Positions 1 through 64,000 of a DNA stretch of 64,000 nucleotides are shown here, in pieces; within the stretch, counting starts at the first letter, position 1; each line of letters begins with the position of its first letter. The stretch spans positions 5,376,001-5,440,000 of the forward strand of contig CBDCTK010000002.1 in NCBI GenBank assembly GCA_965222225.1, given 5' to 3'. The notes beneath the pieces were generated by a model. It was not told where the DNA came from. It was given only the letters and a program-made list of their open reading frames with translations, and made no database searches. Both the position numbers and the translations under genes were made by a program. The stretch comes from Candidatus Poribacteria bacterium. Lineage in GTDB: Bacteria > Poribacteria > WGA-4E > JAJDTR01.

Positions 1-138
1 ATCTGTATGAGTCGACACACTCCGAAGGCTTGTGTTATACTTACGACCTAGGCGCTCGTTATTCGAGTTTCCGGATCACAATGGTGTTTGAAAACGAGTC
101 CATTAGCGGCAGATTGCTGAACCTGAGGCGTAGGAGTT

Positions 139-1029
139 ATGAGAACGTCCCATAAATACTTGGATCCGGCTTCCTTGTCTAAACTTGGCAACATGGAGCT
201 GGTCGCACGTCTGGTTGTGGAAGGATTCATTACCGGGCTGCACAAGAGTCCATATCAGGGATTCAGCGTAGAATTTGCTGAGCACAGACAATACATGCCC
301 GGCGACGAGATTAGGTACATTGACTGGAAGGTGTTTGGAAAATCTGACCGCTATTACGTCAAGAAGTTTGAAGAAGAAACCAACCTCCGCGCCTACATTA
401 TACTGGATGCCAGCGCCTCAATGAACTATAAATACGACGAAAGCAGCCTTACAAAATTCCAATACGGTTGCTATTGCGTGGCATCCTTGTCGTATTTGAT
501 GCTCAAGCAACGCGACTCGGTTGGTATGGCAATCTTCGATACCCACATCAAGGAGTATATCCCTCCACGTGGTGCTGCAACCCACCTGCAAGCCATCCTG
601 TCCAGCCTTGAGAGTACCGAACCTGGGAATGAAACGGATTTGAGCACAATCTTCCATGAACTTGCGAAGCGGATTGTCCGTCGCGGGTTGGTAATCGTGA
701 TTTCCGACCTCCTCGATGAGCCGTCCAAAGTGCTGTCTGCTCTTAAACACTTGCGCCATCGTAAGCATGAAGTTATAGTCTTTCATCTGTTGGATAAAGC
801 CGAGATGATGTTCCCGTTTGAAGGACCTGTGGTCTTTCAAGACATGGAAACCGCGAGGACGCTCCCGACGCAGGCGGAGACGCTCAAAGCCGGTTATCTT
901 CAACAGATGGAAGAGTTTATTCAGAACTATCGGCGTGGATGTGGCGGGAATTCGATCGATTATGTGCAGATTGACACGTCAACACCATTCGATCATGCCC
1001 TATCGTCCTATCTGGCACACAGAAAATAA
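139..1029 (+). CDS. DUF58 family protein (MoxR-associated, vWA-like)
   Basis: Motifs G.H.S...G.SVEFAEHRQYMPGDEIRYIDWK, YVKKFEEE, ILDASASM and VISDL; aggag RBS. Confidence 0.92.
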   Translation: MRTSHKYLDPASLSKLGNMELVARLVVEGFITGLHKSPYQGFSVEFAEHRQYMPGDEIRYIDWKVFGKSDRYYVKKFEEETNLRAYIILDASASMNYKYDESSLTKFQYGCYCVASLSYLMLKQRDSVGMAIFDTHIKEYIPPRGAATHLQAILSSLESTEPGNETDLSTIFHELAKRIVRRGLVIVISDLLDEPSKVLSALKHLRHRKHEVIVFHLLDKAEMMFPFEGPVVFQDMETARTLPTQAETLKAGYLQQMEEFIQNYRRGCGGNSIDYVQIDTSTPFDHALSSYLAHRK

Positions 1030-1178
1030 CAACCCTCTCCACTTCTCCCTCTCTCCTTCCCTCCATCCTTCCAATGCCCTCCTTTCCCTCTTCTGTTCTC
1101 TGATAATTCTAGTCTTCCACCCTTCCATCTCTTCCCTTTTTCTTTCTCCCAATCTCCCGCTTGCATCGGAGAATAGCC

Positions 1179-1207
1179 TTGACAATCTGGGCACTGCGCA
1201 ATAAAAT
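1179..1207 (+). promoter_or_regulatory. sigma70-type promoter
   Basis: TTGACA-N17-TAAAAT upstream of the 1536 CDS; a MITE-like element lies between promoter and gene. Confidence 0.55.
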
Positions 1208-1228
1208 AATCACGTAGTAGAAGCATTA

Positions 1229-1470
1229 AGAGCCTGATTGAAAAGTACAGGAAAAGTACAGTTTGTAGGGTGCGATCAAAGGAATGAATAATGACTGCGA
1301 TAGAGATCCCCTGCGCACCAGCCTCTAAAAGCCCCAGAGTGGGATCAAGGGAGCGAATAGCCACTGCGATAGAGATTCTACAGGTATGTAGCAGCCAACA
1401 ATGAAAACATGAAAAAACTTTCTACAAATGACCAAAAATGGCTTTGCCGCCGATTATTCAAACAGGTTCT
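1229..1470. mobile_element. MITE-like element with ~14-bp terminal inverted repeats, carrying REP palindromes and two hairpin-unit insertions (1274-1310, 1343-1379)
   Basis: AGAGCCTGATTGAA ... TTCAAACAGGTTCT (12/14 inverted match); near-identical relative at 61401-61648. Confidence 0.7.
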
Positions 1471-1535
1471 GAGCGGAAGCCGTCATGTTGTATATGGATA
1501 TCGATTCCTAATCCGTATATCGCGGGAGATTACGT

Positions 1536-2555
1536 ATGGATGTGAAGTATACTGTTCTGATGACCGATTACGCATGGCCCTCGGTTGAACCCGAGCGCAA
1601 GGTACTGTCTGAGATCGGAGCAGAACTAATCGTCGCTGAAACGGGGGCTGAAGATGAATTGGTAAGCTTGGCGCCGCAATCCGATGGCATCCTTACATGC
1701 TGGGAGCAGACGACTACCGCCGTCATCAGAGCGGCTGAGCGTTGTCAAGTCATAGGACGTTGCGGCATCGGGCTTGATAACATTGATGTGAATACTGCAA
1801 CCGAGCTTGGAATTGTTGTCACCAATGTGCCGGCATATTGCATTGACGAAGTCTCCGATCACGCGATGGCTCTGTTATTGGCGTGTGCTCGGAAGATTTC
1901 CATCTTTGACCGGGAAGCCAAACGCGGCAGTTGGGTACGAGATGTAGGTCCCCCGGTGTACCGAATTCGCGGCAAAACGCTGGGCATTATGGGGTTCGGC
2001 AAGATTGGGAAAGCCGTAGTGCCGAAAGCGAAAGCCTTCGGACTTGATGTCATTGTCTACTCGCCGAGCCTATCCTCACAGGTTGCGGAATCGTGCGGTG
2101 TCCAAAAAGTTGAACTCCCTGAGTTGCTGATGCAATCCGACTTCATCACGATTCACGCGCCGCTGAATTCTAGGACTGAAAACCTCCTAGGGAAAGAGGA
2201 ATTTCGTCAGATGAAAGAGACTGCTTATGTCATCAACACGTCGCGAGGCGGGATCATTGACACGGCCGCGCTTTGTACGGCCGTACAAAAGGGGTGGATC
2301 GCTGGAGCAGGTTTGGATGTACTGGCTGAAGAACCTCCGGCGCCGGATGAACCGCTGATTGAATTGGATAATATTGTTATTACACCACACGCCGCCTTCG
2401 CATCTGAAGAATCAACATACGACCTTGAGGTGAGTGCTGCACGTGCCGTCGCGGATGTATTGAGTGGGAAAATGCCGGGGTCCGTCGTTAACCGAGAAGT
2501 TTTGGAAAGCCCGCTGCTTCGCGCAAAAGCGCTTGGCGATCAACCGAGTGGATAG
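1536..2555 (+). CDS. D-isomer-specific 2-hydroxyacid dehydrogenase (SerA/CtBP-like)
   Basis: GIGLDNID, GIMGFGKIG Rossmann motif, INTSRGG, GLDV..EP, ITPHAA; last codons and stop lie inside a hairpin unit. Confidence 0.92.
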   Translation: MDVKYTVLMTDYAWPSVEPERKVLSEIGAELIVAETGAEDELVSLAPQSDGILTCWEQTTTAVIRAAERCQVIGRCGIGLDNIDVNTATELGIVVTNVPAYCIDEVSDHAMALLLACARKISIFDREAKRGSWVRDVGPPVYRIRGKTLGIMGFGKIGKAVVPKAKAFGLDVIVYSPSLSSQVAESCGVQKVELPELLMQSDFITIHAPLNSRTENLLGKEEFRQMKETAYVINTSRGGIIDTAALCTAVQKGWIAGAGLDVLAEEPPAPDEPLIELDNIVITPHAAFASEESTYDLEVSAARAVADVLSGKMPGSVVNREVLESPLLRAKALGDQPSG

Positions 2556-2683
2556 CGAGGGCGATAGAGATTCCCTCAAGCAAGCGAGTGATTAGCGATC
2601 AGCCGAACGAATAGTGAGGGATCAAGTGACTGAACAAGGGGCGCGATAGAGTTCCCATAGTAAATCCCGTGCGATAGAAATTC
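2538..2683 (+). repeat. nested array of GATCAA-hairpin-GCGATAG units
   Basis: One complete unit followed by three units nested inside each other. Confidence 0.9.
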
Positions 2684-2811
2684 ACTAGCCACTGCCCACT
2701 GCTTTAAGTTGCCATGCTTTCCAGAGTCGAAAACGCGTAATCCGATACCGTATATTTTTAGCGAATAAACCACTAAGTCGAGGTGCAAGGAGAGGTGCAA
2801 GGAGTTGTTAC

Positions 2812-4011
2812 ATGCAGGCATTACCTGATGCAACAGGGCACTTCGGGGAGTTCGGTGGCAGATATGTTCCTGAGACATTGATGCCCGCCCTGTTGGAACT
2901 TGAAGAAGCCTACCGGTCCCTGAGTGCCGATCCGGAGTTTCAAAAAGAATTTGAATACTATCTGCGAGAATACGTCGGTAGACCCAATCCGCTCTATTAC
3001 GCCGAGCGGTTGACCGAGGAACTCGGCGGGGCAAAAATCTACCTCAAACGAGAAGATCTCAACCATACCGGCGCGCACAAAATCAACAATACGATTGGAC
3101 AAATTCTGCTCGCGCGTCGGATGGGCAAAAAACGAATAATAGCGGAGACCGGAGCGGGACAACACGGCGTCGCGACTGCCACAGTGACAGCGAAATTCAA
3201 TATGGAATGCGAAGTTTACATGGGCGAGGAGGATATAGAACGCCAGGCGCTCAATGTGTTTCGCATGCGCCTCATGGGTGCAAAAGTAACTCCTGTAAAT
3301 TCCGGTTCTCGAACCCTAAAGGACGCGATTAACGCCTCATTCCGCGACTGGGTGACAAACGTCCGAACGACCTATCTCCTCATCGGCTCCGTCGTGGGAG
3401 CGCACCCCTACCCGATGATTGTTCGGGAGTTCCAATCCGTAATCGGGGTTGAAACCAGGACACAAATACTTGAGAAAGAGGGACGGTTACCGGATTGTGT
3501 CGTCGCAAGCGTGGGCGGCGGCAGTAACTCGATCGGTATGTTCTATCCGTTCTACGAAGATGAGAGCGTGGAAATGATAGGCGTCGAAGCCGCCGGTGAG
3601 AGCATACTGAGCGGCAGGCATGCCGCCTCATTGAGCGAAGGCAGCATCGGGGTGTTCCACGGTGCAAAATGTTATCTGTTACAGGAAGACGATGGACAGA
3701 TAACCCCGGCGCATTCGATTTCCGCGGGACTTGACTATCCGGGAGTTGGTCCTGAACATAGCTATTACAAGGCGAGTGGAAGGGCTAATTATGTTTCAAT
3801 TACTGATGATGAAGCCGTAGACGGATTCAAATTGTTGTCGGAATTGGAAGGCATTATCCCGGCGCTTGAGGCCGCGCATGCAATTGCACATGTTCAAAAA
3901 ATCGCTCCGATGATGGATCGAGATGCCATTATTGTAGTCTGCCTCTCCGGGCGTGGTGACAAAGACGTTGGAGGGGAAATGGGCTCCGCGCCGCTTGCTC
4001 TCAGTCATTAA
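2812..4011 (+). CDS. trpB: tryptophan synthase beta chain
   Basis: [24 protein letters not shown] (PLP lysine), [33 protein letters not shown]. Confidence 0.98.
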
Positions 4012-4119
4012 AACCTGCCAAGAACCATCAGCCGTGTAGGAGCGACCTCCTGGTCGCGATTCCTTGCGGAATCGACAATCGTCAAATCACCGATTTCCCT
4101 TCTTCTCTTTCTTTGTAGG

Positions 4120-4191
4120 GATCAACCGACCGAATAGGATCAAGCGAGCGATTAGCGAGTGCGATAGAGATCTTAAGGCGATAGAAATCCC
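4120..4191 (+). repeat. two nested hairpin units in a GTAG REP; segment duplicated at 20781-20852
   Basis: 71/72 nt identical to 20781-20852. Confidence 0.9.
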
Positions 4192-4375
4192 TGCGCAAAT
4201 CTGCGTTCCCTACTCTCACACACCATCGCTTTTACTAGCCACAGCCCACGTTTACCGATATCCGCTCTTCTCTTTTTGCCTCCTCATTCATCGCATCTCC
4301 GTCTCAAGCGAAGTTAAGAGCACTCTCACACCCCATAATCAGATGAAACCTCCCTCGTAGCGTCCTACATCTCGC

Positions 4376-4404
4376 TTGCTTTTGGAATGCCCTAGTGCTA
4401 TAAT
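4376..4404 (+). promoter_or_regulatory. sigma70-type promoter with extended -10
   Basis: TTGCTT-N17-TATAAT with TGn directly before the -10; ends 48 nt upstream of ATG 4453. Confidence 0.55.
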
Positions 4405-4452
4405 TGCCAAAATTGAAATGGCGTCAAATCCTAACTCGTTAAGGAAATCAAC

Positions 4453-5133
4453 ATGCAAATCAATTTTCAGAGCGTCATCGATCTCTCCTACCAGATTGAC
4501 GAAAACAGTCCGCGAGAGCTGCCAATTGACCCCGTGCGTATTTACGATACCGCAACGCTGGAGAAAGACGGCTACTTTGAAAGCCGCGTCGATCTGTCCG
4601 GTCACTGCGCGACGCACATTGACGCCCCTTGCCTGATGTATACGGATGGTTTCACCGTGGCGGACATCCCGAAGGACAAGCTTACCGGGAATGCGGTGCT
4701 CATGGACCTCTCCGACACGAAGAAACCGACCGATGCCGTGACATCGGAAGATATTGAGATGTGGATAACTGCAAATGTAGAAATCCCGAATGACAGTATC
4801 GTATTCATGCGCACGGGAATGGATACGTACGCCTATCAAGATATTTTCAATCGAGGCTGGATCGGGTTCAGCGAAGATGCAGCCGAACTCTTGGTCGAAA
4901 AAGGTATCAAGCTGATTGGGACAGATGCGTGCAGCATTGATTCAATGGCGGGACATCCACCGCAACATGATGGATTGCCGCCCGCTCACCTCGTTTTTCT
5001 TGGCGCCGGAGTTCCACAGGTTGAAGATCTCTGCAATTTGAGTCTATTGCCCACGCAATTCTTCGCGGTAGTTGCCCCTATGAAGTTGGCGCGAAGTTCG
5101 GGCGCTCCAACACGCGTCTTGGCTTTTGTATAA
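4453..5133 (+). CDS. cyclase family metal-dependent hydrolase (kynurenine formamidase-like)
   Basis: IDLS, HCATHIDAP (HxGTHxDxP-like), IGTD..SID, GAPTRVLA. Confidence 0.9.
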   Translation: MQINFQSVIDLSYQIDENSPRELPIDPVRIYDTATLEKDGYFESRVDLSGHCATHIDAPCLMYTDGFTVADIPKDKLTGNAVLMDLSDTKKPTDAVTSEDIEMWITANVEIPNDSIVFMRTGMDTYAYQDIFNRGWIGFSEDAAELLVEKGIKLIGTDACSIDSMAGHPPQHDGLPPAHLVFLGAGVPQVEDLCNLSLLPTQFFAVVAPMKLARSSGAPTRVLAFV

Positions 5134-5249
5134 ATTTCGGTGGCGCGGCGTTTCTTGCAGTCCGATTGTGGGAATTCTGCCGCTTGCCGCGATACCCGCA
5201 TCCTGAGGATAACCGCGTGTCTGCGAGGGATAGTTGAACGGGCTAGAAT

Positions 5250-6776
5250 ATGGGGGACCAAGTCCTAACCGATCAGTCAAACCTCCCGTGTGAAACTCTT
5301 GATTTGCTGAGAGAGATTGGTGGCAAAACGCGGTTGCCCATCTGCCTCGTCGGCGGTTTTGTCCGCGACCTTCTGCTCGGGCGCGAGATTCTCGACCTAG
5401 ACATTGTCGTAGAGGGTGATGCAATCCGCTTTGCCCGAGAACTGGGAGAAAGTTGGGGTTGGGAAGTAAGAGCGCACCATCATTTCGGCACTGCGACGTT
5501 GATTCAACCTACGCGATCCAAAATTGACTTCGCCAGCGCTCGTAGCGAAACTTATGAGCATCCGGGTGCGTTACCATTAGTTAGCCTCGGCACAATTGAA
5601 GACGACCTGCGCCGACGCGATTTTTCGATTAATGCCCTCGCCATTCGTTTGAACTCTGACGGTTTCGGGGTGCTTATTGATTGCTTCGACGGAGTTAAAG
5701 ATCTTCAAGCCGGACGGATTCGTGCGCTCCATTCTGAGAGCTTCTTTGACGATCCGACCCGCGTCTTTCGGGCGGTAAGATATGAAGGACGCTACGGTTT
5801 CCAAATTGAGGCGAAAGATCTAGCGCGTATTCATGGGGTACTCCATCAAGGTGTATTAGACCGGATTAGCGGCGAGCGCATTCGGAACGAAATCAATCGT
5901 ATCTTGGCGGAAGACGCCGTACCGCGCATCGTTCAACGGTTGCTTGAATTTGACGTATTTCGGGCAATTCATCCGGAATGGGAGTTACCGCTAGATTTTG
6001 GCGCCGTTTGGGCTGCGGTTCGAAAGGCAATTGATTGGGCATTGACGAACCTCCCCGATGAACAGATTGACGGAAAACAGATGGGGTGGATGTCACTGCT
6101 GGGAGTGGTCAATTGGACTGGATCCCACTCCTGTCATGAGGCTACGCCAACTTATGTAATCCAAGCAATCACCGATAGGCTGGTCTTGCCTCATCGTCTC
6201 CGCAGACTATTCCAAACGGAGGCTGACCTGCAAAAAGATTTGGCTGAAGGAAAAATCTCGGGGAAGGTGCTAGAAACGCTAGAAAGAAAAGACCTCTCGC
6301 TTTCCCGGAACGCCACAATTCGAGGGGGGAAAAACAGATGGCTAATCTCCGACGCATGCAATAAGAAAACCTTTGCAATCAGAAAAGAGAACCAAGGTCT
6401 CTATGTTTGTGAAATTCAGACGGAATTGACTGCTAGTCAACACTTGTGCAAAGCTCTTGGCAGGTTATCCCCCGATTCCAAGCCAAGCGAAGTATATCAC
6501 CTGTTGAAGCCTTACGCTGTTGAGGCACTGGTGTTCACTCTGATGCAGCCGGAGCAACCTAAATGGCGAGCGGAAAAAATTGAGGGTTATTTGATTAATT
6601 TGCGCAAGATTGAGCCGTTAATCTGTGGAGACGATTTGATTCAGATCGGGCTGCAACCGGGAAAAGCGTTTACAAATCTCATCTCCAAGGCATTCGAAGC
6701 CCAGTTGGATGGCGAGATTTCCACAAAACAGGAGGCCTACGAGTTTCTAGGCTTTAATGATGCTCAATCCATTTGA
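5250..6776 (+). CDS. cca: class II tRNA nucleotidyltransferase (CCA- or A-adding type) with a ~68-aa inserted module
   Basis: VGGFVRDLLLG, DLDIVV, ARSETY, RRDFSINA, DDPTR..RAVRY, ISGERI; C-terminal G.DL...G..PG. Confidence 0.88.
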   Translation: MGDQVLTDQSNLPCETLDLLREIGGKTRLPICLVGGFVRDLLLGREILDLDIVVEGDAIRFARELGESWGWEVRAHHHFGTATLIQPTRSKIDFASARSETYEHPGALPLVSLGTIEDDLRRRDFSINALAIRLNSDGFGVLIDCFDGVKDLQAGRIRALHSESFFDDPTRVFRAVRYEGRYGFQIEAKDLARIHGVLHQGVLDRISGERIRNEINRILAEDAVPRIVQRLLEFDVFRAIHPEWELPLDFGAVWAAVRKAIDWALTNLPDEQIDGKQMGWMSLLGVVNWTGSHSCHEATPTYVIQAITDRLVLPHRLRRLFQTEADLQKDLAEGKISGKVLETLERKDLSLSRNATIRGGKNRWLISDACNKKTFAIRKENQGLYVCEIQTELTASQHLCKALGRLSPDSKPSEVYHLLKPYAVEALVFTLMQPEQPKWRAEKIEGYLINLRKIEPLICGDDLIQIGLQPGKAFTNLISKAFEAQLDGEISTKQEAYEFLGFNDAQSI

Positions 6777-7443
6777 GGCAATCCCGCGTATAATCTTTGA
6801 GGCCGTCCTTCTTGTAATTCAATTCATCATCCTGTTGACTTTCCACGAGTGGGGGCACGCGAAAGCGGCGCTCATGCTAGGAGATCCGACAGCCAGAGAC
6901 GAAGAGCGGCTGACGCTCAACCCGGCAGCCCACATCGACATACTCGGAACGGTTATACTGCCACTAGTCGGCTTGCTTTCCAATAGTATGTTCTTCGGAT
7001 GGGCAAAGCCGGTTCCGGTCGACTCGCGTAATTTGAAGAATCCCAAGCGAGACCTGATGATCATCGCCGCAGCGGGTCCCCTGATGAACATCATCTGCAC
7101 TTTCGTGATTTTGCTTGTGGTCAAACTGCTTGTAGAATTTGTCGGCATTTCTATACACCGTGAAGTCCAAAATCAATTGGAACTGCCTGCTAGAATTAGC
7201 GTGATTCTTGCGGTTTTCAACATGCTCCCCCTATTTCCTCTGGATGGGTTCAGTGTGGTTTATGGGCTATTACCTTGGAAACAGGCGCAGGCGTTTGACA
7301 AGCTACGCCCTTATGGAATGATGATTCTGCTTGGGATAATTTTTCTCCCCAATCTGTTGAGAATCCCTAACCCGGTCTTTATTATAATTCATTTCGCGTC
7401 TTTCGGAATTTTCGATCTGTTTCACTCACTCGTTGGCCTCTGA
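6757..7443 (+). CDS. site-2 protease family (M50) membrane metalloprotease
   Basis: HEWGH, AAGPLMN, FNMLPLFPLDG. Confidence 0.93.
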   Translation: MMLNPFEAIPRIIFEAVLLVIQFIILLTFHEWGHAKAALMLGDPTARDEERLTLNPAAHIDILGTVILPLVGLLSNSMFFGWAKPVPVDSRNLKNPKRDLMIIAAAGPLMNIICTFVILLVVKLLVEFVGISIHREVQNQLELPARISVILAVFNMLPLFPLDGFSVVYGLLPWKQAQAFDKLRPYGMMILLGIIFLPNLLRIPNPVFIIIHFASFGIFDLFHSLVGL

Positions 7444-7737
7444 AAACAGAATCAGAATGAGATAATGGTTTAGTTCAGTCAATAGAACCAGTCTGTAATT
7501 GGATTAAATCTATTAGGATTAGCGCACTGTGGTTTGTAATAGTGCAATTCATTGCATGTCCGGCGCGGACATTTGACAACCCGATTCATCGGGATTAGCA
7601 TTGTCCTTCTCTTCTCGGCGCGCTCCCTAACTGCTCGGTCTGGATTGGCAAATCTAAACCGCGAATCTGCCCTAAATTTTCGAAAACCGCCACGCGAAAA
7701 TCATTCTGTACACGCTATAATACCACGTACTGAATTT

Positions 7738-8499
7738 ATGCAGCCATTACCGATGGACTCCCATCCCCAATCCACAGACTCGATATACTCCATCAAACTC
7801 GATATTTTTGAAGGACCGCTGGATCTGCTGCTTCACCTGATTCAGAAGGACGAGATGGATGTTAGAGATATTCGTATTGCCGAGATTACGGAACGTTATT
7901 TGGAGTGGCTGAATCTTATGGAGCAACTGGATCTGGATGTTGCTTCGGAATTTCTGGTAATGGCGGCGACGCTGCTCTATCTCAAATCACAGAGTATTCT
8001 TCCATCCGCAACCGATCAGGATACGTTGCCAATCAAAAATCGAGAGGAGCTTGTTAAGCAACTCTTGGATTACAAGCAGTTCAAGGAAGCATCGCAAGTG
8101 CTGAATCGCTATGCCGAAGAGCATGAACAAATTTACGGACGAAGTGTTGATTCTGGTGTCGAACTGGGAGACTTGCGCGAGTTTGAGATTAAAGCAACCC
8201 TCTTTGATCTGTTATCGGCGTTTCAGCGAACCACCGAGAGGTTGCAATTTATTGATGATGATGCTTACGAGGAAATTAACGAAGAGCAAATAACCGTTGA
8301 GGAAAAGATGGAGTTCTTGGTACGCATATTGAAGGAATCCGAACAGGTGCCGTTTGAAGATCTTTTCTCCGATTTTGCAACCAAAGTCGAACAAATTGTG
8401 ACATTCTTGGCAATCTTGGAGCTGATTCGCCTGAAACGTATCATTGCCATTCAATCGGGGCAGTTTGGTCAAATATACATCGTAAGGCGCGAGGGCTGA
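7738..8499 (+). CDS. scpA: segregation and condensation protein A
   Basis: FEGPLDLLLHLI, ASEFLVMAATLL, VTFLAILEL; start placed at ATG 7738 (7753 also possible). Confidence 0.93.
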   Translation: MQPLPMDSHPQSTDSIYSIKLDIFEGPLDLLLHLIQKDEMDVRDIRIAEITERYLEWLNLMEQLDLDVASEFLVMAATLLYLKSQSILPSATDQDTLPIKNREELVKQLLDYKQFKEASQVLNRYAEEHEQIYGRSVDSGVELGDLREFEIKATLFDLLSAFQRTTERLQFIDDDAYEEINEEQITVEEKMEFLVRILKESEQVPFEDLFSDFATKVEQIVTFLAILELIRLKRIIAIQSGQFGQIYIVRREG

Positions 8500-8563
8500 G
8501 TCACAAACCGTACGGGGTTCAAGATTAAAAATCAGCCCCAACTCCCTATCAAGTATTACTGTC

Positions 8564-9151
8564 ATGATCGAAAATTCCCCCACTCCTCCCCAGGAATCTT
8601 CCTTGAGTCCAACCCAAATCAAATCAATCCTTGAAGCGATTCTCTTCGTCGCCAACGAACCAATATCGATAAAGCAATTTACTCAAGTCTTTGGAAACGT
8701 TTCAACACACGACATCCGCGAGCAACTGATGGCGCTTGAAAATGACTATCAAGCTGAAAACCGCAGTTTCCAGCTTATCGAAATTGCCAACGGTTTTCAG
8801 GTGTGTTCACGCCCTGAATACCGTGACTGGATTGAGAAATTCTATACACGTCAGGTTCGTGTCCGACTTTCGCCTCCGGCGCTTGAAACCCTTGCCATCG
8901 TCGCGTATAAGCAGCCCGTTACACGGACGGAAGTGGAAGAAATTCGAGGTGTGAACAGTGACAGCGTTGTAAATTCACTTATTCAGAAAGGGTTGATACG
9001 CATCTCGGGGCGAAAACCTGGACAAGGTCGGTCTCTCCTTTTCTCCACCACGGATAAATTCTTGGAGCAATTTGGGCTAAAAAATCTCTCCGAACTGCCG
9101 TCTATGGAAGAGATTGAGGAGATTCTACATGAAGTGCAAAACGAAGAATAG
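8564..9151 (+). CDS. scpB: SMC-Scp complex subunit ScpB
   Basis: LEAILF, LS..ALETLAIVAYKQPVTR.EVEEIRGV, TT..FL..FGL. Confidence 0.96.
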   Translation: MIENSPTPPQESSLSPTQIKSILEAILFVANEPISIKQFTQVFGNVSTHDIREQLMALENDYQAENRSFQLIEIANGFQVCSRPEYRDWIEKFYTRQVRVRLSPPALETLAIVAYKQPVTRTEVEEIRGVNSDSVVNSLIQKGLIRISGRKPGQGRSLLFSTTDKFLEQFGLKNLSELPSMEEIEEILHEVQNEE

Positions 9152-9238
9152 GAATAGCAACGGGTGGTAACCAAAAATGGGAGTACGGAAAATTCGGGAT
9201 CTCATGCTATAAACGAAATCTGGGAGCGGAAATAAGAA

Positions 9239-10573
9239 ATGAAATATGATGCATGGTTTCAATGCAGTAGCGGGTGCGACGAGCAACATTCGCTTCACGA
9301 GGTGATTTATCGTTGCACTCGCTGCGAAGGGCTACTGGAAGTCAAACACGATATTGAATCCCTGAAACGTCGAAGCCCGGCTGCTTGGATTGAACTTTTC
9401 GAAAGGCGCTACATGGGAACGCAATACCCCTACGGCAGCGGTGTCTGGGGGAAGAAAGAGCTCGTTTGTCCAAGTATTGATGATGAGAACATTGTCTCGA
9501 TGTTCGAGGGAGGTACCAACCTTTTCTGGGCGACACGGTTCGGAAAGGAAATTGGGGTCTCCGACCTATGGATTAAGCAATGTGGCATCAGTCATACCGG
9601 CTCCTTCAAGGATCTGGGAATGACGGTGCTGGTTTCTATGGTCAAACAGATTGTCGCGAACGGTACCGACATTCGCGCTGTTCTCTGTGCCTCTAGCGGT
9701 GACACTTCTGCCGCACTCGCCGCTTATGCCGCAGCGGCGGGAATCCCCGCGATAATCCTTTTGCCGCAAGCGAAAGTCTCGCCCGCGCAGCTCTTCCAGC
9801 CGCTTGCCAACGGAGCAATTACACTTTCCCTCAAAACCGATTTTGATGGCTGCATGGCAATAGTTCAAAAACTGAGCGTGCGTCCGGATTTTTATCTTGC
9901 CAACTCTATAAATTCTCTCCGAATCGAAGGACAGAAGACGATTAGCATCGAAATTGTCCAACAATTCGATTGGGAGGTGCCAGACTGGGTAATAATTCCG
10001 GGAGGGAATCTGGGAAATGTGACGGCTTTAGGACTCGGGTTTCTGATGATGCGGGATCTCGGGATTATCAACGACCTGCCGCGGATTGTTTGTGCGCAGT
10101 CCGCCAAAGCCAATCCCCTGTATCAAAGTTATCTCGGAGACTTCAGTGAATTCAAACCGATGGCTGCACAGCCAACCGTAGCCAACGCAATCCAGATTGG
10201 AAATCCTGTTTCCGCCAAGAGAGCGATAAACATCCTGAAACGATTCAATGGAATCGTGGAACAAGCGACGGAGGACGAGTTGGCGAACGCCGCTGCAAGA
10301 GCGGATCGAACAGGGCTATTCAACTGCCCGCATACGGGTGTGGCGCTCGCCGCCCTTCTGAAACTCGTTGAGAGAAAGGTAATCCGATCTGACGAACGCG
10401 TGGTTGTAATCTCGACGGCAAACGGCCTAAAATTCCCCGATTTTAAAATTCAATATCATAACGGTGAATTGGACGAAGTTAATCCTCAATATGTAAATAT
10501 TCCACTGGGACTTGAGCCAGACTACGACCAAATAATGAAGGCGATTGATGTTTGTTTGGCGAAAGCGGAGTAA
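9239..10573 (+). CDS. thrC: threonine synthase
   Basis: [45 protein letters not shown]. Confidence 0.95.
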
Positions 10574-10774
10574 GGACCTGTTTGAAGATCTAGTTGGAGT
10601 AGGGTGCGCACTGTGTTCAAGCGAGTGGATAACGAGTGCGACGGAGATTTCTATTCAATCATCAAATCGAAAATGGGATCTTGACAGGCGATAGCAGGTG
10701 ACAACAGAAACATGAAAAAAGCCCCTCCTCAAATGACCAAAAATGGCCTTGTCACCTATTATTCAAACATACTC
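10574..10774. mobile_element. MITE-like element (same family as 1229-1470) with a REP and a degenerate hairpin unit (10615-10651)
   Basis: GGACCTGTTTGAA ... TTCAAACATACTC; shared 3' segment AAATGACCAAAAATGGC...TTATTCAAAC. Confidence 0.6.
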
Positions 10775-10779
10775 AGAGA

Positions 10780-11340
10780 CTACGGCGAGTTTTTCAGTTT
10801 ATTTCCGAACTCTTTCTTTAATTTCTCCAGCTTGGGATTAATGGCAATCTGGCAATACGGTTGATATGAGTTTAGGGCATAATAATTCTGGTGATATTCT
10901 TCCGCAACGTAGAATTCGGCGGCGGGCACAATCTCGGTAACAATCGGATTCTGCCACAATCCTGCAGCGTCCGTCTCCCGTTTGGAATTTTCCGCGCCTG
11001 TTTTCTGTTTTTCATTGTGATAGATAATCGCCGAGCGGTACTGTGTACCGACATCTGCGCCTTGCCGATTCAAAGTAGTCGGATCGTGCGTTCGCCAGAA
11101 GACGTGGAGTAAGTCCGAGAAGGATATAACCCCGGGATCAAATGTGATTTGTACCACCTCTGCATGACCGGTCATTCCTGTACAAACCTGTTGATACGAC
11201 GGGTTTTGAACCGTACCCCCGGCATATCCGGAGATAACTTCATGCACACCCTTCAATTCTAGAAAAACCGCTTCAACGCACCAAAAACACCCGGCCCCGA
11301 GCGTTGTCGCCTCCAACTGATCTGACATTGTCTTCATCAT
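10780..11340 (-). CDS. msrA: peptide-methionine (S)-S-oxide reductase
   Basis: GAGCFWC, SGYAGG, TGHAEVV, NRQG.DVGTQYRS, AEEYHQNY. Confidence 0.97.
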   Translation of the reverse strand: MMKTMSDQLEATTLGAGCFWCVEAVFLELKGVHEVISGYAGGTVQNPSYQQVCTGMTGHAEVVQITFDPGVISFSDLLHVFWRTHDPTTLNRQGADVGTQYRSAIIYHNEKQKTGAENSKRETDAAGLWQNPIVTEIVPAAEFYVAEEYHQNYYALNSYQPYCQIAINPKLEKLKKEFGNKLKNSP

Positions 11341-11426
11341 CCTTCCACTTCACATCCCGAATATCCTGTTTGAAATTCAATTTGGAATAGCCCGAATTGC
11401 TCCGAAACCGAGTATTTTCCTGAAAA

Positions 11427-11463
11427 GAGATCTCTATCGCACTCCTTATTCAGTCGCTTGATC
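11427..11463 (-). repeat. single hairpin unit, the only one on the minus strand
   Basis: Reverse complement reads GTAGCAACC-GATCAA-GC GA CT GAATA AG GA GT-GCGATAG-AGATCTC. Confidence 0.9.
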
Positions 11464-11663
11464 GGTTGCTACATCCCTTCCATTCTTCCCATCTTCCATC
11501 CTTCTCCATTCTCTTTTCTATTGAACTCCAAATCCATCTCTGTTAAAATTCACGCAGTCGTCTTGTATAATGAATACACACCAGCTTGTTACTAATACCA
11601 TTTCGCTTGAATAATAGTGCATATGATGTTTTGATTATATCATTCACTTTCTCCGTAGGCGGG

Positions 11664-11719
11664 GATCAAACGAGTGAACAACGATCAACTGAGTGATTAA
11701 CGAAGGCGATAGAGATCCC
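11664..11719 (+). repeat. 5' unit fragment plus a complete hairpin unit in a GTAG REP
   Basis: GTAGGCGGG-GATCAA...AGATCCC-CTTGCCCCGCC. Confidence 0.88.
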
Positions 11720-11844
11720 CTTGCCCCGCCGACTTTGCGCGGAGATAAGACTTCCTACTCTGCCCATACAATTTTCTTTACTTAATCCGCGTAATCAATG
11801 CACTTGAATTTTAGAGAAGTGGTATAATCTGTCATGAGGAAAAA

Positions 11845-13146
11845 ATGCTAGAGCACAATACCCCGCGAGCGTTTCACGTGATGACGAAACCGATAGGACC
11901 AATCTGTAACCTCGATTGCGAATACTGTTTCTACCTGGATAAGGAAAAACTCTATCCGAAAACGCGCTCCTTCCGGATGACAGATGAAATCTTGGAAAAC
12001 TATGTCCGCCAATACATTGAGGCACAGCAGGTAAACGAAATCACCTTCGCCTGGCAAGGCGGCGAACCAACGCTGATGGGAGTCGATTTTTTCCGACGCG
12101 CTGTTGAATACCAGCAAAAATATCGGCGTGCGGGCACTCACATCCAGAACACATTTCAAACCAACGCTACTCTCATTGACGATGAGTGGGCGGTTTTTCT
12201 CAAGCGAAACAAGTTCTTGGTTGGCGTCAGCATTGACGGTCCGCCCGAAATACACGATAAATACCGATATGACAAAGGTGGAAGACCATCCTCCCACGAT
12301 GTTCTTAGAGGACTTGAGTTCTTTCAGAAACACCGCGTGGATTACAACGTGCTCTGTGTATTGAACCGTTACAATGCAGACTATCCGCTTGAGTTGTATC
12401 GCTATTTCAAGAAGATAGGCGCCCAATTCATTCAATTTATCCCGGCTGTCGAACATTTCACCGGCACACAAGTCTCCGAGCTCTCGGTCCAAGCCAAGCA
12501 ATACGGTAAGTTTCTTTGCGCCGTCTTTGACGAATGGGTTGTGAACGACATCGGGAAAATCTTCGTGCAAATCTTCGACATTGCACTTGAGGCATGGGTA
12601 GGCTATAATCCAAGCCTCTGCATTTTCAGCGAAACATGCGGCGATGCGATGGCGATTGAGCACAACGGCGATCTCTACTCGTGCGACCACTTCGTTTTTC
12701 CGGAATACCATCTTGGAAATGTTGCCGACACGCCAATTGAAGAGATGGTGGATTCACCGTTCCAGAGAAAATTTGGGACAGACAAGCGAGACACGCTGCC
12801 CCAATACTGCCGAGACTGCGAAGTCCGTTTCGTATGCAACGGCGGATGTCCGAAGAATCGCTTCATCAAGACGCCTTCCGGCGAGGATGGGTTGAATTAC
12901 CTTTGCGCCGGCTACAAGATGTTCTTCAACCATATCGACGAACCGATGAAACTGATGGCAACCGCCCTACAAGCCGGAAAACCCGCCGATAGCGTTATAC
13001 CCCTGATGCGAGAAAAGAAACACGGACCAGTCTCATCAAGTCGGATCCAAACTGCAACGACACCCCAAAGAGTTGGGAGAAACTCACCCTGTCCATGCGG
13101 TAGCGGCAAGAAATACAAACAATGCTGCCTGGGAAACAGCACATAG
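11845..13146 (+). CDS. anaerobic sulfatase maturase (radical SAM/SPASM) with C-terminal SEC-C motif
   Basis: CNLDCEYC, WQGGEP, SPASM cysteines (YSCDH, CRDC..C.GGC), GRNSPCPCGSGKKYKQCC; extended -10 TGGTATAAT at 11820-11828. Confidence 0.95.
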   Translation: MLEHNTPRAFHVMTKPIGPICNLDCEYCFYLDKEKLYPKTRSFRMTDEILENYVRQYIEAQQVNEITFAWQGGEPTLMGVDFFRRAVEYQQKYRRAGTHIQNTFQTNATLIDDEWAVFLKRNKFLVGVSIDGPPEIHDKYRYDKGGRPSSHDVLRGLEFFQKHRVDYNVLCVLNRYNADYPLELYRYFKKIGAQFIQFIPAVEHFTGTQVSELSVQAKQYGKFLCAVFDEWVVNDIGKIFVQIFDIALEAWVGYNPSLCIFSETCGDAMAIEHNGDLYSCDHFVFPEYHLGNVADTPIEEMVDSPFQRKFGTDKRDTLPQYCRDCEVRFVCNGGCPKNRFIKTPSGEDGLNYLCAGYKMFFNHIDEPMKLMATALQAGKPADSVIPLMREKKHGPVSSSRIQTATTPQRVGRNSPCPCGSGKKYKQCCLGNST

Positions 13147-13248
13147 GTCCTTGTCAGACGCTTAACGACACTCACGCGCTTGGCATTAGAACTCTCCGTA
13201 TGTAACCAACCACCACCTTCCAAACTCACTTATCCGTTCCGCCGCCCG

Positions 13249-13932
13249 TCAACCGAAATGCCTCCGTGCGTATCCTAACCTCTCCGGTTCTCCGATATCT
13301 ATCCAATCAATCTTCGTGTTCAGCACATATAAGTTCGGTACATGCGGAAAAACATCCCGTTCGATGGAAAAAACATCCCGATTCGGGAAGTACCCCGTAA
13401 TTGACTGTGACAGCAGATATATTGCTCCGTTGGCATACCCTGACCGTTTCGTCGCCTGTTTTTCATGAAAGGCGATAACCCTCCCACTTTCATCCGACAC
13501 AATCTCGCCATAGGAACTGATGTTTTCAGCAAACACGCCAAGTAGCAATCCATCCATTTCTGAGCGAAAATTCCGCGACAAATTGGAAAGCGGAAAATCC
13601 TTCAGTAAAATGTCGCCGTTCAGCAAAAAAAACGGCGAGGAGGAAACATACGGCATCGCGTTCTTTATTGCGCCGCCCGTTCCGAGCCTCGTTTCTTCCC
13701 TCGCATAGTGAATGCGTATCCCCTGATTCCTCTCGCCGACCGCGGAGTAGAGCACATCATGAAGGTGTCCCGATGCTAGGACAACCTCATCAACACCGGC
13801 TTCCTTCAAGAGACGGAGTTGGTAATCAAGCACCGTACAGTCGCCTATTTCCAGCAAAATCTTCGGCACATGCTCCGTGATGCTACCCAACCGCGATGAC
13901 AACCCGCCGCAGAGAATAATTGCTTGCACCAA
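13249..13932 (-). CDS. sugar-phosphate nucleotidyltransferase (NTP_transferase, HddC-like)
   Basis: AIILCGGLSSRL, VPK.LL, LGTGGA, LNGD, WIDIG.PE. Confidence 0.9.
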   Translation of the reverse strand: MVQAIILCGGLSSRLGSITEHVPKILLEIGDCTVLDYQLRLLKEAGVDEVVLASGHLHDVLYSAVGERNQGIRIHYAREETRLGTGGAIKNAMPYVSSSPFFLLNGDILLKDFPLSNLSRNFRSEMDGLLLGVFAENISSYGEIVSDESGRVIAFHEKQATKRSGYANGAIYLLSQSITGYFPNRDVFSIERDVFPHVPNLYVLNTKIDWIDIGEPERLGYARRHFG

Positions 13933-13959
13933 TACCCTCTATCATCCCGAACCAATTTT

Positions 13960-13980
13960 GTAGGGTGCGCACTGCGCACC
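13960..13980 (+). repeat. intact GTAG-type REP palindrome GTAGGGTGCGCACTGCGCACC
   Basis: Same 21-mer at 30803, 35935, 42430, 54260 (1 mismatch) and 61424; a degenerate hairpin unit follows at 14004-14051. Confidence 0.85.
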
Positions 13981-14174
13981 AGCCTTTAAAAGCGACGGTG
14001 TGCGATCAACCGAGCGAATAACAAGCACGACAGTGTTTCCATAGAGATTCCACCAGCCTTTGAAAGCGCGAGCGGTGCGATTGGTATATCACATGTATTG
14101 CAGGCGACAACCAAAGCGTGAAAAGACCTCTCCCAAAATGCCCAAAAAATAGCTTTGCCGCCCATTACACACAG

Positions 14175-14558
14175 TTACTCCTCCGCCACAAATTCAAAGG
14201 CATTTTGAATGTGTTCAAGTTTAGTGGGTGTAGACTTTGAGGAAAGGAAAACCGCAACAACATCAAAGCGGCAGGGAACATCCAATAGATTGTTGGCTTG
14301 GAGATAGCTCAGCGCGAGTTTGGATATCTGTTTCTGCTTGGCAGGCGTAACAGCCGCCTGCGGAACTCCAAATTTGAGGGTGCGCCGCGTTTTAACTTCC
14401 ACAAACACAATTCGCTTTCCCTGTTTGACAATAAGATCTATTTCACCGGAGCGCGAGCGGTAGTTACGCTCAAGAATTTGATAACCCCGGTCCGTGAGGT
14501 ATTCAGCGGCGAGTTCCTCTCCAATTCTCGCAACCTCTTTAGACTGATTCATTACCAA
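14175..14558 (-). CDS. yraN: YraN family (UPF0102) putative endonuclease
   Basis: GEELA..YL, ILERNYR...GEIDLI, VFVEVKTR, CRFDVV. Confidence 0.95.
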   Translation of the reverse strand: MVMNQSKEVARIGEELAAEYLTDRGYQILERNYRSRSGEIDLIVKQGKRIVFVEVKTRRTLKFGVPQAAVTPAKQKQISKLALSYLQANNLLDVPCRFDVVAVFLSSKSTPTKLEHIQNAFEFVAEE

Positions 14559-14586
14559 TCCCTACGCCTCAGCTTCCATTACACAT

Positions 14587-15240
14587 CTAACACATGTCGG
14601 AGATAGGTTTGAAACTGCGCCGGTGAATGGGACAAGGCCCGTGCTGGGCAATTGCCTGAAGATGCTGAGCCGTGCCATAACCCTTATGTTGTCGAAAGCC
14701 GTATCCCGGATAGATTTCGTCGAATTCAACCATCAATCGATCTCGCGTTACTTTTGCGATGATCGATGCCGCGGCAATGGACTGGCTGAGAGAGTCGCCT
14801 TTCGGAATCGCTTGTGCAGGTGTAGAAATGCGGGGAAGTTGTGTGCCATCGACAAGCACATAATCCAGGGGTGGGACTATTTGTTCTACCGCATCTTGCA
14901 TTGCCTGCAGCGTAGCCTGCAGGATGTTCACTTTGTCGATAACTGTATTGCTAATGTGACTGACCTTTACCGCAATCGAAGTGCGCTGAATCTCGTCATA
15001 TAAGCGATCGCGTTGCTTTGGCGTCAACTGCTTTGAATCTGTCACCCCTTGGATGACGCAATCCACAGGAAGAATTACCGCCGCTGCTACCACCGGACCG
15101 GCTAACGGGCCACGTCCGGCTTCGTCAATGCCAGCAATGTGTCGATAACCTTCTCTTTGTAAAGCCAGTTCAATCTCTTGAATCTCGTAGTCACCTTCCC
15201 ATTCTGCTGCACTGGTGGCGAGTCGTCCCGGCATCGACAC
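14587..15240 (-). CDS. rnhB: ribonuclease HII
   Basis: AGIDEAGRGPLAGPVVAAA, DSK.L, VDG, IAAASIIAKVTRD, HKGYGT, HRRSF. Confidence 0.97.
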   Translation of the reverse strand: MSMPGRLATSAAEWEGDYEIQEIELALQREGYRHIAGIDEAGRGPLAGPVVAAAVILPVDCVIQGVTDSKQLTPKQRDRLYDEIQRTSIAVKVSHISNTVIDKVNILQATLQAMQDAVEQIVPPLDYVLVDGTQLPRISTPAQAIPKGDSLSQSIAAASIIAKVTRDRLMVEFDEIYPGYGFRQHKGYGTAQHLQAIAQHGPCPIHRRSFKPISDMC

Positions 15241-15367
15241 AACTTCACACCCAAAACCAAAGATTAAGAACCCGTTGGAAAACTCATTTCGAGTAGAACC
15301 ACCGCTCTGAAACTAACCTTTATTCAAGATTAAATCCCTGCACCAGTCTTTGCAAGCCCCAGAGTGG

Positions 15368-15404
15368 GATCAACTGAGCGGATAGCGAAGGCGATAGAGA
15401 TCTT
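15368..15404 (+). repeat. single hairpin unit
   Basis: GATCAA-CT GA GC GGATA GC GA AG-GCGATAG-AGATCTT after AAGCCCCAGAGTGG. Confidence 0.9.
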
Positions 15405-15733
15405 AAAGGTTGGAGGATGTTAGAATCCGCCGGCGACTTTTCCCGATGCATCGGGCTGGGTGAAACACGAGTTCGAGTCTACAGGGAAGACTTTTTCAAT
15501 GGCCAACCAAAAAGACTAGATGGTTAAAACTTCACCCGCTTTTCTGGAACACTTGATTGACACCGTCTGTTGTACTGCTTAAATGTACAAAGTCAAACTA
15601 AGACCTCGCCCTTTCATCTGTGCTAAAATCTGTAACGGTCAGGCAGATATGAGACACTCCGAACTGTTCCCCTCCCGACCCTACGGAAACAAACTCCTGC
15701 GATTGGTGACGCATTGCAAAGCGTAGGGGTTGG

Positions 15734-15840
15734 GATCAACTGACTGGATAAGGAAGGATCAAGGGAATGGATAATGACCGATCAAGCGAATGAATAATGA
15801 GCGCGATAGCAAATCCCAATAGAACTCCCATAGAGATCCC
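15734..15840 (+). repeat. three nested hairpin units in the loop of REP GGTTGGG/CCCAACC
   Basis: Three 5' halves followed by three 3' tails. Confidence 0.92.
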
Positions 15841-15962
15841 CCCAACCCGTTGGGTGCGGTATTCGCATTGGGAGGTGTTTCACATAAATGTCAACACGCC
15901 CTAATACAACTTTCCCCAAAACCCGCTGCGAGTAAGATTGCGCTAAGGCAGGCGGTACGAAA

Positions 15963-16322
15963 TCACTTCTGCGTTGCGAAGCGCCTTCGTTCGCGAACTC
16001 TTGCCGAATTTCCGGTTCTATCTCGCAGATAGTACAATTTGGCGCGTCGCACCGCGCCATATCGGAGCACCTCGATACTCTCGATGTTCGGCGAATGTAA
16101 TGGAAAAGTTCTCTCACTCCCTTCTCCAAAAGCCACACGTCGGACCGTAAAAGTTTCACTTAAGCCACCATTGGAGCGGCCTATCACTGTTCCCTCGTAT
16201 GCCTGAATACGTTCCTTCTCGCCCTCCCGAATCTTTGTGTTGACTCGCACCATATCACCTGGGCCGAATTCCGGGAAACCCTCCTTTATATACTCGCTCT
16301 CGACAGATTCAATTAGGTTCAT
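15963..16322 (-). CDS. rplS: 50S ribosomal protein L19
   Basis: [39 protein letters not shown]. Confidence 0.98.
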
Positions 16323-16449
16323 CGTTTGTCTATCCTTTCATTTGGTATTCTTTAAAATTCGGCTCACACGAGTTTTTCATTCATGGTGACGGCAGCGCAT
16401 GTATCCCAAAGAACGTCAATCGAAAAACTCGTCGAAATGCTTCAACGCA

Positions 16450-17184
16450 TCAAATAGATCCGTTGGTGCATGATGCGTGTAAAAAGTCGGTGTCTTCTTC
16501 CGTCAACTCAATTTCTTTGAGTAAGTCCGGACGTCGCGCGGCAGTTCGTCTCAGCGACTCCTCATACTTCCAGCGCATAATCTTCTCGTGGTGCCCGCTT
16601 AACAGAACCTCGGGTACCTTCATTCCCTCAAAGTCTGCGGGACGTGTGTAGTGCGGGTGATCTAACAACTGTTGGCTAAAAGAATCGTACTGAGCCGATT
16701 CATAGTCGCCCAACACGCCGGGTAGCACCCGTCCAACTGCATCAACCAGTACAAGAGCTGGAATTTCTCCGCCACTCAGCACATAATCGCCAATAGAAAT
16801 CTCGTCTGTAACCAATTTCTGACGTACACGCTCATCAATCCCTTTATAGTGTCCGCAAATTAGAACTATGTGAGTTTCAAGGGAAAGTGCCTCGACAAGC
16901 CGTTGATTGCACGGCTTTCCTTGGGGAGTTAAATAAATGACGCGAGTGTTTGACTGTGGACTCAATGCCCTGATAGCTGCGAACAGTGGCTCCGGCTTTA
17001 GAATCATCCCTGCGCCGCCACCGTACGGATAATCGTCAACCGTTTGATGTCGATCGCTCGCAAAATCTCGGAGATTGTGAACGTTAACTGTCAAAAATCC
17101 TGCGTCTTGAGCGCGCTTTAAGATGCTCACTTGCAGGGCAGGGATTATAATCTCCGGAAACAGAGCAATGACGTCAATTTTCAT
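16450..17184 (-). CDS. trmD: tRNA (guanine-N1)-methyltransferase
   Basis: VDDYPYGGGAGMILKPEP, CGHYKGIDER, SIGDYVLSGGE, PHYTRP, VPEVLLSG. Confidence 0.98.
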   Translation of the reverse strand: MKIDVIALFPEIIIPALQVSILKRAQDAGFLTVNVHNLRDFASDRHQTVDDYPYGGGAGMILKPEPLFAAIRALSPQSNTRVIYLTPQGKPCNQRLVEALSLETHIVLICGHYKGIDERVRQKLVTDEISIGDYVLSGGEIPALVLVDAVGRVLPGVLGDYESAQYDSFSQQLLDHPHYTRPADFEGMKVPEVLLSGHHEKIMRWKYEESLRRTAARRPDLLKEIELTEEDTDFLHASCTNGSI

Positions 17185-17617
17185 CTGGTGTGATAGAAGT
17201 TTGCAGCGCCCACTCGTTAATCTGAATCACGCGTCCGTCCTTGACAATAATCTCCGCCTGAGACAGTTTGGAGCGAATGTCATCCCCCACCTCGATTTTC
17301 ACAGGTGCATCATATGTGCCGCTAGCGAAAAACGAATCAATTTCCAATTGTTTCACCTGACTGAGTTGTTGCTTAAGGTTTTCGAGCGCCTGTTCCTGCT
17401 TTCCGCGCTCTTGACTGATTTCCTCCCGCAACTGATTCACGCGATGAGGCATCTGCTTTTGCGCTTCGGCAATCAACCGGCGGCTCTGGAACTCTTCCTG
17501 TTCAAGCCACTGCCCGATTTGGCTTATCGCGTGCTCAAGCTCCTTGGTCAATTGCGACTTGAAACTCTCCGTGACGACATTTTTCAGTATTACCGGTCGC
17601 TTTACGATAACAGCCAT
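17174..17617 (-). CDS. ylqD: YlqD family protein
   Basis: KRPV..K.VVTE.FK N-terminus, coiled coil, VGD....L...EIIVKDG C-terminus; position in the ffh-rpsP-trmD cluster. Confidence 0.85.
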   Translation of the reverse strand: MAVIVKRPVILKNVVTESFKSQLTKELEHAISQIGQWLEQEEFQSRRLIAEAQKQMPHRVNQLREEISQERGKQEQALENLKQQLSQVKQLEIDSFFASGTYDAPVKIEVGDDIRSKLSQAEIIVKDGRVIQINEWALQTSITPDEN

Positions 17618-17779
17618 CTTCCACTCTCATCAATTCGGTGAGCAAAGCCAAGCAGCCTCGGCAGCTCGATCAAGACGATAAGGCGGTGAAAGTCTAACTT
17701 AATCACAATGTTTCCTTCCTTGCTTTCAGCTTCCATCTGGAAGAACTTAATCAATTTAGGCTTAAACTCCTGTCCCGCT

Positions 17780-18025
17780 TTACTCTTTACTGGACTCAAC
17801 GAGTTCAAGCACAATCCTTTTATTCGCCTTAATCCCTGAGGCAAACAAGATGTTCCGTATCGATTTGAGTGTACGCCCATGTTTGCCGATAATTTTTCCC
17901 AAGTCTTCCTCGGCAACGCTCAATTCGAGGATTGTCACCTTTTCCCCTACAACTTCATGGACTTTAACCTGATCGGGTTGATCTACGAGGGATGTTGCAA
18001 TATATTCAATCAGATCCTTGAACAT
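17780..18025 (-). CDS. khpA: KH-domain RNA-binding protein KhpA (YlqC)
   Basis: LIEYIA.SLVD.PD, DLGKIIGKHGRT. Confidence 0.93.
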   Translation of the reverse strand: MFKDLIEYIATSLVDQPDQVKVHEVVGEKVTILELSVAEEDLGKIIGKHGRTLKSIRNILFASGIKANKRIVLELVESSKE

Positions 18026-18111
18026 AAAATACCCTGAGCAACATATCCAATCTAGTGATTGTCGCTTATGCCGCGGCGAATAGATTCATTTCGGATTTCG
18101 GATTACAATTG

Positions 18112-18519
18112 TCAGTTGGATGATTCGCTCGGTGTTTCCGGCGTAGTGTCTGCGGATTCACTATCGTCTGCGGCAGAGGCTGTCTCATCTGTCGGCGGGG
18201 CGGCATCCCCCTCCGTCGAAGGCGGTTCCTCTTCTCGCGTCGGAACGGGCTTGCCCAAACGTTCCGCGGTAAACTTCTCCCAAATGCCGGCTCGCGATAA
18301 CAGGTTCTTTGCCGTGTCCGATGGCTGTGCCCCCCGTTTCAGCCACTTCAAGACCCTGTCTTCATCAATGACAACTTCAGCCGGGTCGGTTAATGGATTA
18401 TAATGACCTAAGCGTTCGAGAAACCGCCCATCTCGCTGAGCGCGTGCATCAGCAGCTACCAATCTGTAAAACGGACGTTTCTTTCTTCCGTGGCGTTGAA
18501 GTCTTATTCTAACAGCCAA
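18112..18519 (-). CDS. rpsP: 30S ribosomal protein S16 with acidic C-terminal extension
   Basis: [40 protein letters not shown]. Confidence 0.97.
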
Positions 18520-18705
18520 AAATAACTTCCTCCTTATTGCGGTTATAGACTAAAAGACGTTTCAAACGTTCAATTAACTTGGAATAGTAGTAAGCATACT
18601 CCGTATGCCGTATCTCTTGTGCAAATTGTGATACGGCGGAGCGTGCCTATCACTGCTTACCGTTCGGCTTGGATTTCCGAATCCAAGCTTTGACAGATGG
18701 TTACT

Positions 18706-20088
18706 CTATCGTGACTTGCGCTTCTTCCGCCGCTTCAAGTTCTTCCGATTCTTTCCGGGTGACTTAAGTCCAATCTGCGGCATCCCCATCATTGTTGTCT
18801 GTTGCTTGACCATGCGATTCATAAACTTGAGTTGATCGAACAGTTGGTTGACTTGGCGAACATCGGTGCCACTTCCATTCGCAATCCGCATACGGCGGCT
18901 GCGATCAAGAATACTCGGATTCCCACGCTCCATTGGAGTCATGGACTGAATGATCGCCTTCGCATAATTCAGCTGATCTTCATCGGGCTTCATGCCCTTG
19001 ATTGGCAGCTTGTTCATGCCTGGAATCATGTCCATTAGCTGATCGAGAGGTCCCATGTTCTTGAGTTGCTCAAGCTGCATAAGCAAATCGTCGAAATCCA
19101 GCCCATGCTTTTGACTCAGTTTCCGTTCAAGTTCTTGCGCTTGGTCGTCGCTGAAGATGGTTTCCGCCCTTTCAAGCAAGGTCGCGAAATCACCTTCACC
19201 CAAGATGCGCGATGCCATGCGATCCGGGTGGAATTCCTCTAGCGCTGTCGGAACAATCTTCTCGCCAACCCCGACGAACTTAATCGGCTTGTGCGTCACG
19301 GCGCGAATCGAAAGCGCCGCGCCGCCGCGCGCATCGCCATCCAGCTTTGTGAGAACTACGCCGTCAATGTCCAAGCTATTATTGAAATGTTCGGCGATGT
19401 TCACCGCATCCTGTCCCGTCATCGCGTCAACAACGAGCAAGATTTCGGTCGGATTGACCTCAGCCTTTATGTTGCGGAGCTCCTCCATCAACTCTTCGTC
19501 AATCGCCAAGCGTCCCGCAGTGTCAACGATAACGAAGTTATTCCCGCGGTTTAGCCCCTGTTTAACAGCTTCATTTACAATGGCAACAGGAGAAACATCT
19601 GTTCCCATCGAAAACACTGGGACCTCAATCTGTTCACCAAGCACCTCCAACTGCTTAATCGCCGCTGGGCGGTAAACATCCGCTGCAACCAAAAGCGGAT
19701 TTCGACCTTCCGAACGAAATCTCAGTGCCAGTTTCGCAGCGGCGGTTGTCTTTCCGGAGCCTTGCAAGCCGACCATCATGACGACTGTTGGGCCGCTCGG
19801 TGCAATGTTAATCTTCGCCGCCTGAGTCCCCATCAACTTGGTCAGTTCGTCGCCTATAATCTTGGCAATCTGTAACTCCGGCGTTAAGCTGCCGAGCACC
19901 TGTTGACCGAGCGTTTGCTCCTTGACATCCTCTATGAAGTCGCGCGCGACCTTGAAGTTTACGTCCGCCTCTAGCAAAGCCCTGCGCACATCTCGCAGGG
20001 CATCGGCGACGTTCTTCTCTGTCAGCTTGCCTTGACCCGCAATCTTCTTTAAGGTGCTCTGCAACCGCTCGGTCAAACTTTCAAACAT
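18706..20088 (-). CDS. ffh: signal recognition particle protein
   Basis: ALLEADV, GLQGSGKTT, DTAGR, TKLDGDARGGAALS, M domain RIANGSG. Confidence 0.98.
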   Translation of the reverse strand: MFESLTERLQSTLKKIAGQGKLTEKNVADALRDVRRALLEADVNFKVARDFIEDVKEQTLGQQVLGSLTPELQIAKIIGDELTKLMGTQAAKINIAPSGPTVVMMVGLQGSGKTTAAAKLALRFRSEGRNPLLVAADVYRPAAIKQLEVLGEQIEVPVFSMGTDVSPVAIVNEAVKQGLNRGNNFVIVDTAGRLAIDEELMEELRNIKAEVNPTEILLVVDAMTGQDAVNIAEHFNNSLDIDGVVLTKLDGDARGGAALSIRAVTHKPIKFVGVGEKIVPTALEEFHPDRMASRILGEGDFATLLERAETIFSDDQAQELERKLSQKHGLDFDDLLMQLEQLKNMGPLDQLMDMIPGMNKLPIKGMKPDEDQLNYAKAIIQSMTPMERGNPSILDRSRRMRIANGSGTDVRQVNQLFDQLKFMNRMVKQQTTMMGMPQIGLKSPGKNRKNLKRRKKRKSR

Positions 20089-20096
20089 TAATTTCT

Positions 20097-20486
20097 CTAG
20101 CTCCGCGCTTCATCACCGTATTGTGACTGAGGAAAGTCAATCAAACTGTGAAGACGTTGTTTGATATACTGAATTGTTTCCCTTTTCTTTGTGCCAACAA
20201 TGTCGGTTTCCAGTGCTTGTAGTCGCTCCAACACATCCGTAACTACGCCCCGTTGATGTTGGAAACTGGCTAACAACCCAAGCTCGTTCTCAAAGCGTTC
20301 AAGGCACATCTCTGAGGATCGAATCGAATCATACACCGCTTGCCGAGAGATTCTGAACCTTTCGGAAATCTCTCCCAATGACAAATCTTCCTCATAATAC
20401 AGACTGAGAAATTCTCGCTGCTTTTCCGTCAACAGATTACTGTAAAAATCTGACAGCAAGACGTACTTAAGTTTGTCTATTGACAA
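20097..20486 (-). CDS. ylxM: YlxM family helix-turn-helix protein
   Basis: DFY..LLTEKQ...L.LYY.EDLSLGEI......SRQAVYD; directly upstream of ffh. Confidence 0.92.
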   Translation of the reverse strand: MSIDKLKYVLLSDFYSNLLTEKQREFLSLYYEEDLSLGEISERFRISRQAVYDSIRSSEMCLERFENELGLLASFQHQRGVVTDVLERLQALETDIVGTKKRETIQYIKQRLHSLIDFPQSQYGDEARS

Positions 20487-20550
20487 GTGGAATATCTCCT
20501 GATGCTATTCCGCGTAGCATTCCAATTAACGGTGATGTTGAACCAATGAT

Positions 20551-20616
20551 AGCAGTGTCAAGGTTTTAACCTTGACACTGCTCTATAAGATACCCTATCA
20601 ACTCCACCCTTGTCAA
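20551..20616 (-). promoter_or_regulatory. promoter (TTGACA-N18-TATCTT) followed by a perfect 15-bp inverted repeat upstream of ylxM-ffh
   Basis: Minus-strand TTGACA at 20616-20611; AGCAGTGTCAAGGTT-tt-AACCTTGACACTGCT at 20551-20582. Confidence 0.6.
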
Positions 20617-20780
20617 TGGAAAATTAGAAAACTATCAGGGCAATCGCATCTGATTGTGAATGTATTGTAGAGTGGGCACCGCCCACCGCTTTTCGCCTTA
20701 TTGATTCACCACATGCGAAACACCAACGTGCGATCTGCAATCATCAAGTTACCGATTTCCCTTCTTCTCTGCTTTGTAGA

Positions 20781-20852
20781 GATCAACCGACCGAATAGGA
20801 TCACGCGAGCGATTAGCGAGTGCGATAGAGATCTTAAGGCGATAGAAATCCC
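20781..20852 (+). repeat. two nested hairpin units, duplicate of 4120-4191
   Basis: One substitution relative to 4120-4191; flanks also homologous. Confidence 0.9.
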
Positions 20853-21048
20853 TGCGCAGATCTGCGTTCCTTATCCTCTACTCGCCATCGCATTTACTGA
20901 TCGTTGGCGACTGTTCTTGCCGGTTTCCATCGGTAACCATCAAATCCCCAATTTTCCCCCTTCCCATCGCTTTTCATTTCTTCGTCTTGCCTAGTCTTAC
21001 ACTCTTTGCCCAGCCTTGTCACGGAGGCATACCTCACCACTATTATCG

Positions 21049-22392
21049 CTAAACCTTCTCACCCACCTTCTCCCTAGCTTCCAAAACCTTCGACACCACA
21101 GATTTGACATCATCCTCATCGACAAATGGTGACAGGATGTATGACTTCAAAGCGACGATAGGCTCGCCGTAACTGGTTCGCCGATAGCAATCCGTTATCG
21201 AAATGACAACCCCCTTGCCCGCCATCGCCTCCGAATGCACATAGTTATAGATCTCTCGGTTGTAGTCGTTATGTGAGAGCAAGCTATCGCGATCCGCTTC
21301 ATCCTCAAACTCCTGTCGCTTGATGGAAAACGTGTCCACACCAATCGGATAGGCGCGAAATAGCGTGACAGTACCGAAATTATCTCGATTCAACACGGTA
21401 GTGCCCTCCTGCCCTTCAAGATGTTCACGCAGCAGTTGCGTCATTTCAACAATGTGTCCAAGAACAGCTTGCAAACCCTCCTCGCCGAACAGGCGAAAAT
21501 TGGCGAGAGCCGCAAGCGGCCCCGTCCCCGATCTGGAGGTCTCAAGCGTGAACATTCCGGGGCGGTAGTCCCCAAAGTGATACAGATACGGCATCTGTTC
21601 CGGGTGTCGAGTCACCAATTCCAAATCCGATTGATCTTTGACGAGAACCAGGCTGGAAATATAAGGCGCAAACCCCGTTTTGTGAAAATCAATTCCAATG
21701 GAGTCCGCAAGAGATAAATGTCGTATTCGCCGACATGCCCCTGCTAACGCGCGGATGGTGCGTGGACGAAACCCGAGGCGGTCCTTCTCGATATCGTACT
21801 CCTTGAACACCGACCATGCCCACCTGATAACTGCGTCCGCGTGAATCTGCGGCTTGTAGTCAAGCTGAAACTCATCAACCAGCGTGTCGCGTAACGTCGC
21901 AATACTCTCTAAATCGTCTAATCCGAACGAATCGGTGGTGCCCGATGTCGCAATGATGGCGGCAATTTTTTTCCCGTCTCCTAATGCCGTACGATCCTGT
22001 TGCTCTAGTTGGGGGAGGTCAATTTCGTTTTCGACTGTTGTCGGGATTGTAATCAGATTGTTCGTTCCGATTCCTAGCCATCCCACAATGTTGGATGCGC
22101 AGTAGTGCCCCGCATCCGACACGAAAACCGCAATCTCTTCGGGCGTACCCTTCTGCATTGTTCCCGCACAGGTTTTCTCCAAGCCAAGCTTCACGCCATA
22201 GAGTGTTGTCCCGGTGCCGCCAAAAGTAAACACACCGCTCGATTTCTCCGGATCATAACCTATCAATCTGGAGGTCATGGCGACGACTTCAACCTCAGCC
22301 AATGCAACCAAACGGCTATACTAATCCCATGAGATATTCGGATTGTGCAAAGAGGCTAAGAGTACCCCAATCACGCTTGGAATTGTCGGCGG
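21049..22392 (-). pseudogene. group II PLP-dependent decarboxylase, N-terminally truncated and with an in-frame stop
   Basis: FGGTG, SGTT, HADA, DSIGIDFHK; the upstream frame continues PPTIPSVIGVLLASLHNPNISWD*YSRL (TAG at 22323-22321) and ends at the 22394 array. Confidence 0.8.
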
Positions 22393-22393
22393 G

Positions 22394-22488
22394 GATCAAC
22401 CGAGTGAACAGCGAGGGCGATAGTAAATCCCAAAGTGAGTGATCAAGCGACTGGATAAGGAGCGCGATAGAACTCCCATAGAGATCTT
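22394..22488 (+). repeat. array of hairpin units at the decarboxylase breakpoint
   Basis: Two complete units plus fragments; further single units at 22684-22720 and 22784-22820. Confidence 0.88.
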
Positions 22489-22888
22489 CTTGCCCCGCAT
22501 CGGAAAGACTTGATTGATGATGTTAATGCACTAATGCACTGTAAATAAAGGGAGATGGTATTACTTATCTTCGCCCGTTACTCCCTATGAAGTGAAGATA
22601 TCCAATGTGCCCATTCACCTGCTCACGAACACGGCAAGGGAATCATATCCATCGGCCCTCTTCGACAGATAGAGTTTCGTGGCGATCAAAGGAATGAATA
22701 GTGACTGCGATAGAGTTCCTTCCGCTCTCCCATCCATCCGTCTTTCCCTTTCTCCGCTTTAATAGCCTGCAGGTTGGGAGAACAATCAACGGAATGGATA
22801 ATGACCACGATAGCGCTCCCACCATCCTTTTGAAAGCACTGGCGGCACCAAAACCAACTAAGTGAAATGGCAAAACAATAGCTACATC

Positions 22889-24103
22889 CTAAAATTTCGC
22901 CTTAATCTGCAACCTCGCCTTATGCTGATACGGATTAGATTCGGAAGAGAGGATATTCTTTGCCGCGAAATATATTGCTTCCGTGCCGATATTCTCGGAA
23001 AGCGGCAGCGCAACTCTTAAGCCATGTCCCTGCGTATTCGGATTGAATATATCGGCATTATTATAGTTCGATATCATTGATTCTCGTTCAACCCAAACAT
23101 AGTAGTAACGTCCATGCAGTCTATGCAAGCCCGATATTGGCCCAACCCCGACTTCAAACCAATACGCCTCGTCATTGATGTCCGCCAATAGGTTTTGCGC
23201 ATAAACACCGGTAAACTTTGAAGGCATCGATCTGATTTCGGATTTATACTCTGCAAGCCACTCAACAATCCTAAACCCAAATAGATACGAGGATTCTCCT
23301 GTACCTGCCCCAATCCGCGCGTTCGTATCCCCACCACCTAATCTGCCATCCTCAACCGCTTGGGCGATGTTGTCCTCATTCCGATATTCATAGAGGATCG
23401 TACCAAGCGACAACCCTTCGAAATGCAATCCCCTAAAAAACAGTTGCCCCGCAAAGAGATTGGTATCCGGACCGCTCTTGGATTCCGCCAGAATGAATTG
23501 CCCAAGATTTACCTGTGCCTGACGAATCAAGCCGAAGTTATCTAGGCGAAACTGCTGCGCTGCCCCTTCAAACTGCACATCGTTGTGAAAGACCAACTCA
23601 ACACGTTCGAATGGATTGGCAAACTTACCAATTGTAAACGTCAGTAACGGATTCGGTGAATATCGGAGGAACAACCGATCGAGATTGAAATCCTTCTTCG
23701 AAAAATAATCGTCAAGGTCCACATTCCCTGTGGTCGGGTCATCCGTCGCACCCGTGACCATTCTGAATCCGAGATTAGCATGTGGCTGAATCGGAAAGTT
23801 TCCACCCAAACGGAATCTGATGCGATACCGATAGCGGCTCGGAGAACCCTCCCGAAAAATGCTTTCCTGACGAAATCTGCCATCGGCGGAGAAATACGTC
23901 CTCCAAAGTTCCTTGGCTATCTGAGATGTCTCTCGATCGCCTGACTCTGAAACGTCGAGGGCGCCAGCCTCCTGCCATTGTTGTCCTTTGGACGATGCCA
24001 GTACTTCACCGGCAATAGCCAGAACCAAGAGAACGGTAAAAAACACATTAACACGAGTGCCAAACCCGGCGTTTACAATTCTGTTTGTTTCCCCGTGGCA
24101 CAT
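22889..24103 (-). CDS. putative outer-membrane porin (beta-barrel)
   Basis: Signal-like segment, R.RYRIRFRLG, DPTTGN, GKFANPF..ELVF..DVQFEG, C-terminal F; start uncertain. Confidence 0.75.
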   Translation of the reverse strand: MCHGETNRIVNAGFGTRVNVFFTVLLVLAIAGEVLASSKGQQWQEAGALDVSESGDRETSQIAKELWRTYFSADGRFRQESIFREGSPSRYRYRIRFRLGGNFPIQPHANLGFRMVTGATDDPTTGNVDLDDYFSKKDFNLDRLFLRYSPNPLLTFTIGKFANPFERVELVFHNDVQFEGAAQQFRLDNFGLIRQAQVNLGQFILAESKSGPDTNLFAGQLFFRGLHFEGLSLGTILYEYRNEDNIAQAVEDGRLGGGDTNARIGAGTGESSYLFGFRIVEWLAEYKSEIRSMPSKFTGVYAQNLLADINDEAYWFEVGVGPISGLHRLHGRYYYVWVERESMISNYNNADIFNPNTQGHGLRVALPLSENIGTEAIYFAAKNILSSESNPYQHKARLQIKAKF

Positions 24104-24117
24104 AGCTTTCCTTAATT

Positions 24118-25020
24118 CTACCAATTGGAATCGTACTCCCATCCTGACCGTTGCTTCCCGTATCGTGTCCCGTTCAACTCGGTTTGATGGCAGTCCAAGC
24201 ATCTGTCATAGACACTCACACCGTGCACCTCATGCGCAAACTGGATGTCTGGAGTGTTGTGAACGTGGCACGTTCGACAGGTGTAGGTTCTATAAACTGA
24301 ATCGGCGTATATATTAAGCCCCTCCGTTTCTTTTCTGACGATGTATTTCCGTTGATTGTTGAGGTCGGTTATCAACCATTCGGACGCTTCCCTTCTCGTT
24401 GCCACGGTGGCATGTTGGGAGATTGGTATGCTTCGAACCTCGAACTCCCACTGAATATTTCCTGATAGAGTTTCATCTACATTTAGCTCGCTCTCAGATT
24501 CTCCATCCATGCTAAACACCAACGGTTTTGACGTATGACACTTTGCGCACGGAATGTCGTGTTCTTCAGTCAAAGGAAAGAATTCATCGTGCTCAAGTTT
24601 CTCACGACCATGAACGAGAATTGCAATGAGCAAAATGGGTGCCAGTGCCAAATGACAACGCAGCACAATGCGTCGAGACTGTGCTTTCGTGAGACTCACC
24701 GCAACCCCGGTTCCCAGATTGAGCCAAGCTAAACCAAACGTCAGCCATGAGTGCCATGTCTCTGGTTTAACGCTTGAATGAATCAAAACAAGGCACAAAC
24801 CGAACGACGCAAGCCCCTGGTGATATTTTAACAACCGGCTCCGATTCCCCCATCGAAAGAGTCGGGTTCGCAAAATATAGAGGCTGGCAATCACAATTGC
24901 AATGGCGCCGATAATGCTCAGCGTATGCCGTGATTCACCAAAGCTGGATTGGAGAATGAACACAACGGATACGGCGACAGCGGCGAGGACGCCAATTGCC
25001 ATCTGCAAGAACGGCTGCAT
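24118..25020 (-). CDS. membrane-anchored multihaem cytochrome c (3 CxxCH)
   Basis: About five hydrophobic helices with His residues, then CAKCH, CRTCH and CLDCH; start uncertain. Confidence 0.75.
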   Translation of the reverse strand: MQPFLQMAIGVLAAVAVSVVFILQSSFGESRHTLSIIGAIAIVIASLYILRTRLFRWGNRSRLLKYHQGLASFGLCLVLIHSSVKPETWHSWLTFGLAWLNLGTGVAVSLTKAQSRRIVLRCHLALAPILLIAILVHGREKLEHDEFFPLTEEHDIPCAKCHTSKPLVFSMDGESESELNVDETLSGNIQWEFEVRSIPISQHATVATRREASEWLITDLNNQRKYIVRKETEGLNIYADSVYRTYTCRTCHVHNTPDIQFAHEVHGVSVYDRCLDCHQTELNGTRYGKQRSGWEYDSNW

Positions 25021-25244
25021 ACCGAAAGTTGTCCTTTTGTGTTTCGCTACTACAAATTTGATCTTGACGGTTTCTTCGGAAACGTAGCAGACGCGCAAAT
25101 TGTACCACATCCTGTGCGTGTTGAAAACACATATATGGGACGGCACCTATACCGTCCCATGAGTGTTGTAGGGATCGATCCTACCTTTGTCGCCTTTAGG
25201 AGGGAATTCCGATTTCCGACACTAGATAGCCAGTTGTAGGGTGG

Positions 25245-25281
25245 GATCAAAGGAATGGACAATGACTGCGATAGAGATCCC
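25245..25281 (+). repeat. single hairpin unit in REP GTAGGGTGGG[CA]CCGCCCACC
   Basis: Uninterrupted analogue GTAGAGTGGGCACCGCCCACC at 20667. Confidence 0.9.
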
Positions 25282-25504
25282 CCGCCCACCATTAAATACC
25301 TATTGGTAATTTACGTCTTCATGTTTGAAGAGGACAAATCGCGACACAATCAAATCATTTTGAACGGAGTTGACCGTCTTGTCAAGCGTACCATTCACCA
25401 GAGACAATTTGATGCTTGCATTAAAAGCCGGACTGTGATAGTGTCTAAGGCCACAAAGCCGCATGGTATTCCTCTACGAATAACAACAACGAGACGAAAA
25501 CAAG

Positions 25505-26157
25505 GTGGGACCTTTCTTATCTTTGCTCGCTCTAGGCTTTTCAGTTGCCAGCACTCCCAACGAGACTGAAGTCCAACTGATGGCTGGCGCCGCGGAGATT
25601 GCCGTCAATCCGCTCTATCCTGACACGGAAGGACTAGAAGCCTACGGTGACCTCTATGCACGCACGTTGGTGCTCGGCCACGGCACACAGCGCATAGCAA
25701 TCGTCACGGTGGATGTCGGCACGCTTCTTTTCCCTTTATCAACGTCCTGCTCAAGTCGATTAGCCATGCGACTGGCATTCCCGAGGGAAACATCGCCGTC
25801 AACTGGAGCCATTCGCACAACGCCACCCTTATCGAATCAGGCCCCTATCAGAAATGGTTGAATAGCCATATCGTCCGAATAGTGAGAAGCGCCTGCATTA
25901 ACCTCGTCTGTCTCCTTGGAGAGCGGTTCGCGGAATATCAGTTATTTGCAGTTGAGATTTCCCCGTTTTCGCATACCTTGGTGCTGGGTGACACCAACGG
26001 GCGCGTAGGCTACCTGGCGACAAAAAAAGACTACGACTTGGGGCATGCGGGCGGTTACGAGGCTTCCTCAAAAGGCCGCCTGAACTTGGATCCATCCGTC
26101 GAGGGAATACTCCAATACGGAATTAGACGCCTTTTGAACGAATTGATGGCGAAGTAA
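25505..26157 (+). pseudogene. neutral/alkaline ceramidase-like hydrolase remnant
   Basis: AGAAEI.VNP, DLYARTLVL, frameshift near 25730 into ATGIPEGNIAVNWSHSH, C-terminal GYL......GGYE; middle missing. Confidence 0.6.
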
Positions 26158-26214
26158 ATCTAGGAACGCTGAGACTGTTTGAGACCCCAAACTGAATAAA
26201 TCCACCGTAGGAGC

Positions 26215-26275
26215 GATCAAACGAGTGGACAACGTGAGCGATAGCAGATCCCATAGTGAGGGCGATAGAAATCCC
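26215..26275 (+). repeat. hairpin unit plus 3' fragment in a GTAG REP
   Basis: GTAGGAGC-GATCAA...AAATCCC-ACTCCGAATCGCGAC; uninterrupted analogue at 32843. Confidence 0.85.
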
Positions 26276-26366
26276 ACTCCGAATCGCGACTTTCTGACGC
26301 TGCGTAATTCTTAAATTGAGAAATCACCCTGAATCTGAAACCAAGTGAGACAAGGAGGAGTTGGCA

Positions 26367-27548
26367 ATGGCGCGTTTAGGTAAAGAAGAGGAACAAGCTG
26401 TTCTAAAAGTCTTGAGATCGGGTGAACTCTGTCGATTCGGCCCCGAGGAATCCACCGTCGCCGCTTTTGAGAGTGGCATTGCAGAAAAGTTTGGCGTCAA
26501 ACATGTGCTTGCGACAAACGGTGGCACCGCCTCTTTAATCGTTGCGTTATACGCTGCCGGCGTTGGCCTTGGCGATGAGGTCATCGTTTCGGGATTCACC
26601 TGGATTGCGACGCCATCAGCCGTCGCGATCGCGAACGCCGTTCCGATTATAGCAGAGATTGATGAATCCCTTTCAATCGATCCTGACGACATCGAAGCCA
26701 AGATTACGCCGCGCACGAAAGCTATCATACCCGTCCATATGTTGGGCATGCCATCCGATATGCCTAGAATAAAAGCATTAGCCGAAAAACACAATCTCGT
26801 GGTAATTGAAGATTGCGCACAAGCGATGGGAGCTTCTGTCAACGGCAAAAGAGTTGGCACATACGGTGACATCGGATGTTTCAGCCTGCAGCAGAGCAAA
26901 ATCCTCATTACCGGCGAAGGGGGTGTCGTGATGACGGATGATGATAATCTGTACGATAGAGCACGCATGACGCACGATGCTGGCAATTTGTGGGGAATCT
27001 CAAAGCAATCCGAAGCCGCCTTCCCGGGCATGAACTTCAGGATGGATGAGATTCGTGGTGCCGTGGCCTCGGTGCAATTGACGCGTCTGGATGACTTTCT
27101 GGAAAACACGAGAATCCGGAATGCCAAACTACGCGAAGCCATCGCCGGTGTAGACGGTATTGAGACGCGAAAACTCCACGATGGGGACGGTGATTGCAAT
27201 ATTTCGGTCGCATTTTTCCTCCCGACCCCGGATCTGGCGGTCAAGTTTGGAGAGGCAATGCACAAACACGGTGTTGGTGGCAGTCCAATGTACGCTCACG
27301 GAAATGGAGACAGGCACGTTTATTCAAATTGGCACTATATCCTTGAAAAGAAAACCTATCATCCCAACGGTTTGCCGTACTCGCATCCTGCCTACGAAGG
27401 TAAAATTCATTATTCCGATCGAATGTGCCCTAGGACGCTGGACTATCTAAGTCGCGCGATTCGCATCGGTATTCAGCCCGACATGACCGATGAGGCGATT
27501 GACAAAACCGCAAACGCCGTCCGTTTGGCGGCGCGAGATGTATTATAA
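26367..27548 (+). CDS. DegT/DnrJ/EryC1/StrS family PLP-dependent aminotransferase
   Basis: GGTASL, GDEVI, TKAIIPVHMLG, IEDCAQA, FSLQQSKILITGEGG, GMNFRM. Confidence 0.93.
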   Translation: MARLGKEEEQAVLKVLRSGELCRFGPEESTVAAFESGIAEKFGVKHVLATNGGTASLIVALYAAGVGLGDEVIVSGFTWIATPSAVAIANAVPIIAEIDESLSIDPDDIEAKITPRTKAIIPVHMLGMPSDMPRIKALAEKHNLVVIEDCAQAMGASVNGKRVGTYGDIGCFSLQQSKILITGEGGVVMTDDDNLYDRARMTHDAGNLWGISKQSEAAFPGMNFRMDEIRGAVASVQLTRLDDFLENTRIRNAKLREAIAGVDGIETRKLHDGDGDCNISVAFFLPTPDLAVKFGEAMHKHGVGGSPMYAHGNGDRHVYSNWHYILEKKTYHPNGLPYSHPAYEGKIHYSDRMCPRTLDYLSRAIRIGIQPDMTDEAIDKTANAVRLAARDVL

Positions 27549-27614
27549 CCCGGTAGTGGGCATACTCGGTATGCCGTAACCCTTAACCCGTCGTAACCGA
27601 CATCGAAAAACAAC

Positions 27615-28361
27615 ATGCTTACAATAGACCAGATAGCACACTTCGATCGTGACGGATTTGTATTCGTCGAAGGTATGTTCTCGATTACTGAAGTCGACAT
27701 CCTACGCAAAGCTGTCAAATCAGCTTCGCGTGTACGGAAGCATACCATTGTGGCGCACGATGCCGATGATAATGAGTCTCCAATAGCAATATGGAGAGAT
27801 ATCGGAGAGGACGTTTTCGGCGTCGTGTCGGCAAGCCCTCGCATTGTCAACTCCATGAGAGCATTGCTTCGGGAGGATGTCTACCACTGGCATAGTAAGG
27901 TGATGCTCAAATACCCCGAAGGCGGCGGCGCGTGGGAATGGCATCAAGACTACGGCTACTGGTATGGAGACGGCTGTGCCTATCCGCGATTGGCTTCTGC
28001 CATGATTACCATTGATGAGGCGATGAAAGTCAACGGCTGCTTGAAAGTCATGGTCGGTTCACACTTGCTGGGGCGCCTCGACCACGGTCATGTGGGAAAC
28101 CAGCATGGAGCCGAACCTGAACGTGCCGAAGCCCTCGAGTCGATGCTCCCCGTGCATTATGTGGAAGCCAAGCCGGGCAGTGTACTGTTCCTCCACTGCA
28201 ATCTCCTCCACACCTCCGACGCCAATATGTCAAAGCTCCCACGCCTCGCCTACATCTGCTGCTACAACGCGTTTTCCAATATTCCTATTCTCGGGCCAAG
28301 TCACGGCCTGCCCGTTCCCATCCAATTAGGCCCCGACGACGCAATCCTCCAATTCGCCTGA
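27615..28361 (+). CDS. phytanoyl-CoA dioxygenase (PhyH) family, EctD-like
   Basis: F.RDGF, HSKVMLK, WHQD, NGCL.V..GSH, H.NLLH.S..N, R. Confidence 0.9.
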   Translation: MLTIDQIAHFDRDGFVFVEGMFSITEVDILRKAVKSASRVRKHTIVAHDADDNESPIAIWRDIGEDVFGVVSASPRIVNSMRALLREDVYHWHSKVMLKYPEGGGAWEWHQDYGYWYGDGCAYPRLASAMITIDEAMKVNGCLKVMVGSHLLGRLDHGHVGNQHGAEPERAEALESMLPVHYVEAKPGSVLFLHCNLLHTSDANMSKLPRLAYICCYNAFSNIPILGPSHGLPVPIQLGPDDAILQFA

Positions 28362-28475
28362 GACGATGTCTGCGAATATTCCACTTAAAACCGAGTTTTT
28401 TCTTGAAATCTCGATTTTTAAAAATGGTTTGGAACAACCAGCCATCAGCAAATCGCCGATTTTCCCTCTTATTGC

Positions 28476-28611
28476 GATCGGGCGAGTGAATAACGATCAA
28501 CTGAGATCAAACGAGTGAATAATGTGCGCGATAGCGATCTTTGATAGCGAAGGCGATAGTAAATCCCATAGTGAACGCGATAGCAAATCCCGTGCGATAG
28601 AGATTCCATAG
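28476..28611 (+). repeat. nested array of hairpin units
   Basis: 5' halves and 3' halves that re-pair across the inner unit. Confidence 0.88.
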
Positions 28612-28649
28612 AACACGGTGAGACCCAACTATTTAGCTGCCCCGTCTCC

Positions 28650-29306
28650 CTAAAAAGGGCATTCATCCCGCAGTACGCACTCCTCGCAGCACGGGGTTTT
28701 TCGACATATTCTTGAGCTGTGACGGTCAATTAGCGCATGAAATTCGCTGAACAAACCTACATCATGAGGGAGCGCGTCCATAAACATTGCTTGGAGTTTG
28801 TCATAGTCGTATTTCCCCGTTATCCAGCCCAGTCGAGAGAGCAAACGATGAGTATAAGAATCAATCACAAAGATTGCCTTCTCCGCTGCATAGAGTATGA
28901 TAGAATCCGCGGTTTCGTTTCCAATTCCATAGATCGAGAGCAATTCGTCCCGCAACGTGAACACGTCGGCAGCAAACAGTGAATCCAGCCGATAGTTGTG
29001 GTGTGTCTCCAAATGCGCCAAGAACGCCCTCAGCTTCTTCGCTTTGACGCGGAAATAGCCGGAAGGTCGCACAAGTTCCTCCAGTTGTGGCTGCGGAATC
29101 TTCCCTAGCTTTGAAGGCGTGAGAAGATCTGCACCCCTCAGATTTCCGATTGCTTTGACGACATTTCGCCACGCAGTTGATTGCACCAATATGGCTCCGA
29201 GAATCACCTCAAAGGGTGTGTCTGCGGGCCACCAAGCCTGCGAGCCATACGCCGCCTTCAGTTGGATATAAAGTTTCAGTAGCTTGTCACGCGTAGGTTC
29301 ATTCAT
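28650..29306 (-). CDS. endonuclease III-related HhH-GPD protein
   Basis: WWPADTPFEV..GAILVQ.T.W.NV, LLSIYGIG.ETAD, VIDSY, C-terminal 4Fe-4S cysteines. Confidence 0.92.
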   Translation of the reverse strand: MNEPTRDKLLKLYIQLKAAYGSQAWWPADTPFEVILGAILVQSTAWRNVVKAIGNLRGADLLTPSKLGKIPQPQLEELVRPSGYFRVKAKKLRAFLAHLETHHNYRLDSLFAADVFTLRDELLSIYGIGNETADSIILYAAEKAIFVIDSYTHRLLSRLGWITGKYDYDKLQAMFMDALPHDVGLFSEFHALIDRHSSRICRKTPCCEECVLRDECPF

Positions 29307-29326
29307 TCAAACACCTAGGTATAAAA

Positions 29327-30553
29327 TTACGAATTGTGCATCATGCCTGTTGTGCCGGGATCACCAGCTACCAATGCCTCGTACATTCCTTGCAATTTTT
29401 CCCCGATTCGCCGCCAATCGTATTCGGCTTCGACACGTCGCCTCCCGTTGTCGCCAAGTTCCCGTCGCATCGCTTTGTCTACCATCAAATGAACAACGGC
29501 ATCGGCAAACTTGGTTGGCTCGTCGGCAATCATAATTTCATCTCCCACTGTCAAATTCAATCCCTCGGCACCAACGCTTGTCGACACGACCGCCTTACCC
29601 ATAGCCAATGCCTCTAGAATTTTCAGACGTGTGCCGCCGCCAATCCTTAACGCCACAACATAAACCGTGGCGCGTGCGATATGCGGTTTAACGTCGTCAA
29701 CTCGACCGGTGACGACAACTCCGGGGCGATTGCCGTAACGCTTCAAGCGCTCGGTGGGAGACTGGCCGACAACATAGAATCTCAAGTTTGGATACTTTGT
29801 CTGAATTATGGGAAGTATTTCCTCTATAAAGTAGATAGCGGCATCTTCGTTCGGAAACCAATCCATACTACCCGTATAAATTAGCGCTGTCTCCTCTTCA
29901 TCTTCATGATTTGGCTGATACAGCTCGGTATCAACACCGTTGGGAATCACGTCCGCACTAAGGCCCGGACAAATCTCATTCATGAGATTGCGGTCGACCT
30001 CTGACGCACAAGCGACAAGGTCAAAACGATTGCTCATGGTACGCTCGTATCGTCTAAACGCGCGCTCCTGCGTCCAAAAAACGCATTTTCGAAGAGGGTT
30101 TGACGTTTGTTCGCGAAGGCGGCGCCAGATGTGCGAATCAACGTTCTGCAGGGATAGCAAACTCTTTGCGTTTGTTCCTAGGTGATACTGACCGGTATGG
30201 AGCATCTCATAGTGGATAAGATCAAAGCTACCCGTCTCCAGCAATGAATGGAACTCTCGCCGAAATGCGGGCACATCATACCGTGCAACAGTCAGTGGTT
30301 TTCGCTTCAAAGCCGCTTGGCTCCCGGATCGTAGGTTGATTAGTGGTAAACGGGAGCAACGTGGAACAAGGTGCGCTTCAATCCCAAGACTCCGAAGATA
30401 CTCAGTTCCTTCCCCGTCTGTCGGTTGTGTTTCTAAGGCTAAAAACGTAACCCGGTTCCGCTGAGCGACCTGCTTGAGAAGATTCAGCACCCGAAGGCGC
30501 CCGCCGTCAGTCGCTGGAAAGGGGACAGTGATTGATAGGAAAAGAAGTCTCAT
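29327..30553 (-). CDS. glycosyltransferase family 4 (GT-B)
   Basis: PFP..DGG..R, IPNGVD, YTGSMDW.PN.DA, GGGTRLKILEALAMG..VVST..GAEG. Confidence 0.92.
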   Translation of the reverse strand: MRLLFLSITVPFPATDGGRLRVLNLLKQVAQRNRVTFLALETQPTDGEGTEYLRSLGIEAHLVPRCSRLPLINLRSGSQAALKRKPLTVARYDVPAFRREFHSLLETGSFDLIHYEMLHTGQYHLGTNAKSLLSLQNVDSHIWRRLREQTSNPLRKCVFWTQERAFRRYERTMSNRFDLVACASEVDRNLMNEICPGLSADVIPNGVDTELYQPNHEDEEETALIYTGSMDWFPNEDAAIYFIEEILPIIQTKYPNLRFYVVGQSPTERLKRYGNRPGVVVTGRVDDVKPHIARATVYVVALRIGGGTRLKILEALAMGKAVVSTSVGAEGLNLTVGDEIMIADEPTKFADAVVHLMVDKAMRRELGDNGRRRVEAEYDWRRIGEKLQGMYEALVAGDPGTTGMMHNS

Positions 30554-30945
30554 AAGCCAGTTTCAATCGTAAGCCTAACATTTTGAGGACAATGTGGAAG
30601 AAAGGTACACGCTCCCCGCCAGATTGGGAAATCCAACAACTCTTCATTCAACCGTTTGTTTGGCCTTCGTTCTTTTGCTCCAGAGCGGGATGGAGATTGG
30701 TCTTCGACGTTTGTAAAACGGGTATAGCTTCCCTTCTTCTGCTCTTCCTAGTCGATATGGAAGATAAACCATTGTTATTCAATCTCACCTAGGAACAGTT
30801 TTGTAGGGTGCGCACTGCGCACCAGCCTTTGAAAGCGCCAGCGGCGCGACAGGCAACAACACTCAAATGCCCAAAAAGGGCTTTGCCTTCTACTTTTCAA
30901 ACAGGCTATTATTAATCGAACTCGCCTAGAAGCAGGTTCGAAAGT

Positions 30946-31281
30946 TCAATATAGCTGGTCCGTCTTTGCCGCTGCGATGAAATCGTTGCGGTGCAATCCT
31001 CGTATTTTGTGAGTCCACCACGTGACCGTCACTCTGCCCCATTCTGTCAAAAGTGCGGGGTGATGCCCTTCCGCCTCCGCCAATTCTCCCACCTTGTTTG
31101 TGAAGGACAGCGCTTGGGGAAAATCGTCGAATTTGAAAACACGCTCCAGCCTCTTGATGTTCTCGCGTTCCACAATCTCCCATTCCGGGGTTTGTGGTAG
31201 AAATTCTGCAATCTCTGCCTCCGTAACTCTAGGGGCGTCTCTCCGACATGCAACACATTTCATTTGCGTTAACTCAGCCAT
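30946..31281 (-). CDS. phhB: pterin-4-alpha-carbinolamine dehydratase
   Basis: [31 protein letters not shown]. Confidence 0.95.
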
Positions 31282-31411
31282 AATTCTTAGCTCCTATAAA
31301 TTGTTTGGTGATTCCGCTACCCACGAATCTTTAGCAAAGCAATTGTATTATCCTAAATCTGACAGGAATTTTCAACAGATATAGAACCTACCCAATTCGG
31401 CGTGTAGGAGC

Positions 31412-31448
31412 GATCAAGCGAACGAATAGTGAGTGCGATAGAGGTCCT
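31412..31448 (+). repeat. single hairpin unit in the stem of REP GCG[AG]CT-cc-AGCTCGC
   Basis: Palindrome symmetry indicates AG is missing at the insertion site. Confidence 0.9.
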
Positions 31449-31704
31449 CTCCAGCTCGCGACGAAACCGAGTTTTTTTCTTCAAAACTCGGTTTCTTTCT
31501 TGCAAAATTTCGACAGATGCAATCTACGACTGTCAAATTCCTGATACGACCATGCGGCAGGTAATTTCAATTGACTCCACTCATCACTCGGAAGTATACT
31601 CTCTCGACATCGGTATTTTCCATGCCGTACATACAGAATTCGGATTTAGAAATCCTACCTGGCGTCAACAACCGTTTCACCGAATAATAAGGACAAACTC
31701 CCTT

Positions 31705-32751
31705 ATGCCGAATCTATCAGTACTCATGCGTCAAAAACTCTCATTACTGTTAATCATACTCCTTACCGCGGTTTACGGCTGCGACAACCAGAAAACCAAG
31801 GGTGCGGCGCCGGAGAAAACTCAAGCCAAGAAAGAGAAAATATGGCTATCAATCCTCGGTGGGGCTATAGGCGGTACCTTCTCTCCCTTTGCCGCTGGCG
31901 TAGGTAACGTGGTCTCGAAGGCGGAATCCCACATCAAAATCTCTGTCGAGGCCTCCGCTGGATCCATTGAAAATGTACGTCGGGTCAACGGTAGCCCGGA
32001 ATACCTCGGTGTTGCATTTGCCTCGGACGTTTATCTGGGGTATCATGGACAAGAGGTGTTTGCCAATGAGGGAAGGAAAGAGAACATCCGCGTGGTAACG
32101 CTGCTTTATATTGCGTACAACCAATTTTCCACGCTTGCCAATAGTAATGTGTACCAATTTGAGGATGTCGTCGGGAAAAAAGTCGCGATGGGTGCGGCAG
32201 GTTCCGGCTCGGCGCAAACCTTTGAGCGGCTGGCAGCATTGGCGGGAATCCAAGGCAAATATACGCCTATTTACAAAGGCGGAATGGCGGGAGGCAACGC
32301 ATTGCGAGATGGGCAAGTATCCGGTTTTCAGTGGTTGGTAAGTGCTCCCAACGCGGCGATTCTCGAAGTCTCCACGATTAAATCCATTCGACTCATTGAC
32401 TTTGATGCGCCAGCTAAAAAATACGGCTTTTATGAAAAATACCCGTTCTATCTGTCGGGAACTCTGCCGGGAGGCGTCTACAAAGGAATAAATCAGCCTG
32501 TCAATACACTCCTCATGCCAACGCTACTGATTGCGCATAAAGACACCGACGAGGCGATCATTCACTCGGCGTTAAAGCATGTGTACTCAAAAGAGGGGCA
32601 TGCAACCCTGCGACATACTCACCACGCAGCCAAGGACATGACGGTTGAAAATGCCCCAATGGCATTTGTGATTCCGCTGCACCGCGGCGCATACCGATTC
32701 TGGAATGAGCAGGGGGTCGAGGTTCCTGAAGCCGCCCAACCCATCGATTAG
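31705..32751 (+). CDS. TAXI family TRAP transporter solute-binding lipoprotein
   Basis: Lipobox-like AVYGC, GG.IGGTF, SAGSIENV, GAAGSGS, IPLHRGA.RFW.E.G; start 31705 or 31726. Confidence 0.9.
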   Translation: MPNLSVLMRQKLSLLLIILLTAVYGCDNQKTKGAAPEKTQAKKEKIWLSILGGAIGGTFSPFAAGVGNVVSKAESHIKISVEASAGSIENVRRVNGSPEYLGVAFASDVYLGYHGQEVFANEGRKENIRVVTLLYIAYNQFSTLANSNVYQFEDVVGKKVAMGAAGSGSAQTFERLAALAGIQGKYTPIYKGGMAGGNALRDGQVSGFQWLVSAPNAAILEVSTIKSIRLIDFDAPAKKYGFYEKYPFYLSGTLPGGVYKGINQPVNTLLMPTLLIAHKDTDEAIIHSALKHVYSKEGHATLRHTHHAAKDMTVENAPMAFVIPLHRGAYRFWNEQGVEVPEAAQPID

Positions 32752-33133
32752 AAGCATGTTAACGAATCTCCATCGTACCTAGACACATCAGACCGTCATT
32801 GCGATTTTCGATAGAATAGGACTTACGCAGCTGAACACCCGGTAGGAGCGATCTCCGAATCGCGACCGTGATTCACACCATTGATGCACTGTCATTTTTA
32901 AGAGGTGGTATCACAACTCAAATAGCCAAGGAAGGCTTTTCCACTTAATACTCAAAGAGACTATTAGCATTTTATGGCATTTTCTGTAGGAGTTTGATTC
33001 ATCATAGTTGAGACGTTCCCCACTCTATGATAAGCCGCTAATCCGCGACACTCCGAATGTTCAATATCCTTAGATCTACTTGTCTGCTCTTCCATTCTTC
33101 CATTCTTCCATTCTTCCACATTCTCGCATCTAT

Positions 33134-35611
33134 TCATTTGAGTCGAATTCTTCTGGTTGTAGGTTCCAAGCAGGCCTCATCATTGCACGCTTGATAATGG
33201 AGTTCCAAATCAAGGGGCAAATCATTTTCATGTGAAACATCAGATTTTAGCTGGAGCATCATCGGTATTGTAATCTTTCCTTCGTACACAGACAGCGACT
33301 CCTCGCTGAAATCGAAATGCACAATCTCGCCTTCAGGATAATTCACGGAAACAACCTTTGCAGGTGCGTCGGGATTGAGCGAAACAGAGGTAGGAATAAG
33401 CATATCTTGAGATGCTGGGTTGGCGTTAACGTGCCACCCCTCGGCGATCTCAAGATGAATCTCCACATCAATGAGACGATAAGGAGGACCCTTCCCTAGT
33501 GGTTTGACGGACGCACTAACCTTCACAATTTCAGTTTCAGTGCCGGTAGTTAGAGGGGAAACGAGTGAAGGGATCAGCTGTTGTCGATTGAGAAGCGCCG
33601 AGACGGGTGATGAAGTTCTCTGTAACTCCGTCCAATCCTCTGCGAGATAACAGTTCGTTGCGAGGAGCATGTGCATAAACCCGCCAGAAGATTTCGACAT
33701 CATTCCCGCAAAGGTTTGCAGGGTTCTTTCTGCTAACTTAAGGTAGTTTCTTTCACCGGTTAACGCCGCGAGTGTCAAGAGGTTATTCGCGGCGACCGCG
33801 TTTCCCGACGGAATCGCTGAATCATACGGCTTTTTTGTGCGAACGAGCAGATGTTCCGCCCCCTCCAGCGTAAAATAAAACGCTCCATCTTTCTCATCCC
33901 GGAATAGCTCGACCATTGTATCAGTCAGAGCACGTGCCTCATTAAGCCAGTGCTTATCTCTTGTTGCCTGATACAGTCCGAGCAATCCTCGAACGAGGAA
34001 GGCGTAGTCATCAAGATATCCATCGTATTTGAGGACACCATCCCGATAAGTATGCATCAGTCCCCCGTTGGAGTTTTTCATATCTTCAAGAATGAACGTC
34101 GCCCCTTGCTCGGCGGCCTCACGATAGCGGACGTCCTTGAGCACTTCGTACCCGAGAGCAAATGCATCAATCATTAATCCATTCCAGTTCACAATTACCT
34201 TTGTATCGAGCAGCGGGCGCTCCCGTTTCTCTCTCGCGTTTAGCAGTTTCGCCTTGAGTGGTTCAAGCTGCATAAGCAATTTTTCTTCGGATTTCCCTTC
34301 TGCTTTTGCCACATTTGCAATCGGAGTAGGCAGATATAGGATATTCTTGCCTTCGAAGTTCGGTCCTTCCGTCACACCATAGACCTTCATCAACCGTTTC
34401 GACTCCCGCCGTCCAAGAACATCCCGAATCTCCTCTTCTGTCCAGACGTAGTATTTCCCCTCCTCCGCATCGGTTTCGGCATCAATCGCGGAATAAAAAC
34501 CGCCCTCGGGTGACGTCATCTCTCGGAACACAAATTCAAAAATTTCTTCGGCTACACGTCGATACAGTCGCTTCTGAGTCCGTTGATAGGCTTGTAGATA
34601 GACCTTAGCCAATTGCGCGTTGTCGTACAGCATCTTCTCAAAGTGTGGCACAAGCCACTTTGCATCGACTGAATACCGATGAAACCCGCCGCCAATCTGA
34701 TCGTACATCCCGCCGTACGCCATCATATCAAGCGTGTGAGTAATCATCTTGAGCAGCCGCTCATCTTCTGTGCGGTCATATTCGCTAAGTAGAAGTTCAA
34801 GATTCGTCGGCGATGGAAATTTTGGCGCATCGCCAAAACCGCCGTAGGCGGGAATGTAGCTTGACCGTAAGAATTCGATTGCGGATGAAATCAGTTTTCT
34901 CTCCAGAGCTGATTCATCCGTGTCGCCAAGACCTCCGCCTGTCGCCTGCCTGATCACCTCCGTAATCTTCAACCCGTGCTCAACGACCTCATCTCTCCGA
35001 TTCACCCAGTAATCGTGGAGAGTTTTTAGCACACGCGGAAAACCCGGACGGTTATGACTATCCACGGGCGGAAAGTAAGTTCCCGCGTAGAAGGGATGCA
35101 GATCCGGCGTAAGAAACACGGAATTGGGCCAACCCCCTGACCTCGTCATAATCTGAGTTGCCGTCATGTAGATTTCGTCAAGATCGGGGCGTTCCTCCCG
35201 ATCCACCTTGATGCTGATAAACATCTCGTTCATCATTCCCGCAATGTCGGGATCCGCGAATACTTTCCGCTCCATGACATGACACCAGTAGCAGGTTGAA
35301 TACCCGACCGAGAGAAAAATCGCTTTATCTTCCGCTTTTGCGCGTTCCAGTGCCTCCGGTCCCCACGGATACCAATCCACCGGGTTGTGCGCATGAAGCA
35401 GAAGATACGGGCTCGTCTCATTGATGAGTTTATTCGTCCATTTCCATGTACCGTCTGGATTTTTTAATGCCTGTTCCCCATGCTCATCCGTGGAAGCATG
35501 CACAAATCCGCCCAACCAGACGACAAAGTGACAAACGACGAACCATAAAGCCAATTGTGAAACGGTACGCGAAAAGCGGCAATCATGCGCCCAAATGTTC
35601 TTTTCCTTCAT
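33134..35611 (-). CDS. thioredoxin-domain protein (YyaL/SPATA20, DUF255) with C-terminal DsbD-N-like domain
   Basis: [51 protein letters not shown]; tail GWHVNANP...YQACND..C. Confidence 0.93.
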
Positions 35612-35973
35612 CTTTCCCCTGTAAGGTGCGAGCGACGATCGTCAAATCGTCGATTTCCTCTCCTATCTGTCAGACTGCGTCTGATTCTCTAAATTTCGAA
35701 CAGCTTTTGCCAGTCTTTCGTGTGCATCAGCGAGCCTCTCATGTGCCCGCATGGCGCGCCACACAACCGTAGTATAAAAGATTGACACCGATATCCCAAT
35801 CAGAAACATGAATAAAAATACTGCCAAACCGTCCATCATCAGCTTCTTTCTCGGTTCTACCTATACTTAGGACATCATCATAGTTACCCATTTCAGATTT
35901 CAGTTTGCGTTAGTACGAAATTGTGTGGTTCCCAGTAGGGTGCGCACTGCGCACCAGCCTTTTTCTAAATTAT

Positions 35974-37179
35974 TTACTCATGTTTCATCTTCTGGAAATG
36001 GCTGAGGCGGGACTCTTCCCGCCTCAGCCATTTCTCGACACGGTTTTCATCCGGTATGACGTTGAACAGGTTATTCGCGCCAATCTTGATTCTGCCGTAG
36101 TCGCCTAATCCGTAACTAATCTGAACGTCAGTGAGATACTTCGGCGTGAAGGTTTGGCTCTTGCCGCCGTCAATAACGGTGTATTCCCCGTATCGATGCA
36201 CTGCGTAATCCACGGTGAGAGCGTTGCCTGTATATCTGGTTGCCATCGAAATTCGGTCTTTCGGTTGCCATGTTTCTACTATGGAGCGGTCTTGCTCGGT
36301 AAATAGCGACTCGGGAAGATTCGCGGGAAGATTCACGTACGTAATCTCCGTTTCCGTGTAGTTTGCAGCGAAGCTAAACGCAAGTGACGCTTGCTCTAAC
36401 ACGGGATAGGTATACGACGCGACAAAATCTATTCCCCGCGTTTGGGTGTCTGCCGCATTCATGAAGAATTGTGCGCCCGCAACTCCTGAATCTGCGAGAC
36501 TCTCTCGAATTTCTGTTGGTTGGCTGCCTGTCTCGATATTCGAATGCACCATGAATCGTCCCATCTTCGCCGAACTTGAACCCTTTGTGGGCATTCAACG
36601 AGAAGGTTTCACCATCTCCCTCGTAAGTCGAGCCGTAAGAGTAGCCAAACGCACCTTCGTAGTCGTCCTTGAGCACGAGGTCGATAACCCCTGCGAGCGC
36701 ATCCGAACCGTACTGCGCCGAGGCCCCATCGCGCAAAATCTCAATTCGTTTAATCGCGCTCGCCGGAATCGCGTTCATGTCTACGCCCGCCGTGCCTTGA
36801 CCAACCGAAGTATTGACGTGAATCAACGCACTCCCGTGCCGCCGCTTCCCGTTGACGAGTACAAGCACCTGATCGGGTCCCAAGCCCCTAAGCGTCGCGG
36901 GCGCAGCGCATCCGTTCCGTCGCTAATTGAGGAACTCGAAAAGTTAAACGACGGCGCCAATGTCTGCAGCACTCGCCCGACTTCGGTATGTCCCGTTTTT
37001 CGGATTTCGTCCTCGTTGATGACGTCAACCGGTACTGGCGAATCAAGCCGACTCCGCTCGGGCACGCGCGTACCAATGGTGATAATCTCTTCAAGTTCGA
37101 TAGGGGCTTCCTCTTCTTCCTGTGCGGCGAGTGAAGAAGAAAACAGTACAATAACTGAAAGAACTACAAGAATCTTCAA
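35974..37179 (-). pseudogene. TonB-dependent receptor remnant
   Basis: Signal peptide, EEIITIGTR, SPVPVDVI, LVLVNGKRRH, RIEILRDGASAQYGSDA, GANNLFN spread over three frames with a large internal deletion. Confidence 0.85.
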
Positions 37180-37881
37180 CGCGGCTAATCCTCATTTGAT
37201 GTTGAATAATTAAAAACTTGAGCAGAATCGCCGCTCTACTCGGCAAGTTACTTCTCCCCGGACGACGCCAAGTGATGATGCAAGTAGTAACGACCCGGTG
37301 ATTCCAATCGCGATCGTCAGGCCTCCCTTAAGTGGCAGCGGGGCGAAACTTCTGCGGGACAACAGGTTCACGGTGGCACCTCCGTAGTCGGTAGGTCGGC
37401 AAGAGCGCGATGGAGAAGGAATTCGGTTAGTCTAACAATGCATTCTACTACAACCAGTAGTCGAAATCAAGCAGATATCAGTGGAAACCCAGTGCAATCA
37501 CACCTGATTCTAGCAATCTTTAATTATCAAATCGTCGATTTCTCCTATTCTCGTTCAATCGTTGCTCCCATCCTGAACTTTAGGATTCACACACCTGAGA
37601 CTGTAGGGAACGCAGATCTGCGTTCCTTGTCTGCTTTTCTGTTACCGCCCGTACTCGCATTATCGTTTCAGATAGGAGAGAAACCTTAGTCTTATTGTTT
37701 TTATTGACGCGACTCTCTACATGGATTAGGATTGAAGTAGGAAGATCAATTAATCTACCCACGCTCAGGGATGGGTTCTCGAAAGACTCGATTTTTCTGC
37801 AATAGTTGCCAACTCGGCGTAAATGTTAGGCGTTGTTAAAGTCCCAATCGCGTCAACGTCACCAACTAAGGCGAAACGCGT

Positions 37882-40800
37882 ATGAATCAAACCCCTCTAT
37901 CGCAATTCCATCCACTCGTCGCGAAATGGTTTACAAACACGATTGGTGTGCCGACAGATGCCCAAATGCAGGCATGGCCCAAAATTGCCGACGGCGAACA
38001 TGTCCTGATTACCGCGCCGACCGGTAGCGGCAAGACCCTGACAGCCTTTCTCTGGGCAATCAATCAACTGGTCACGGAGGAATTGCCCATCGGACACACC
38101 AGCGTCCTCTATGTCTCACCCCTGAAAGCGCTCAACAACGACATCCGCAGAAACCTTCTTGAGCCGCTGCGGGGATTGAGGCAGGTCTTCGAAGATGCGG
38201 GGCACCCCCTTCCCAATATCCGGGTTTTGACCCGTAGTGGAGACACGCCGCATTCCGATCGGCGTCAGATGCAGCGCCACCCGCCCGAAATTCTCATCAC
38301 CACCCCGGAGAGCCTGAATCTTCTCCTGAGTTCCGGTGGTGGAAGACCCATCCTGACAAAGATCTCTACCGTAATTCTCGACGAGATTCACGCCGTTTTC
38401 GGTACAAAGCGCGGGACGCATCTGATCACTGCCGTAGACCGTCTCGTACGGCTCTCTGGTGAATTTCAGCGAATCGCACTGTCCGCTACGATTCGACCTA
38501 TGGAAACGGTTGCCGAGTTTGTTGGCGGATACACGGCAGATGGTAACCCGCATAGTCCGACATATACGCCGAGATCTGTGACGGCAATTTCTTCCAAAGC
38601 CGATAAGCAGTACGAGGTGCAGGTCCGATATCCGGGTGAAGCCGCCGAAGATCCGGGACGCGAATCGTTCTGGGATCCGCTCGTTGAAGACTTCAAGAAA
38701 ATCATCAACCAGCATCGGTCAACCCTGCTGTTCGCTAATAGCAGAAGGCTCTGTGAGCGGCTGACACTGATGATGAACGCGGAAGAGGAGGGGCAGATTG
38801 CCTATGCGCATCACGGATCCTTGTCGCGCGAGATTCGCGAATCGGTTGAAGCCAAACTCAAAGCTGGCGAATTGAAAGCCATCGTTGCAACCAGCTCGCT
38901 GGAAATGGGCATTGACATCGGCTCACTGGATGAAGTCGTCCTTATCCAATCACCGTTCTCGATATCGTCGGCGATTCAGCGAATCGGTCGTGCCGGACAC
39001 CAAGTCGGCGAAGTAAGCCGTGCGACGGTTTTTCCAACGCACTCGCGCGATTTCCTTGATGCCGCCGTTCTCGCGGAAGCCATCGGAGGACAAGCAATCG
39101 AGGCTATCAAACCTGTCAAGTGTCCCCTTGATGTTCTGTCCCAGATAATCGTCTCAATGGTGGCGATGCAGACGTGGGACATTGATGAACTCTACGCCCA
39201 CCTGAGGACGAGCTATCCCTATCGTCACTTGGGACGTGAACAGTTTGGCCAAGTGTTGAATATGTTGGCGGGTCGTTACGCAGACAGCCGTATCCGCGAA
39301 CTCAAACCGCGTGTTTCGATTGACCGGCTCGATAACACCGTGTCCGCTAGGAAAGGCGCTGTACAGGCAGTCTACATGTTCGGTGGCACCATACCCGATC
39401 GCGGCTATTTCCACATGCGTCACGCCGAAACCAATGCCCGAATCGGTGAGCTTGACGAGGAGTTTGTTTGGGAGAATGGCGAAGGGAGTGTCTTCACCCT
39501 CGGCACGCAGACTTGGAGAGTCGAGCGCGTGACCCATAGCGATGTTTTCGTTCTGCCAAACCGATCTGCTCAGAAGGACACCCCGTTCTGGCGTGCGGAA
39601 GATCACGGTAGGGATTTCCACTTCTCCGAACGTATCGGCCTCTTTCTTGAAGAGGCAAACACACGGCTCGACAATCCCGAGTATCTTGACGACTTGCAGC
39701 GCCTAAACTGCATGGATGCGACCGCCGCGGCGCAACTGGTAGAATTCCTCCAAAGACAGAAGGATGCCACGGATTGCGACCTCCCGCATCGACACCACCT
39801 ACTCGTCGAAATCGTTCAAACCGGTCATGAAGGTGTGCCGGGAAATCAGGTCGTCATTCATACCTTCTGGGGCGCCAAAGTCAATCGTCCGTATGGTGTG
39901 GCGCTCACGTCGGCATGGGCGGACAGGTTTGGATATCAACTCGAAGTTCACGCAACCGATGATAGCGTTGTCCTGATGCTCCCTGACGAGCTGCCCCCTG
40001 CCGAACTCCTCTCCCTCGTGACGAGTGCTACGCTCCAACCTCTGCTTCGCAGACAACTTGAAGGCTCGGGTTTCTTCTGCGCAAGATTTAGAGAGTGTGC
40101 CGGAACGTCGTTGCTCTTGACATCCGGCGGCAAGATGAACCAACGCATGCCGCTCTGGTTGAGCCGACTTCGGTCACAGAAACTGATGACCGCCGTGATG
40201 CAGTACGAGGATTTCCCAATCCTTCTTGAGACGTGGCGTACCTGCCTTCAAGACGAGTTCGATCTGGATAGCCTCCAGCAAGTGCTCGCCGAGCTTGAAT
40301 CCGGATCTATTCGCTGGACAGCCGTACACACCGCCTACGCCAGCCCGATGGCGCAAAACGCCTCGTGGCGGCAAATAAACGAGTACATGTACATGGGCGA
40401 CTATTCCGCGGCGACCACTGCCTCGATGCTCCGAAATGACCTCTTGCGCGATGTCGTGTTTACGCCGGGGTTGCGTCCAACCGTTTCCCAAACCCTCGTC
40501 CGCCAGTTTGAACAGAAACGCCAACGACTCAGCCCGGGATATTCCCCCCAGACTGCGGTCGATCTAATCAATTGGGTAAAAGAACGGTTGCTCATCCCCG
40601 CGCCGGAATGGGAGGCGCTTCTTGGCGCCATTCGTAACGATCACCACCTCGAACCGGACGAGATTCTCTCGCCTATAGCCGACAAGATTGTGCGAATAAA
40701 GCCGCCGGACGCCTCTGATTCACTGATTGTTGCTCTAGAAATGATGCCCCGAATCCGTGCTCTCTACGACGATATAGAAACGCTCGAATATGAATCGCTG

Positions 40801-42417
40801 GGTAATCCTAAAGCCCTGCTCCGCCTCAAGTCTCAAGATGAGCACGCCGATTCCTCGGTGGTTGACGATGCCCAAGAGTTATCCTCGCTCATCGGTGAAT
40901 CGTTGCAGTTTTATGGTCCCACGACGTCCGAGTACATGCAAAAAACCCTTGGCATTGGGGAGGATCAACTTAGTTTGGCGCTGGACGACCTCGTAGATTC
41001 GCAGAAAATCATCATCGGTCAACTTGTGGAGGATGCCGTCGGCGAAACCCTTTGTGACGGCGAAAACTTTGAAATACTCTTGCGCCTCACACGGCGGGAT
41101 GCGACGCCGAGCTTTGAACCGCTGGAAATTGAGTGGCTGGAGGTGTTCCTTGCCACCTTCCAGAAGTTGACAACCCCTGCAGACGATCTTGACGGTCTAC
41201 TGGGTACCATTGAGCAGTTGGCTTGCTATCCCGCAACGGCAGGATTGTGGGAATCGGAAATTCTGCCTGCCAGATCTCGCGCTTATAACACGTCGTGGCT
41301 CGATTCCGCCATGATGGAAGGCAGCCTCAGGTGGATAGGCGGCGAAAATCGCCGCGTGACGTTCTACTTTGAAGAGGATTTCGACCTGATGCAGGAGGAA
41401 ATCGCTGAAAACGTGTCGCACCAAATTGAATCTAATCGCGAGATTGACGTTGGGGCACACCACGTTCAAACGCGCAAAGATAGTGGTCTCGACAGTCTCT
41501 TTCCGGACGAAACAGGACGGTACGATTTCTCCGCTCTGCTCCGAACGTCAGGCATGAATGCTGCGCGATTAACGGATCGCCTCTGGGAATTTGTCTGGGA
41601 TGGACACGTGGCAAACGACACCTTCTTGGCGCTCCGAAGAGGGGTACTGAGCAAATTCAAGCCGCCAGAAATTGGCGTAGACAAAGGGCGTGCAAGAGGT
41701 CGCCGAATCAGCCACCGAGCTGAATTTGCCAGATGGAAAGGTTCAAGCTCCTATGTCGGCAACTGGTATCGGCTGTCGCAAATTGACCTCTCAGATGACA
41801 TCGTTGAATCCGAGGAACGCAAAAAAGACCGCGCAAGGTTGCTGCTTGACCGATACGGGATTCTGTTTCGCGAGTTGCTTCAGAGAGAGTTGCCTGCGTT
41901 CCGCTGGTCGAACATTTTTCGCTCTTTGCGAATCATGGAGTTATCTGGAGAGGTATTGGCGGGCTACTTCTTTCACGGCATACCCGGCCCCCAGTTCATC
42001 TCGCATCAGGCGTTTCGAATGTTGAGCCGCCAACTTCCCGACGACAAAGTTTACTGGATAAATGCCGCCGATCCGGTTTCAATGTGCGGCGTCCAGCTTG
42101 ACGCCGTCAAAGGAACGATGCCCAAACGTATTCCCGGCACACACCTCGTCTATCGGGGACGCCGGATTGTCATGATATCCAAGCGGAATGGCAAGGCGCT
42201 GAAATTCAATGTGCCATGCGACGACCCCCAAATGCAAGAGTACCTCGGCGTCCTGCATCACCTTCTCAAGCGAGAATTTCAACCAATCCACCGCATCACC
42301 ATTGAAACCATCAACGGCGAAGACGCCGCGCGCAGCCCATACGCCGACCCGCTCCGCACCGCCTTCGAGGTAACGGTCGATTATAAGCATCTGATTCTCT
42401 ACCGCAAATTGATTTAG
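37882..42417 (+). CDS. lhr: Lhr-family ATP-dependent DEAH-box helicase
   Basis: APTGSGKT, YVSPLKAL, ITTPESL, DEIH, LSAT, HHGSLS, ATSSLEMGIDIG, QRIGRAGH; C-terminal LL.RYG...RE. Confidence 0.93.
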   Translation: MNQTPLSQFHPLVAKWFTNTIGVPTDAQMQAWPKIADGEHVLITAPTGSGKTLTAFLWAINQLVTEELPIGHTSVLYVSPLKALNNDIRRNLLEPLRGLRQVFEDAGHPLPNIRVLTRSGDTPHSDRRQMQRHPPEILITTPESLNLLLSSGGGRPILTKISTVILDEIHAVFGTKRGTHLITAVDRLVRLSGEFQRIALSATIRPMETVAEFVGGYTADGNPHSPTYTPRSVTAISSKADKQYEVQVRYPGEAAEDPGRESFWDPLVEDFKKIINQHRSTLLFANSRRLCERLTLMMNAEEEGQIAYAHHGSLSREIRESVEAKLKAGELKAIVATSSLEMGIDIGSLDEVVLIQSPFSISSAIQRIGRAGHQVGEVSRATVFPTHSRDFLDAAVLAEAIGGQAIEAIKPVKCPLDVLSQIIVSMVAMQTWDIDELYAHLRTSYPYRHLGREQFGQVLNMLAGRYADSRIRELKPRVSIDRLDNTVSARKGAVQAVYMFGGTIPDRGYFHMRHAETNARIGELDEEFVWENGEGSVFTLGTQTWRVERVTHSDVFVLPNRSAQKDTPFWRAEDHGRDFHFSERIGLFLEEANTRLDNPEYLDDLQRLNCMDATAAAQLVEFLQRQKDATDCDLPHRHHLLVEIVQTGHEGVPGNQVVIHTFWGAKVNRPYGVALTSAWADRFGYQLEVHATDDSVVLMLPDELPPAELLSLVTSATLQPLLRRQLEGSGFFCARFRECAGTSLLLTSGGKMNQRMPLWLSRLRSQKLMTAVMQYEDFPILLETWRTCLQDEFDLDSLQQVLAELESGSIRWTAVHTAYASPMAQNASWRQINEYMYMGDYSAATTASMLRNDLLRDVVFTPGLRPTVSQTLVRQFEQKRQRLSPGYSPQTAVDLINWVKERLLIPAPEWEALLGAIRNDHHLEPDEILSPIADKIVRIKPPDASDSLIVALEMMPRIRALYDDIETLEYESLGNPKALLRLKSQDEHADSSVVDDAQELSSLIGESLQFYGPTTSEYMQKTLGIGEDQLSLALDDLVDSQKIIIGQLVEDAVGETLCDGENFEILLRLTRRDATPSFEPLEIEWLEVFLATFQKLTTPADDLDGLLGTIEQLACYPATAGLWESEILPARSRAYNTSWLDSAMMEGSLRWIGGENRRVTFYFEEDFDLMQEEIAENVSHQIESNREIDVGAHHVQTRKDSGLDSLFPDETGRYDFSALLRTSGMNAARLTDRLWEFVWDGHVANDTFLALRRGVLSKFKPPEIGVDKGRARGRRISHRAEFARWKGSSSYVGNWYRLSQIDLSDDIVESEERKKDRARLLLDRYGILFRELLQRELPAFRWSNIFRSLRIMELSGEVLAGYFFHGIPGPQFISHQAFRMLSRQLPDDKVYWINAADPVSMCGVQLDAVKGTMPKRIPGTHLVYRGRRIVMISKRNGKALKFNVPCDDPQMQEYLGVLHHLLKREFQPIHRITIETINGEDAARSPYADPLRTAFEVTVDYKHLILYRKLI

Positions 42418-42640
42418 TTACGGCCTTTTGTAGGGTGCGCACTGCGCACCAGCCTTTTTTCTTGAAACCTCGGTTTCTGCCTTAATCACACAGATGAGAG
42501 ACGAATATGCACTCCGTTTGACACACAGGTTGGAAGGGAATCCCCAAGTCTTCCACTCTTCCCACCTTCCAAGTTTCCTATTCTCTTGAATGACTTTTCT
42601 GCGTATCTGAGCACTTCCTTTCACGACGGAGGATTACACT

Positions 42641-43658
42641 ATGCCTAAAAAATACCTGTTTGGAATCTTCGTTCTAGCCGTAATGATAACCGACCTCGCC
42701 TTGGCACAAAACGAGACAGGCAGGTTGGTCTTCGCCGTCCGCAAACCCTTTCCGCATCGGGACGGCTTCCGAGCCGCAACCGGGACGCTGGAAAAAGGTC
42801 GCGGTACGACGAAATGGTGGGAATTCTATCAATATGACATTTGCACGATGAATCCGGACGGCACAGAATTCCGCCAGCTCACGGACGATGGGCTTTCCCG
42901 TAGACCCCGATGGAACGCTGATTGCGTACATATCCGGGGTTGATGAGGCGGAAGCGCTCTATGTGATGGAGGCAGACGGCGCCGAGAAGGTGCGGCTTGT
43001 AAAAAAACAGTACCGCATTCACGATTTCAGATGGTCTCCTCGTGGTGTTGCGGTTCTCGTTGTGGTCGAGATTGACCGTCCAAAAGATCGACTGGAAAAT
43101 TGGGTCGTAACAGTCGACGCTAAATCGACCAAACGTTGGAGAACCCACAGATGGGCGGCAGGGTGGTTTCACTGGGATGCGGAAGGCGAGGAAATCAAAG
43201 AGCCGAAAAACAAGCTGCTTGAGGCATTGCCAAAAGGCGTAAAATGGCCCGAGTGGTCCCCCGACCGCAATTGGATTGCCTTCACGACCGAAGGCTTCCT
43301 TGCGATCGCGCAGCCGGAAGTCGTCGGCACGACGGGGTTATGGTTCCTCCAACGCTACGAGCCGCCATGTCAACGAATAGAGCGGTGGTCACCCGATGGC
43401 AGCCAAATCCTGTTCTATACAGCGGGTGAAATCTGCGTCGCAACCGTAGAAAACGGAAAATTCAAGAACTACCAAAATCTGAGCCTGTACCGAGGCAGGG
43501 ATGCGACATGGAGTCCCGATGGGAACCAGGTTGGATTCATCGGCCAAGATCGCGGCGGTAGACGCACCAGCGAAATTTTCATTATCGATGTTGGAACTGG
43601 CGCGGTGACACAGATCACATCAACCAGTGACGATTTCTACAACCTTCATTGGCGTTAG
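42641..43658 (+). pseudogene. TolB-like (PD40) beta-propeller protein, frameshifted near 42905
   Basis: Signal peptide and repeated WSPD motifs split over ORFs 42641-42943 and 42888-43658. Confidence 0.75.
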
Positions 43659-43735
43659 TTCAAATTCCTCCGTAGGAGAGGCATCCCTGCCCGGCGAGCT
43701 CCCTAACTGCTCGGTCTGGATTGACAAATCCAGAC

Positions 43736-43928
43736 CATCAAACGACCGATCAAAGGAACGGATAGTGACTGCGATAGAGTTCCCATAGAGATTCCTGATA
43801 GGAAGGATCAAGTGACCGAATAGGATCAACCGAGTGGCTAGCGAGGACGATAGAGTTCCTCATGCGATAGGGATCCTAAGGCGATAGTAAATCCCATAGG
43901 GAGTGCGATAGAACTTCCATAGAAATTC
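43736..43928 (+). repeat. large nested array of hairpin units
   Basis: Four GATCAA-type starts and several 3' tails; halves of the first unit are separated by ~148 nt; another pair of units at 44006-44065. Confidence 0.92.
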
Positions 43929-44199
43929 GACCAGCCTTTGAAAGCGCCAGCGGTGCGAAAGGTGTATAGTAACGCGGATTCACTACACACCAAAGCCCCA
44001 GCGGAGATCAAGCGAATGGATAATGAGCAATCAAACGAGCGAACAGCGAGTGCGATAGAGATCGCATTCAAACAATATCTCCGACCGACATTATCCTCAA
44101 AATTGATTATATAATCACCAACAATTCCCCAATTTCAGGTTGACGCATAACAGAAAATTTGGTATGATAAACCCCGATGGTGTCCTCAATTTCGTCTGG

Positions 44200-44622
44200 G
44201 AACAGCGCGATGGGGCCTTTGCGTCTACGAACAACATCCGAATTCATTACTTGGACTACGCCGGCAGCAATCCACCTATGGTGCTCATGCCGGGATTGAC
44301 GGATAATGCCCACTCGTTTGGCGGTCTCATTCACGCCGGCTTGAACAAGGGGCGCCGCGTCCTCACCCTTGACTTACGGGGGCGCGGGCTGAGCGACAAA
44401 ACCCAACACCGGCTACGGCATGGCTGACCATGCGGCGGACGTAGTGGGCTTATTGGATGCATTGGGACTCGACCAAGTAGTGCTCGGCGGGCACTACTTC
44501 GGAGGCATGTTGGCGCTGTACATGGCGGCAAAGTACCCGGAACGGTTCAGCAAACTGGTCATCATTGATTCCGCCATCTCCTGGCCCTCCGACATGGGTA
44601 TAAATCTGAAACGGCTTGGTAC
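44200..44622 (+). pseudogene. alpha/beta hydrolase N-terminal remnant
   Basis: IRIHYLD, LMPGLT, DLRGRGLSD, frameshift, then GHYFGG (nucleophile Ser lost); truncated by the IS remnant. Confidence 0.75.
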
Positions 44623-45075
44623 ATGATGCATCGGATTCGGGCTGAAGTGGCAACAGATAGCCATGTTTTGCTACAGGGGACTATTGAAGCGAATGAAACC
44701 TATGTTGATGGTATACCCCCGCAAGCACAACGAAAGGCAAAAGAACAACGACGAACCCCCAAAGCGGGGCGGGGTACGAAGAAAACGCTTGTAATAGGCG
44801 CGTTGGAATGGAGTGGAAAAGTCGAGCTCAGTTTGCGGACAATTTGACCGGAAAAGTCGTATTGAAATTCCTCAAGCGAAACGCGAACGCCGATAACTTG
44901 ATACTGATTACAGACGAATATAGGGCGCACAACTCTGTCAGTAGTATTATACCACACGAAAGCTATTAATCGCGACGACCGTTATGTTGATGTACGCCCC
45001 CATGCCAACACCATTGAAAGGTTCTGGCCAATTCTGAAACGGGCTTGGAATGGGAAACAGTATCATTACTTCGTT
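44623..45075 (+). mobile_element. IS1595-family (ISXO2-like DDE) transposase remnant
   Basis: MMHRIR, GTIEANETY (normally E.DETY), GRGT.K..VIG, ITDEY, NTIERFW..LKR; frameshifted, N-terminus missing. Confidence 0.8.
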
Positions 45076-45085
45076 AGGGTGTGCT

Positions 45086-45585
45086 TTACATAACTTCAAT
45101 ACTGGAGTTCCTGTAGATAACCGTTCCGTTTTCTTTCGTTCCGAGAGACCAACATGTGAAATGTTATTTCTACTGTTGTCAAGTTGTCGCTCTGCTTCCT
45201 CAACAACGGCCATCGGTTCAAGTTCGTAGATAACTTTCACCTTTATTTGATTTTTTGCATAGAATACAGCAAAATAGACCTTATGATTTCTCCAAATCCT
45301 ATTCAAGGATTCCACGCGTTTGTCTGGCGGATGCTTAAACATTCTATCAAACTGTCCAGAACCACCTTCTTTGCAGGACAAATATTCATACAGAATAGTG
45401 GGGTCGTTGGGGGCGTGAGCATCAGCATCTCGTTTTGAGGTTATTAGGGTATGTCCGAGAATATCGGCAATGATCATTTCTTTAACTAGCCCTGGCTGGA
45501 GAAGGTTGTTGATATTTACAGTTCTCGCCAAATCAGTCGCTTTAGTAACAAGCTCAATAATTTTGCGATATATTGCCTTGCCCAT
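45086..45585 (-). pseudogene. type II restriction endonuclease-like gene (PvuII-like), frameshifted near its C-terminus
   Basis: INNLLQPG, DADA, YEYLS resemble PvuII-type motifs; directly downstream of the MTase; alternative frame ends KENGTVIYRNSSIEVM*. Confidence 0.55.
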
Positions 45586-45586
45586 A

Positions 45587-46385
45587 TCACATAAACACCT
45601 GTTGATTAGGAAGTTCGGAAAGTCTTTTTTCCGCACTCTGAACGAAGTTCGGTTCATAGTCGAAGGCGATAAAATTTCGCCCGTGTTTTTTACACGCGAC
45701 AGGACATGTACCAACCCCTGTAAATGGGTCTAAGACTAGGTCGCCCGGAGATGAACTTGCTAATACAATTCGTTCTAGTAACTTTTCAGGTTTCTGGATA
45801 GTGTGTAAGTGCTTCTCGGCTAATAAGTTCTTTTGACTTGTAGGTAAGTTGCTTAATATCTCCCCAGACGTTTCCTGGGTTCTTACCTTTACTATTAAAC
45901 TTGGTTTTTCCAAACTTGCCATTCAGCACAGAGGGCACGCGTTCACACCGAAGCCGCTGATTTAGCTCAACAAGCTGTGCCACCCTAATGGCATCTAGGT
46001 TATAACATCGCGGGCGAGTGCCCTTGATGAAGTAACAGATTAAATCATAGTTATTTGTATAGTTTATTCTGCCTTGAGCAAGGCGGCTTGGCTGATACCA
46101 TACAATCTTTGAACGAAGGTTCAAAAACTTCCGATAATCAATGAAATCAATACAGTCCGGTTTGCCAAACAAATACAAAGCTCCACCAGACTTTAATTTA
46201 GGGGAAAAGCGCTGTATCAAATCAAGGTTAAAATCCTGAATAGAAACAACCTTATCCCATGGTTTATCTGTTCTGGCATACGGACCATCGCATACAATCA
46301 GATCTATTGATTCATCCTCAATCTTGTCTAATAGTTCAAATGCATCACCGCAGTAAATCCTGTTAGGTTCAAGGCTATTTGTCAT
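45587..46385 (-). pseudogene. N4/N6 DNA methyltransferase (beta class), frameshift near 45805
   Basis: SIDLIVCDGPY (motif IV variant), GKNPGNVW, then shifted TIQKPEKLLERIV, VLDPFTGVGT; ggagg RBS. Confidence 0.85.
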
Positions 46386-46571
46386 GGTTCTGTCCTCCAT
46401 GTGTAAACATACATTACTATTATATCATACTATACCCGCCACAGGACACGAAAAACAACCACTGTGGCAAAATGCCACGCAACCGAAAATTCCAGAACTA
46501 CGCAGTGCGTTTAATGGAGTATTCATTCACACAATATTAATGCCCGCTGAAGAGCTGTAGGAGAGACATTC

Positions 46572-47567
46572 ATGGATTTAAAACCGCTGAGAACCGGCTT
46601 TATTGGCGCAGGCGGCTTCGCGAGGCATACGCTCTACCCGGCGTTGCACTTCGCCCCGATTGACTTACAGGCGATTTGCGAGATTGACGAAGAAAGAGCG
46701 AAAAACGTACTGGGAAAATTCGGCACCGGGCGGTGGTATGCGGATTACCATCAGATGTGGGAAAATGAAGATATTGAGGCGATGATTATCTGTGCCGGCC
46801 CCGAGGCGCGCCAATCCCTCGTCTGCGAAGCCCTTGAAGCCGGGTATCACGTCTTTGTGCCTAAGCCGCCCGCAGAGACCCTCGCGGCAGCGACCGAGAT
46901 AGCCGAAGTCGCGAATCGCACAAACAAAGTCGTGAAGGTGAACTTTCAACGTCGATTTAGCCTCGGCGTTCGGCGCGCCATGGAGATTATGAGTGGAGAC
47001 AGTTTCGGCAAAGTCACACAACTTCTCGGCTCGTTCTGCTCGGGCAACTACCGTTCGCGTCTTGCGAAGACAAGCGAAACAGGGGAGTGCGGAGCGGGAC
47101 AGGTCTATCTGCTAGATTTCGCAATTCACTATTTCGATCTGATTCGTTACATCGGTGGAGAGGTGAAAGCGGTTTCCTCTTTCCACAACGAGATTGGAGG
47201 ACAAGGGGCTTTCGCGGTAACCTTGCAGTTCGAGAGTGGAGCGGTCGGAACGCTGCAACTCAACAGCCACCGCCTATGGGGGCGTAACTACGACCGTGTC
47301 GAAATCACCGGTCAGGGAGAATACATTATCCTTGACGGTTTGTGGTGCGTTGCCCACTACACCGAATCCCAAAACCATTTCACGGATAATTTCAGCGATC
47401 AACGCACTGGCGAATTGACCGGTGACGGATACAGCTTGACCGAATTCGTGAGCGCCATCCGAGAAGAGCGTGAGCCGATTGCAAGCATCCACGATTGCCT
47501 CGGGACAATGAGGCTTTATGAAGCCGTGCTGGCAAAACAGAAAGGTGTAGTTGAATTAAGCGATTAA
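46572..47567 (+). CDS. Gfo/Idh/MocA family oxidoreductase
   Basis: GFIGAGG, LEAGYHVFVPKPPA, NFQRRF, DFAIHYFDL. Confidence 0.9.
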   Translation: MDLKPLRTGFIGAGGFARHTLYPALHFAPIDLQAICEIDEERAKNVLGKFGTGRWYADYHQMWENEDIEAMIICAGPEARQSLVCEALEAGYHVFVPKPPAETLAAATEIAEVANRTNKVVKVNFQRRFSLGVRRAMEIMSGDSFGKVTQLLGSFCSGNYRSRLAKTSETGECGAGQVYLLDFAIHYFDLIRYIGGEVKAVSSFHNEIGGQGAFAVTLQFESGAVGTLQLNSHRLWGRNYDRVEITGQGEYIILDGLWCVAHYTESQNHFTDNFSDQRTGELTGDGYSLTEFVSAIREEREPIASIHDCLGTMRLYEAVLAKQKGVVELSD

Positions 47568-47725
47568 GCGATTAAGCGAGCGAATAGATCAAGTGACCGG
47601 ATAGGGAACGCGATAGCAATCCCCTGAAGCGACTGAATAAGTTGTAGGGTGGGATCAAAGGAGTGAATAACGATCAAGCGAATGAATAATGAGTGCGATA
47701 GTGAATCCCGTACGATAGAGGTCCC
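47562..47725 (+). repeat. two arrays of hairpin units (47562-47623 and 47653-47725)
   Basis: First overlaps the oxidoreductase stop codon; second is nested in GTAGGGTGG...CTGCCCACC. Confidence 0.85.
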
Positions 47726-47898
47726 CCTGCCCACCATCTCTTGGGGTATCCCAATGCGATAGAGTCTCCGCTCATTCCTGCTCGGCTCGGATTGCCAAAT
47801 CCAAGCCTTGGCCGATTGCGTCATCAGTTCGTAGGTTGGGTTGAACGGAAACCCAACACCTCATCTGAATCACGGAACTAACAAGGAACATTTGACAA

Positions 47899-48285
47899 AT
47901 GGATGAAGACAAACGCTTTGAAAAGGGCATGAAAATCCGAAGGGAAGTCTTGGGAGATGAACATGTTGATCGAGCCCTAACTAATGCCAACGCCTTTAAT
48001 GACGCCTTTCAAGATCTGACAACCCGTTACGCATGGGGAGAAGTCTGGTCACGACCCCAGTTGTCTAAACACTCTCGAAGCCTCATTACCCTTGCAATGC
48101 TGATTGCTCTCAATAGAAAACCCGAGTTTCAACTGCATGTCAAAGCCGCGCTAAACAATGGCGTTTCCATTGAAGAGATTAAAGAAGTTGTGCTCCAATC
48201 GGCGGTATACTGCGGTTTGCCCGCCGCTCATTCCGCATTTCATGATGCCCAAGAAGTCTTTGAAGAGCTGAATTTGGAGATTTAA
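47899..48285 (+). CDS. pcaC: 4-carboxymuconolactone decarboxylase
   Basis: GM.IRREVLGD.HVDRA, FQDL.TRYAWG.VWSRP, RSLITLAML, AVYCGLPAA. Confidence 0.93.
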   Translation: MDEDKRFEKGMKIRREVLGDEHVDRALTNANAFNDAFQDLTTRYAWGEVWSRPQLSKHSRSLITLAMLIALNRKPEFQLHVKAALNNGVSIEEIKEVVLQSAVYCGLPAAHSAFHDAQEVFEELNLEI

Positions 48286-48589
48286 CGCGCACAATAGCCT
48301 TCGTAGGGTTGTCTACCTTGCCCGTGATGCCCCCAAACCGTGACGAGTGAAATGTTTCTAAGTTAATCCATCAATACGCCTCTTACAAGGCACATCCGAT
48401 GAAACGGTATAGTGGTAAATTGTCGTTAAACTCTACATAAGCGCCAAAGGATATGGACGGAACTCCATATCCGCTTGGGTGCTGCTGGATAGGCGCTGCC
48501 GGAAGCTCCGACTAGTGTGGGCAGACAGAAGGGAATCGGTCATGTTAGCTGAATTCAAGTTCGGAGATTTGCAAGGCAGCAACGAAGCC

Positions 48590-48920
48590 CATGACTGAGA
48601 CGGCGTGTTCATCGTCCGCGACGTGCTAGACCTTGATCTCGTCGGTGAATTGAACCGGCACATTGACTGGCTGATTGAGCGAAACCCCGGCGATATCTCG
48701 GTGCATCATCCGCACACGGTCCATGGCTCCGATGCCAACATCAGTGACCGCTGGCGTTGCGGCGTTCCATTCAATGTATGCCTGCGACAACTCGCGTAAC
48801 AAAACCTTGGTCCTGTACATTCCTGTTTCGCGGCGAAGCCGCTGAAGACGTCATTAACGATTATAAGCGTAAACCAACATACATTGCGGGAGAACGCATG
48901 CCGTTCAAATGTTGTGAATC
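48590..48920 (+). pseudogene. PhyH-family dioxygenase remnant with internal deletion
   Basis: GVFIVRDVLD...HIDWL fused directly to GDISVHHP.TVHGS.AN.SDRWR.G. Confidence 0.6.
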
Positions 48921-48965
48921 ATGGAAGTGAATCAAAGCAACAAACACTGAAAGAAGATTGCGCTC

Positions 48966-49802
48966 ATGAACGAACACGACGAAAAGGCGTACTATCCGGA
49001 CATCCGACAGACCGTTTGGCTACTGATATGCCTCTTTTTTCTCTTGGTTCTCATAAGCGTTCCTTTCTTTCTGGTCGATTTTTGGATTGATTACCACCTG
49101 CTTGAACATCCCGCTTGCTTCGGTGCAATCAGTGCCGTAGCGTTTGGACTAGCGCTGAAATGGGGCATCGGCAAAACAGGTCGCTCGTTTTCGGAGGTCT
49201 GTCCCGCCGCGTCTGTTGAGCGTTCATTATATCCGTTAATGGTGTTGCTTATCTTGGGACTGGAGATTCTTCTCTCCGAGGCAGACAATGTTCTGCGTAC
49301 ACTGCTGCCTGCACCGCAATGGCTGATGGATCAACTATTGGATTTGGTACGGGCAGAACAGAGTCTTTGGGGGTCGATACTTGTACTTGTAATCGTCGCC
49401 CCCCTCGCGGAAGAGTTTCTGTTCCGTGGCCTCATTTTGAATGGATTTCTGCGCAAATATTCAGTCACGAAGTCCATTCTTGTATCCGCTCTGCTCTTTG
49501 CCCTGTACCACTTGAATCCGTGGCAATTCCTAGGCGCCTTCGTGGGTGGGATAATCCTCGCGTGGTGGAGGATTCGTACAGGCTCGATTGTGCCCTGTAT
49601 CTTCGGACATGCGTTAAAGAATGGGATACCAATGATTGTTATGGGGGTAAAGATTGAAATCAGCGGGTATTCATCGGATCCCACGGGACCAGTTCAGTTG
49701 CAACCGTGGTGGTTCGATGTGACTGGCGTCATACTGTTTGTCGCCGCTCTCTTTGCCCTCCAGCAACGGTTTGCCGAACTCGCACCGCCTAACGAGGTTT
49801 GA
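48966..49802 (+). CDS. CPBP family (CAAX/Abi) intramembrane metalloprotease
   Basis: APLAEEFLFRG, FALYH, H..KN. Confidence 0.92.
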   Translation: MNEHDEKAYYPDIRQTVWLLICLFFLLVLISVPFFLVDFWIDYHLLEHPACFGAISAVAFGLALKWGIGKTGRSFSEVCPAASVERSLYPLMVLLILGLEILLSEADNVLRTLLPAPQWLMDQLLDLVRAEQSLWGSILVLVIVAPLAEEFLFRGLILNGFLRKYSVTKSILVSALLFALYHLNPWQFLGAFVGGIILAWWRIRTGSIVPCIFGHALKNGIPMIVMGVKIEISGYSSDPTGPVQLQPWWFDVTGVILFVAALFALQQRFAELAPPNEV

Positions 49803-49805
49803 TTC

Positions 49806-50957
49806 ATGGCACACGCCTATACGCCGGGGCTAAAAGTCTCAAGAGGTATGACGATACACAAGCAGCGCAGGCTACCGCTTGAAGGTGAAGTGCTTGTGGG
49901 TGTCGGTGACAAAGTTTGTGCCGACGAGGTCGTCGCAAAGGCGGATCTCCCTGGCAATGTGCAGCTGGTAAATATTGCGAATCTGCTCAGCGTTCCCGCC
50001 GGTGATGTGGAGGAATACACAACCAAAAAGATAGGCGAAAGCGTCGAAAAAGATGAAATCCTCGCGGCAACCAAAGGAATTTTCGGGCTTTTCAAATCAC
50101 AAGCCCGTTCCCCGATTTCTGGAATGGTCGAAAACATTTCCGATGTCACTGGACATGTGATTCTTCGCGAGCCTCCAATCCCTGTCGAGGTGAGAGCTTA
50201 TGTAGACGGATCTGTCACTGAAGTCGCTGGTAATGAAGGGATTACCGTCGAGGCCTACGGTACCTACATTCAGGGAATCTTCGGTATCGGAGGAGAAACC
50301 CTTGGAATACTGGAGGTCGTCGTCAGCTCCCCTGATGCGCCTCTTACCCCTGACCTAATTCAGCCTCAACACCGGGACAAAATTCTTGTCGGTGGGTCGA
50401 TTGTTTCGCACGATGCGATTCAAGCGGCGATTCGAAGTGGTGTTAGAGGATTGATTGTGGGCGGTATTGATGACAAAGATCTCCGGGAACTCTTGCGTTA
50501 TGAACTCGGTGTCGCCATCACTGGCTCCGAAGACATCGGTATCACCCTCGTTGTTACGGAAGGCTTTGGGAAGATCCGAATGGCGGATCGCACTTTCAAT
50601 CTACTTAAGGAACGACAAGGCCTCAAAACATCAATCAATGGTACAACCCAAATTCGCGCCGGAGTGGTACGTCCGGAAATCGTCGTTCCTTTCGAATCAA
50701 GCGGGCATCTGATAGAGGATGCTGTCGTAGCCGGAATACTTGAGGTCGGCACGCCGGTTCGTGTCATTCGTGAACCCTATTTCGGACAACTTGGTCGTGT
50801 TACCGCGTTGCCTGTCGAACGCCAACAGCTGGAAACCGGAGCCAAGGTGCGCATCTTGGAAGCTGAGTTGGACGACGGCGCACAAATAACGCTTCCGCGG
50901 GCAAATGTCGAAATCATTGAGGAGACACAATCTGCCTTCTCCGACACGAGCGGATAA
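49806..50957 (+). CDS. conserved hypothetical protein with barrel-sandwich-hybrid repeats and a KOW-like C-terminus
   Basis: MAHAYTPGLKV, GEVLV.VGD.V, SPISG.VE, GIFGIGGE, VRVIREPYFG..G.V; function not recognised. Confidence 0.8.
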   Translation: MAHAYTPGLKVSRGMTIHKQRRLPLEGEVLVGVGDKVCADEVVAKADLPGNVQLVNIANLLSVPAGDVEEYTTKKIGESVEKDEILAATKGIFGLFKSQARSPISGMVENISDVTGHVILREPPIPVEVRAYVDGSVTEVAGNEGITVEAYGTYIQGIFGIGGETLGILEVVVSSPDAPLTPDLIQPQHRDKILVGGSIVSHDAIQAAIRSGVRGLIVGGIDDKDLRELLRYELGVAITGSEDIGITLVVTEGFGKIRMADRTFNLLKERQGLKTSINGTTQIRAGVVRPEIVVPFESSGHLIEDAVVAGILEVGTPVRVIREPYFGQLGRVTALPVERQQLETGAKVRILEAELDDGAQITLPRANVEIIEETQSAFSDTSG

Positions 50958-51007
50958 TCAATACGCTAGGACTTACGCGGAAACAGGAGGTCGCGACGGT
51001 AGGCGGA

Positions 51008-51148
51008 GATCAACTGAGCGATCAGGCGACTGGATAAGGAGCGCGATAGAGTTCCTATAGCGAAGGATCAAGGTAACGGATAGTGACCGATCAACTGAAT
51101 GGACAGTGAAGGCGATAGAAAGTCTTGATAGCAATCCCATAGAGATCC
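51008..51148 (+). repeat. four nested hairpin units
   Basis: CT GA GC G (51014-51020) re-pairs with TA GC GA AG (51058-51065) across an inserted unit. Confidence 0.92.
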
Positions 51149-51443
51149 GTTAATCCGCGATTCAGACAATTACTAAAATTCACAATCCCCATACCTTATT
51201 CTCTTAGCGAATAAACCACTAATACACTAATTGATAAATTTCCACCCCATGAGAAGATTAAGGGTGGAGCTAATCGATAATTCAAGCAAAATTGGCGTCA
51301 TAAACCTGATTGCGTTTCACTGCAATTATTCCATAACCACATGGGGCACCGCTAGTACCGAACCGGTCCTACACTCCTATCGCCCGATTCTTTGGAGAGA
51401 TTTGATTTTGAACACTATGTATCGATTGAGGACAAATCCTTTT

Positions 51444-52685
51444 ATGAAAGCAACAAACAGAAAACTCCGACTGGTTTTAGTCTGTTTCTCGGCAGTTTTC
51501 CTTTCATCTTCGCTGTTGGAAACCATCAACTCTGGCATAATCCTCTGCTGGGCGTCAAGTACAGATATGAACTCTACGTCTGAAGTTCAAGAGCCGTTAA
51601 AAGGAAACGCAGAGGTCGCGGACATCAATACCGGATGTTTCGGCCCAATTCATAATGAGGATGTTGACCTCGTGGAGAGTACCGAACTGATTCGACAGCA
51701 TAATCCGTTGCTATGCCAAGCCAATTTGACAAAGCAGCGAGGATTTGAAGAAATCGATCTGCTCCAAGATCGCGGGGAAGCGCCCCCAAAATTGCTAAGC
51801 AAGACCAGTCCGAAAAAATCACAGTCGCCAGAGCTGTCCGTCGATTCGCCCCTTGAGGCGGGAATTGATAGATATATCAAGAGTAACCGATACCGGCGTA
51901 CGTTGGCATCGACAGACCAAACGAGTTTCGTTGTTTACGACATTTCGAAGGGAAAAAAGGTTGTCTCGATTAACGAAGACCAACCCATGATGGCGGCGTC
52001 CCTTATCAAAAACTTTGTGATGTTAGTCTATTTTCACGAGGTCCGACAGGGACGGTTGCACCACACAAACCAGAATCGCCTACATCTGAAAAACATGATC
52101 CAGCGGAGCTATAATTCCTCGACAAACTACTTTATCAGATTGCTTGGCGGCCCCCACCGCGTGAATCAACTCCTCAGATGGAATTATCCCTTATTCGAGC
52201 ATACGCGTATCGTTGAAAATATTCCAAGCGGCGGGCGCACCTATCGAAACATGACCTCTGCGCACGATATGAACCGTTTCTATTATCAATTATGGCTGGG
52301 GCATCTGCCCCATTCTCCGAAAATGAAACATTATCTGGGTTTGCCCAAAGGGGATCGCCTTTACGATAAAACCTGCATTCCGCGGGGTGTTCACGTCTAC
52401 AATAAAACCGGCACGGTTTATGGAATGGTTGGAGATAGTGGGATTTTGGTCATCACCGACCCGAAAGGCAAACAGCGTGCATACATTCTAATCGCAATCA
52501 TTGAAGACAGGACCAAAACCAATCTTCGGAATCGCTCCCAATCCTTCGGATCCTGGGTGAGTCGCCGCACAGAAATCCTGCGTAGTGTCTCGGAAGGTGT
52601 CTACGAATATATCTACGAGCGGCATTATGGTGGAGTATACCAGTGCCGGCAGCATCGCGGTAGACACCTAATCGCTAGGAAGTAG
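51444..52685 (+). CDS. class A beta-lactamase-like serine hydrolase
   Basis: AASLIK (SxxK), SYN, NKTG; signal-like N-terminus; start uncertain. Confidence 0.85.
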   Translation: MKATNRKLRLVLVCFSAVFLSSSLLETINSGIILCWASSTDMNSTSEVQEPLKGNAEVADINTGCFGPIHNEDVDLVESTELIRQHNPLLCQANLTKQRGFEEIDLLQDRGEAPPKLLSKTSPKKSQSPELSVDSPLEAGIDRYIKSNRYRRTLASTDQTSFVVYDISKGKKVVSINEDQPMMAASLIKNFVMLVYFHEVRQGRLHHTNQNRLHLKNMIQRSYNSSTNYFIRLLGGPHRVNQLLRWNYPLFEHTRIVENIPSGGRTYRNMTSAHDMNRFYYQLWLGHLPHSPKMKHYLGLPKGDRLYDKTCIPRGVHVYNKTGTVYGMVGDSGILVITDPKGKQRAYILIAIIEDRTKTNLRNRSQSFGSWVSRRTEILRSVSEGVYEYIYERHYGGVYQCRQHRGRHLIARK

Positions 52686-52702
52686 CTCTTCTTGTAGGGT
52701 GG

Positions 52703-52895
52703 GATCAAGCGAGTGAATAGCGATCAAGGGAACGAACAGTGATCGATCAACTGAATGGACAGTGAAGGCGATAGAAATTCCCTCAAGCGAACGATCAACT
52801 GAGATCAAACGAGCGAATAGCGATTGACCGAGTGGACAACGAGGGACAACTGAGTGAATAACGAAGGCGATAGCAATCCCGTGCGATAGAGCTCC
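52703..52895 (+). repeat. large nested array of hairpin units
   Basis: About eight GATCAA-type starts after GTAGGGTGG. Confidence 0.9.
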
Positions 52896-53038
52896 ATCAG
52901 CGATTATTAAGTCGTCGTTTTTCCTTCTTATTGCCCACCATCCCCAAACACGTAGTCAACTGATTATACAATATATTGTACGATATGTGACAGTATTACA
53001 CTATATATTGATAATTATTTTATTTCCAAATAAGCTGT

Positions 53039-54172
53039 ATGAACGATTCAATCATCAATCGAATTGAATGGACGCGCCTGACCGGAACGAGACCGCGAAA
53101 CGCCGGCTGCAACTCACGTCTGGGAGGGCATGGAATACACGTTAGACCGGGCATTGCTCGCGTTACTGCCGAAAATGGAGCAACTGGCTTTGGTTGGTCG
53201 TCGTTGTCCAAAGAATATGCGGAGTCGCTGATCGGCTTTAAGCTTTGTGAGATCTTTAATCTACAATGCGGGGTTGACGCACGGTTTCGCGCGCTTGAAT
53301 ATCCGCTCTGGGACCTGGCGGGACAGCTTGCCGGCAAACCCGTGTACGCCCTCTTGGGAGGCCAACCCGACAACGAAGGAATCTTTCGTGTGCCTTGCTA
53401 CGATACGTCATTGTACATTGACGACCTTCACCTTGAAGACGACAATGAAGCGGCGGCACTAATTGCGTCGGAAGCCTTGGAAGGAGTAGCGCGGGGGCAC
53501 ACGGCATTCAAGATTAAGGTCGGACGTGGTGCCATGCACATGCCCCTTGAGAAAGGGATGGCGAGAGATATCCGCGTCATATACGCTGTTCGCGAAGCTG
53601 TGGGCACAGACGCGACCATCCTGATAGATGCCAACAACGGATATAATTTGAGTTTGACGAAACGCGTATTAGGTGAGACCGCGGATGCTAACGTGTACTG
53701 GATGGAGGAAGCCTTCCATGAAGATCCGAAATTCTACGCGAGCCTGCGCGAATGGCTAGACGCGGAAGGGTTGGAGACACGCATCGCTGATGGAGAGGGT
53801 GATGCATCGCCTAGCTTGGTTAATTGGGCGCGAGAGGGCTTGATTGACATCATTCAATACGACATTTTCAATCCCGGCTTCACCCACTGGCTGCAACTTG
53901 GTCCTCAACTTGACGAATGGGAGATTGGCACCGCGCCCCACCATTACGGTGGTCATTACGGCAACTACGCTGCAGCTCACTTGGCAGCCAAGGTCCGGCG
54001 CTTTGAATTCGTCGAATGGGATGAGGCGTTAACCCCCGGTTTGGATGCCTCTGACTACGGAGTCTCTGACGGACACGTCAATGTTCCCGGCACCCCCGGA
54101 TTCGGTCTTAGGTTAGATGAAGACGTTTTTACCAAATCTGTTGCCACCGACGGCTTTGTAATTAGCCGATAA
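53039..54172 (+). CDS. mandelate racemase/muconate-lactonising enzyme family protein
   Basis: LWDLAG...GKPVYALLGG, FKIKVG, IDANN, WMEE, ADGE, PGFGL. Confidence 0.92.
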   Translation: MNDSIINRIEWTRLTGTRPRNAGCNSRLGGHGIHVRPGIARVTAENGATGFGWSSLSKEYAESLIGFKLCEIFNLQCGVDARFRALEYPLWDLAGQLAGKPVYALLGGQPDNEGIFRVPCYDTSLYIDDLHLEDDNEAAALIASEALEGVARGHTAFKIKVGRGAMHMPLEKGMARDIRVIYAVREAVGTDATILIDANNGYNLSLTKRVLGETADANVYWMEEAFHEDPKFYASLREWLDAEGLETRIADGEGDASPSLVNWAREGLIDIIQYDIFNPGFTHWLQLGPQLDEWEIGTAPHHYGGHYGNYAAAHLAAKVRRFEFVEWDEALTPGLDASDYGVSDGHVNVPGTPGFGLRLDEDVFTKSVATDGFVISR

Positions 54173-54301
54173 ATCCGGATGTTTCTCCTTAGAACTTGTT
54201 TGAAGATTCATTTTTGGTAGCGCCATTCGCCCTGAAACCGACTGTTTGTCAGCACTCTTGTAGGGTGCGCACTGCGCACTAGCCTTTGGAAGCCGGCGTC
54301 A

Positions 54302-54371
54302 GATCAAACGAGATCAAGTGAGCGAACAGCGAGCGATCAAGCGACTGAACAAGGAGTGCGATAGAAATCCC
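54302..54371 (+). repeat. two 5' fragments plus a complete hairpin unit
   Basis: GATCAA ACGA GATCAA ... GATCAA ... GCGATAG AAATCCC. Confidence 0.88.
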
Positions 54372-54473
54372 TCTCGATCATCAAATCAAGATGAAATCTC
54401 CTAAGGGGTTGGGCTTTCATCGCACTATTGATGCTTCCCCTGTATTCCTAACCACTAACCACTGTCTTACCTG

Positions 54474-54899
54474 TTATTCCAAGCCGAGATGATTCATGTA
54501 TCCTAGCATCTTCGTTTCGACCTGCTGAGCAATCGGTTCCAACGTTTCAGAATCGACCGTGGTCTGCTGAATCCTCTCATCAATATTCGTCTGTAGACAG
54601 TAGTTCAGATTCTCTCGCATATCGTGCATCGCCTGCCCAATGTGATCCCTGACAGATCCGGGAAGGTAATTCCACTGCCGCGCTTTGGTTTGCCTTAAGT
54701 TAATATGGCAATGTCCTTTTCCCTTTTTATCGTTTTCTCCCCCGAAACAGTCGAGTCGAAAAACCTCCTGATCGTAGGCATAGATGGATATTGCGGGGCC
54801 ATAACCAGCCCGATCATCCCGCCAGTAAACTTCTAGACGGACGTTGTCCTGTATCTGATATTCAACCAGATCGTGTCTGCCCTGTTGTTCCGGAGCCAT
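54474..54899 (-). CDS. hypothetical protein
   Basis: aaaggaga RBS before ATG 54899; globular composition (VFRLDCFG, GHCH). Confidence 0.7.
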   Translation of the reverse strand: MAPEQQGRHDLVEYQIQDNVRLEVYWRDDRAGYGPAISIYAYDQEVFRLDCFGGENDKKGKGHCHINLRQTKARQWNYLPGSVRDHIGQAMHDMRENLNYCLQTNIDERIQQTTVDSETLEPIAQQVETKMLGYMNHLGLE

Positions 54900-55013
54900 C
54901 TTTAATCTCCTTTCAAATGTACAGTATACAAAGCACTGCACGAGATTCCAAGAATCCCAATGCATTAACTCTGGGAGTATGTCAACTCGCTGCAACAACT
55001 CCAGTGTACCACG

Positions 55014-55745
55014 TTACAGGAACACGTTCACCCCCATATCAATATATCTATCGCGATCTTCCGGTGCGACGCCGCGAAGGCAGATTGAAACGCCGCTACC
55101 CTTAAGCTGATCGCCAACGTGGCGCACAATCTCGTCTGATAAGAGGTGATGAGCAGATGAAGGTAGACTCAACGGATGGTGCGGGTAAGTGCCAAGGTTG
55201 ATAGTCAAATCCGCAGGACCGAAAGAAATACAGTCAACCCCCGCTTTGGCGAATTTCCTTGCATTCGTGACTGCATTGATGGACTCCACCTGTAACAAGA
55301 GTATACAAGTTTCATTCCACCAATTGGCATACTCGACACGGTCTCGGTCCGGCGTGAAGCCAAATCCGTAGGCGGGTCCCCAACTGCGCTTGCCGACTGG
55401 TGGGTAATACAGGGCATCCAGCGCTTCATCGACCATAGCTTCCGTTTCCACTTGTGGCACCTCAAAGCCCGTGGGGCCCAGATCCGCCCAGTTTCCAATC
55501 TGGTAGGCTAGACGTGTGTTCTTTATCCGAAACAGAACCGGGACGTTGTATTCCTCGGCAAGGTTACAAAAGGGAATGAGTCGTTCCTCCTTAAACGGAG
55601 CGTGTTGGCTATCGCACTGCAACAGATCGAACCCGCCTGCTTCTAACGTAGCCCTAATGTCGGCGGGGTCTGATGCTAGTCCCGTTTTCCCGCAGATAAT
55701 AACCTCCCCATCGTGCATCCGCTGTTTCACATTCTTTTCTGCCAT
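55014..55745 (-). CDS. HpcH/HpaI aldolase family protein
   Basis: GFD....DSQHAP, VPQVET, YYPPVGKRSWG, LQVES, FGPADL. Confidence 0.9.
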   Translation of the reverse strand: MAEKNVKQRMHDGEVIICGKTGLASDPADIRATLEAGGFDLLQCDSQHAPFKEERLIPFCNLAEEYNVPVLFRIKNTRLAYQIGNWADLGPTGFEVPQVETEAMVDEALDALYYPPVGKRSWGPAYGFGFTPDRDRVEYANWWNETCILLLQVESINAVTNARKFAKAGVDCISFGPADLTINLGTYPHHPLSLPSSAHHLLSDEIVRHVGDQLKGSGVSICLRGVAPEDRDRYIDMGVNVFL

Positions 55746-56430
55746 TTAATGCATCCTTTCAGTTTGAGCCTATACGCTGACCTCAAGAAGTAGACCACTG
55801 TCGCAGTCTCATTCTACCAAAATTCGGGACGATTGTCCACGATTTTTCCGAACCCTGTCACGCGCTGACACTAGAAGACGCATTCTGTTCATTGATGCAT
55901 GCTCAGACAGGCATATCGAGCCATTGATTAAGTCAGCCAAATGAAGTAAAATCAGGTTTACACATTTCGGTTGGTAGTAGCATCTTCTTTAGCCCCTTGT
56001 AGGAACAATTTCCCGATCGCGACTCCTGAAGGGTGAGATTTTCAAAAACGACCAAAATGACGCTGTCGCCTGTTGTGTAAACTCGCTCTAAACGATGTCT
56101 TCCCAAACATAAATCTAAAAACTCAATTGTTCTGAATGGCAACCACGGTTTCATACCAACATTTCATACCAACGTCTCATTAGCTTTGATGTCAAAACAG
56201 CGTATAATCCAGTCATAGAAAGGGTTTACGTGCTTTTCTATCGCTATTGAAAATCCCCATTTTGGTATGAAAAGTATGAAAAGTATGAAATTTTCCGGGA
56301 CGGCTAAACAGCGTTTTTCGAGTAGTACCTAGGGATTTCAAACAGGTTCTAAATGTCGTCGTTATAGAGATGCGGATTTTGAGATATTACGAAGAAAGTG
56401 TAAGATCGACTTTGTACATTTTTAGGGTGG

Positions 56431-56691
56431 AATCAAGCGAACGGATAGTGAGTGCGATAGGAATCCCCTGTCCACCATTTCTTGTAGGGTGTGCATTGCG
56501 ATCAAGTGACCGAATAGGGAACGCGATAGAGATCTTACCAGCCTCTAAAAGCCCCAGAGGGGATCAAACGAACGGATAGTGAGTGTGATAGCGATTCCAC
56601 AGGTATATAGCAGGCAACTACAAAAACATGAAAACACCCCTTTCTCAAATTACTGGAAATAGATTTGCCGCCTATTATTCAAACAGGTTCT
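56431..56691 (+). mobile_element. three separate hairpin units (56431, 56500, 56562) in adjacent palindromes, ending in the MITE right end
   Basis: Units interrupt GGGTGG/TCCACC, GTAGGGTGTGCATTGCG and AAGCCCCAGAGGG; TTCAAACAGGTTCT at 56678-56691. Confidence 0.8.
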
Positions 56692-56703
56692 GAAGGAGAT
56701 AAT

Positions 56704-57771
56704 ATGGACGAAAAATCAATTGAACTACTTAAAGAATTGACCCAAGCCGCCGGAATCCCCGGACATGAAACCGAAGTACAAGCGATTTTCCAATCCCGGC
56801 TGGCTAATGTTGGCGCTATCGACAGAGATCGGTTGGGAAGCATTATCTGTACCAAACGCGGGGATGCCGACAAGCCTCGCATTCTTCTCGATTCTCATCT
56901 TGATGAGGTCGGTTTTATCGTGCAACGCGTGACAGATTCCGGGTATGTGAAATTCCTTCCGGTAGGCGGATGGTGGGCGCATACTTTACTTGCCCAACGG
57001 GTGAATATCTTGACCAAACACGGAAAAGTTCCCGGGATCATCGGCTCCATCCCGCCTCACCTCCTGGGTGCCGGTTCGCGTGAGAAGGTCATGGAAATTC
57101 AGAACCTCTTTATTGATATCGGGGCAGAAAGTGACAATCAGGCTTCCGAAGAATTTGGCGTAGTGCCCGGATGTCCAATCGTTCCGTACGGCCCCTTTAT
57201 GCCGATGAAGAATCCGAAACTATTTTCGGCAAAAGCGTTTGATAACCGCGTCGGGGTGGCGCTTGTGATTCAAGCTCTGCTAAAACTCGGTAAACACCCG
57301 AACACGGTAATTGGCGCCGGCAGCGCACAAGAAGAGGTGGGGTTGCGCGGAGCACGCACAGTGGCGCAGATAGTCCAACCCGATGTCGCCATAGTCTTGG
57401 AAGGCCCCCCGGCGGACGATACCCCCGGTACGGATAGTGACGCCGTGCAGGGAAAACTTGGAGCCGGCGTACAGATTCGGCTGTACGACCCGACGATGAT
57501 TCCTAACCCCCGGCTATGTGAGTTCGTCATTGAGACCGCGAAGTCGCATCAAATTCCCCATCAACTTGCCGTGCGTCAATCCGGTGGAACTGATGCGGGC
57601 TCGATTCACCAAGACGGACGTGGCGTATTGTCAATTGTATTGGGCGTACCCGCACGTTATGTTCATAGCCACGTGTCAATCATCAATAGCGACGACTATT
57701 CTGCGGCGCTGGATTTACTTCTGCATTTGGTTCCCAAACTTGACGAAAATACCGTGGCTGCACTCATATAA
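56704..57771 (+). CDS. M42 family metallopeptidase
   Basis: GIPGHE, SHLDEVG, KAFDNR, QEEVGLRGA, GGTDAG, RYVHS; aaggag RBS before ATG 56704. Confidence 0.95.
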   Translation: MDEKSIELLKELTQAAGIPGHETEVQAIFQSRLANVGAIDRDRLGSIICTKRGDADKPRILLDSHLDEVGFIVQRVTDSGYVKFLPVGGWWAHTLLAQRVNILTKHGKVPGIIGSIPPHLLGAGSREKVMEIQNLFIDIGAESDNQASEEFGVVPGCPIVPYGPFMPMKNPKLFSAKAFDNRVGVALVIQALLKLGKHPNTVIGAGSAQEEVGLRGARTVAQIVQPDVAIVLEGPPADDTPGTDSDAVQGKLGAGVQIRLYDPTMIPNPRLCEFVIETAKSHQIPHQLAVRQSGGTDAGSIHQDGRGVLSIVLGVPARYVHSHVSIINSDDYSAALDLLLHLVPKLDENTVAALI

Positions 57772-58095
57772 AGATCGATGCAGAGAAACCGAGTTTTTTC
57801 CCGAAAACTCGGTTTTTGCAATAGTTACCCTTGTAAGGTGTAATCGGTGATTGTCAGATCGCCGATTCCCGCCTCTTATTGCACGCTAGCCTTTCGCTAT
57901 TAACCTCTTGCCCGACGCACATTGTCGACCGTTGCGATCTGCCATCCTGTCCATTAAGGTTTTCTTCCTCTGATTTATCCTCTCATACATTGCTCATTAT
58001 TTCCTTGTATCACCAAATCTAACCACCATTCCGTCCTGCCTCCATTCCAACCTTCCTTCTCGCCGCTCTTCCACCCTTCCAATCTTCCTGTCACC

Positions 58096-59985
58096 TCATT
58101 CCACGACCATCAGCCTCCGCGTGTGTCTTTCCCCTGATGCCTCCAACACATAAAAATAAACGCCACTCGACACTGGTTCATTGTTCAGATTACGTCCGTT
58201 CCAATACACCGCATCGGATTTCGCCGAATAATTCCCAACCGGAAGTTCCCCCTTTGCAATACTATGAATCGAACTTCCTCGCAAATCGTAAATGCGAAGC
58301 GTCACCCGACTCGGTTGTATCAGTCTGAATGGGATCCAAGTCTCCGCGTTGAACGGGTTTGGATAGTTTTGCAATAAGACGCCGCGTTTTAAGCCGCCTA
58401 CTGTAACGGGCAACGAGTTGGGAGGGAGTTTAACACCGCTAGGTTCAGGCATACCGGTTTCCCCAAACTGCGCCAATAATGCCTCAAAAGCGGTGCGGCT
58501 ACGGATAATGCCGTATCCAACCGCGTTATCTGGTGCGCGCGATTGAGAGGCAGTCGATCGAACCGCGTTGGCGATATCCCGAGGTGTAGCGAGAGGGAAC
58601 GCCTGCATCAATAGCGCAACCACTCCCGTGCCTAGGGGCGCGGATGCCGAGGTTCCACGGTGGGTATGGGCGAAACGGTTTCGCGTCTGCGGATTGATGC
58701 CTGTTACGCCGAGCCCCATAGCGACGAGGTCAGGCTTTATCCGTCCGTCAAATGTTGGTCCACGTGAACTGAATCGCAAATTCCTACCATGACGGTCAAC
58801 CGATCCGATAGCAAGCACATCGAACCCGTCTGCCGGTACACTAATGCGTCCGCCCAAACCCAAATCTCCTAAGGGCTGATCCCCCAAATTTCCTGTTGCA
58901 ACAATTACGGATATTCCCTTCTCTACCGCGAGATTAGCGGCAATCGTTAGTTTTGAGGTTTTCCCGTCAAGGTCTTCAAAGCGGTACCATTTCGAGTAAC
59001 CGAGCGAGCTGCTAATGATTTCAGCGCCCATCTGTTCTGCCCATTCCAGCCCCTCTATCCACCAGTCTTCTTCGATTAAGTGTTCAAATTCCTGCCCGTT
59101 TTGGGAGACCTTTTCTGTCTTGGCAAGTAGATAGCTGGCACGGTATGCAACCCCCATCAAAGTTCCCGGTGCGTTTGCCGCAAGTATGCCAAGAACAACC
59201 GAACCGTGGTCATCTTCCCCGGGATCGTCTTGCCCAATTTCATCAGCCGGATTGTTGTCATTGTTGACAAAATCGTACTGAGCAAGAACGTCTACGGGCT
59301 GAAGTGCCGTGTGGTCTAAGCTGAATCCCGTGTCTAGCAGACCAATTACGATTCCGTCTCCGGAGAATCCCGACTCGTGCAGAAAGTTGGCTTGAATCTG
59401 TTCAATCTGCGTTCGCGAGTTTCCGTAGTTCAAGGGTGCTAATCCGGGTGGGGCTTCTTGAGACGAGGAATACCATAATGAGTCCGAGCGTTGAGATGTG
59501 CTTCTATAGATCTCAATCGGATCAATCGCGAGGACAAAGGGCAGACAGGCTATCTTGGAAATCTCAGTGGGCGTTGTCTCAATCGAAATTGCGTTGAGCC
59601 ATCGACTCTTGGCGCGCAATCTTCCGCCTATTTTAAGCACAGCATCAGTGTACGGAGTTGAGACAGGGAGATCGGTAATGTCGGGAAAGGGAAGGCGTGT
59701 CCGGCGAAGACGACGGCGTTTGGAGCGCGTAGACATTTGGGTTTCGTACGCTTCCAGTGCCGTTTGCAACTGATTTTTCGTCGCAATTCCTTTGTCTTTG
59801 AAAAGTACCCACACCTTCAGTTTTTCGTGGATATCAGCACCAAGAAGCCGACTAGAGATTTTGGCGAGCCCTACAGGTGAACCATCGGCGGGATGGGCAG
59901 GTAAATCGAAACAAAGCGTTGCTAAGAAGCAGAGCAGCAACGCGATAAATGCTTTCACGGGAGCAACATATTGTGTCAGCCACAT
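58096..59985 (-). CDS. secreted S8 subtilisin-like peptidase with C-terminal T9SS/FlgD-like domain
   Basis: LDTG, HGS, GTSASAP catalytic triad; LLQNYPNPFNAETWIPF, WNGRN, SSGVYFY. Confidence 0.93.
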   Translation of the reverse strand: MWLTQYVAPVKAFIALLLCFLATLCFDLPAHPADGSPVGLAKISSRLLGADIHEKLKVWVLFKDKGIATKNQLQTALEAYETQMSTRSKRRRLRRTRLPFPDITDLPVSTPYTDAVLKIGGRLRAKSRWLNAISIETTPTEISKIACLPFVLAIDPIEIYRSTSQRSDSLWYSSSQEAPPGLAPLNYGNSRTQIEQIQANFLHESGFSGDGIVIGLLDTGFSLDHTALQPVDVLAQYDFVNNDNNPADEIGQDDPGEDDHGSVVLGILAANAPGTLMGVAYRASYLLAKTEKVSQNGQEFEHLIEEDWWIEGLEWAEQMGAEIISSSLGYSKWYRFEDLDGKTSKLTIAANLAVEKGISVIVATGNLGDQPLGDLGLGGRISVPADGFDVLAIGSVDRHGRNLRFSSRGPTFDGRIKPDLVAMGLGVTGINPQTRNRFAHTHRGTSASAPLGTGVVALLMQAFPLATPRDIANAVRSTASQSRAPDNAVGYGIIRSRTAFEALLAQFGETGMPEPSGVKLPPNSLPVTVGGLKRGVLLQNYPNPFNAETWIPFRLIQPSRVTLRIYDLRGSSIHSIAKGELPVGNYSAKSDAVYWNGRNLNNEPVSSGVYFYVLEASGERHTRRLMVVE

Positions 59986-60065
59986 TTCCCATTTCCTTCA
60001 TTGATCGATGCACAAGCGCACTCGGAATATATCAAAGCAGTTATCCCAGTGTCAAGATTTTTCCA

Positions 60066-60172
60066 GATCAATCAACCGGATAGGGAACGCGATAGAAATC
60101 TCGGCGCGATGAATCTGATGAATCTCTAGTGCGATAGGGGGGTTGTAGCAACTGCGATAGAAATTCTCATAG
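60066..60172 (+). repeat. degenerate hairpin-unit fragments
   Basis: GATCAATCAACCGGATAGGGAAC GCGATAG AAATCTC plus two further GCGATAG tails. Confidence 0.7.
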
Positions 60173-60362
60173 ACACCTCTGCAACCGAAAATTAGATGCG
60201 AGTGTCCGGTTCCCTCCACAGATTGCTGTTGACCGTGAGACGAAAATCGGATAAAATGTTGCCGTCCGAGGTAAATGACAAAGCCCACCGAACGATCGTT
60301 TCAGACTAGGTCGATTGGCCCCTCCTTAGACTATAATGTCATCAAGAGAGGAGAGTAGAGAG

Positions 60363-61344
60363 ATGAGATTTGCCATACATCTCGGTTATCGCTATACACG
60401 GGAGGTAATGAGACTCGTAAAACAGATAGGTTGTACCGATGTAATGGGTCACGGCCCGCCTACTCCCTCTATCGGCATAGAAGACACGGGTTCCGAAGTA
60501 TGGACGGTGGAAGACCTAATCAAGATGAAACGCCAAGTTGAAGCCCATGACTTAAGATTGGAAGTTCTTGAGCATTGCCCGCCAATTAACAAGATAATGC
60601 TGAACCTAGAGGGTCGGGAAGAGCAACTGGAGATTTTCTGAAAATCGGTTGAAAATGTTGCTGAAGCCGGCATACACACCATCAACGCATCAAGTGCGGA
60701 ATGGGTCAATTGGGGATTGGTGGCTACGACCTCGTAAGATGAGATTAGAGGCGGTGCGACATCACGAGGCTTTGACTACGACCTGATAAAGGACATTCCG
60801 CAGTCCGAGCACGGCGAGGTGGGCGAAGAACGCACCCGGGGAAAATCTCTCATACTTGGTCAAGGGAGTTGTGCCTACCCTAGAGGCTACGGGGGTGCGA
60901 TTGGCATTTCATCCGTGTGACCCGCCTATTTCACCAACACAGGGATTCGCTAGACCACTGAGGAGTACCGAGACATTTGACCGACTTCTCAATATCGTGC
61001 CGACGACGGACAAGATTGGGCTCAATTTCTGCCAGGGGTGATTTGCTGAAATGGGGGAGGACATACCGACTGCTATCTGTCACTTTGTCGAGTGTGTCAA
61101 AATCTTTTTTGCCCACTTCAGGGATGTGGAAGGCGCGGTCCCTAGATATACCGAAGTCATGCATGATGATGGACCAACAGACATGTTCAAGACGATGCAA
61201 ACCTACTACGACGTGGGCTTCGAAGCACCTATGCGCCCCGATCACGGTGCCAATTTGGAAGAAGCAGAAGGAGGCACAATGGCGAAGATTTTTGCCATTG
61301 GATACATGCGCGGGCCTGCCGAAATTGTGGAGAAAACCCGCTGA
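60363..61344 (+). pseudogene. uxuA: mannonate dehydratase-like pseudogene
   Basis: RGGA, GVRLAFHPCDPP, GLNFCQG, IFFAHFRDV, MRPDH, FAIGYMRG; stops at 60639 and 61039 plus frameshifts. Confidence 0.8.
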
Positions 61345-61400
61345 GATGGAATGCGTGCGCATTACGAAAGAGAGGATTGTTCATTATTTTGTTACCTTTA

Positions 61401-61648
61401 ACCGTGTTTGAAAAGTACAGTTTGTAGGGTGCGCACTGCGCACCAGCTTCTAAAAGCCCCAGATGGGCGGAAGGTGTATAGAAACACCAAAACCCCGTGC
61501 ACCTCTAAGCCCCAGCGTGGGATCAAGGAAGCGAATAGCGACTGCGATAGAGATCCTACAGGTATGTAGCAGCCAACAATGAAAACATGAAAAAACTTTC
61601 TACAAATGACCAAAAATGGCTTTGCCACCGATTATTCAATCAGGCTCT
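61401..61648. mobile_element. MITE-like element, sister of 1229-1470, with an intact REP (61424-61444) and one hairpin unit (61521-61557)
   Basis: Right end TTCAATCAGGCTCT is the exact reverse complement of 1229-1242; TTAACCGTGTTTG repeated at 61398 and 61648. Confidence 0.7.
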
Positions 61649-61786
61649 TAACCGTGTTTGTGAAATACATCAGTCTTAATATTTTGTCCTCCACCAATCT
61701 GAATTCTAAACAGTTTGTACCGCACGAGTTGAGCGACTACTGCCTCTGTCACCACTATTCAAAAGCCTTATAGAGATTTCAGCCTT

Positions 61787-62992
61787 ATGGAACTTATGAC
61801 CATCAAACCCATCGTCATCGGCATGATTGGTGCCGGATTCGCTGCCTCCTTTCATGTTGAAAACTACAGGCGCATTCCGGGACTCAATATCCGAATTAAA
61901 GGTGTAACTTCAAAGTCCAAAGAAAAAGCAGCTGCCTTTGCGGAGAAACACAACCTTGAGGAAATCTACGATTCTTACGAGGCAATTCTGGCAGATCCCG
62001 AGATAGAGATTGTTGACCTCTGCGTCCCAAATTATTTGCACTATCCGTTGTCAATCCGAGCCGCTGAAGCCGGCAAACACATTATCTGTGAAAAGCCACT
62101 CACGGGCTATTTCGGCGACGGCAAAACGACACTCGTTGGTCACACCACGACCCGTCGCCAGATGTTCGAAGAGGCACTCAGAGCAGCGGACGAAGTAGTG
62201 GACGCCGTCACACGAAACGGGGTCACGTTCTGCTATGGCGAAAACTGGGTCTATGCGCCAAGCGTGACCAAAGCAAACGATATCCTCGCGCAGAGCGACA
62301 ACACAATACTACGCATTTCCGGCGAAGAATCACATAGCGGATCGCACTCGGAATACGCAAAGGAATGGTGCTATTCCGGCGGAGGTAGTCTTATCAATAA
62401 GGGATGCCATCCCCTCGGTGCTGCACTCTACCTAAAATATAGTGAAGGTCAACGGAAATACGGCAGCCCCATCAAGCCAAAGAGCGTCACGGCAGAAGTG
62501 GCGAATCTCACCCACATAAAGAGTTTCTTGGCAGAAGATGAAAAATGGGTGCGCGAAGGCTGGAAGGACTGCGAGGATTGGGCATCCATGATGATTACAT
62601 TCTCGGACGATTCAATCGCGCAAATTACGGCATCGGACATGGTGCTTGGGGGAATCCAAAACGTCATTTCAGTCTATTCCAGCAAAACGGTGGTACATTG
62701 CAACATCAACCCGAATACGGGCACCTTGACCTATGCGCCTAGCGACGACATCTTAGGGGATACGTACATCCGAGAAAAGGTTGAAACCCGCTCAGGATGG
62801 CAGTTTACCAACCCGGACGAGGATTGGATGAACGGTTTTCCTCATGAACTCCAAGACTTCTGCGAGTCGATTGCGTGTGGGCGACAACCCAAAAGCACCG
62901 TTGAATTGGGACGGGATATCGTTGCTGTCTGCTACGGGGCTTATATCTCGGCGGAAACAGGTGAACGCTTCTCACTGGCTGAGTGGATGTGA
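61787..62992 (+). CDS. Gfo/Idh/MocA family oxidoreductase
   Basis: GMIGAGF, AGKHIICEKP, YGENW.YAP, GGGSL...GCH. Confidence 0.92.
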   Translation: MELMTIKPIVIGMIGAGFAASFHVENYRRIPGLNIRIKGVTSKSKEKAAAFAEKHNLEEIYDSYEAILADPEIEIVDLCVPNYLHYPLSIRAAEAGKHIICEKPLTGYFGDGKTTLVGHTTTRRQMFEEALRAADEVVDAVTRNGVTFCYGENWVYAPSVTKANDILAQSDNTILRISGEESHSGSHSEYAKEWCYSGGGSLINKGCHPLGAALYLKYSEGQRKYGSPIKPKSVTAEVANLTHIKSFLAEDEKWVREGWKDCEDWASMMITFSDDSIAQITASDMVLGGIQNVISVYSSKTVVHCNINPNTGTLTYAPSDDILGDTYIREKVETRSGWQFTNPDEDWMNGFPHELQDFCESIACGRQPKSTVELGRDIVAVCYGAYISAETGERFSLAEWM

Positions 62993-63041
62993 TTCGGGCG
63001 ATAGAATCAAATGTATGTGCTTTATGAATTTTTCTTTGTTA

Positions 63042-63202
63042 GGACTTACGCATCTGAACTCCTAGAGATTCGCTGCAGGGTAGTTTATTTCCAGCTTCAA
63101 CGCTACAATCCCTGTAGGATCGATCTCCCGGTCGCGACCGTCTATGCGTGGCAGGGCAAGATCCCCTGCCTAACGAAGCGATTTCTGTTGCTGCGTACGT
63201 CC
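63042..63202. mobile_element. second MITE-like family, TA-flanked GGACTTACGCA...TGCGTACGTCC, with an internal GTAG REP
   Basis: Imperfect inverted ends with TA on both sides; left end recurs at about 32819 and 50969. Confidence 0.55.
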
Positions 63203-63255
63203 TATTTGTATAGAAAAGTATTTCACTGCGTAATTGAAAGCGAGCAGCAACACGA

Positions 63256-64000
63256 ATGAACGACCTGACCAAAGAATTGGAACAACTCCTATTAGACCAA
63301 ATCGAAGGCGAAGTACGATTCGATCCCTATTCCAAAGTGCTGTATAGCACGGATGCAAGCCTGTATCAGATTGAACCTATTGGCGTCGTTGTACCAAAGC
63401 ACAAAGCGGATGTCCTTGCGGTAATCAAGATTGCCTATGAACGAAATGTGCCAATCCTACCACGTGGCGGGGGAACGAGCTTGGCGGGCCAGACCGTAGG
63501 AGAAGCAATCATCATCGACATGTCCAAATACATGAATGAAATCATTGAGGTCAATGTCGAGGAAAGATGGGCGAGGGTCCAACCGGGAGTCGTGGTCGAT
63601 AATTTGAATCACCATCTCGAACCGCACGGTTTGATGTATCCATTGGACGTGGCGACGAGCAGTCGAGCGAACGTGGGCGGTACAATCGGTAACAACTCAG
63701 CCGGATCACACTCCCTCATCTATGGCAAGACCATCGACCACGTCATGTCGCTTGACCTTGTGCTTCCTAACGGCGAGGAAATCATCGCAGAGCCAATGTC
63801 GGATGAAGAACTTGCGATGAAACAGGCGGGAAACTCACACGAGGCGCACATCTACCGAGAAATTTGCAGAATCGCGGCGGAAAATGAAGTCGAGATTCGG
63901 GAACGCTATCCACGCATTCTGAGGCGTGTTGCGGGATATAATCTGGATGAATACGTCCCGGATGCGGGGACGAAAGAAGTCACCCCTTACCGCCGTGATG
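63256..64000 (+). CDS. FAD-binding oxidoreductase (GlcD/D-lactate dehydrogenase-like), partial
   Basis: LYSTDASLY.IEP.GVV.P, PRGGGTSLAGQ, VQPGVV, GGTIGNNSAG, RRVAGYNLD; runs off the window end. Confidence 0.92.
   Translation, partial: MNDLTKELEQLLLDQIEGEVRFDPYSKVLYSTDASLYQIEPIGVVVPKHKADVLAVIKIAYERNVPILPRGGGTSLAGQTVGEAIIIDMSKYMNEIIEVNVEERWARVQPGVVVDNLNHHLEPHGLMYPLDVATSSRANVGGTIGNNSAGSHSLIYGKTIDHVMSLDLVLPNGEEIIAEPMSDEELAMKQAGNSHEAHIYREICRIAAENEVEIRERYPRILRRVAGYNLDEYVPDAGTKEVTPYRRD

What the first reader, a model, noticed from the sequence alone, without database searches (positions are those of the whole stretch)
1274..61557. A ~37-nt dispersed element with a hypervariable but structurally conserved hairpin (candidate undescribed mini mobile element)
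Seen: about 30 loci, nearly all intergenic (1274, 1343, 2538, 4120, 10615, 11427-, 11664, 14004, 15368, 15734, 20781, 22394, 22684, 22784, 25245, 26215, 28476, 31412, 43736, 44006, 47562, 47653, 51008, 52703, 54302, 56431, 56500, 56562, 60066, 61521), share GATCAA + 17 nt + GCGATAG + a 7-9 nt tail (AGATCCC, AAATCCC, AGATCTT, AGTTCCT and others). The 17-mer reads ab-GA-cd-GRAYA-d'c'-GA-b'a'. Outer pairs seen: AG/CT, CC/GG, CT/AG, GG/CC, GC/GC, AC/GT, GT/AC, and wobble GC/GT, GT/GC, GG/CT. Inner pairs seen: AT/AT, GC/GC, CT/AG, GT/AC, AC/GT, CC/GG, and wobble GT/GC, AT/GT. Examples: AG GA AT GAATA AT GA CT (1280), CT GA GC GGATA GC GA AG (15374), GT GA CC GGATA GG GA AC (47593). Established: tandem GA/GA forms sheared G.A pairs, and G-N3-A loops close with a G.A pair in ssDNA and RNA. 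Inference: the fold works only on the written strand, because the complement would give TC/TC and A.C mismatches. Selection therefore acts on a single-stranded structure, probably read by a trans-acting enzyme. No such enzyme is encoded in this window.
Basis: partly seen in the sequence, partly recalled or inferred. Interest (0 to 1): 0.93.

Follow-up and report, generated by a model that had tools for sequence, protein, structure and literature searches.

The report
Tiny self-nesting hairpin repeat in Poribacteria
A 35-37 base repeat with a variable but always foldable hairpin is scattered about a thousand times through this sponge-symbiont genome and behaves like a very small mobile DNA element related in kind to bacterial REP repeats, although the enzyme that moves it was not found.

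Summary
GATCAA-N17-GCGATAG occurs 25 times in the window (0 expected), 34 good copies with mismatches, about 1100 in the 5.7-Mb Candidatus Poribacteria genome. The four base pairs of the 17-mer covary strongly (95% paired against 59% shuffled). The tandem GA/GA and G-R-A-Y-A loop are nearly invariant. G.T wobbles outnumber A.C 308 to 27, so only the written strand folds.

It is mobile: filled and empty sites exist among paralogous host repeats and between species, with a net insert of about 35 nt. It lands in other REP-like hairpins and in itself, giving stacks.

Orientation ignores gene direction but follows a replication-like skew: the folding strand lies mostly on the G/T-poor strand.

It is abundant only in two genera of 31 scanned. 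No Rfam family matches.

Best reading: a non-autonomous REP-like ssDNA element moved in trans, probably by a Y1 HUH (RAYT/IS200-type) transposase. This step is inferred. The one such gene flanked by copies has a different cognate repeat, and no enzyme shares the element's distribution. Free-DNA energy models do not predict the fold.

Closest known: REP/RAYT systems, and the small dispersed repeats of Nostoc. Verdict: new variant of a known kind.

The parts
1274..1310 (+). Full copy (N17 AGGAATGAATAATGACT) inside a GTAG-type host hairpin (TAGGGTGC|...|CCTGCGCACC).
1343..1379 (+). Full copy inserted behind a GCCCC-type (REP-P-like) hairpin (CCCAGAGTGG|GATCAA).
2538..2574 (+). Full copy.
2620..2656 (+).
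4120..4190 (+). Nested pair. The outer copy starts at 4120. The inner full copy at 4138-4174 sits in the outer loop, and the outer 3' box and tail follow.
10614..10650 (+). Degenerate copy (TGTTCAA...GCGACGG) in a GTAGGGTGCGCACTG host hairpin.
11427..11463 (-). The only minus-strand full copy in the window.
11683..11719 (+). Full copy, preceded by part of another copy.
14004..14040 (+). Copy with 2 mismatches in the 3' box.
15368..15404 (+). Full copy behind CCCAGAGTGG.
15734..15840 (+). Stack of three heads (GATCAA+N17), one GCGATAG box and three tails (CAAATCCC, ATAGAACTCCC, ATAGAGATCCC).
20799..20835 (+). Copy with 1 mismatch, nested like the one at 4138.
22394..22477 (+). Two adjacent copies (22394, 22441).
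22684..22720 (+). Full copy.
22784..22820 (+). Copy with 2 mismatches.
25245..25281 (+). Full copy in a GTAGGGTGG host hairpin.
26215..26251 (+). Full copy in a GTAGGAGC (host B) hairpin.
28505..28541 (+). Full copy behind a partial head.
31412..31448 (+). Full copy in host B (GTAGGAGC|...|CTCTCC).
43736..44065 (+). Three copies (43748 nested, 43824, 44029).
47587..47708 (+). Two copies (47587, 47672), both nested in partial copies.
51020..51125 (+). Two copies (51020, 51089).
52745..52880 (+). Two copies (52745, 52844) with a partial copy between them.
54312..54371 (+). Stacked head (54312) and full copy (54335).
56431..56598 (+). Three copies (56431, 56500, 56562).
60066..60102 (+). Full copy with a broken outer stem.
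61521..61557 (+). Full copy behind CCCAGCGTGG, inside a ~245-nt composite repeat.

Best explanation
The unit is a non-autonomous, very small mobile DNA element of the REP kind.

Anatomy:
- a head, GATCAA
- a 17-nt hairpin of two 2-bp stems of free sequence around an invariant tandem GA/GA, capped by G-R-A-Y-A
- a 3' box, GCGATAG
- a tail, A-R-A-T-C-C(C)

Shown:
- It adds about 35 nt net at a G^ position. Targets are other REP-like hairpins (GTAGGGTGCG^CACTGCG^CACC, GTAGGAGCG(A)^TCTCC, GCCCC-NNN-GGGG^CGACAGGT) and its own loop and 3' box (GCG^ATAG).
- Insertion is always in one orientation relative to the host hairpin. This yields nested copies and stacks of heads and tails.
- Only the written strand can form the fold. 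The stems drift freely as long as they pair, so selection reads a single-stranded structure together with the fixed flanks.
- Orientation follows a replication-like strand asymmetry, not transcription.

Inferred:
- The structure is read on ssDNA by a trans-acting Y1 HUH transposase of the RAYT/IS200 type, which cuts and rejoins it as TnpA-REP does with REPs.
- The stem diversity reflects neutral drift of a large replicating population under a purely structural constraint.
- Which protein does this is not settled.
For: Abundance:
- 749 exact and 1102 loose copies in the genome, 0 in the reversed-genome control.

Covariation and strand specificity:
- Each of the four pairs is 95-97% paired, against about 50-79% expected from column composition.
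- In the tool test, 94.9% paired against 59.3% shuffled, 0 of 500 shuffles as high, slid controls at most 55.9%.
- 285 fully paired variants among 780 copies; 40 of 48 outer x inner stem combinations occur.
- 267 of 710 two-stem-position differences between variants are partner positions that stay paired; 14% would be expected.
- 308 G.T against 27 A.C/C.A.

Mobility:
- The empty form of host A occurs 25-40 times, and filled forms at the same site carry different 17-mers.
- Host B: 95 empty, 34 filled.
- An orthologous site is filled in G006 and empty in G002 and G004.
- The syntenic 19-kb region holds 3-22 copies in nine congeners, at differing places and with differing 17-mers.
- Nesting and stacking are seen directly.

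DNA-level rather than transcript-level behaviour:
- Flanking genes are co-oriented 282, opposite 222, divergent 155, convergent 152, about in proportion to intergenic length.
- Orientation against the gene-corrected skew r gives Spearman -0.55 to -0.67. r co-varies with T-A skew, +0.39 to +0.61.
- 68% of copies lie on the G-poor strand.
- Orientation relative to the GTAG arm of host repeats is 106 against 2, and host A repeats show the same bias, 70%.

HUH enzymes are present:
- Five Y1_Tnp matches in the genome.
- One is an intact 157-aa HUH+Y protein like ISDra2 TnpA, flanked by inverted copies.

Fit with published REP biology (passages read in PMC8266576, PMC3333891 and PMC6006769):
- E. 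coli REPs are read strand-specifically as folded ssDNA.
- They need a conserved 2x2 mismatch in mid-stem.
- They carry stem positions that vary but keep complementarity.
- Variable cleavage sites are proposed to produce variant insertions.
Against: No cognate enzyme was found.
- The 157-aa gene and its orthologues in three genera are flanked at fixed distances by a different repeat, GCCCC-NNN-GGGGC-GACAKGT. That repeat, not this element, shares the gene's distribution. The copies next to the gene are therefore explained by insertion into that repeat.
- A second RAYT-like gene is intact and free of copies in G001 and G005, and truncated between copies in G000.
- The 247-aa and 160-aa Y1 proteins do not follow the element either.
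- Two genomes with about 150 copies each (G021, G027) have no match to the 157-aa protein at E 1e-10.

Other points against:
- The unit has no 5' GTAG of its own.
- Neighbouring copies are mostly direct (288 against 86), not inverted doublets.
- The folding strand lies mostly on the G/T-poor strand. That is the opposite of what insertion of the active strand into the lagging-strand template, as described for IS608/ISDra2, would give (polarity rests on the usual G/T-rich leading-strand rule, since gene-strand bias does not correlate with r).
- Insert ends vary (34-37 nt) with one-base ambiguities, unlike the exact ends of IS200/IS605.
- With DNA parameters the fold costs +2.15 kcal/mol and is the minimum-energy structure in 0 of 263 variants. 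With RNA parameters it is -0.75 and the minimum in 151 of 263.
Confidence: 0.5

Rival explanations
1. The element works or moves at the RNA level. It would be a structured RNA hairpin (a six-layer helix with tandem sheared G.A and a GNR(N)A-like pentaloop) that acts in transcripts or is copied back into DNA through an RNA intermediate. To my recollection, this is what was proposed for the Nostoc small dispersed repeats.
For: - With RNA parameters the fold is favourable on the written strand (-0.75 kcal/mol) and unfavourable on the complement (+3.07). It is the minimum-energy structure in 151 of 263 variants, while DNA parameters never give it.
- G.T wobble tolerance fits RNA as well as DNA.
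- Contigs from RNA libraries of three studies run into copies. DNA carry-over cannot be excluded.
Against: - Orientation is nearly independent of the direction of flanking genes: 282 co-oriented against 222 opposite in tandem gene pairs. It depends on a replication-like skew instead.
- No Rfam family matches, even at E up to 10.
- There is only one weak reverse-transcriptase match in the genome, a 670-aa protein that lies beside neither copies nor a retron-like or intron-like context.
Confidence: 0.15
2. The element spreads without a dedicated nuclease. Single-stranded copies of the written strand anneal by short homology (GCGATC..., ...GATCC) to the lagging-strand template at the fork and are built into the nascent lagging strand, with the hairpin looped out. 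Gene conversion between host repeats spreads it further.
For: - The written strand is enriched on the G/T-poor strand, that is, the nascent lagging-strand sequence.
- Insert ends vary by 1-3 nt, with microhomology at the junctions.
- Many insertions lie in repeated hosts that share the flanks GAGCGATC and CTCTCC with donor copies.
Against: - No source of free ssDNA copies is identified.
- The same host site carries many different 17-mers.
- The element also enters hosts that share only a G with its flanks.
- The strict conservation of head, 3' box, GA/GA and loop is more than annealing needs.
Confidence: 0.15
3. The copies are host-useful protein-binding or chromosome-structuring sites, as REPs are for gyrase, IHF and Pol I in E. 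coli. Selection would keep them at each locus, and mobility would be only their origin.
For: - The replication-oriented strand bias is conserved in the syntenic region of all nine congeners. Shares on the window's + strand: 22 of 22, 9 of 9, 13 of 15, 8 of 8, 13 of 14, 8 of 8, 5 of 5, 6 of 7, 1 of 3.
- Copies persist in two genera.
- The conserved core could be a binding site.
Against: - Number, position and 17-mer of the copies differ between species in the same intergenic gaps.
- Copies nest in each other and disrupt a gene.
- 162 of the 176 genomes of the phylum that were scanned do without them: 161 at background and G066 with 24 hits on few contigs.
Confidence: 0.1

Closest known systems
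REP/BIME repeats with REP-associated tyrosine transposases (RAYT, TnpA-REP; Y1 HUH)
   Same: - Hundreds of short extragenic imperfect palindromes.
- Read as a folded single strand in a strand-specific way.
- A conserved internal mismatch in mid-stem (A12A13-G26C27 in E. coli, tandem GA/GA here).
- Stem positions that vary but stay complementary.
- Variable junctions.
- Y1 HUH genes in the same genome, one of them flanked by inverted copies.

What I saw of the papers: passages of PMC3333891, PMC8266576 and PMC6006769.
   Different: - No 5' GT[AG]G in the unit.
- Stems of only 2+2 bp with near-combinatorial variation.
- Mostly direct, stacked and nested copies instead of inverted doublets.
- Inserts into other REP families.
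- No cognate transposase gene was identified.
Small dispersed repeats (SDR1-8, especially SDR5) of Nostoc punctiforme and relatives (Elhai et al. 2008, Genome Res 18:1484)
   Same: - Repeats of a few tens of nt, dispersed, nested in copies of themselves, embedded in other short repeats, with a fold kept by compensatory changes (recalled from the abstract; the paper is not held).
- SDR5 inserts between the third and fourth base of GCGATCGC, that is GCG^AT (passage of PMC4390886). This element also enters at GCG^ (GCG^ATAG, GCG^CAC, GAGCG^ATC).
   Different: - Different phylum and different sequence. The unit is not in Nostoc plasmid pNPUN01: 1 loose match against 4 in the control.
- The interrupted HIP1 sites there carry a different GC-rich insert.
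- SDRs were reported only in Nostocaceae (passage of PMC5861425).
- This unit is longer (about 35 nt net) and has the GA/GA motif.
- HIP1 is not enriched here: 120 copies in the whole genome.
IS200/IS605 insertion sequences and their miniature derivatives
   Same: - Hairpin ends read on one strand as ssDNA.
- Movement tied to replication.
- The nearest solved relatives of the 157-aa protein are ISDra2 TnpA entries, E about 1e-5.
   Different: - A single hairpin of 17 nt rather than two subterminal ones.
- Variable ends.
- The strand bias has the opposite sign to insertion into the lagging-strand template.
Integron attC sites
   Same: From my own recollection, not checked in any paper here:
- Sites of free sequence but conserved fold.
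- Read on one strand as ssDNA thanks to non-paired bases.
- In chromosomal arrays the folding strand is said to lie on the leading-strand template.
   Different: - No integrase or cassette context.
- Much shorter.
- Dispersed rather than in one array.

Membership tests
REP / RAYT (REPtron) system | Short imperfect palindrome in high copy number, largely between genes. | tested here: met
   749 exact and 1102 loose copies. 811 of 1099 lie outside crude ORF calls that cover 84% of the contig.
REP / RAYT (REPtron) system | Conserved GT[AG]G tetranucleotide 0-2 nt 5' of the hairpin foot. | tested here: not met
   The 5' flank of the hairpin is GATCAA in all copies. A TAG 6-8 nt upstream, in about half of the copies, belongs to the host repeat.
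REP / RAYT (REPtron) system | A single cognate Y1 HUH gene flanked by the repeat and co-distributed with it. | tested here: not met
   The 157-aa gene is flanked by inverted copies. Its orthologues are flanked by GCCCC-NNN-GGGGC repeats, and these follow its distribution. Other Y1 genes do not follow the element.
REP / RAYT (REPtron) system | Strand-specific single-stranded fold with a required unpaired zone in the stem. | tested here: met
   Covariation and wobble asymmetry; invariant GA/GA. That an enzyme requires it is not testable here.
REP / RAYT (REPtron) system | Organisation as inverted doublets (BIME/REPIN). | tested here: not met
   Neighbours closer than 400 nt: 288 in the same orientation, 86 opposite.
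IS200/IS605-type element | Active strand lies in the lagging-strand template (G/T-rich strand). | tested here: not met
   68% of copies have the folding strand on the G-poor strand; Spearman -0.55 to -0.67 against gene-corrected skew. Polarity is assumed from the usual rule.
Nostoc small dispersed repeats (SDR) | Same sequence family as SDR4/5/6. | tested here: inconclusive
   Not found in pNPUN01, and interrupted HIP1 sites there carry another insert. The SDR consensus sequences could not be read because the paper is not held.
Nostoc small dispersed repeats (SDR) | Nested self-insertion and a fold kept by compensatory change. | tested here: met
Any Rfam RNA family | Match to a curated covariance model. 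| tested here: not met
   0 matches at gathering score. At E up to 10 there are only two unrelated weak matches elsewhere in the window.
CRISPR array | Identical repeats at a regular period with unique spacers. | tested here: not met
   Spacing between neighbours is broad (31 to over 390 nt) without one period, and repeats differ in the hairpin.

The most novel reading that the evidence does not exclude
This would be the second, independent case, outside cyanobacteria, of an Elhai-type 'smallest mobile element'. It is a roughly 35-nt unit defined by a non-canonical hairpin (tandem sheared G.A plus a G.A-closed loop). It parasitises other REP hairpins and itself at G^ sites. It would be moved by a route that is not the known RAYT/IS200 one: either an unrecognised enzyme, or incorporation of the folded single strand into the nascent lagging strand. 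That would explain the strand bias of opposite sign and the ragged ends.
Probability: 0.3. Interest if true: 0.8.

Novelty: new variant of a known kind. Interest (0 to 1): 0.6.

Why it matters
- It gives a large natural data set, about 1100 copies per genome in fourteen genomes of two genera, in which only structure is conserved. In effect it is a natural selection experiment on what a single-strand-reading machinery accepts: Y-GA-R context, Y..R loop closure, G-R-A-Y-A.
- It shows REP-type repeats serving as landing pads for a second, smaller repeat. That matters for how intergenic space is built in sponge symbionts.
- Its replication-linked orientation, shared by the host repeats, can serve as a marker of replication direction and of rearrangements in these uncultured genomes.
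- If the mobilising activity is new, it could make the old question of how the Nostoc small dispersed repeats move testable in a second system.
- Practically, these copies break short-read assemblies of Poribacteria.

Tried and rejected
- Rfam at gathering score and at E up to 10: nothing on the copies.
- Paper searches: 'Poribacteria-1' gave 0 papers. 'Poribacteria' with 'repetitive extragenic palindromic' gave 1 unrelated review. I did not find this repeat in print with these two searches. Supplements are closed and may hold REP lists.
- Elhai 2008 is not held, either by DOI or by PMC id.
- CRISPR-like geometry: rejected.
- The 247-aa RAYT-like protein as the enzyme: found only in G000 and G005, with a fragment in G009.
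- The 160-aa frameshifted RAYT-like gene: patchy, not specific to the two genera.
- The truncated RAYT-like gene between inverted copies: its intact orthologues carry no copies.
- Reverse transcriptase: one weak match of another kind.
- Genes flanked by direct copies: IS1595 and DDE transposases, a terminase-like protein and a 379-aa protein with no Pfam match. All are multi-copy sequences that merely lie between copies.
- A first scan for the GCCCC repeat used a loop one base too long and is void; it was repeated correctly.
- The 24 hits in one genome of another genus (G066) sit on a few contigs and may be mis-binned.
- RNA libraries: all runs laid were contigs, so they show neither strand, ends nor level. 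Parts without cover and breaks at copies say nothing about transcription.
- A GATC-to-GATC excision model (31 nt) does not fit the 34-37-nt inserts.

Full report
**What is there**

The pattern GATCAA-N17-GCGATAG occurs 25 times in the window, 24 of them on the + strand. None occurs in 100 dinucleotide shuffles. With up to two mismatches there are 38 matches against a shuffled mean of 2.03. I kept 34 of these and dropped four by eye because their 17-mer lacks the GA frame (alignment A1).

The window lies in a 5.7-Mb, 50% G+C genome of two contigs. A 1511-aa protein of the window is 87-89% identical to proteins of Candidatus Poribacteria MAGs.

Genome-wide there are 749 exact copies. There are 1102 copies with up to three substitutions in the 25 fixed positions, and none in the reversed genome.

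Conservation runs from about -4 to +37: (G-A-G-C/G) GATCAA, the 17-mer, GCGATAG, then A-R-A-T-C-C-C.

**The hairpin**

Numbering is from the G of GATCAA, counted as position 0.

- The pairs 6-22, 7-21, 10-18 and 11-17 are standard pairs in 95-97% of 749 copies. Column composition alone would give about 50-79%.
- GA at 8-9 and 19-20, G12 and A16 are nearly invariant.
- On the 34 window copies the tool gives 94.9% paired cells against 59.3% in shuffles. None of 500 shuffles reaches this, all four pairs show changes on both sides, and slid partners give at most 55.9%.
- There are 285 fully paired 17-mers among 780 copies. 40 of 48 outer-by-inner stem combinations occur, with only moderate association (Cramer V 0.38).
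- Among variant pairs that differ at two stem positions, 267 of 710 differ at the two partners of one pair and stay paired; 14% would be expected.
- G.T wobbles total 308, against 27 A.C or C.A among the listed pair types. So the written strand is the one that folds.
- The allowed letters fit what is known of sheared G.A motifs, from my own knowledge: mostly pyrimidine-GA-purine on both arms, and a pyrimidine..purine pair closing the G-R-A-Y-A loop.

Against this, nearest-neighbour models do not predict the fold for free DNA. It costs +2.15 kcal/mol and is never the minimum-energy structure in 263 variants. With RNA parameters it is -0.75 on the written strand and +3.07 on the complement, and it is the minimum in 151 of 263. 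Either non-canonical stacking not covered by the DNA parameters, or a protein, or RNA must supply the stability.

**It is mobile**

I joined 12 nt on either side of trial deletions and looked for the joined 24-mer elsewhere in the genome. This gave clear empty sites.

- In the GTAG-type hairpin GTAGGGTGCGCACTGCGCACCAGCC, the empty form occurs 25-40 times. Filled copies carry a 34-35-nt insert, ATCAA-N17-GCGATAGAGATC(C), after either GCG, each with a different 17-mer.
- A second host, GTAGGAGCGATCTCC..., has 95 empty and 34 filled copies.
- A third host is the GCCCC-NNN-GGGGC-GACAGGT repeat, entered after GGGG.
- The element also enters its own loop (GA^ATAG) and its own 3' box (GCG^ATAG).
- Nested entry at the 3' box explains the stacks. 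The window stretch 15734-15840 has three heads, one box and three tails. 215 of 926 copies carry extra ATAG-plus-tail modules.
- The ends are not exact: inserts measure 34-37 nt, with one-base ambiguities.

Between species, the 19-kb stretch 43000-62000 is syntenic in all nine congeners. It holds 3-22 copies at differing places with differing 17-mers. One orthologous host hairpin is filled in G006 and empty in G002 and G004.

**Orientation**

- Copies do not follow the genes beside them: 282 co-oriented, 222 opposite, 155 in divergent and 152 in convergent gaps, roughly as intergenic length predicts.
- They do follow strand composition. Per 100 kb the orientation bias correlates with GC skew at -0.55.
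- It correlates at -0.55 to -0.67 with the skew component that is independent of gene direction. That component co-varies with T-A skew, as replication skews do.
- 68% of copies have the folding strand on the G-poor strand.
- The host repeats show the same tendency; host A is at 70%. The element sits in one orientation relative to their GTAG arm, 106 against 2.
- In the syntenic region of the congeners nearly all copies point the same way as in the window.
- By the usual rule the G/T-poor strand is the leading-strand template. I could not confirm polarity from gene-strand bias, which does not correlate with that component.

**Distribution**

- Among 41 relatives the full pattern is present in hundreds of copies in all ten genomes of the genus and in all four of a genus of another family. 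It occurs twice in the sister genus and not at all in 26 others.
- A looser hairpin pattern over 176 genomes and 31 genera of the phylum gives the same picture.
- One other genome has 24 hits on a few contigs, which may be mis-binned.

**The enzyme question**

The genome has five Y1_Tnp matches.

- One is an intact 157-aa protein with HUH and Y motifs. It scores above NCBI's IS200 cut-off and below the RAYT cut-off. Its nearest solved relatives are ISDra2 TnpA entries. It lies between inverted copies of the element.
- However, its orthologues in three genera are flanked at fixed distances by the GCCCC repeat. That repeat follows the gene's distribution across genera, while the element does not. 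The copies beside the gene are insertions into its own repeat.
- A truncated RAYT-like gene between inverted copies is intact and copy-free at the same locus in two congeners.
- Two further Y1 proteins are not specific to the carrier genera.
- There is one weak reverse-transcriptase match of another kind.

So the trans-acting enzyme is not identified.

**Comparison**

Passages I read say the following about E. coli REPs:

- They are processed strand-specifically as folded ssDNA.
- They need a conserved 2x2 mismatch in mid-stem.
- They have stem positions that vary yet stay complementary.
- Use of different cleavage sites is proposed to create variants (PMC8266576, PMC3333891, PMC6006769).

The element shares these traits. 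It lacks the GTAG foot, the inverted-doublet organisation and a cognate gene.

It also parallels the small dispersed repeats of Nostoc.

- SDR5 enters GCGATCGC between the third and fourth base (passage of PMC4390886). This is the GCG^AT junction seen here.
- The sequence is different, and the unit is absent from Nostoc plasmid pNPUN01.
- What I say of nesting and compensatory change in SDRs is recalled from the abstract of Elhai 2008, which is not held.

**Other evidence**

The stretch is held in contigs of 20 runs from 8 studies, six of them RNA libraries. Contigs break at the copies. Transcription cannot be judged from contigs.

**Verdict**

This is a real, abundant, mobile, self-nesting mini-element whose single-stranded fold is under selection. 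It is REP-like in kind and new in its form and host. The mobilising activity is open.

I put 0.5 on a Y1 HUH route. The remainder is split between an RNA route, fork-annealing of ssDNA, and a mainly host-serving role.

Noticed in passing
window 1215-1470 and 61400-61650; own genome, many loci: A composite dispersed repeat of about 245 nt (AGAGCCTGTTTGAAAAGTACAGTTTGTAGGGTGCGCACTGCGCACC...AAGCCCCAGAGTGG...ACAGGTATGTAGCAGCCAACAATGAAAACATG...). It has dozens of copies at 76-97% identity in all ten genomes of the genus. It carries two REP-type hairpins that serve as landing sites for the element.
   Followed up: partly
own genome and relatives (for example L055-L057): A second repeat family, GCCCC-NNN-GGGGC-GACAKGT, has 43-281 copies in four genera. 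It flanks the 157-aa IS200-like Y1 gene at fixed distances, which makes a classical REPtron in Poribacteria.
   Followed up: yes
own genome, for example GTAGGAGCGATCTCCGAATCGCGAC (95 copies) and GTAGGGTGCGCACTGCGCACC (155 with up to 2 mismatches): Canonical GTAG-type REP families that also show the replication-linked orientation bias. Their cognate RAYT was not sought.
   Followed up: partly
L044 / L156 (own genome 3560268-3560543, minus strand): A RAYT-like gene is truncated to its C-terminal 92 residues between two inverted copies of the element. It is intact (192-201 aa) between the same neighbour genes in two congeners.
   Followed up: yes
L149 (own genome 4499560-4501572, minus strand): A 670-aa protein with a weak reverse-transcriptase match (27.5 bits). 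It is the only one in the genome. The kind was not determined.
   Followed up: no
L155 (own genome about 1315165-1316304, minus strand) and three other loci: A multi-copy 379-aa protein with no Pfam match, lying between direct copies of the element.
   Followed up: no
own genome, whole large contig: The gene-corrected GC skew changes sign many times along the chromosome instead of forming two replichores. This suggests many inversions or assembly joins. The element's orientation tracks these blocks.
   Followed up: partly
own genome 1578411-1578560: A tandem array with a 38-nt period, made of TCTTGTAG + GATCAA-N17-GCGATAG units with different 17-mers in successive units.
   Followed up: no
window 32914-33010 (-) and 37208-37364 (+): Weak sub-threshold Rfam matches (SNORD14 at 29.8 bits, NiCo riboswitch at 21.3 bits), probably chance.
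   Followed up: no

What the first reader, a model, noticed from the sequence alone, without database searches (positions are those of the whole stretch)
15734..15840. Russian-doll nesting: units insert into earlier units after a G, deleting about 2 nt
Seen: at 15734 three 5' halves (CT GA CT GGATA AG GA AG; GG GA AT GGATA AT GA CC; GC GA AT GAATA AT GA GC) are followed by GCGATAG CAAATCCCA, ATAG AACTCCC and ATAG AGATCCC. This is what successive insertion into G^CGATAG with loss of CG would produce. The array at 2581-2683 has the same three-level architecture. In the arrays I could parse, a new ATCAA starts at a position where the host unit has a G (core positions 5, 7, 12, 13, 14, or the first G of GCGATAG). 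Inference: the leading G belongs to the target, there is no target-site duplication, and about 2 nt are lost (1-3 allowing for tail-length ambiguity). That pattern is unlike DDE transposition, Cas1 spacer acquisition or slippage.
Basis: partly seen in the sequence, partly recalled or inferred. Interest (0 to 1): 0.88.

Follow-up and report, generated by a model that had tools for sequence, protein, structure and literature searches.

The report
Tiny nested hairpin mobile repeats
A roughly 37-base hairpin repeat present about 1,350 times in this sponge-symbiont (Poribacteria) genome behaves as one of the smallest known mobile elements, inserting after a G into other hairpin repeats and into its own copies to build Russian-doll arrays.

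Summary
Window 15735-15840 holds three complete heads (ATCAA + NN-GA-NN-GRATA-NN-GA-NN), one GCGATAG and three tails. The array sits in the loop of a GTAG-type hairpin that is uninterrupted at the orthologous site in four same-genus genomes.

Genome-wide there are about 1,350 heads. The four variable stem pairs covary strongly: 574 of 659 units are fully paired, against about 81 expected.

My strict parser found 273 nested junctions:
- The base before the inner ATCAA is G in 258.
- Halves of interrupted hairpins pair across the insert better than shuffled halves (169 of 193 cells; shuffles 144 ± 3.7).
- Net target loss is 1 nt (72) or 2 nt (57) in 143 junctions that could be scored.
- There is no target duplication and no excision footprint.

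Units are strictly co-oriented with their host hairpins (79:1). Their orientation follows replication-type GC skew, not gene direction.

The family fills two Poribacteria genera and has no Rfam match. It most resembles the cyanobacterial small dispersed repeats (SDRs), whose mechanism is also unknown. The enzyme is not identified; nicking of single-stranded DNA by an HUH/Y1-type enzyme is my leading inference.

The parts
15723..15734 (+). 5' arm of the host GTAG-type hairpin (GTAGGGGTTGGG). The last G is the base after which the outer unit begins.
   Evidence: The orthologous sites L101, L103, L105 and L106 carry GTAGGGGTT(T)GGG-TG/TT-CCCCAA... with no interruption.
15735..15757 (+). Outer unit, 5' part: ATCAA plus a complete hairpin (CT GA CT GGATA AG GA AG), then the host G after which unit 2 starts.
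15758..15780 (+). Middle unit, 5' part: ATCAA plus hairpin (GG GA AT GGATA AT GA CC), then G.
15781..15818 (+). Innermost complete unit: ATCAA, hairpin (GC GA AT GAATA AT GA GC), GCGATAG, and tail CAAATCCC(A).
15819..15829 (+). Remainder assigned to the middle unit: ATAG plus tail AACTCCC. The CG of GCGATAG is missing.
   Evidence: class with 23 host nt before the insert.
15830..15840 (+). Remainder assigned to the outer unit: ATAG plus tail AGATCCC.
15841..15848 (+). 3' arm of the host hairpin (CCCAACCC).
2539..2575 (+). Single complete unit. It supplies the last codons and the stop of the upstream dehydrogenase reading frame.
2579..2685 (+). Second three-level array. Outer head AGCAA... is broken after G18 (2579-2597). 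Middle head is 2598-2620. Inner complete unit is 2621-2656. The next pieces are ATAG + TAAATCCC (2657-2668), then the outer remainder GT-GCGATAG-AAATTCAC (2669-2685).
   Evidence: The outer GC...GT stem halves pair across the insert.
4121..4194 (+). Two-level nest inside a GTAGGG context. The host hairpin is broken after GG (18 host nt before the insert), and the remainder AG-GCGATAG-AAATCCC follows the inner tail. A near-identical copy lies at about 20782-20855.
11665..11720 (+). Head fragment (19 host nt) plus a complete unit inside the hairpin GTAGGCGGGG...CTTGCCCCGCC. The outer unit has no 3' remainder.
   Evidence: The same hairpin, GTAGGCGGGGCATCTTGCCCCGCC, is uninterrupted at another locus in G009 and G001.
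1262..1313 (+). GTAGGGTGCG | unit | CTGCGCACC: a filled copy of the common REP-like (repetitive extragenic palindrome) hairpin GTAGGGTGCGCACTGCGCACC.

Best explanation
The unit is ATCAA, a 17-nt hairpin (NN-GA-NN-GRATA-NN-GA-NN), GCGATAG, and a 7-8 nt tail ending TCCY. In total it is about 36-38 nt. I read it as a non-autonomous, strand-specific mobile element that spreads by copy-in insertion.

Shown:
- It is an insertion relative to empty paralogous and orthologous hairpins.
- It enters immediately 3' of a host G, often at G^C. This happens at the loop edge or 3' side of hairpins. The hosts are GTAG-type REP-like hairpins, a second hairpin family (GCCCCAGNGGGG) and its own copies.
- It always has the same polarity as the host hairpin.
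- It replaces 1-2 (rarely 0 or 3) host nucleotides and makes no target duplication.
- Repeated insertion into resident units gives the Russian-doll arrays.
- No footprints of excision were found.
- The hairpin is selected on the ATCAA strand only.
- Orientation follows replication-type GC skew, not transcription.

Inferred:
- Insertion happens on single-stranded DNA at the replication fork and starts from a nick 3' of G in a folded hairpin.
- A host HUH/Y1 enzyme (IS200-like or REP-associated tyrosine transposase, RAYT-like; five such genes are present) is the most likely nickase and strand-transferase.
- The small, variable loss at the 3' junction reflects how the second junction is resolved.
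- Covariation among copies persists because only copies with an intact hairpin are copied again.
For: Insertion against empty sites:
- The orthologous hairpin is uninterrupted in 4 of 9 same-genus loci examined. The other 5 could not be aligned.
- The common REP-like hairpin has 166 empty copies. All 19 copies filled by a single unit carry 9 nt where the empty copies carry 4.
- With arrays included, site 1 shows 9 nt in 22 of 27 (empty: 4). Site 2 shows 9 nt in 21 of 22 (empty: 3). The second hairpin shows 9 nt in 26 and 10 nt in 15 of 41 (empty: 4).

Target and nesting:
- The target base is G in 258 of 273 nested junctions and in 883 of 1053 outermost heads, against 25% G in the genome.
- Stem halves pair across inserts in 169 of 193 cells, against 144 ± 3.7 in shuffles.
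- Net loss is 1 nt in 72 and 2 nt in 57 of 143.
- Neighbouring heads are no more alike than random pairs (3.85 against 4.25 of 10 variable positions; 0 of 53 identical), so the arrays are not slippage products.
- Zero footprints were found beside 604 intact units, 157 empty REP-like hairpins and 22 empty second-family hairpins.

Polarity and structure:
- Polarity inside REP-like hairpins is 79 same to 1 inverted.
- G.T wobble pairs number 268 against 32 A.C, and the tandem G.A is conserved, so the structure forms on the ATCAA strand.
- Covariation: 574 of 659 units fully paired against 81 expected. In the window, 95.7% against 59.2%.
- Orientation against skew gives an odds ratio of 0.15 (p 2e-25). 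With coding-only, gene-strand-corrected skew it is 0.20 (p 7e-21), and 0.23 for arrays without GTAG nearby.
- Empty REP-like hairpins show the same bias.
- There is no bias with flanking gene direction (442 against 385).

Candidate enzymes:
- Y1 genes are present. One passes the IS200/IS605 cut-off.
- That gene is flanked by inverted second-family hairpins in G000 and 5 relatives, with units in some of those hairpins.
- RAYT enzymes nick folded single-stranded REPs and do strand transfer (passages of PMC8266576).
Against: - No enzyme is tied to the units. The intact RAYT-like gene has a close orthologue only in G005, plus a fragment in G009.
- The IS200-like family also occurs in genera without units: g6 13 of 16, g3 9 of 19.
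- Known IS200/IS605 insertion is precise, without target loss (recalled).
- RAYTs cleave at C|T or C|A, not at G|N as the junctions here require.
- The ATCAA strand lies mostly on the C-rich strand. That strand is the leading-strand template, not the lagging-strand template that IS608-type elements use (recalled).
- Nearest-neighbour folding of the array gives no signal (z 0.55 and 0.26).
- 111 of 273 nested heads lack a 3' remainder that could be parsed.
- 10% G.T wobble would also suit an RNA structure.
- No present-day insertion polymorphism was seen, because short-read contigs break at the arrays.
Confidence: 0.68

Rival explanations
1. RNA-mediated spread. The unit is transcribed, its RNA hairpin is recognised, and a DNA copy is made at a nick (target-primed reverse transcription) or after reverse splicing. 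This is what was proposed for the cyanobacterial SDRs.
For: - The structure is strand-specific and tolerates G.U-type wobble (268 wobble against 32 A.C).
- One exact junction and one variable junction with small deletions is typical of target-primed copying (established knowledge of non-LTR elements such as R2; recalled).
- No excision footprints were found.
- A contig from an RNA library spans the 2539-2690 array (record 10). DNA carry-over in that library cannot be excluded.
- One reverse-transcriptase gene is present.
Against: - Orientation is unrelated to flanking gene direction (442 against 385) but tied to replication-type skew.
- The only RT hit is a single 670-aa stand-alone protein with a weak Pfam score (27.5 bits).
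- No Rfam family matches.
Confidence: 0.17
2. The units are not independent elements. They are elaborated loops of GTAG-type REPs, and the whole REP-plus-unit composites are what the RAYT moves. On this reading, nesting is REP-in-REP insertion.
For: - 356 of 1053 outermost heads have GTAG within 20 nt upstream.
- Polarity is 79:1 with the GTAG strand.
- The skew bias is the same as for empty REP-like hairpins.
- REP families with large structured loops are described (passage of PMC3733652).
- One hairpin 17-mer has 47 copies, and that hairpin is recurrent in the GTAGGGTGCG context in the listing.
Against: - 561 of 1053 outermost heads fall in none of the host classes I defined.
- Arrays without GTAG nearby show the same skew bias.
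- Nested junctions lie inside units, where no GTAG is present.
- The same REP-like site holds units with different hairpins.
Confidence: 0.1
3. The units are static structural or regulatory repeats. The arrays arise in place by slippage, unequal recombination or gene conversion, without transposition.
For: - Heads without 3' remainders (111 of 273) need secondary deletions between the GCGATAG/ATAG direct repeats.
- Similar composite arrays recur in several genomes.
Against: - Orthologous and paralogous empty sites exist.
- Neighbouring heads are no more alike than random pairs, and 0 of 53 are identical.
- Pairing across inserts holds.
- Counts vary greatly between related genera: 389-929 per genome in g1 against 0 in 82 genomes of family f2.
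Confidence: 0.05

Closest known systems
Small dispersed repeats (SDR1-SDR8) of Nostoc and Anabaena. Source: Elhai et al. 2008, Genome Res 18:1484. The paper is not held here, so I recall its abstract. I saw short passages about it in PMC4390886, PMC5861425 and PMC3116915.
   Same: - Very small dispersed repeats.
- A shared hairpin supported by compensatory changes.
- Insertion at precise positions inside other short repeats: SDR5 sits between the 3rd and 4th nucleotides of the octamer palindrome HIP1.
- Self-nesting of some families (recalled).
- Enzyme unknown.
   Different: - A different phylum. [quoted passage not shown]
- Longer: about 37 nt against 21-27 nt.
- A conserved tandem G.A inside the stem.
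- The target is a single G at hairpins, with loss of 1-2 nt.
- A replication-linked strand bias.
- Sequence likeness could not be tested, because no SDR sequence was at hand.
REP/REPIN elements and their RAYT (TnpA-REP) Y1 transposases
   Same: - Short, high-copy extragenic hairpins acting as single-stranded, strand-specific substrates.
- The hosts here are GTAG-tagged palindromes of 7-9 bp with 3-nt loops, like group 3 REPs.
- Y1 genes flanked by inverted hairpins are present.
   Different: - The unit itself has no GTAG tag, and its stem has only 4 Watson-Crick pairs plus 2 G.A.
- Units are mostly not in inverted doublets: 80 of 791 arrays have mixed strands.
- Nested self-insertion and small target loss are not described for REPs in the passages I read.
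IS200/IS605 elements and their miniature derivatives (palindrome-associated transposable elements)
   Same: - No target duplication.
- Insertion 3' of a defined target base.
- Hairpin recognition on one strand.
- Orientation linked to replication.
- An IS200-family gene is present.
   Different: - Those elements have hairpins at both ends, a 4-5 nt target, and precise insertion and excision (recalled).
- Here there is one hairpin, a one-base target, a 1-2 nt loss and no excision footprints.
Twintrons and nested group II/III introns
   Same: Element-within-element architecture built by successive insertion.
   Different: - No intron-like size or motifs, and no Rfam match.
- No link to the direction of transcription.

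Membership tests
Cyanobacterial SDR elements | Very small (21-27 nt) dispersed repeat | tested here: not met
   The unit is about 36-38 nt: 22-nt head, 7-nt GCGATAG and a 7-8 nt tail. The size range of SDRs is recalled.
Cyanobacterial SDR elements | Common hairpin supported by compensatory changes | tested here: met
   574 of 659 units are fully paired against 81 expected. In the window, 73 cells change on both sides against 17.9 in shuffles.
Cyanobacterial SDR elements | Copies inserted within copies (nesting) | tested here: met
   273 nested junctions. Of 1028 complete inner units, 226 have one enclosing head, 21 have two and 2 have three.
Cyanobacterial SDR elements | Sequence relationship to SDR1-8, and occurrence in Nostocaceae | not testable with these tools
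   The paper and its sequences are not held. All 80 listed hits of the unit pattern are Poribacteria.
REP / REPIN (RAYT-mobilised) | GTAG (or similar) tetranucleotide at the 5' foot of the palindrome | tested here: not met
   The unit begins with ATCAA. GTAG belongs to the host hairpins, in 356 of 1053 outermost contexts.
REP / REPIN (RAYT-mobilised) | Cognate RAYT gene flanked by the repeat in inverted orientation | tested here: inconclusive
   Two of the five Y1 genes have units on both sides in opposite orientation. For the IS200-like gene, the conserved flanks in 6 genomes are the GCCCCAGNGGGG hairpins, and units are present in only some of them.
REP / REPIN (RAYT-mobilised) | Co-occurrence of the repeat family with one RAYT lineage | tested here: not met
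   Two of the five Y1 proteins were tested, and neither tracks the unit-bearing genera g1 and g4. The other three Y1 genes were not tested.
IS200/IS605-derived miniature elements | Subterminal hairpins at both ends | tested here: not met
   There is one hairpin per unit.
IS200/IS605-derived miniature elements | Insertion 3' of a fixed target, with no duplication and no loss | tested here: not met
   The features '3' of a G' and 'no duplication' are met. However, 1-3 nt are lost in 135 of 143 junctions.
DDE-type MITE (miniature inverted-repeat transposable element) | Terminal inverted repeats and a target-site duplication | tested here: not met
   The ends ATCAA and ...TCCY are not inverted repeats. 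Filled and empty sites show loss, not duplication.
Any Rfam RNA family | Match at the gathering score | tested here: not met
   0 matches in the 64-kb window.

The most novel reading that the evidence does not exclude
These units are a new class of minimal mobile DNA with its own insertion chemistry. A roughly 37-nt hairpin would be copied into a nick made 3' of a G in any suitably folded hairpin, replacing 1-2 nucleotides. The enzyme, or a fork-associated process, would not belong to the known transposase mechanisms. Nesting plus later deletions would shuffle stems and generate the combinatorial hairpin diversity (256 different 17-mers in 659 units). The same mechanism could underlie the long-unexplained cyanobacterial SDRs.
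Probability: 0.25. Interest if true: 0.85.

Novelty: new variant of a known kind. Interest (0 to 1): 0.62.

Why it matters
Elements this small test the lower size limit of what can be mobilised in a genome. How the comparable cyanobacterial SDRs move has been open since 2008.

This family offers unusually clean material for that question:
- hundreds of copies per genome in complete long-read assemblies;
- host hairpins present in both empty and filled states;
- an exact 5' junction (after G) and a measurable 1-2 nt loss at the 3' junction;
- strict polarity;
- a replication-linked strand bias.

These are concrete constraints that a biochemical test with the genome's few Y1 enzymes could meet or fail.

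On the practical side, the units and their arrays break short-read assemblies of Poribacteria. They also rewrite gene ends: at window 2539 a unit provides the last codons and the stop of a dehydrogenase reading frame.

Tried and rejected
- Laying public runs on window 1-20000. All four runs are short-read contigs that stop at the arrays. The listed 'joints' link different unit copies kilobases apart and are repeat artefacts. There is no usable evidence on polymorphism or RNA processing. The only point is that an RNA-library contig spans 1422-4166.
- Testing last-in-first-out against first-in-first-out order of tails in arrays with complete hairpins, using hairpin-tail lineage association. Of 31 events, 5 favoured last-in-first-out, 2 first-in-first-out and 24 tied. 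The test is underpowered.
- Thermodynamic folding of the 15722-15858 stretch as DNA, both strands. z was 0.55 and 0.26, so there is no signal. Support for the hairpin rests on covariation only.
- Phyletic link to a Y1 enzyme. None was found with two of the five Y1 proteins.
- The reverse-transcriptase hit. It is a single stand-alone 670-aa protein and was not pursued.
- Viral contigs scanned for the unit pattern: 0 hits.
- Rejected readings: CRISPR (no regular spacers), DDE MITE (no inverted termini or duplication) and slippage.
- Literature. Searches found no description of this repeat in Poribacteria. Supplementary files were not consulted. Elhai 2008 could not be read.
- In the window alignment I gave 42 of the 53 matches. 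Left out were 8 heads that are interrupted or truncated before completion (2579, 4121, 11665, 20782, 28477, 43807, 47654, 52704), 2 weak minus-strand matches (16327, 21305), and 52804 by oversight.
- My nested parser demanded exact ATCAA at head starts and zero mismatches at conserved positions of the remainder. 'Unresolved' therefore mixes true truncations, mutated copies and more complex arrays.
- My gene calls are crude open reading frames of at least 120 aa.

Full report
**What is at the coordinates.**

Read directly, 15735-15840 consists of three complete heads. Each head is ATCAA plus a 17-nt core NN-GA-NN-GRATA-NN-GA-NN, and the heads are separated by a single G. They are followed by one GCGATAG and three tails: CAAATCCCA, then ATAG-AACTCCC, then ATAG-AGATCCC.

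The array at 2579-2685 is also three-level. Its outer head (AGCAA variant) is cut inside the hairpin after the G of the second GA. Its remainder, GT-GCGATAG, follows the two inner tails, and GC...GT pair across the insert.

**It is a real, abundant, structured repeat.**

- The head pattern occurs 53 times in the window against 1.19 expected. 50 of the 53 are on the + strand.
- The genome is 5.70 Mb in two contigs. It holds 1,350 heads at up to one substitution.
- The consensus is [R-S-G] ATCAA NN GA NY GRATA RN GA NN GCGATAG ARATCCY.
- Among 659 strictly complete units, all four variable pairs are Watson-Crick or G.T in 574. Shuffling 5' and 3' halves gives about 81. There are 256 different 17-mers.
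- In 42 window heads, 95.7% of cells pair against 59.2 ± 2.8 in shuffles (0 of 500). 73 cells are changed on both sides against 17.9. Slid controls pair in only 21-51% of cells.
- G.T wobble outnumbers A.C by 268 to 32, and the internal 5'-GA/5'-GA pair is invariant. The structure is therefore selected on the ATCAA strand as a single strand.
- Nearest-neighbour folding gives no signal.
- Rfam has no match.

**Organism and spread.**

- A scan of one genome per species returned at least 99 stretches. All 80 listed are Candidatus Poribacteria.
- In 121 genomes of the phylum, the strict unit pattern has 389-929 hits per genome in the window's genus (8 of 8 with the window's genome) and 128-152 in genus g4 of another family (4 of 4).
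- Three other genera have 1-2 hits. None was found in 82 genomes of family f2. The reversed control pattern gave 0 everywhere.
- The head-G-head junction typical of nesting also occurs in g4, at 22-40 per genome.
- No hit was found in viral contigs.

**The arrays are insertions.**

The 15735 array lies between GTAGGGGTTGGG and CCCAACCC. At the orthologous intergenic site, four same-genus genomes carry GTAGGGGTT(T)GGG-TG/TT-CCCCAA... uninterrupted. The other five loci examined could not be aligned there.

The commonest host is a GTAG-tagged palindrome, GTAGGGTGCGCACTGCGCACC, with 166 empty copies.

| Host site | Filled: nt after the last ATAG | Empty: nt at the same place |
|---|---|---|
| REP-like hairpin, site 1, single units | 9 in 19 of 19 | 4 |
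| REP-like hairpin, site 1, arrays included | 9 in 22 of 27 | 4 |
| REP-like hairpin, site 2 (3' arm) | 9 in 21 of 22 | 3 |
| Second hairpin, GCCCCAGNGGGG^CGACAGGT | 9 in 26 and 10 in 15, of 41 | 4 |

With a 7-nt tail this means loss of CA, C, and CG or C respectively. Nothing is duplicated.

Units inside the GTAG hairpin are co-oriented with it 79 to 1. The palindromic stem offers the same local sequence on both strands, so recognition is strand-specific.

Of 1,053 outermost heads:
- 356 have GTAG within 20 nt;
- 72 sit in the second hairpin type;
- 52 sit in the junction of an inverted unit;
- 561 are in other contexts;
- the preceding base is G in 883.

A strict parser found 273 non-duplicate junctions where a head is cut short by the next ATCAA.

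- The host length before the insert is 23 nt (112 junctions), 12 (46), 19 (37), 17 (29), 18 (21) or 10 (17).
- The base before the inner ATCAA is G in 258, A in 14 and C in 1.
- The G is the host's own. At variable host positions it pairs with its partner base (listing).
- For 76 junctions inside hairpins, the 5' part and the remainder after the insert form 169 of 193 possible pairs. Shuffling within class gives 144 ± 3.7, with a maximum of 156 in 1000 shuffles.
- With the tail defined as ending at the first TC[CT][CT], 143 junctions could be scored:

| Net host change | Junctions |
|---|---|
| loss of 1 nt | 72 |
| loss of 2 nt | 57 |
| loss of 3 nt | 6 |
| no change | 3 |
| net gain | 5 |

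- Neighbouring heads are no more alike than random pairs, and none of 53 pairs is identical. That rules out slippage.

Results against a simple picture:
- 111 of the 273 heads have no remainder the parser could find. These are probably explained by later deletion between the GCGATAG/ATAG direct repeats and by more complex arrays.
- For arrays with complete hairpins, such as 15735, the order of the tails could not be tested independently.
- Similar three-level arrays with the same middle unit occur at unrelated loci in G002, G007 and G009. Composites are therefore probably also copied as wholes.

**Clues to mechanism.**

- No excision footprints exist. There are 0 hairpins followed by GATAG or GGATAG beside 604 intact ones. 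There are 0 REP-like hairpins lacking CA or C beside 157 empty ones, and 0 for the second hairpin beside 22. This fits copy-in rather than cut-and-paste.
- Orientation is unrelated to flanking genes (442 co-directional against 385 opposite).
- Orientation is strongly tied to local GC skew: odds ratio 0.15, p 2e-25. With coding-only, gene-strand-corrected skew the odds ratio is 0.20, p 7e-21. It is 0.23 for arrays without GTAG nearby.
- The ATCAA strand lies mostly on the C-rich strand. Empty GTAG hairpins show the same bias.
- The genome has five Y1 (HUH) transposase genes. One passes the IS200/IS605 cut-off and two are nearer to REP-associated transposases.
- The IS200-like gene is flanked by inverted copies of the second hairpin in this genome and in five relatives. 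Units are present in some of those copies and not in others.
- RAYT enzymes are known to nick folded single-stranded REPs and to join strands, with GTAG acting like a guide (passages of PMC8266576).

I therefore favour a single-stranded-DNA, nick-initiated copy-in that uses an HUH-type enzyme. This step is inference, and several points weigh against it:
- The two Y1 proteins tested do not track the units across genera.
- RAYT cleavage sites are C|T or C|A, not after G.
- Known IS200/IS605 insertion loses nothing.
- The strand bias is opposite to the IS608 rule as I recall it.

An RNA route cannot be excluded.

**Comparison with what is known.**

The nearest described things are the small dispersed repeats of Nostoc (Elhai 2008). 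I could not read that paper. I recall from its abstract the 21-27 nt size, the shared hairpin with compensatory changes, the self-nesting of SDR1 and SDR4, and a proposed RNA intermediate.

Passages in citing papers confirm two points:
- SDR5 inserts precisely inside HIP1.

The present family shares the architecture and the behaviour. It is in another phylum and is longer. It carries a conserved tandem G.A and targets a G at hairpins with loss of 1-2 nt. It also shows a replication-linked bias.

It fails the defining features of REPs (no GTAG of its own), of IS200/IS605 miniatures (one hairpin, target loss), of DDE MITEs and of any Rfam family. My literature searches found no description of it.

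**Verdict.**

I rate it a new variant of a known but poorly understood kind of element. Interest is moderate to high, because it gives sharp, testable constraints on how such minimal elements move.

Noticed in passing
window 1262-1475 (also about 56480-56640 and 61490-61600): A composite intergenic repeat of about 200 nt. It consists of the GTAG hairpin, AGCCTCTAAAAGCCCCAGAGGGGCGGAAGG..., a second GCCCCAGCGGGGCGACAGGTATGTAGCAGCC hairpin, and then CAACAATGAAAACATGAAAAAACTT...CCGATTATTCAAACAGG. There are dozens of copies genome-wide, with units filling the hairpins in some copies and not in others (one search lists 76 rows). It looks like a larger non-autonomous element.
   Followed up: partly
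G000:C2:3080258-3080728 (outside the window); loci L118-L123: An IS200/IS605-family Y1 transposase gene. It is flanked upstream by 2-3 tandem GCCCCAGNGGGG hairpins and downstream by inverted ones, in this genome and in five same-genus genomes. This is a REPtron-like arrangement (Y1 transposase gene flanked by inverted repeat hairpins) whose cognate repeat is probably that hairpin.
   Followed up: partly
window 2536-2560: The dehydrogenase reading frame 1536-2555 runs into a unit. Its last residues (...GDQPSG) and its TAG stop come from ATCAACCGAGTGGATAG. Orthologues in G005 and G001 end differently and have no unit. G009, G002 and G003 have different units at the same spot.
   Followed up: partly
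window 15489-15604: Another repeat of about 115 nt, unrelated to the units, with many copies at 82-92% identity in all same-genus genomes (query positions 689-804).
   Followed up: no
G000:C2, whole contig: GC skew changes sign many times along the 5.6-Mb contig instead of forming two arms, and gene-strand majority only partly follows it. This suggests many rearrangements or assembly joins.
   Followed up: no
G000:C2:1.52-1.58 Mb: A region extremely dense in GTAG hairpins preceded by CTATAT, interleaved with units. Some hairpins are inserted directly after GCGATAG or inside unit heads, so the GTAG hairpins also seem to insert into units.
   Followed up: no
G000:C2:4499560-4501572 (locus L117 514-2526, minus strand): A stand-alone 670-aa protein with a weak reverse-transcriptase domain and a YVDD-type motif. 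It is possibly a defence-type reverse transcriptase.
   Followed up: no
window 1-20000, public runs X3, X8, X12, X15: Short-read contigs of independent samples end at the unit arrays (for example at 15371/15395 and 15781/15788). These repeats therefore fragment short-read assemblies of this organism.
   Followed up: partly
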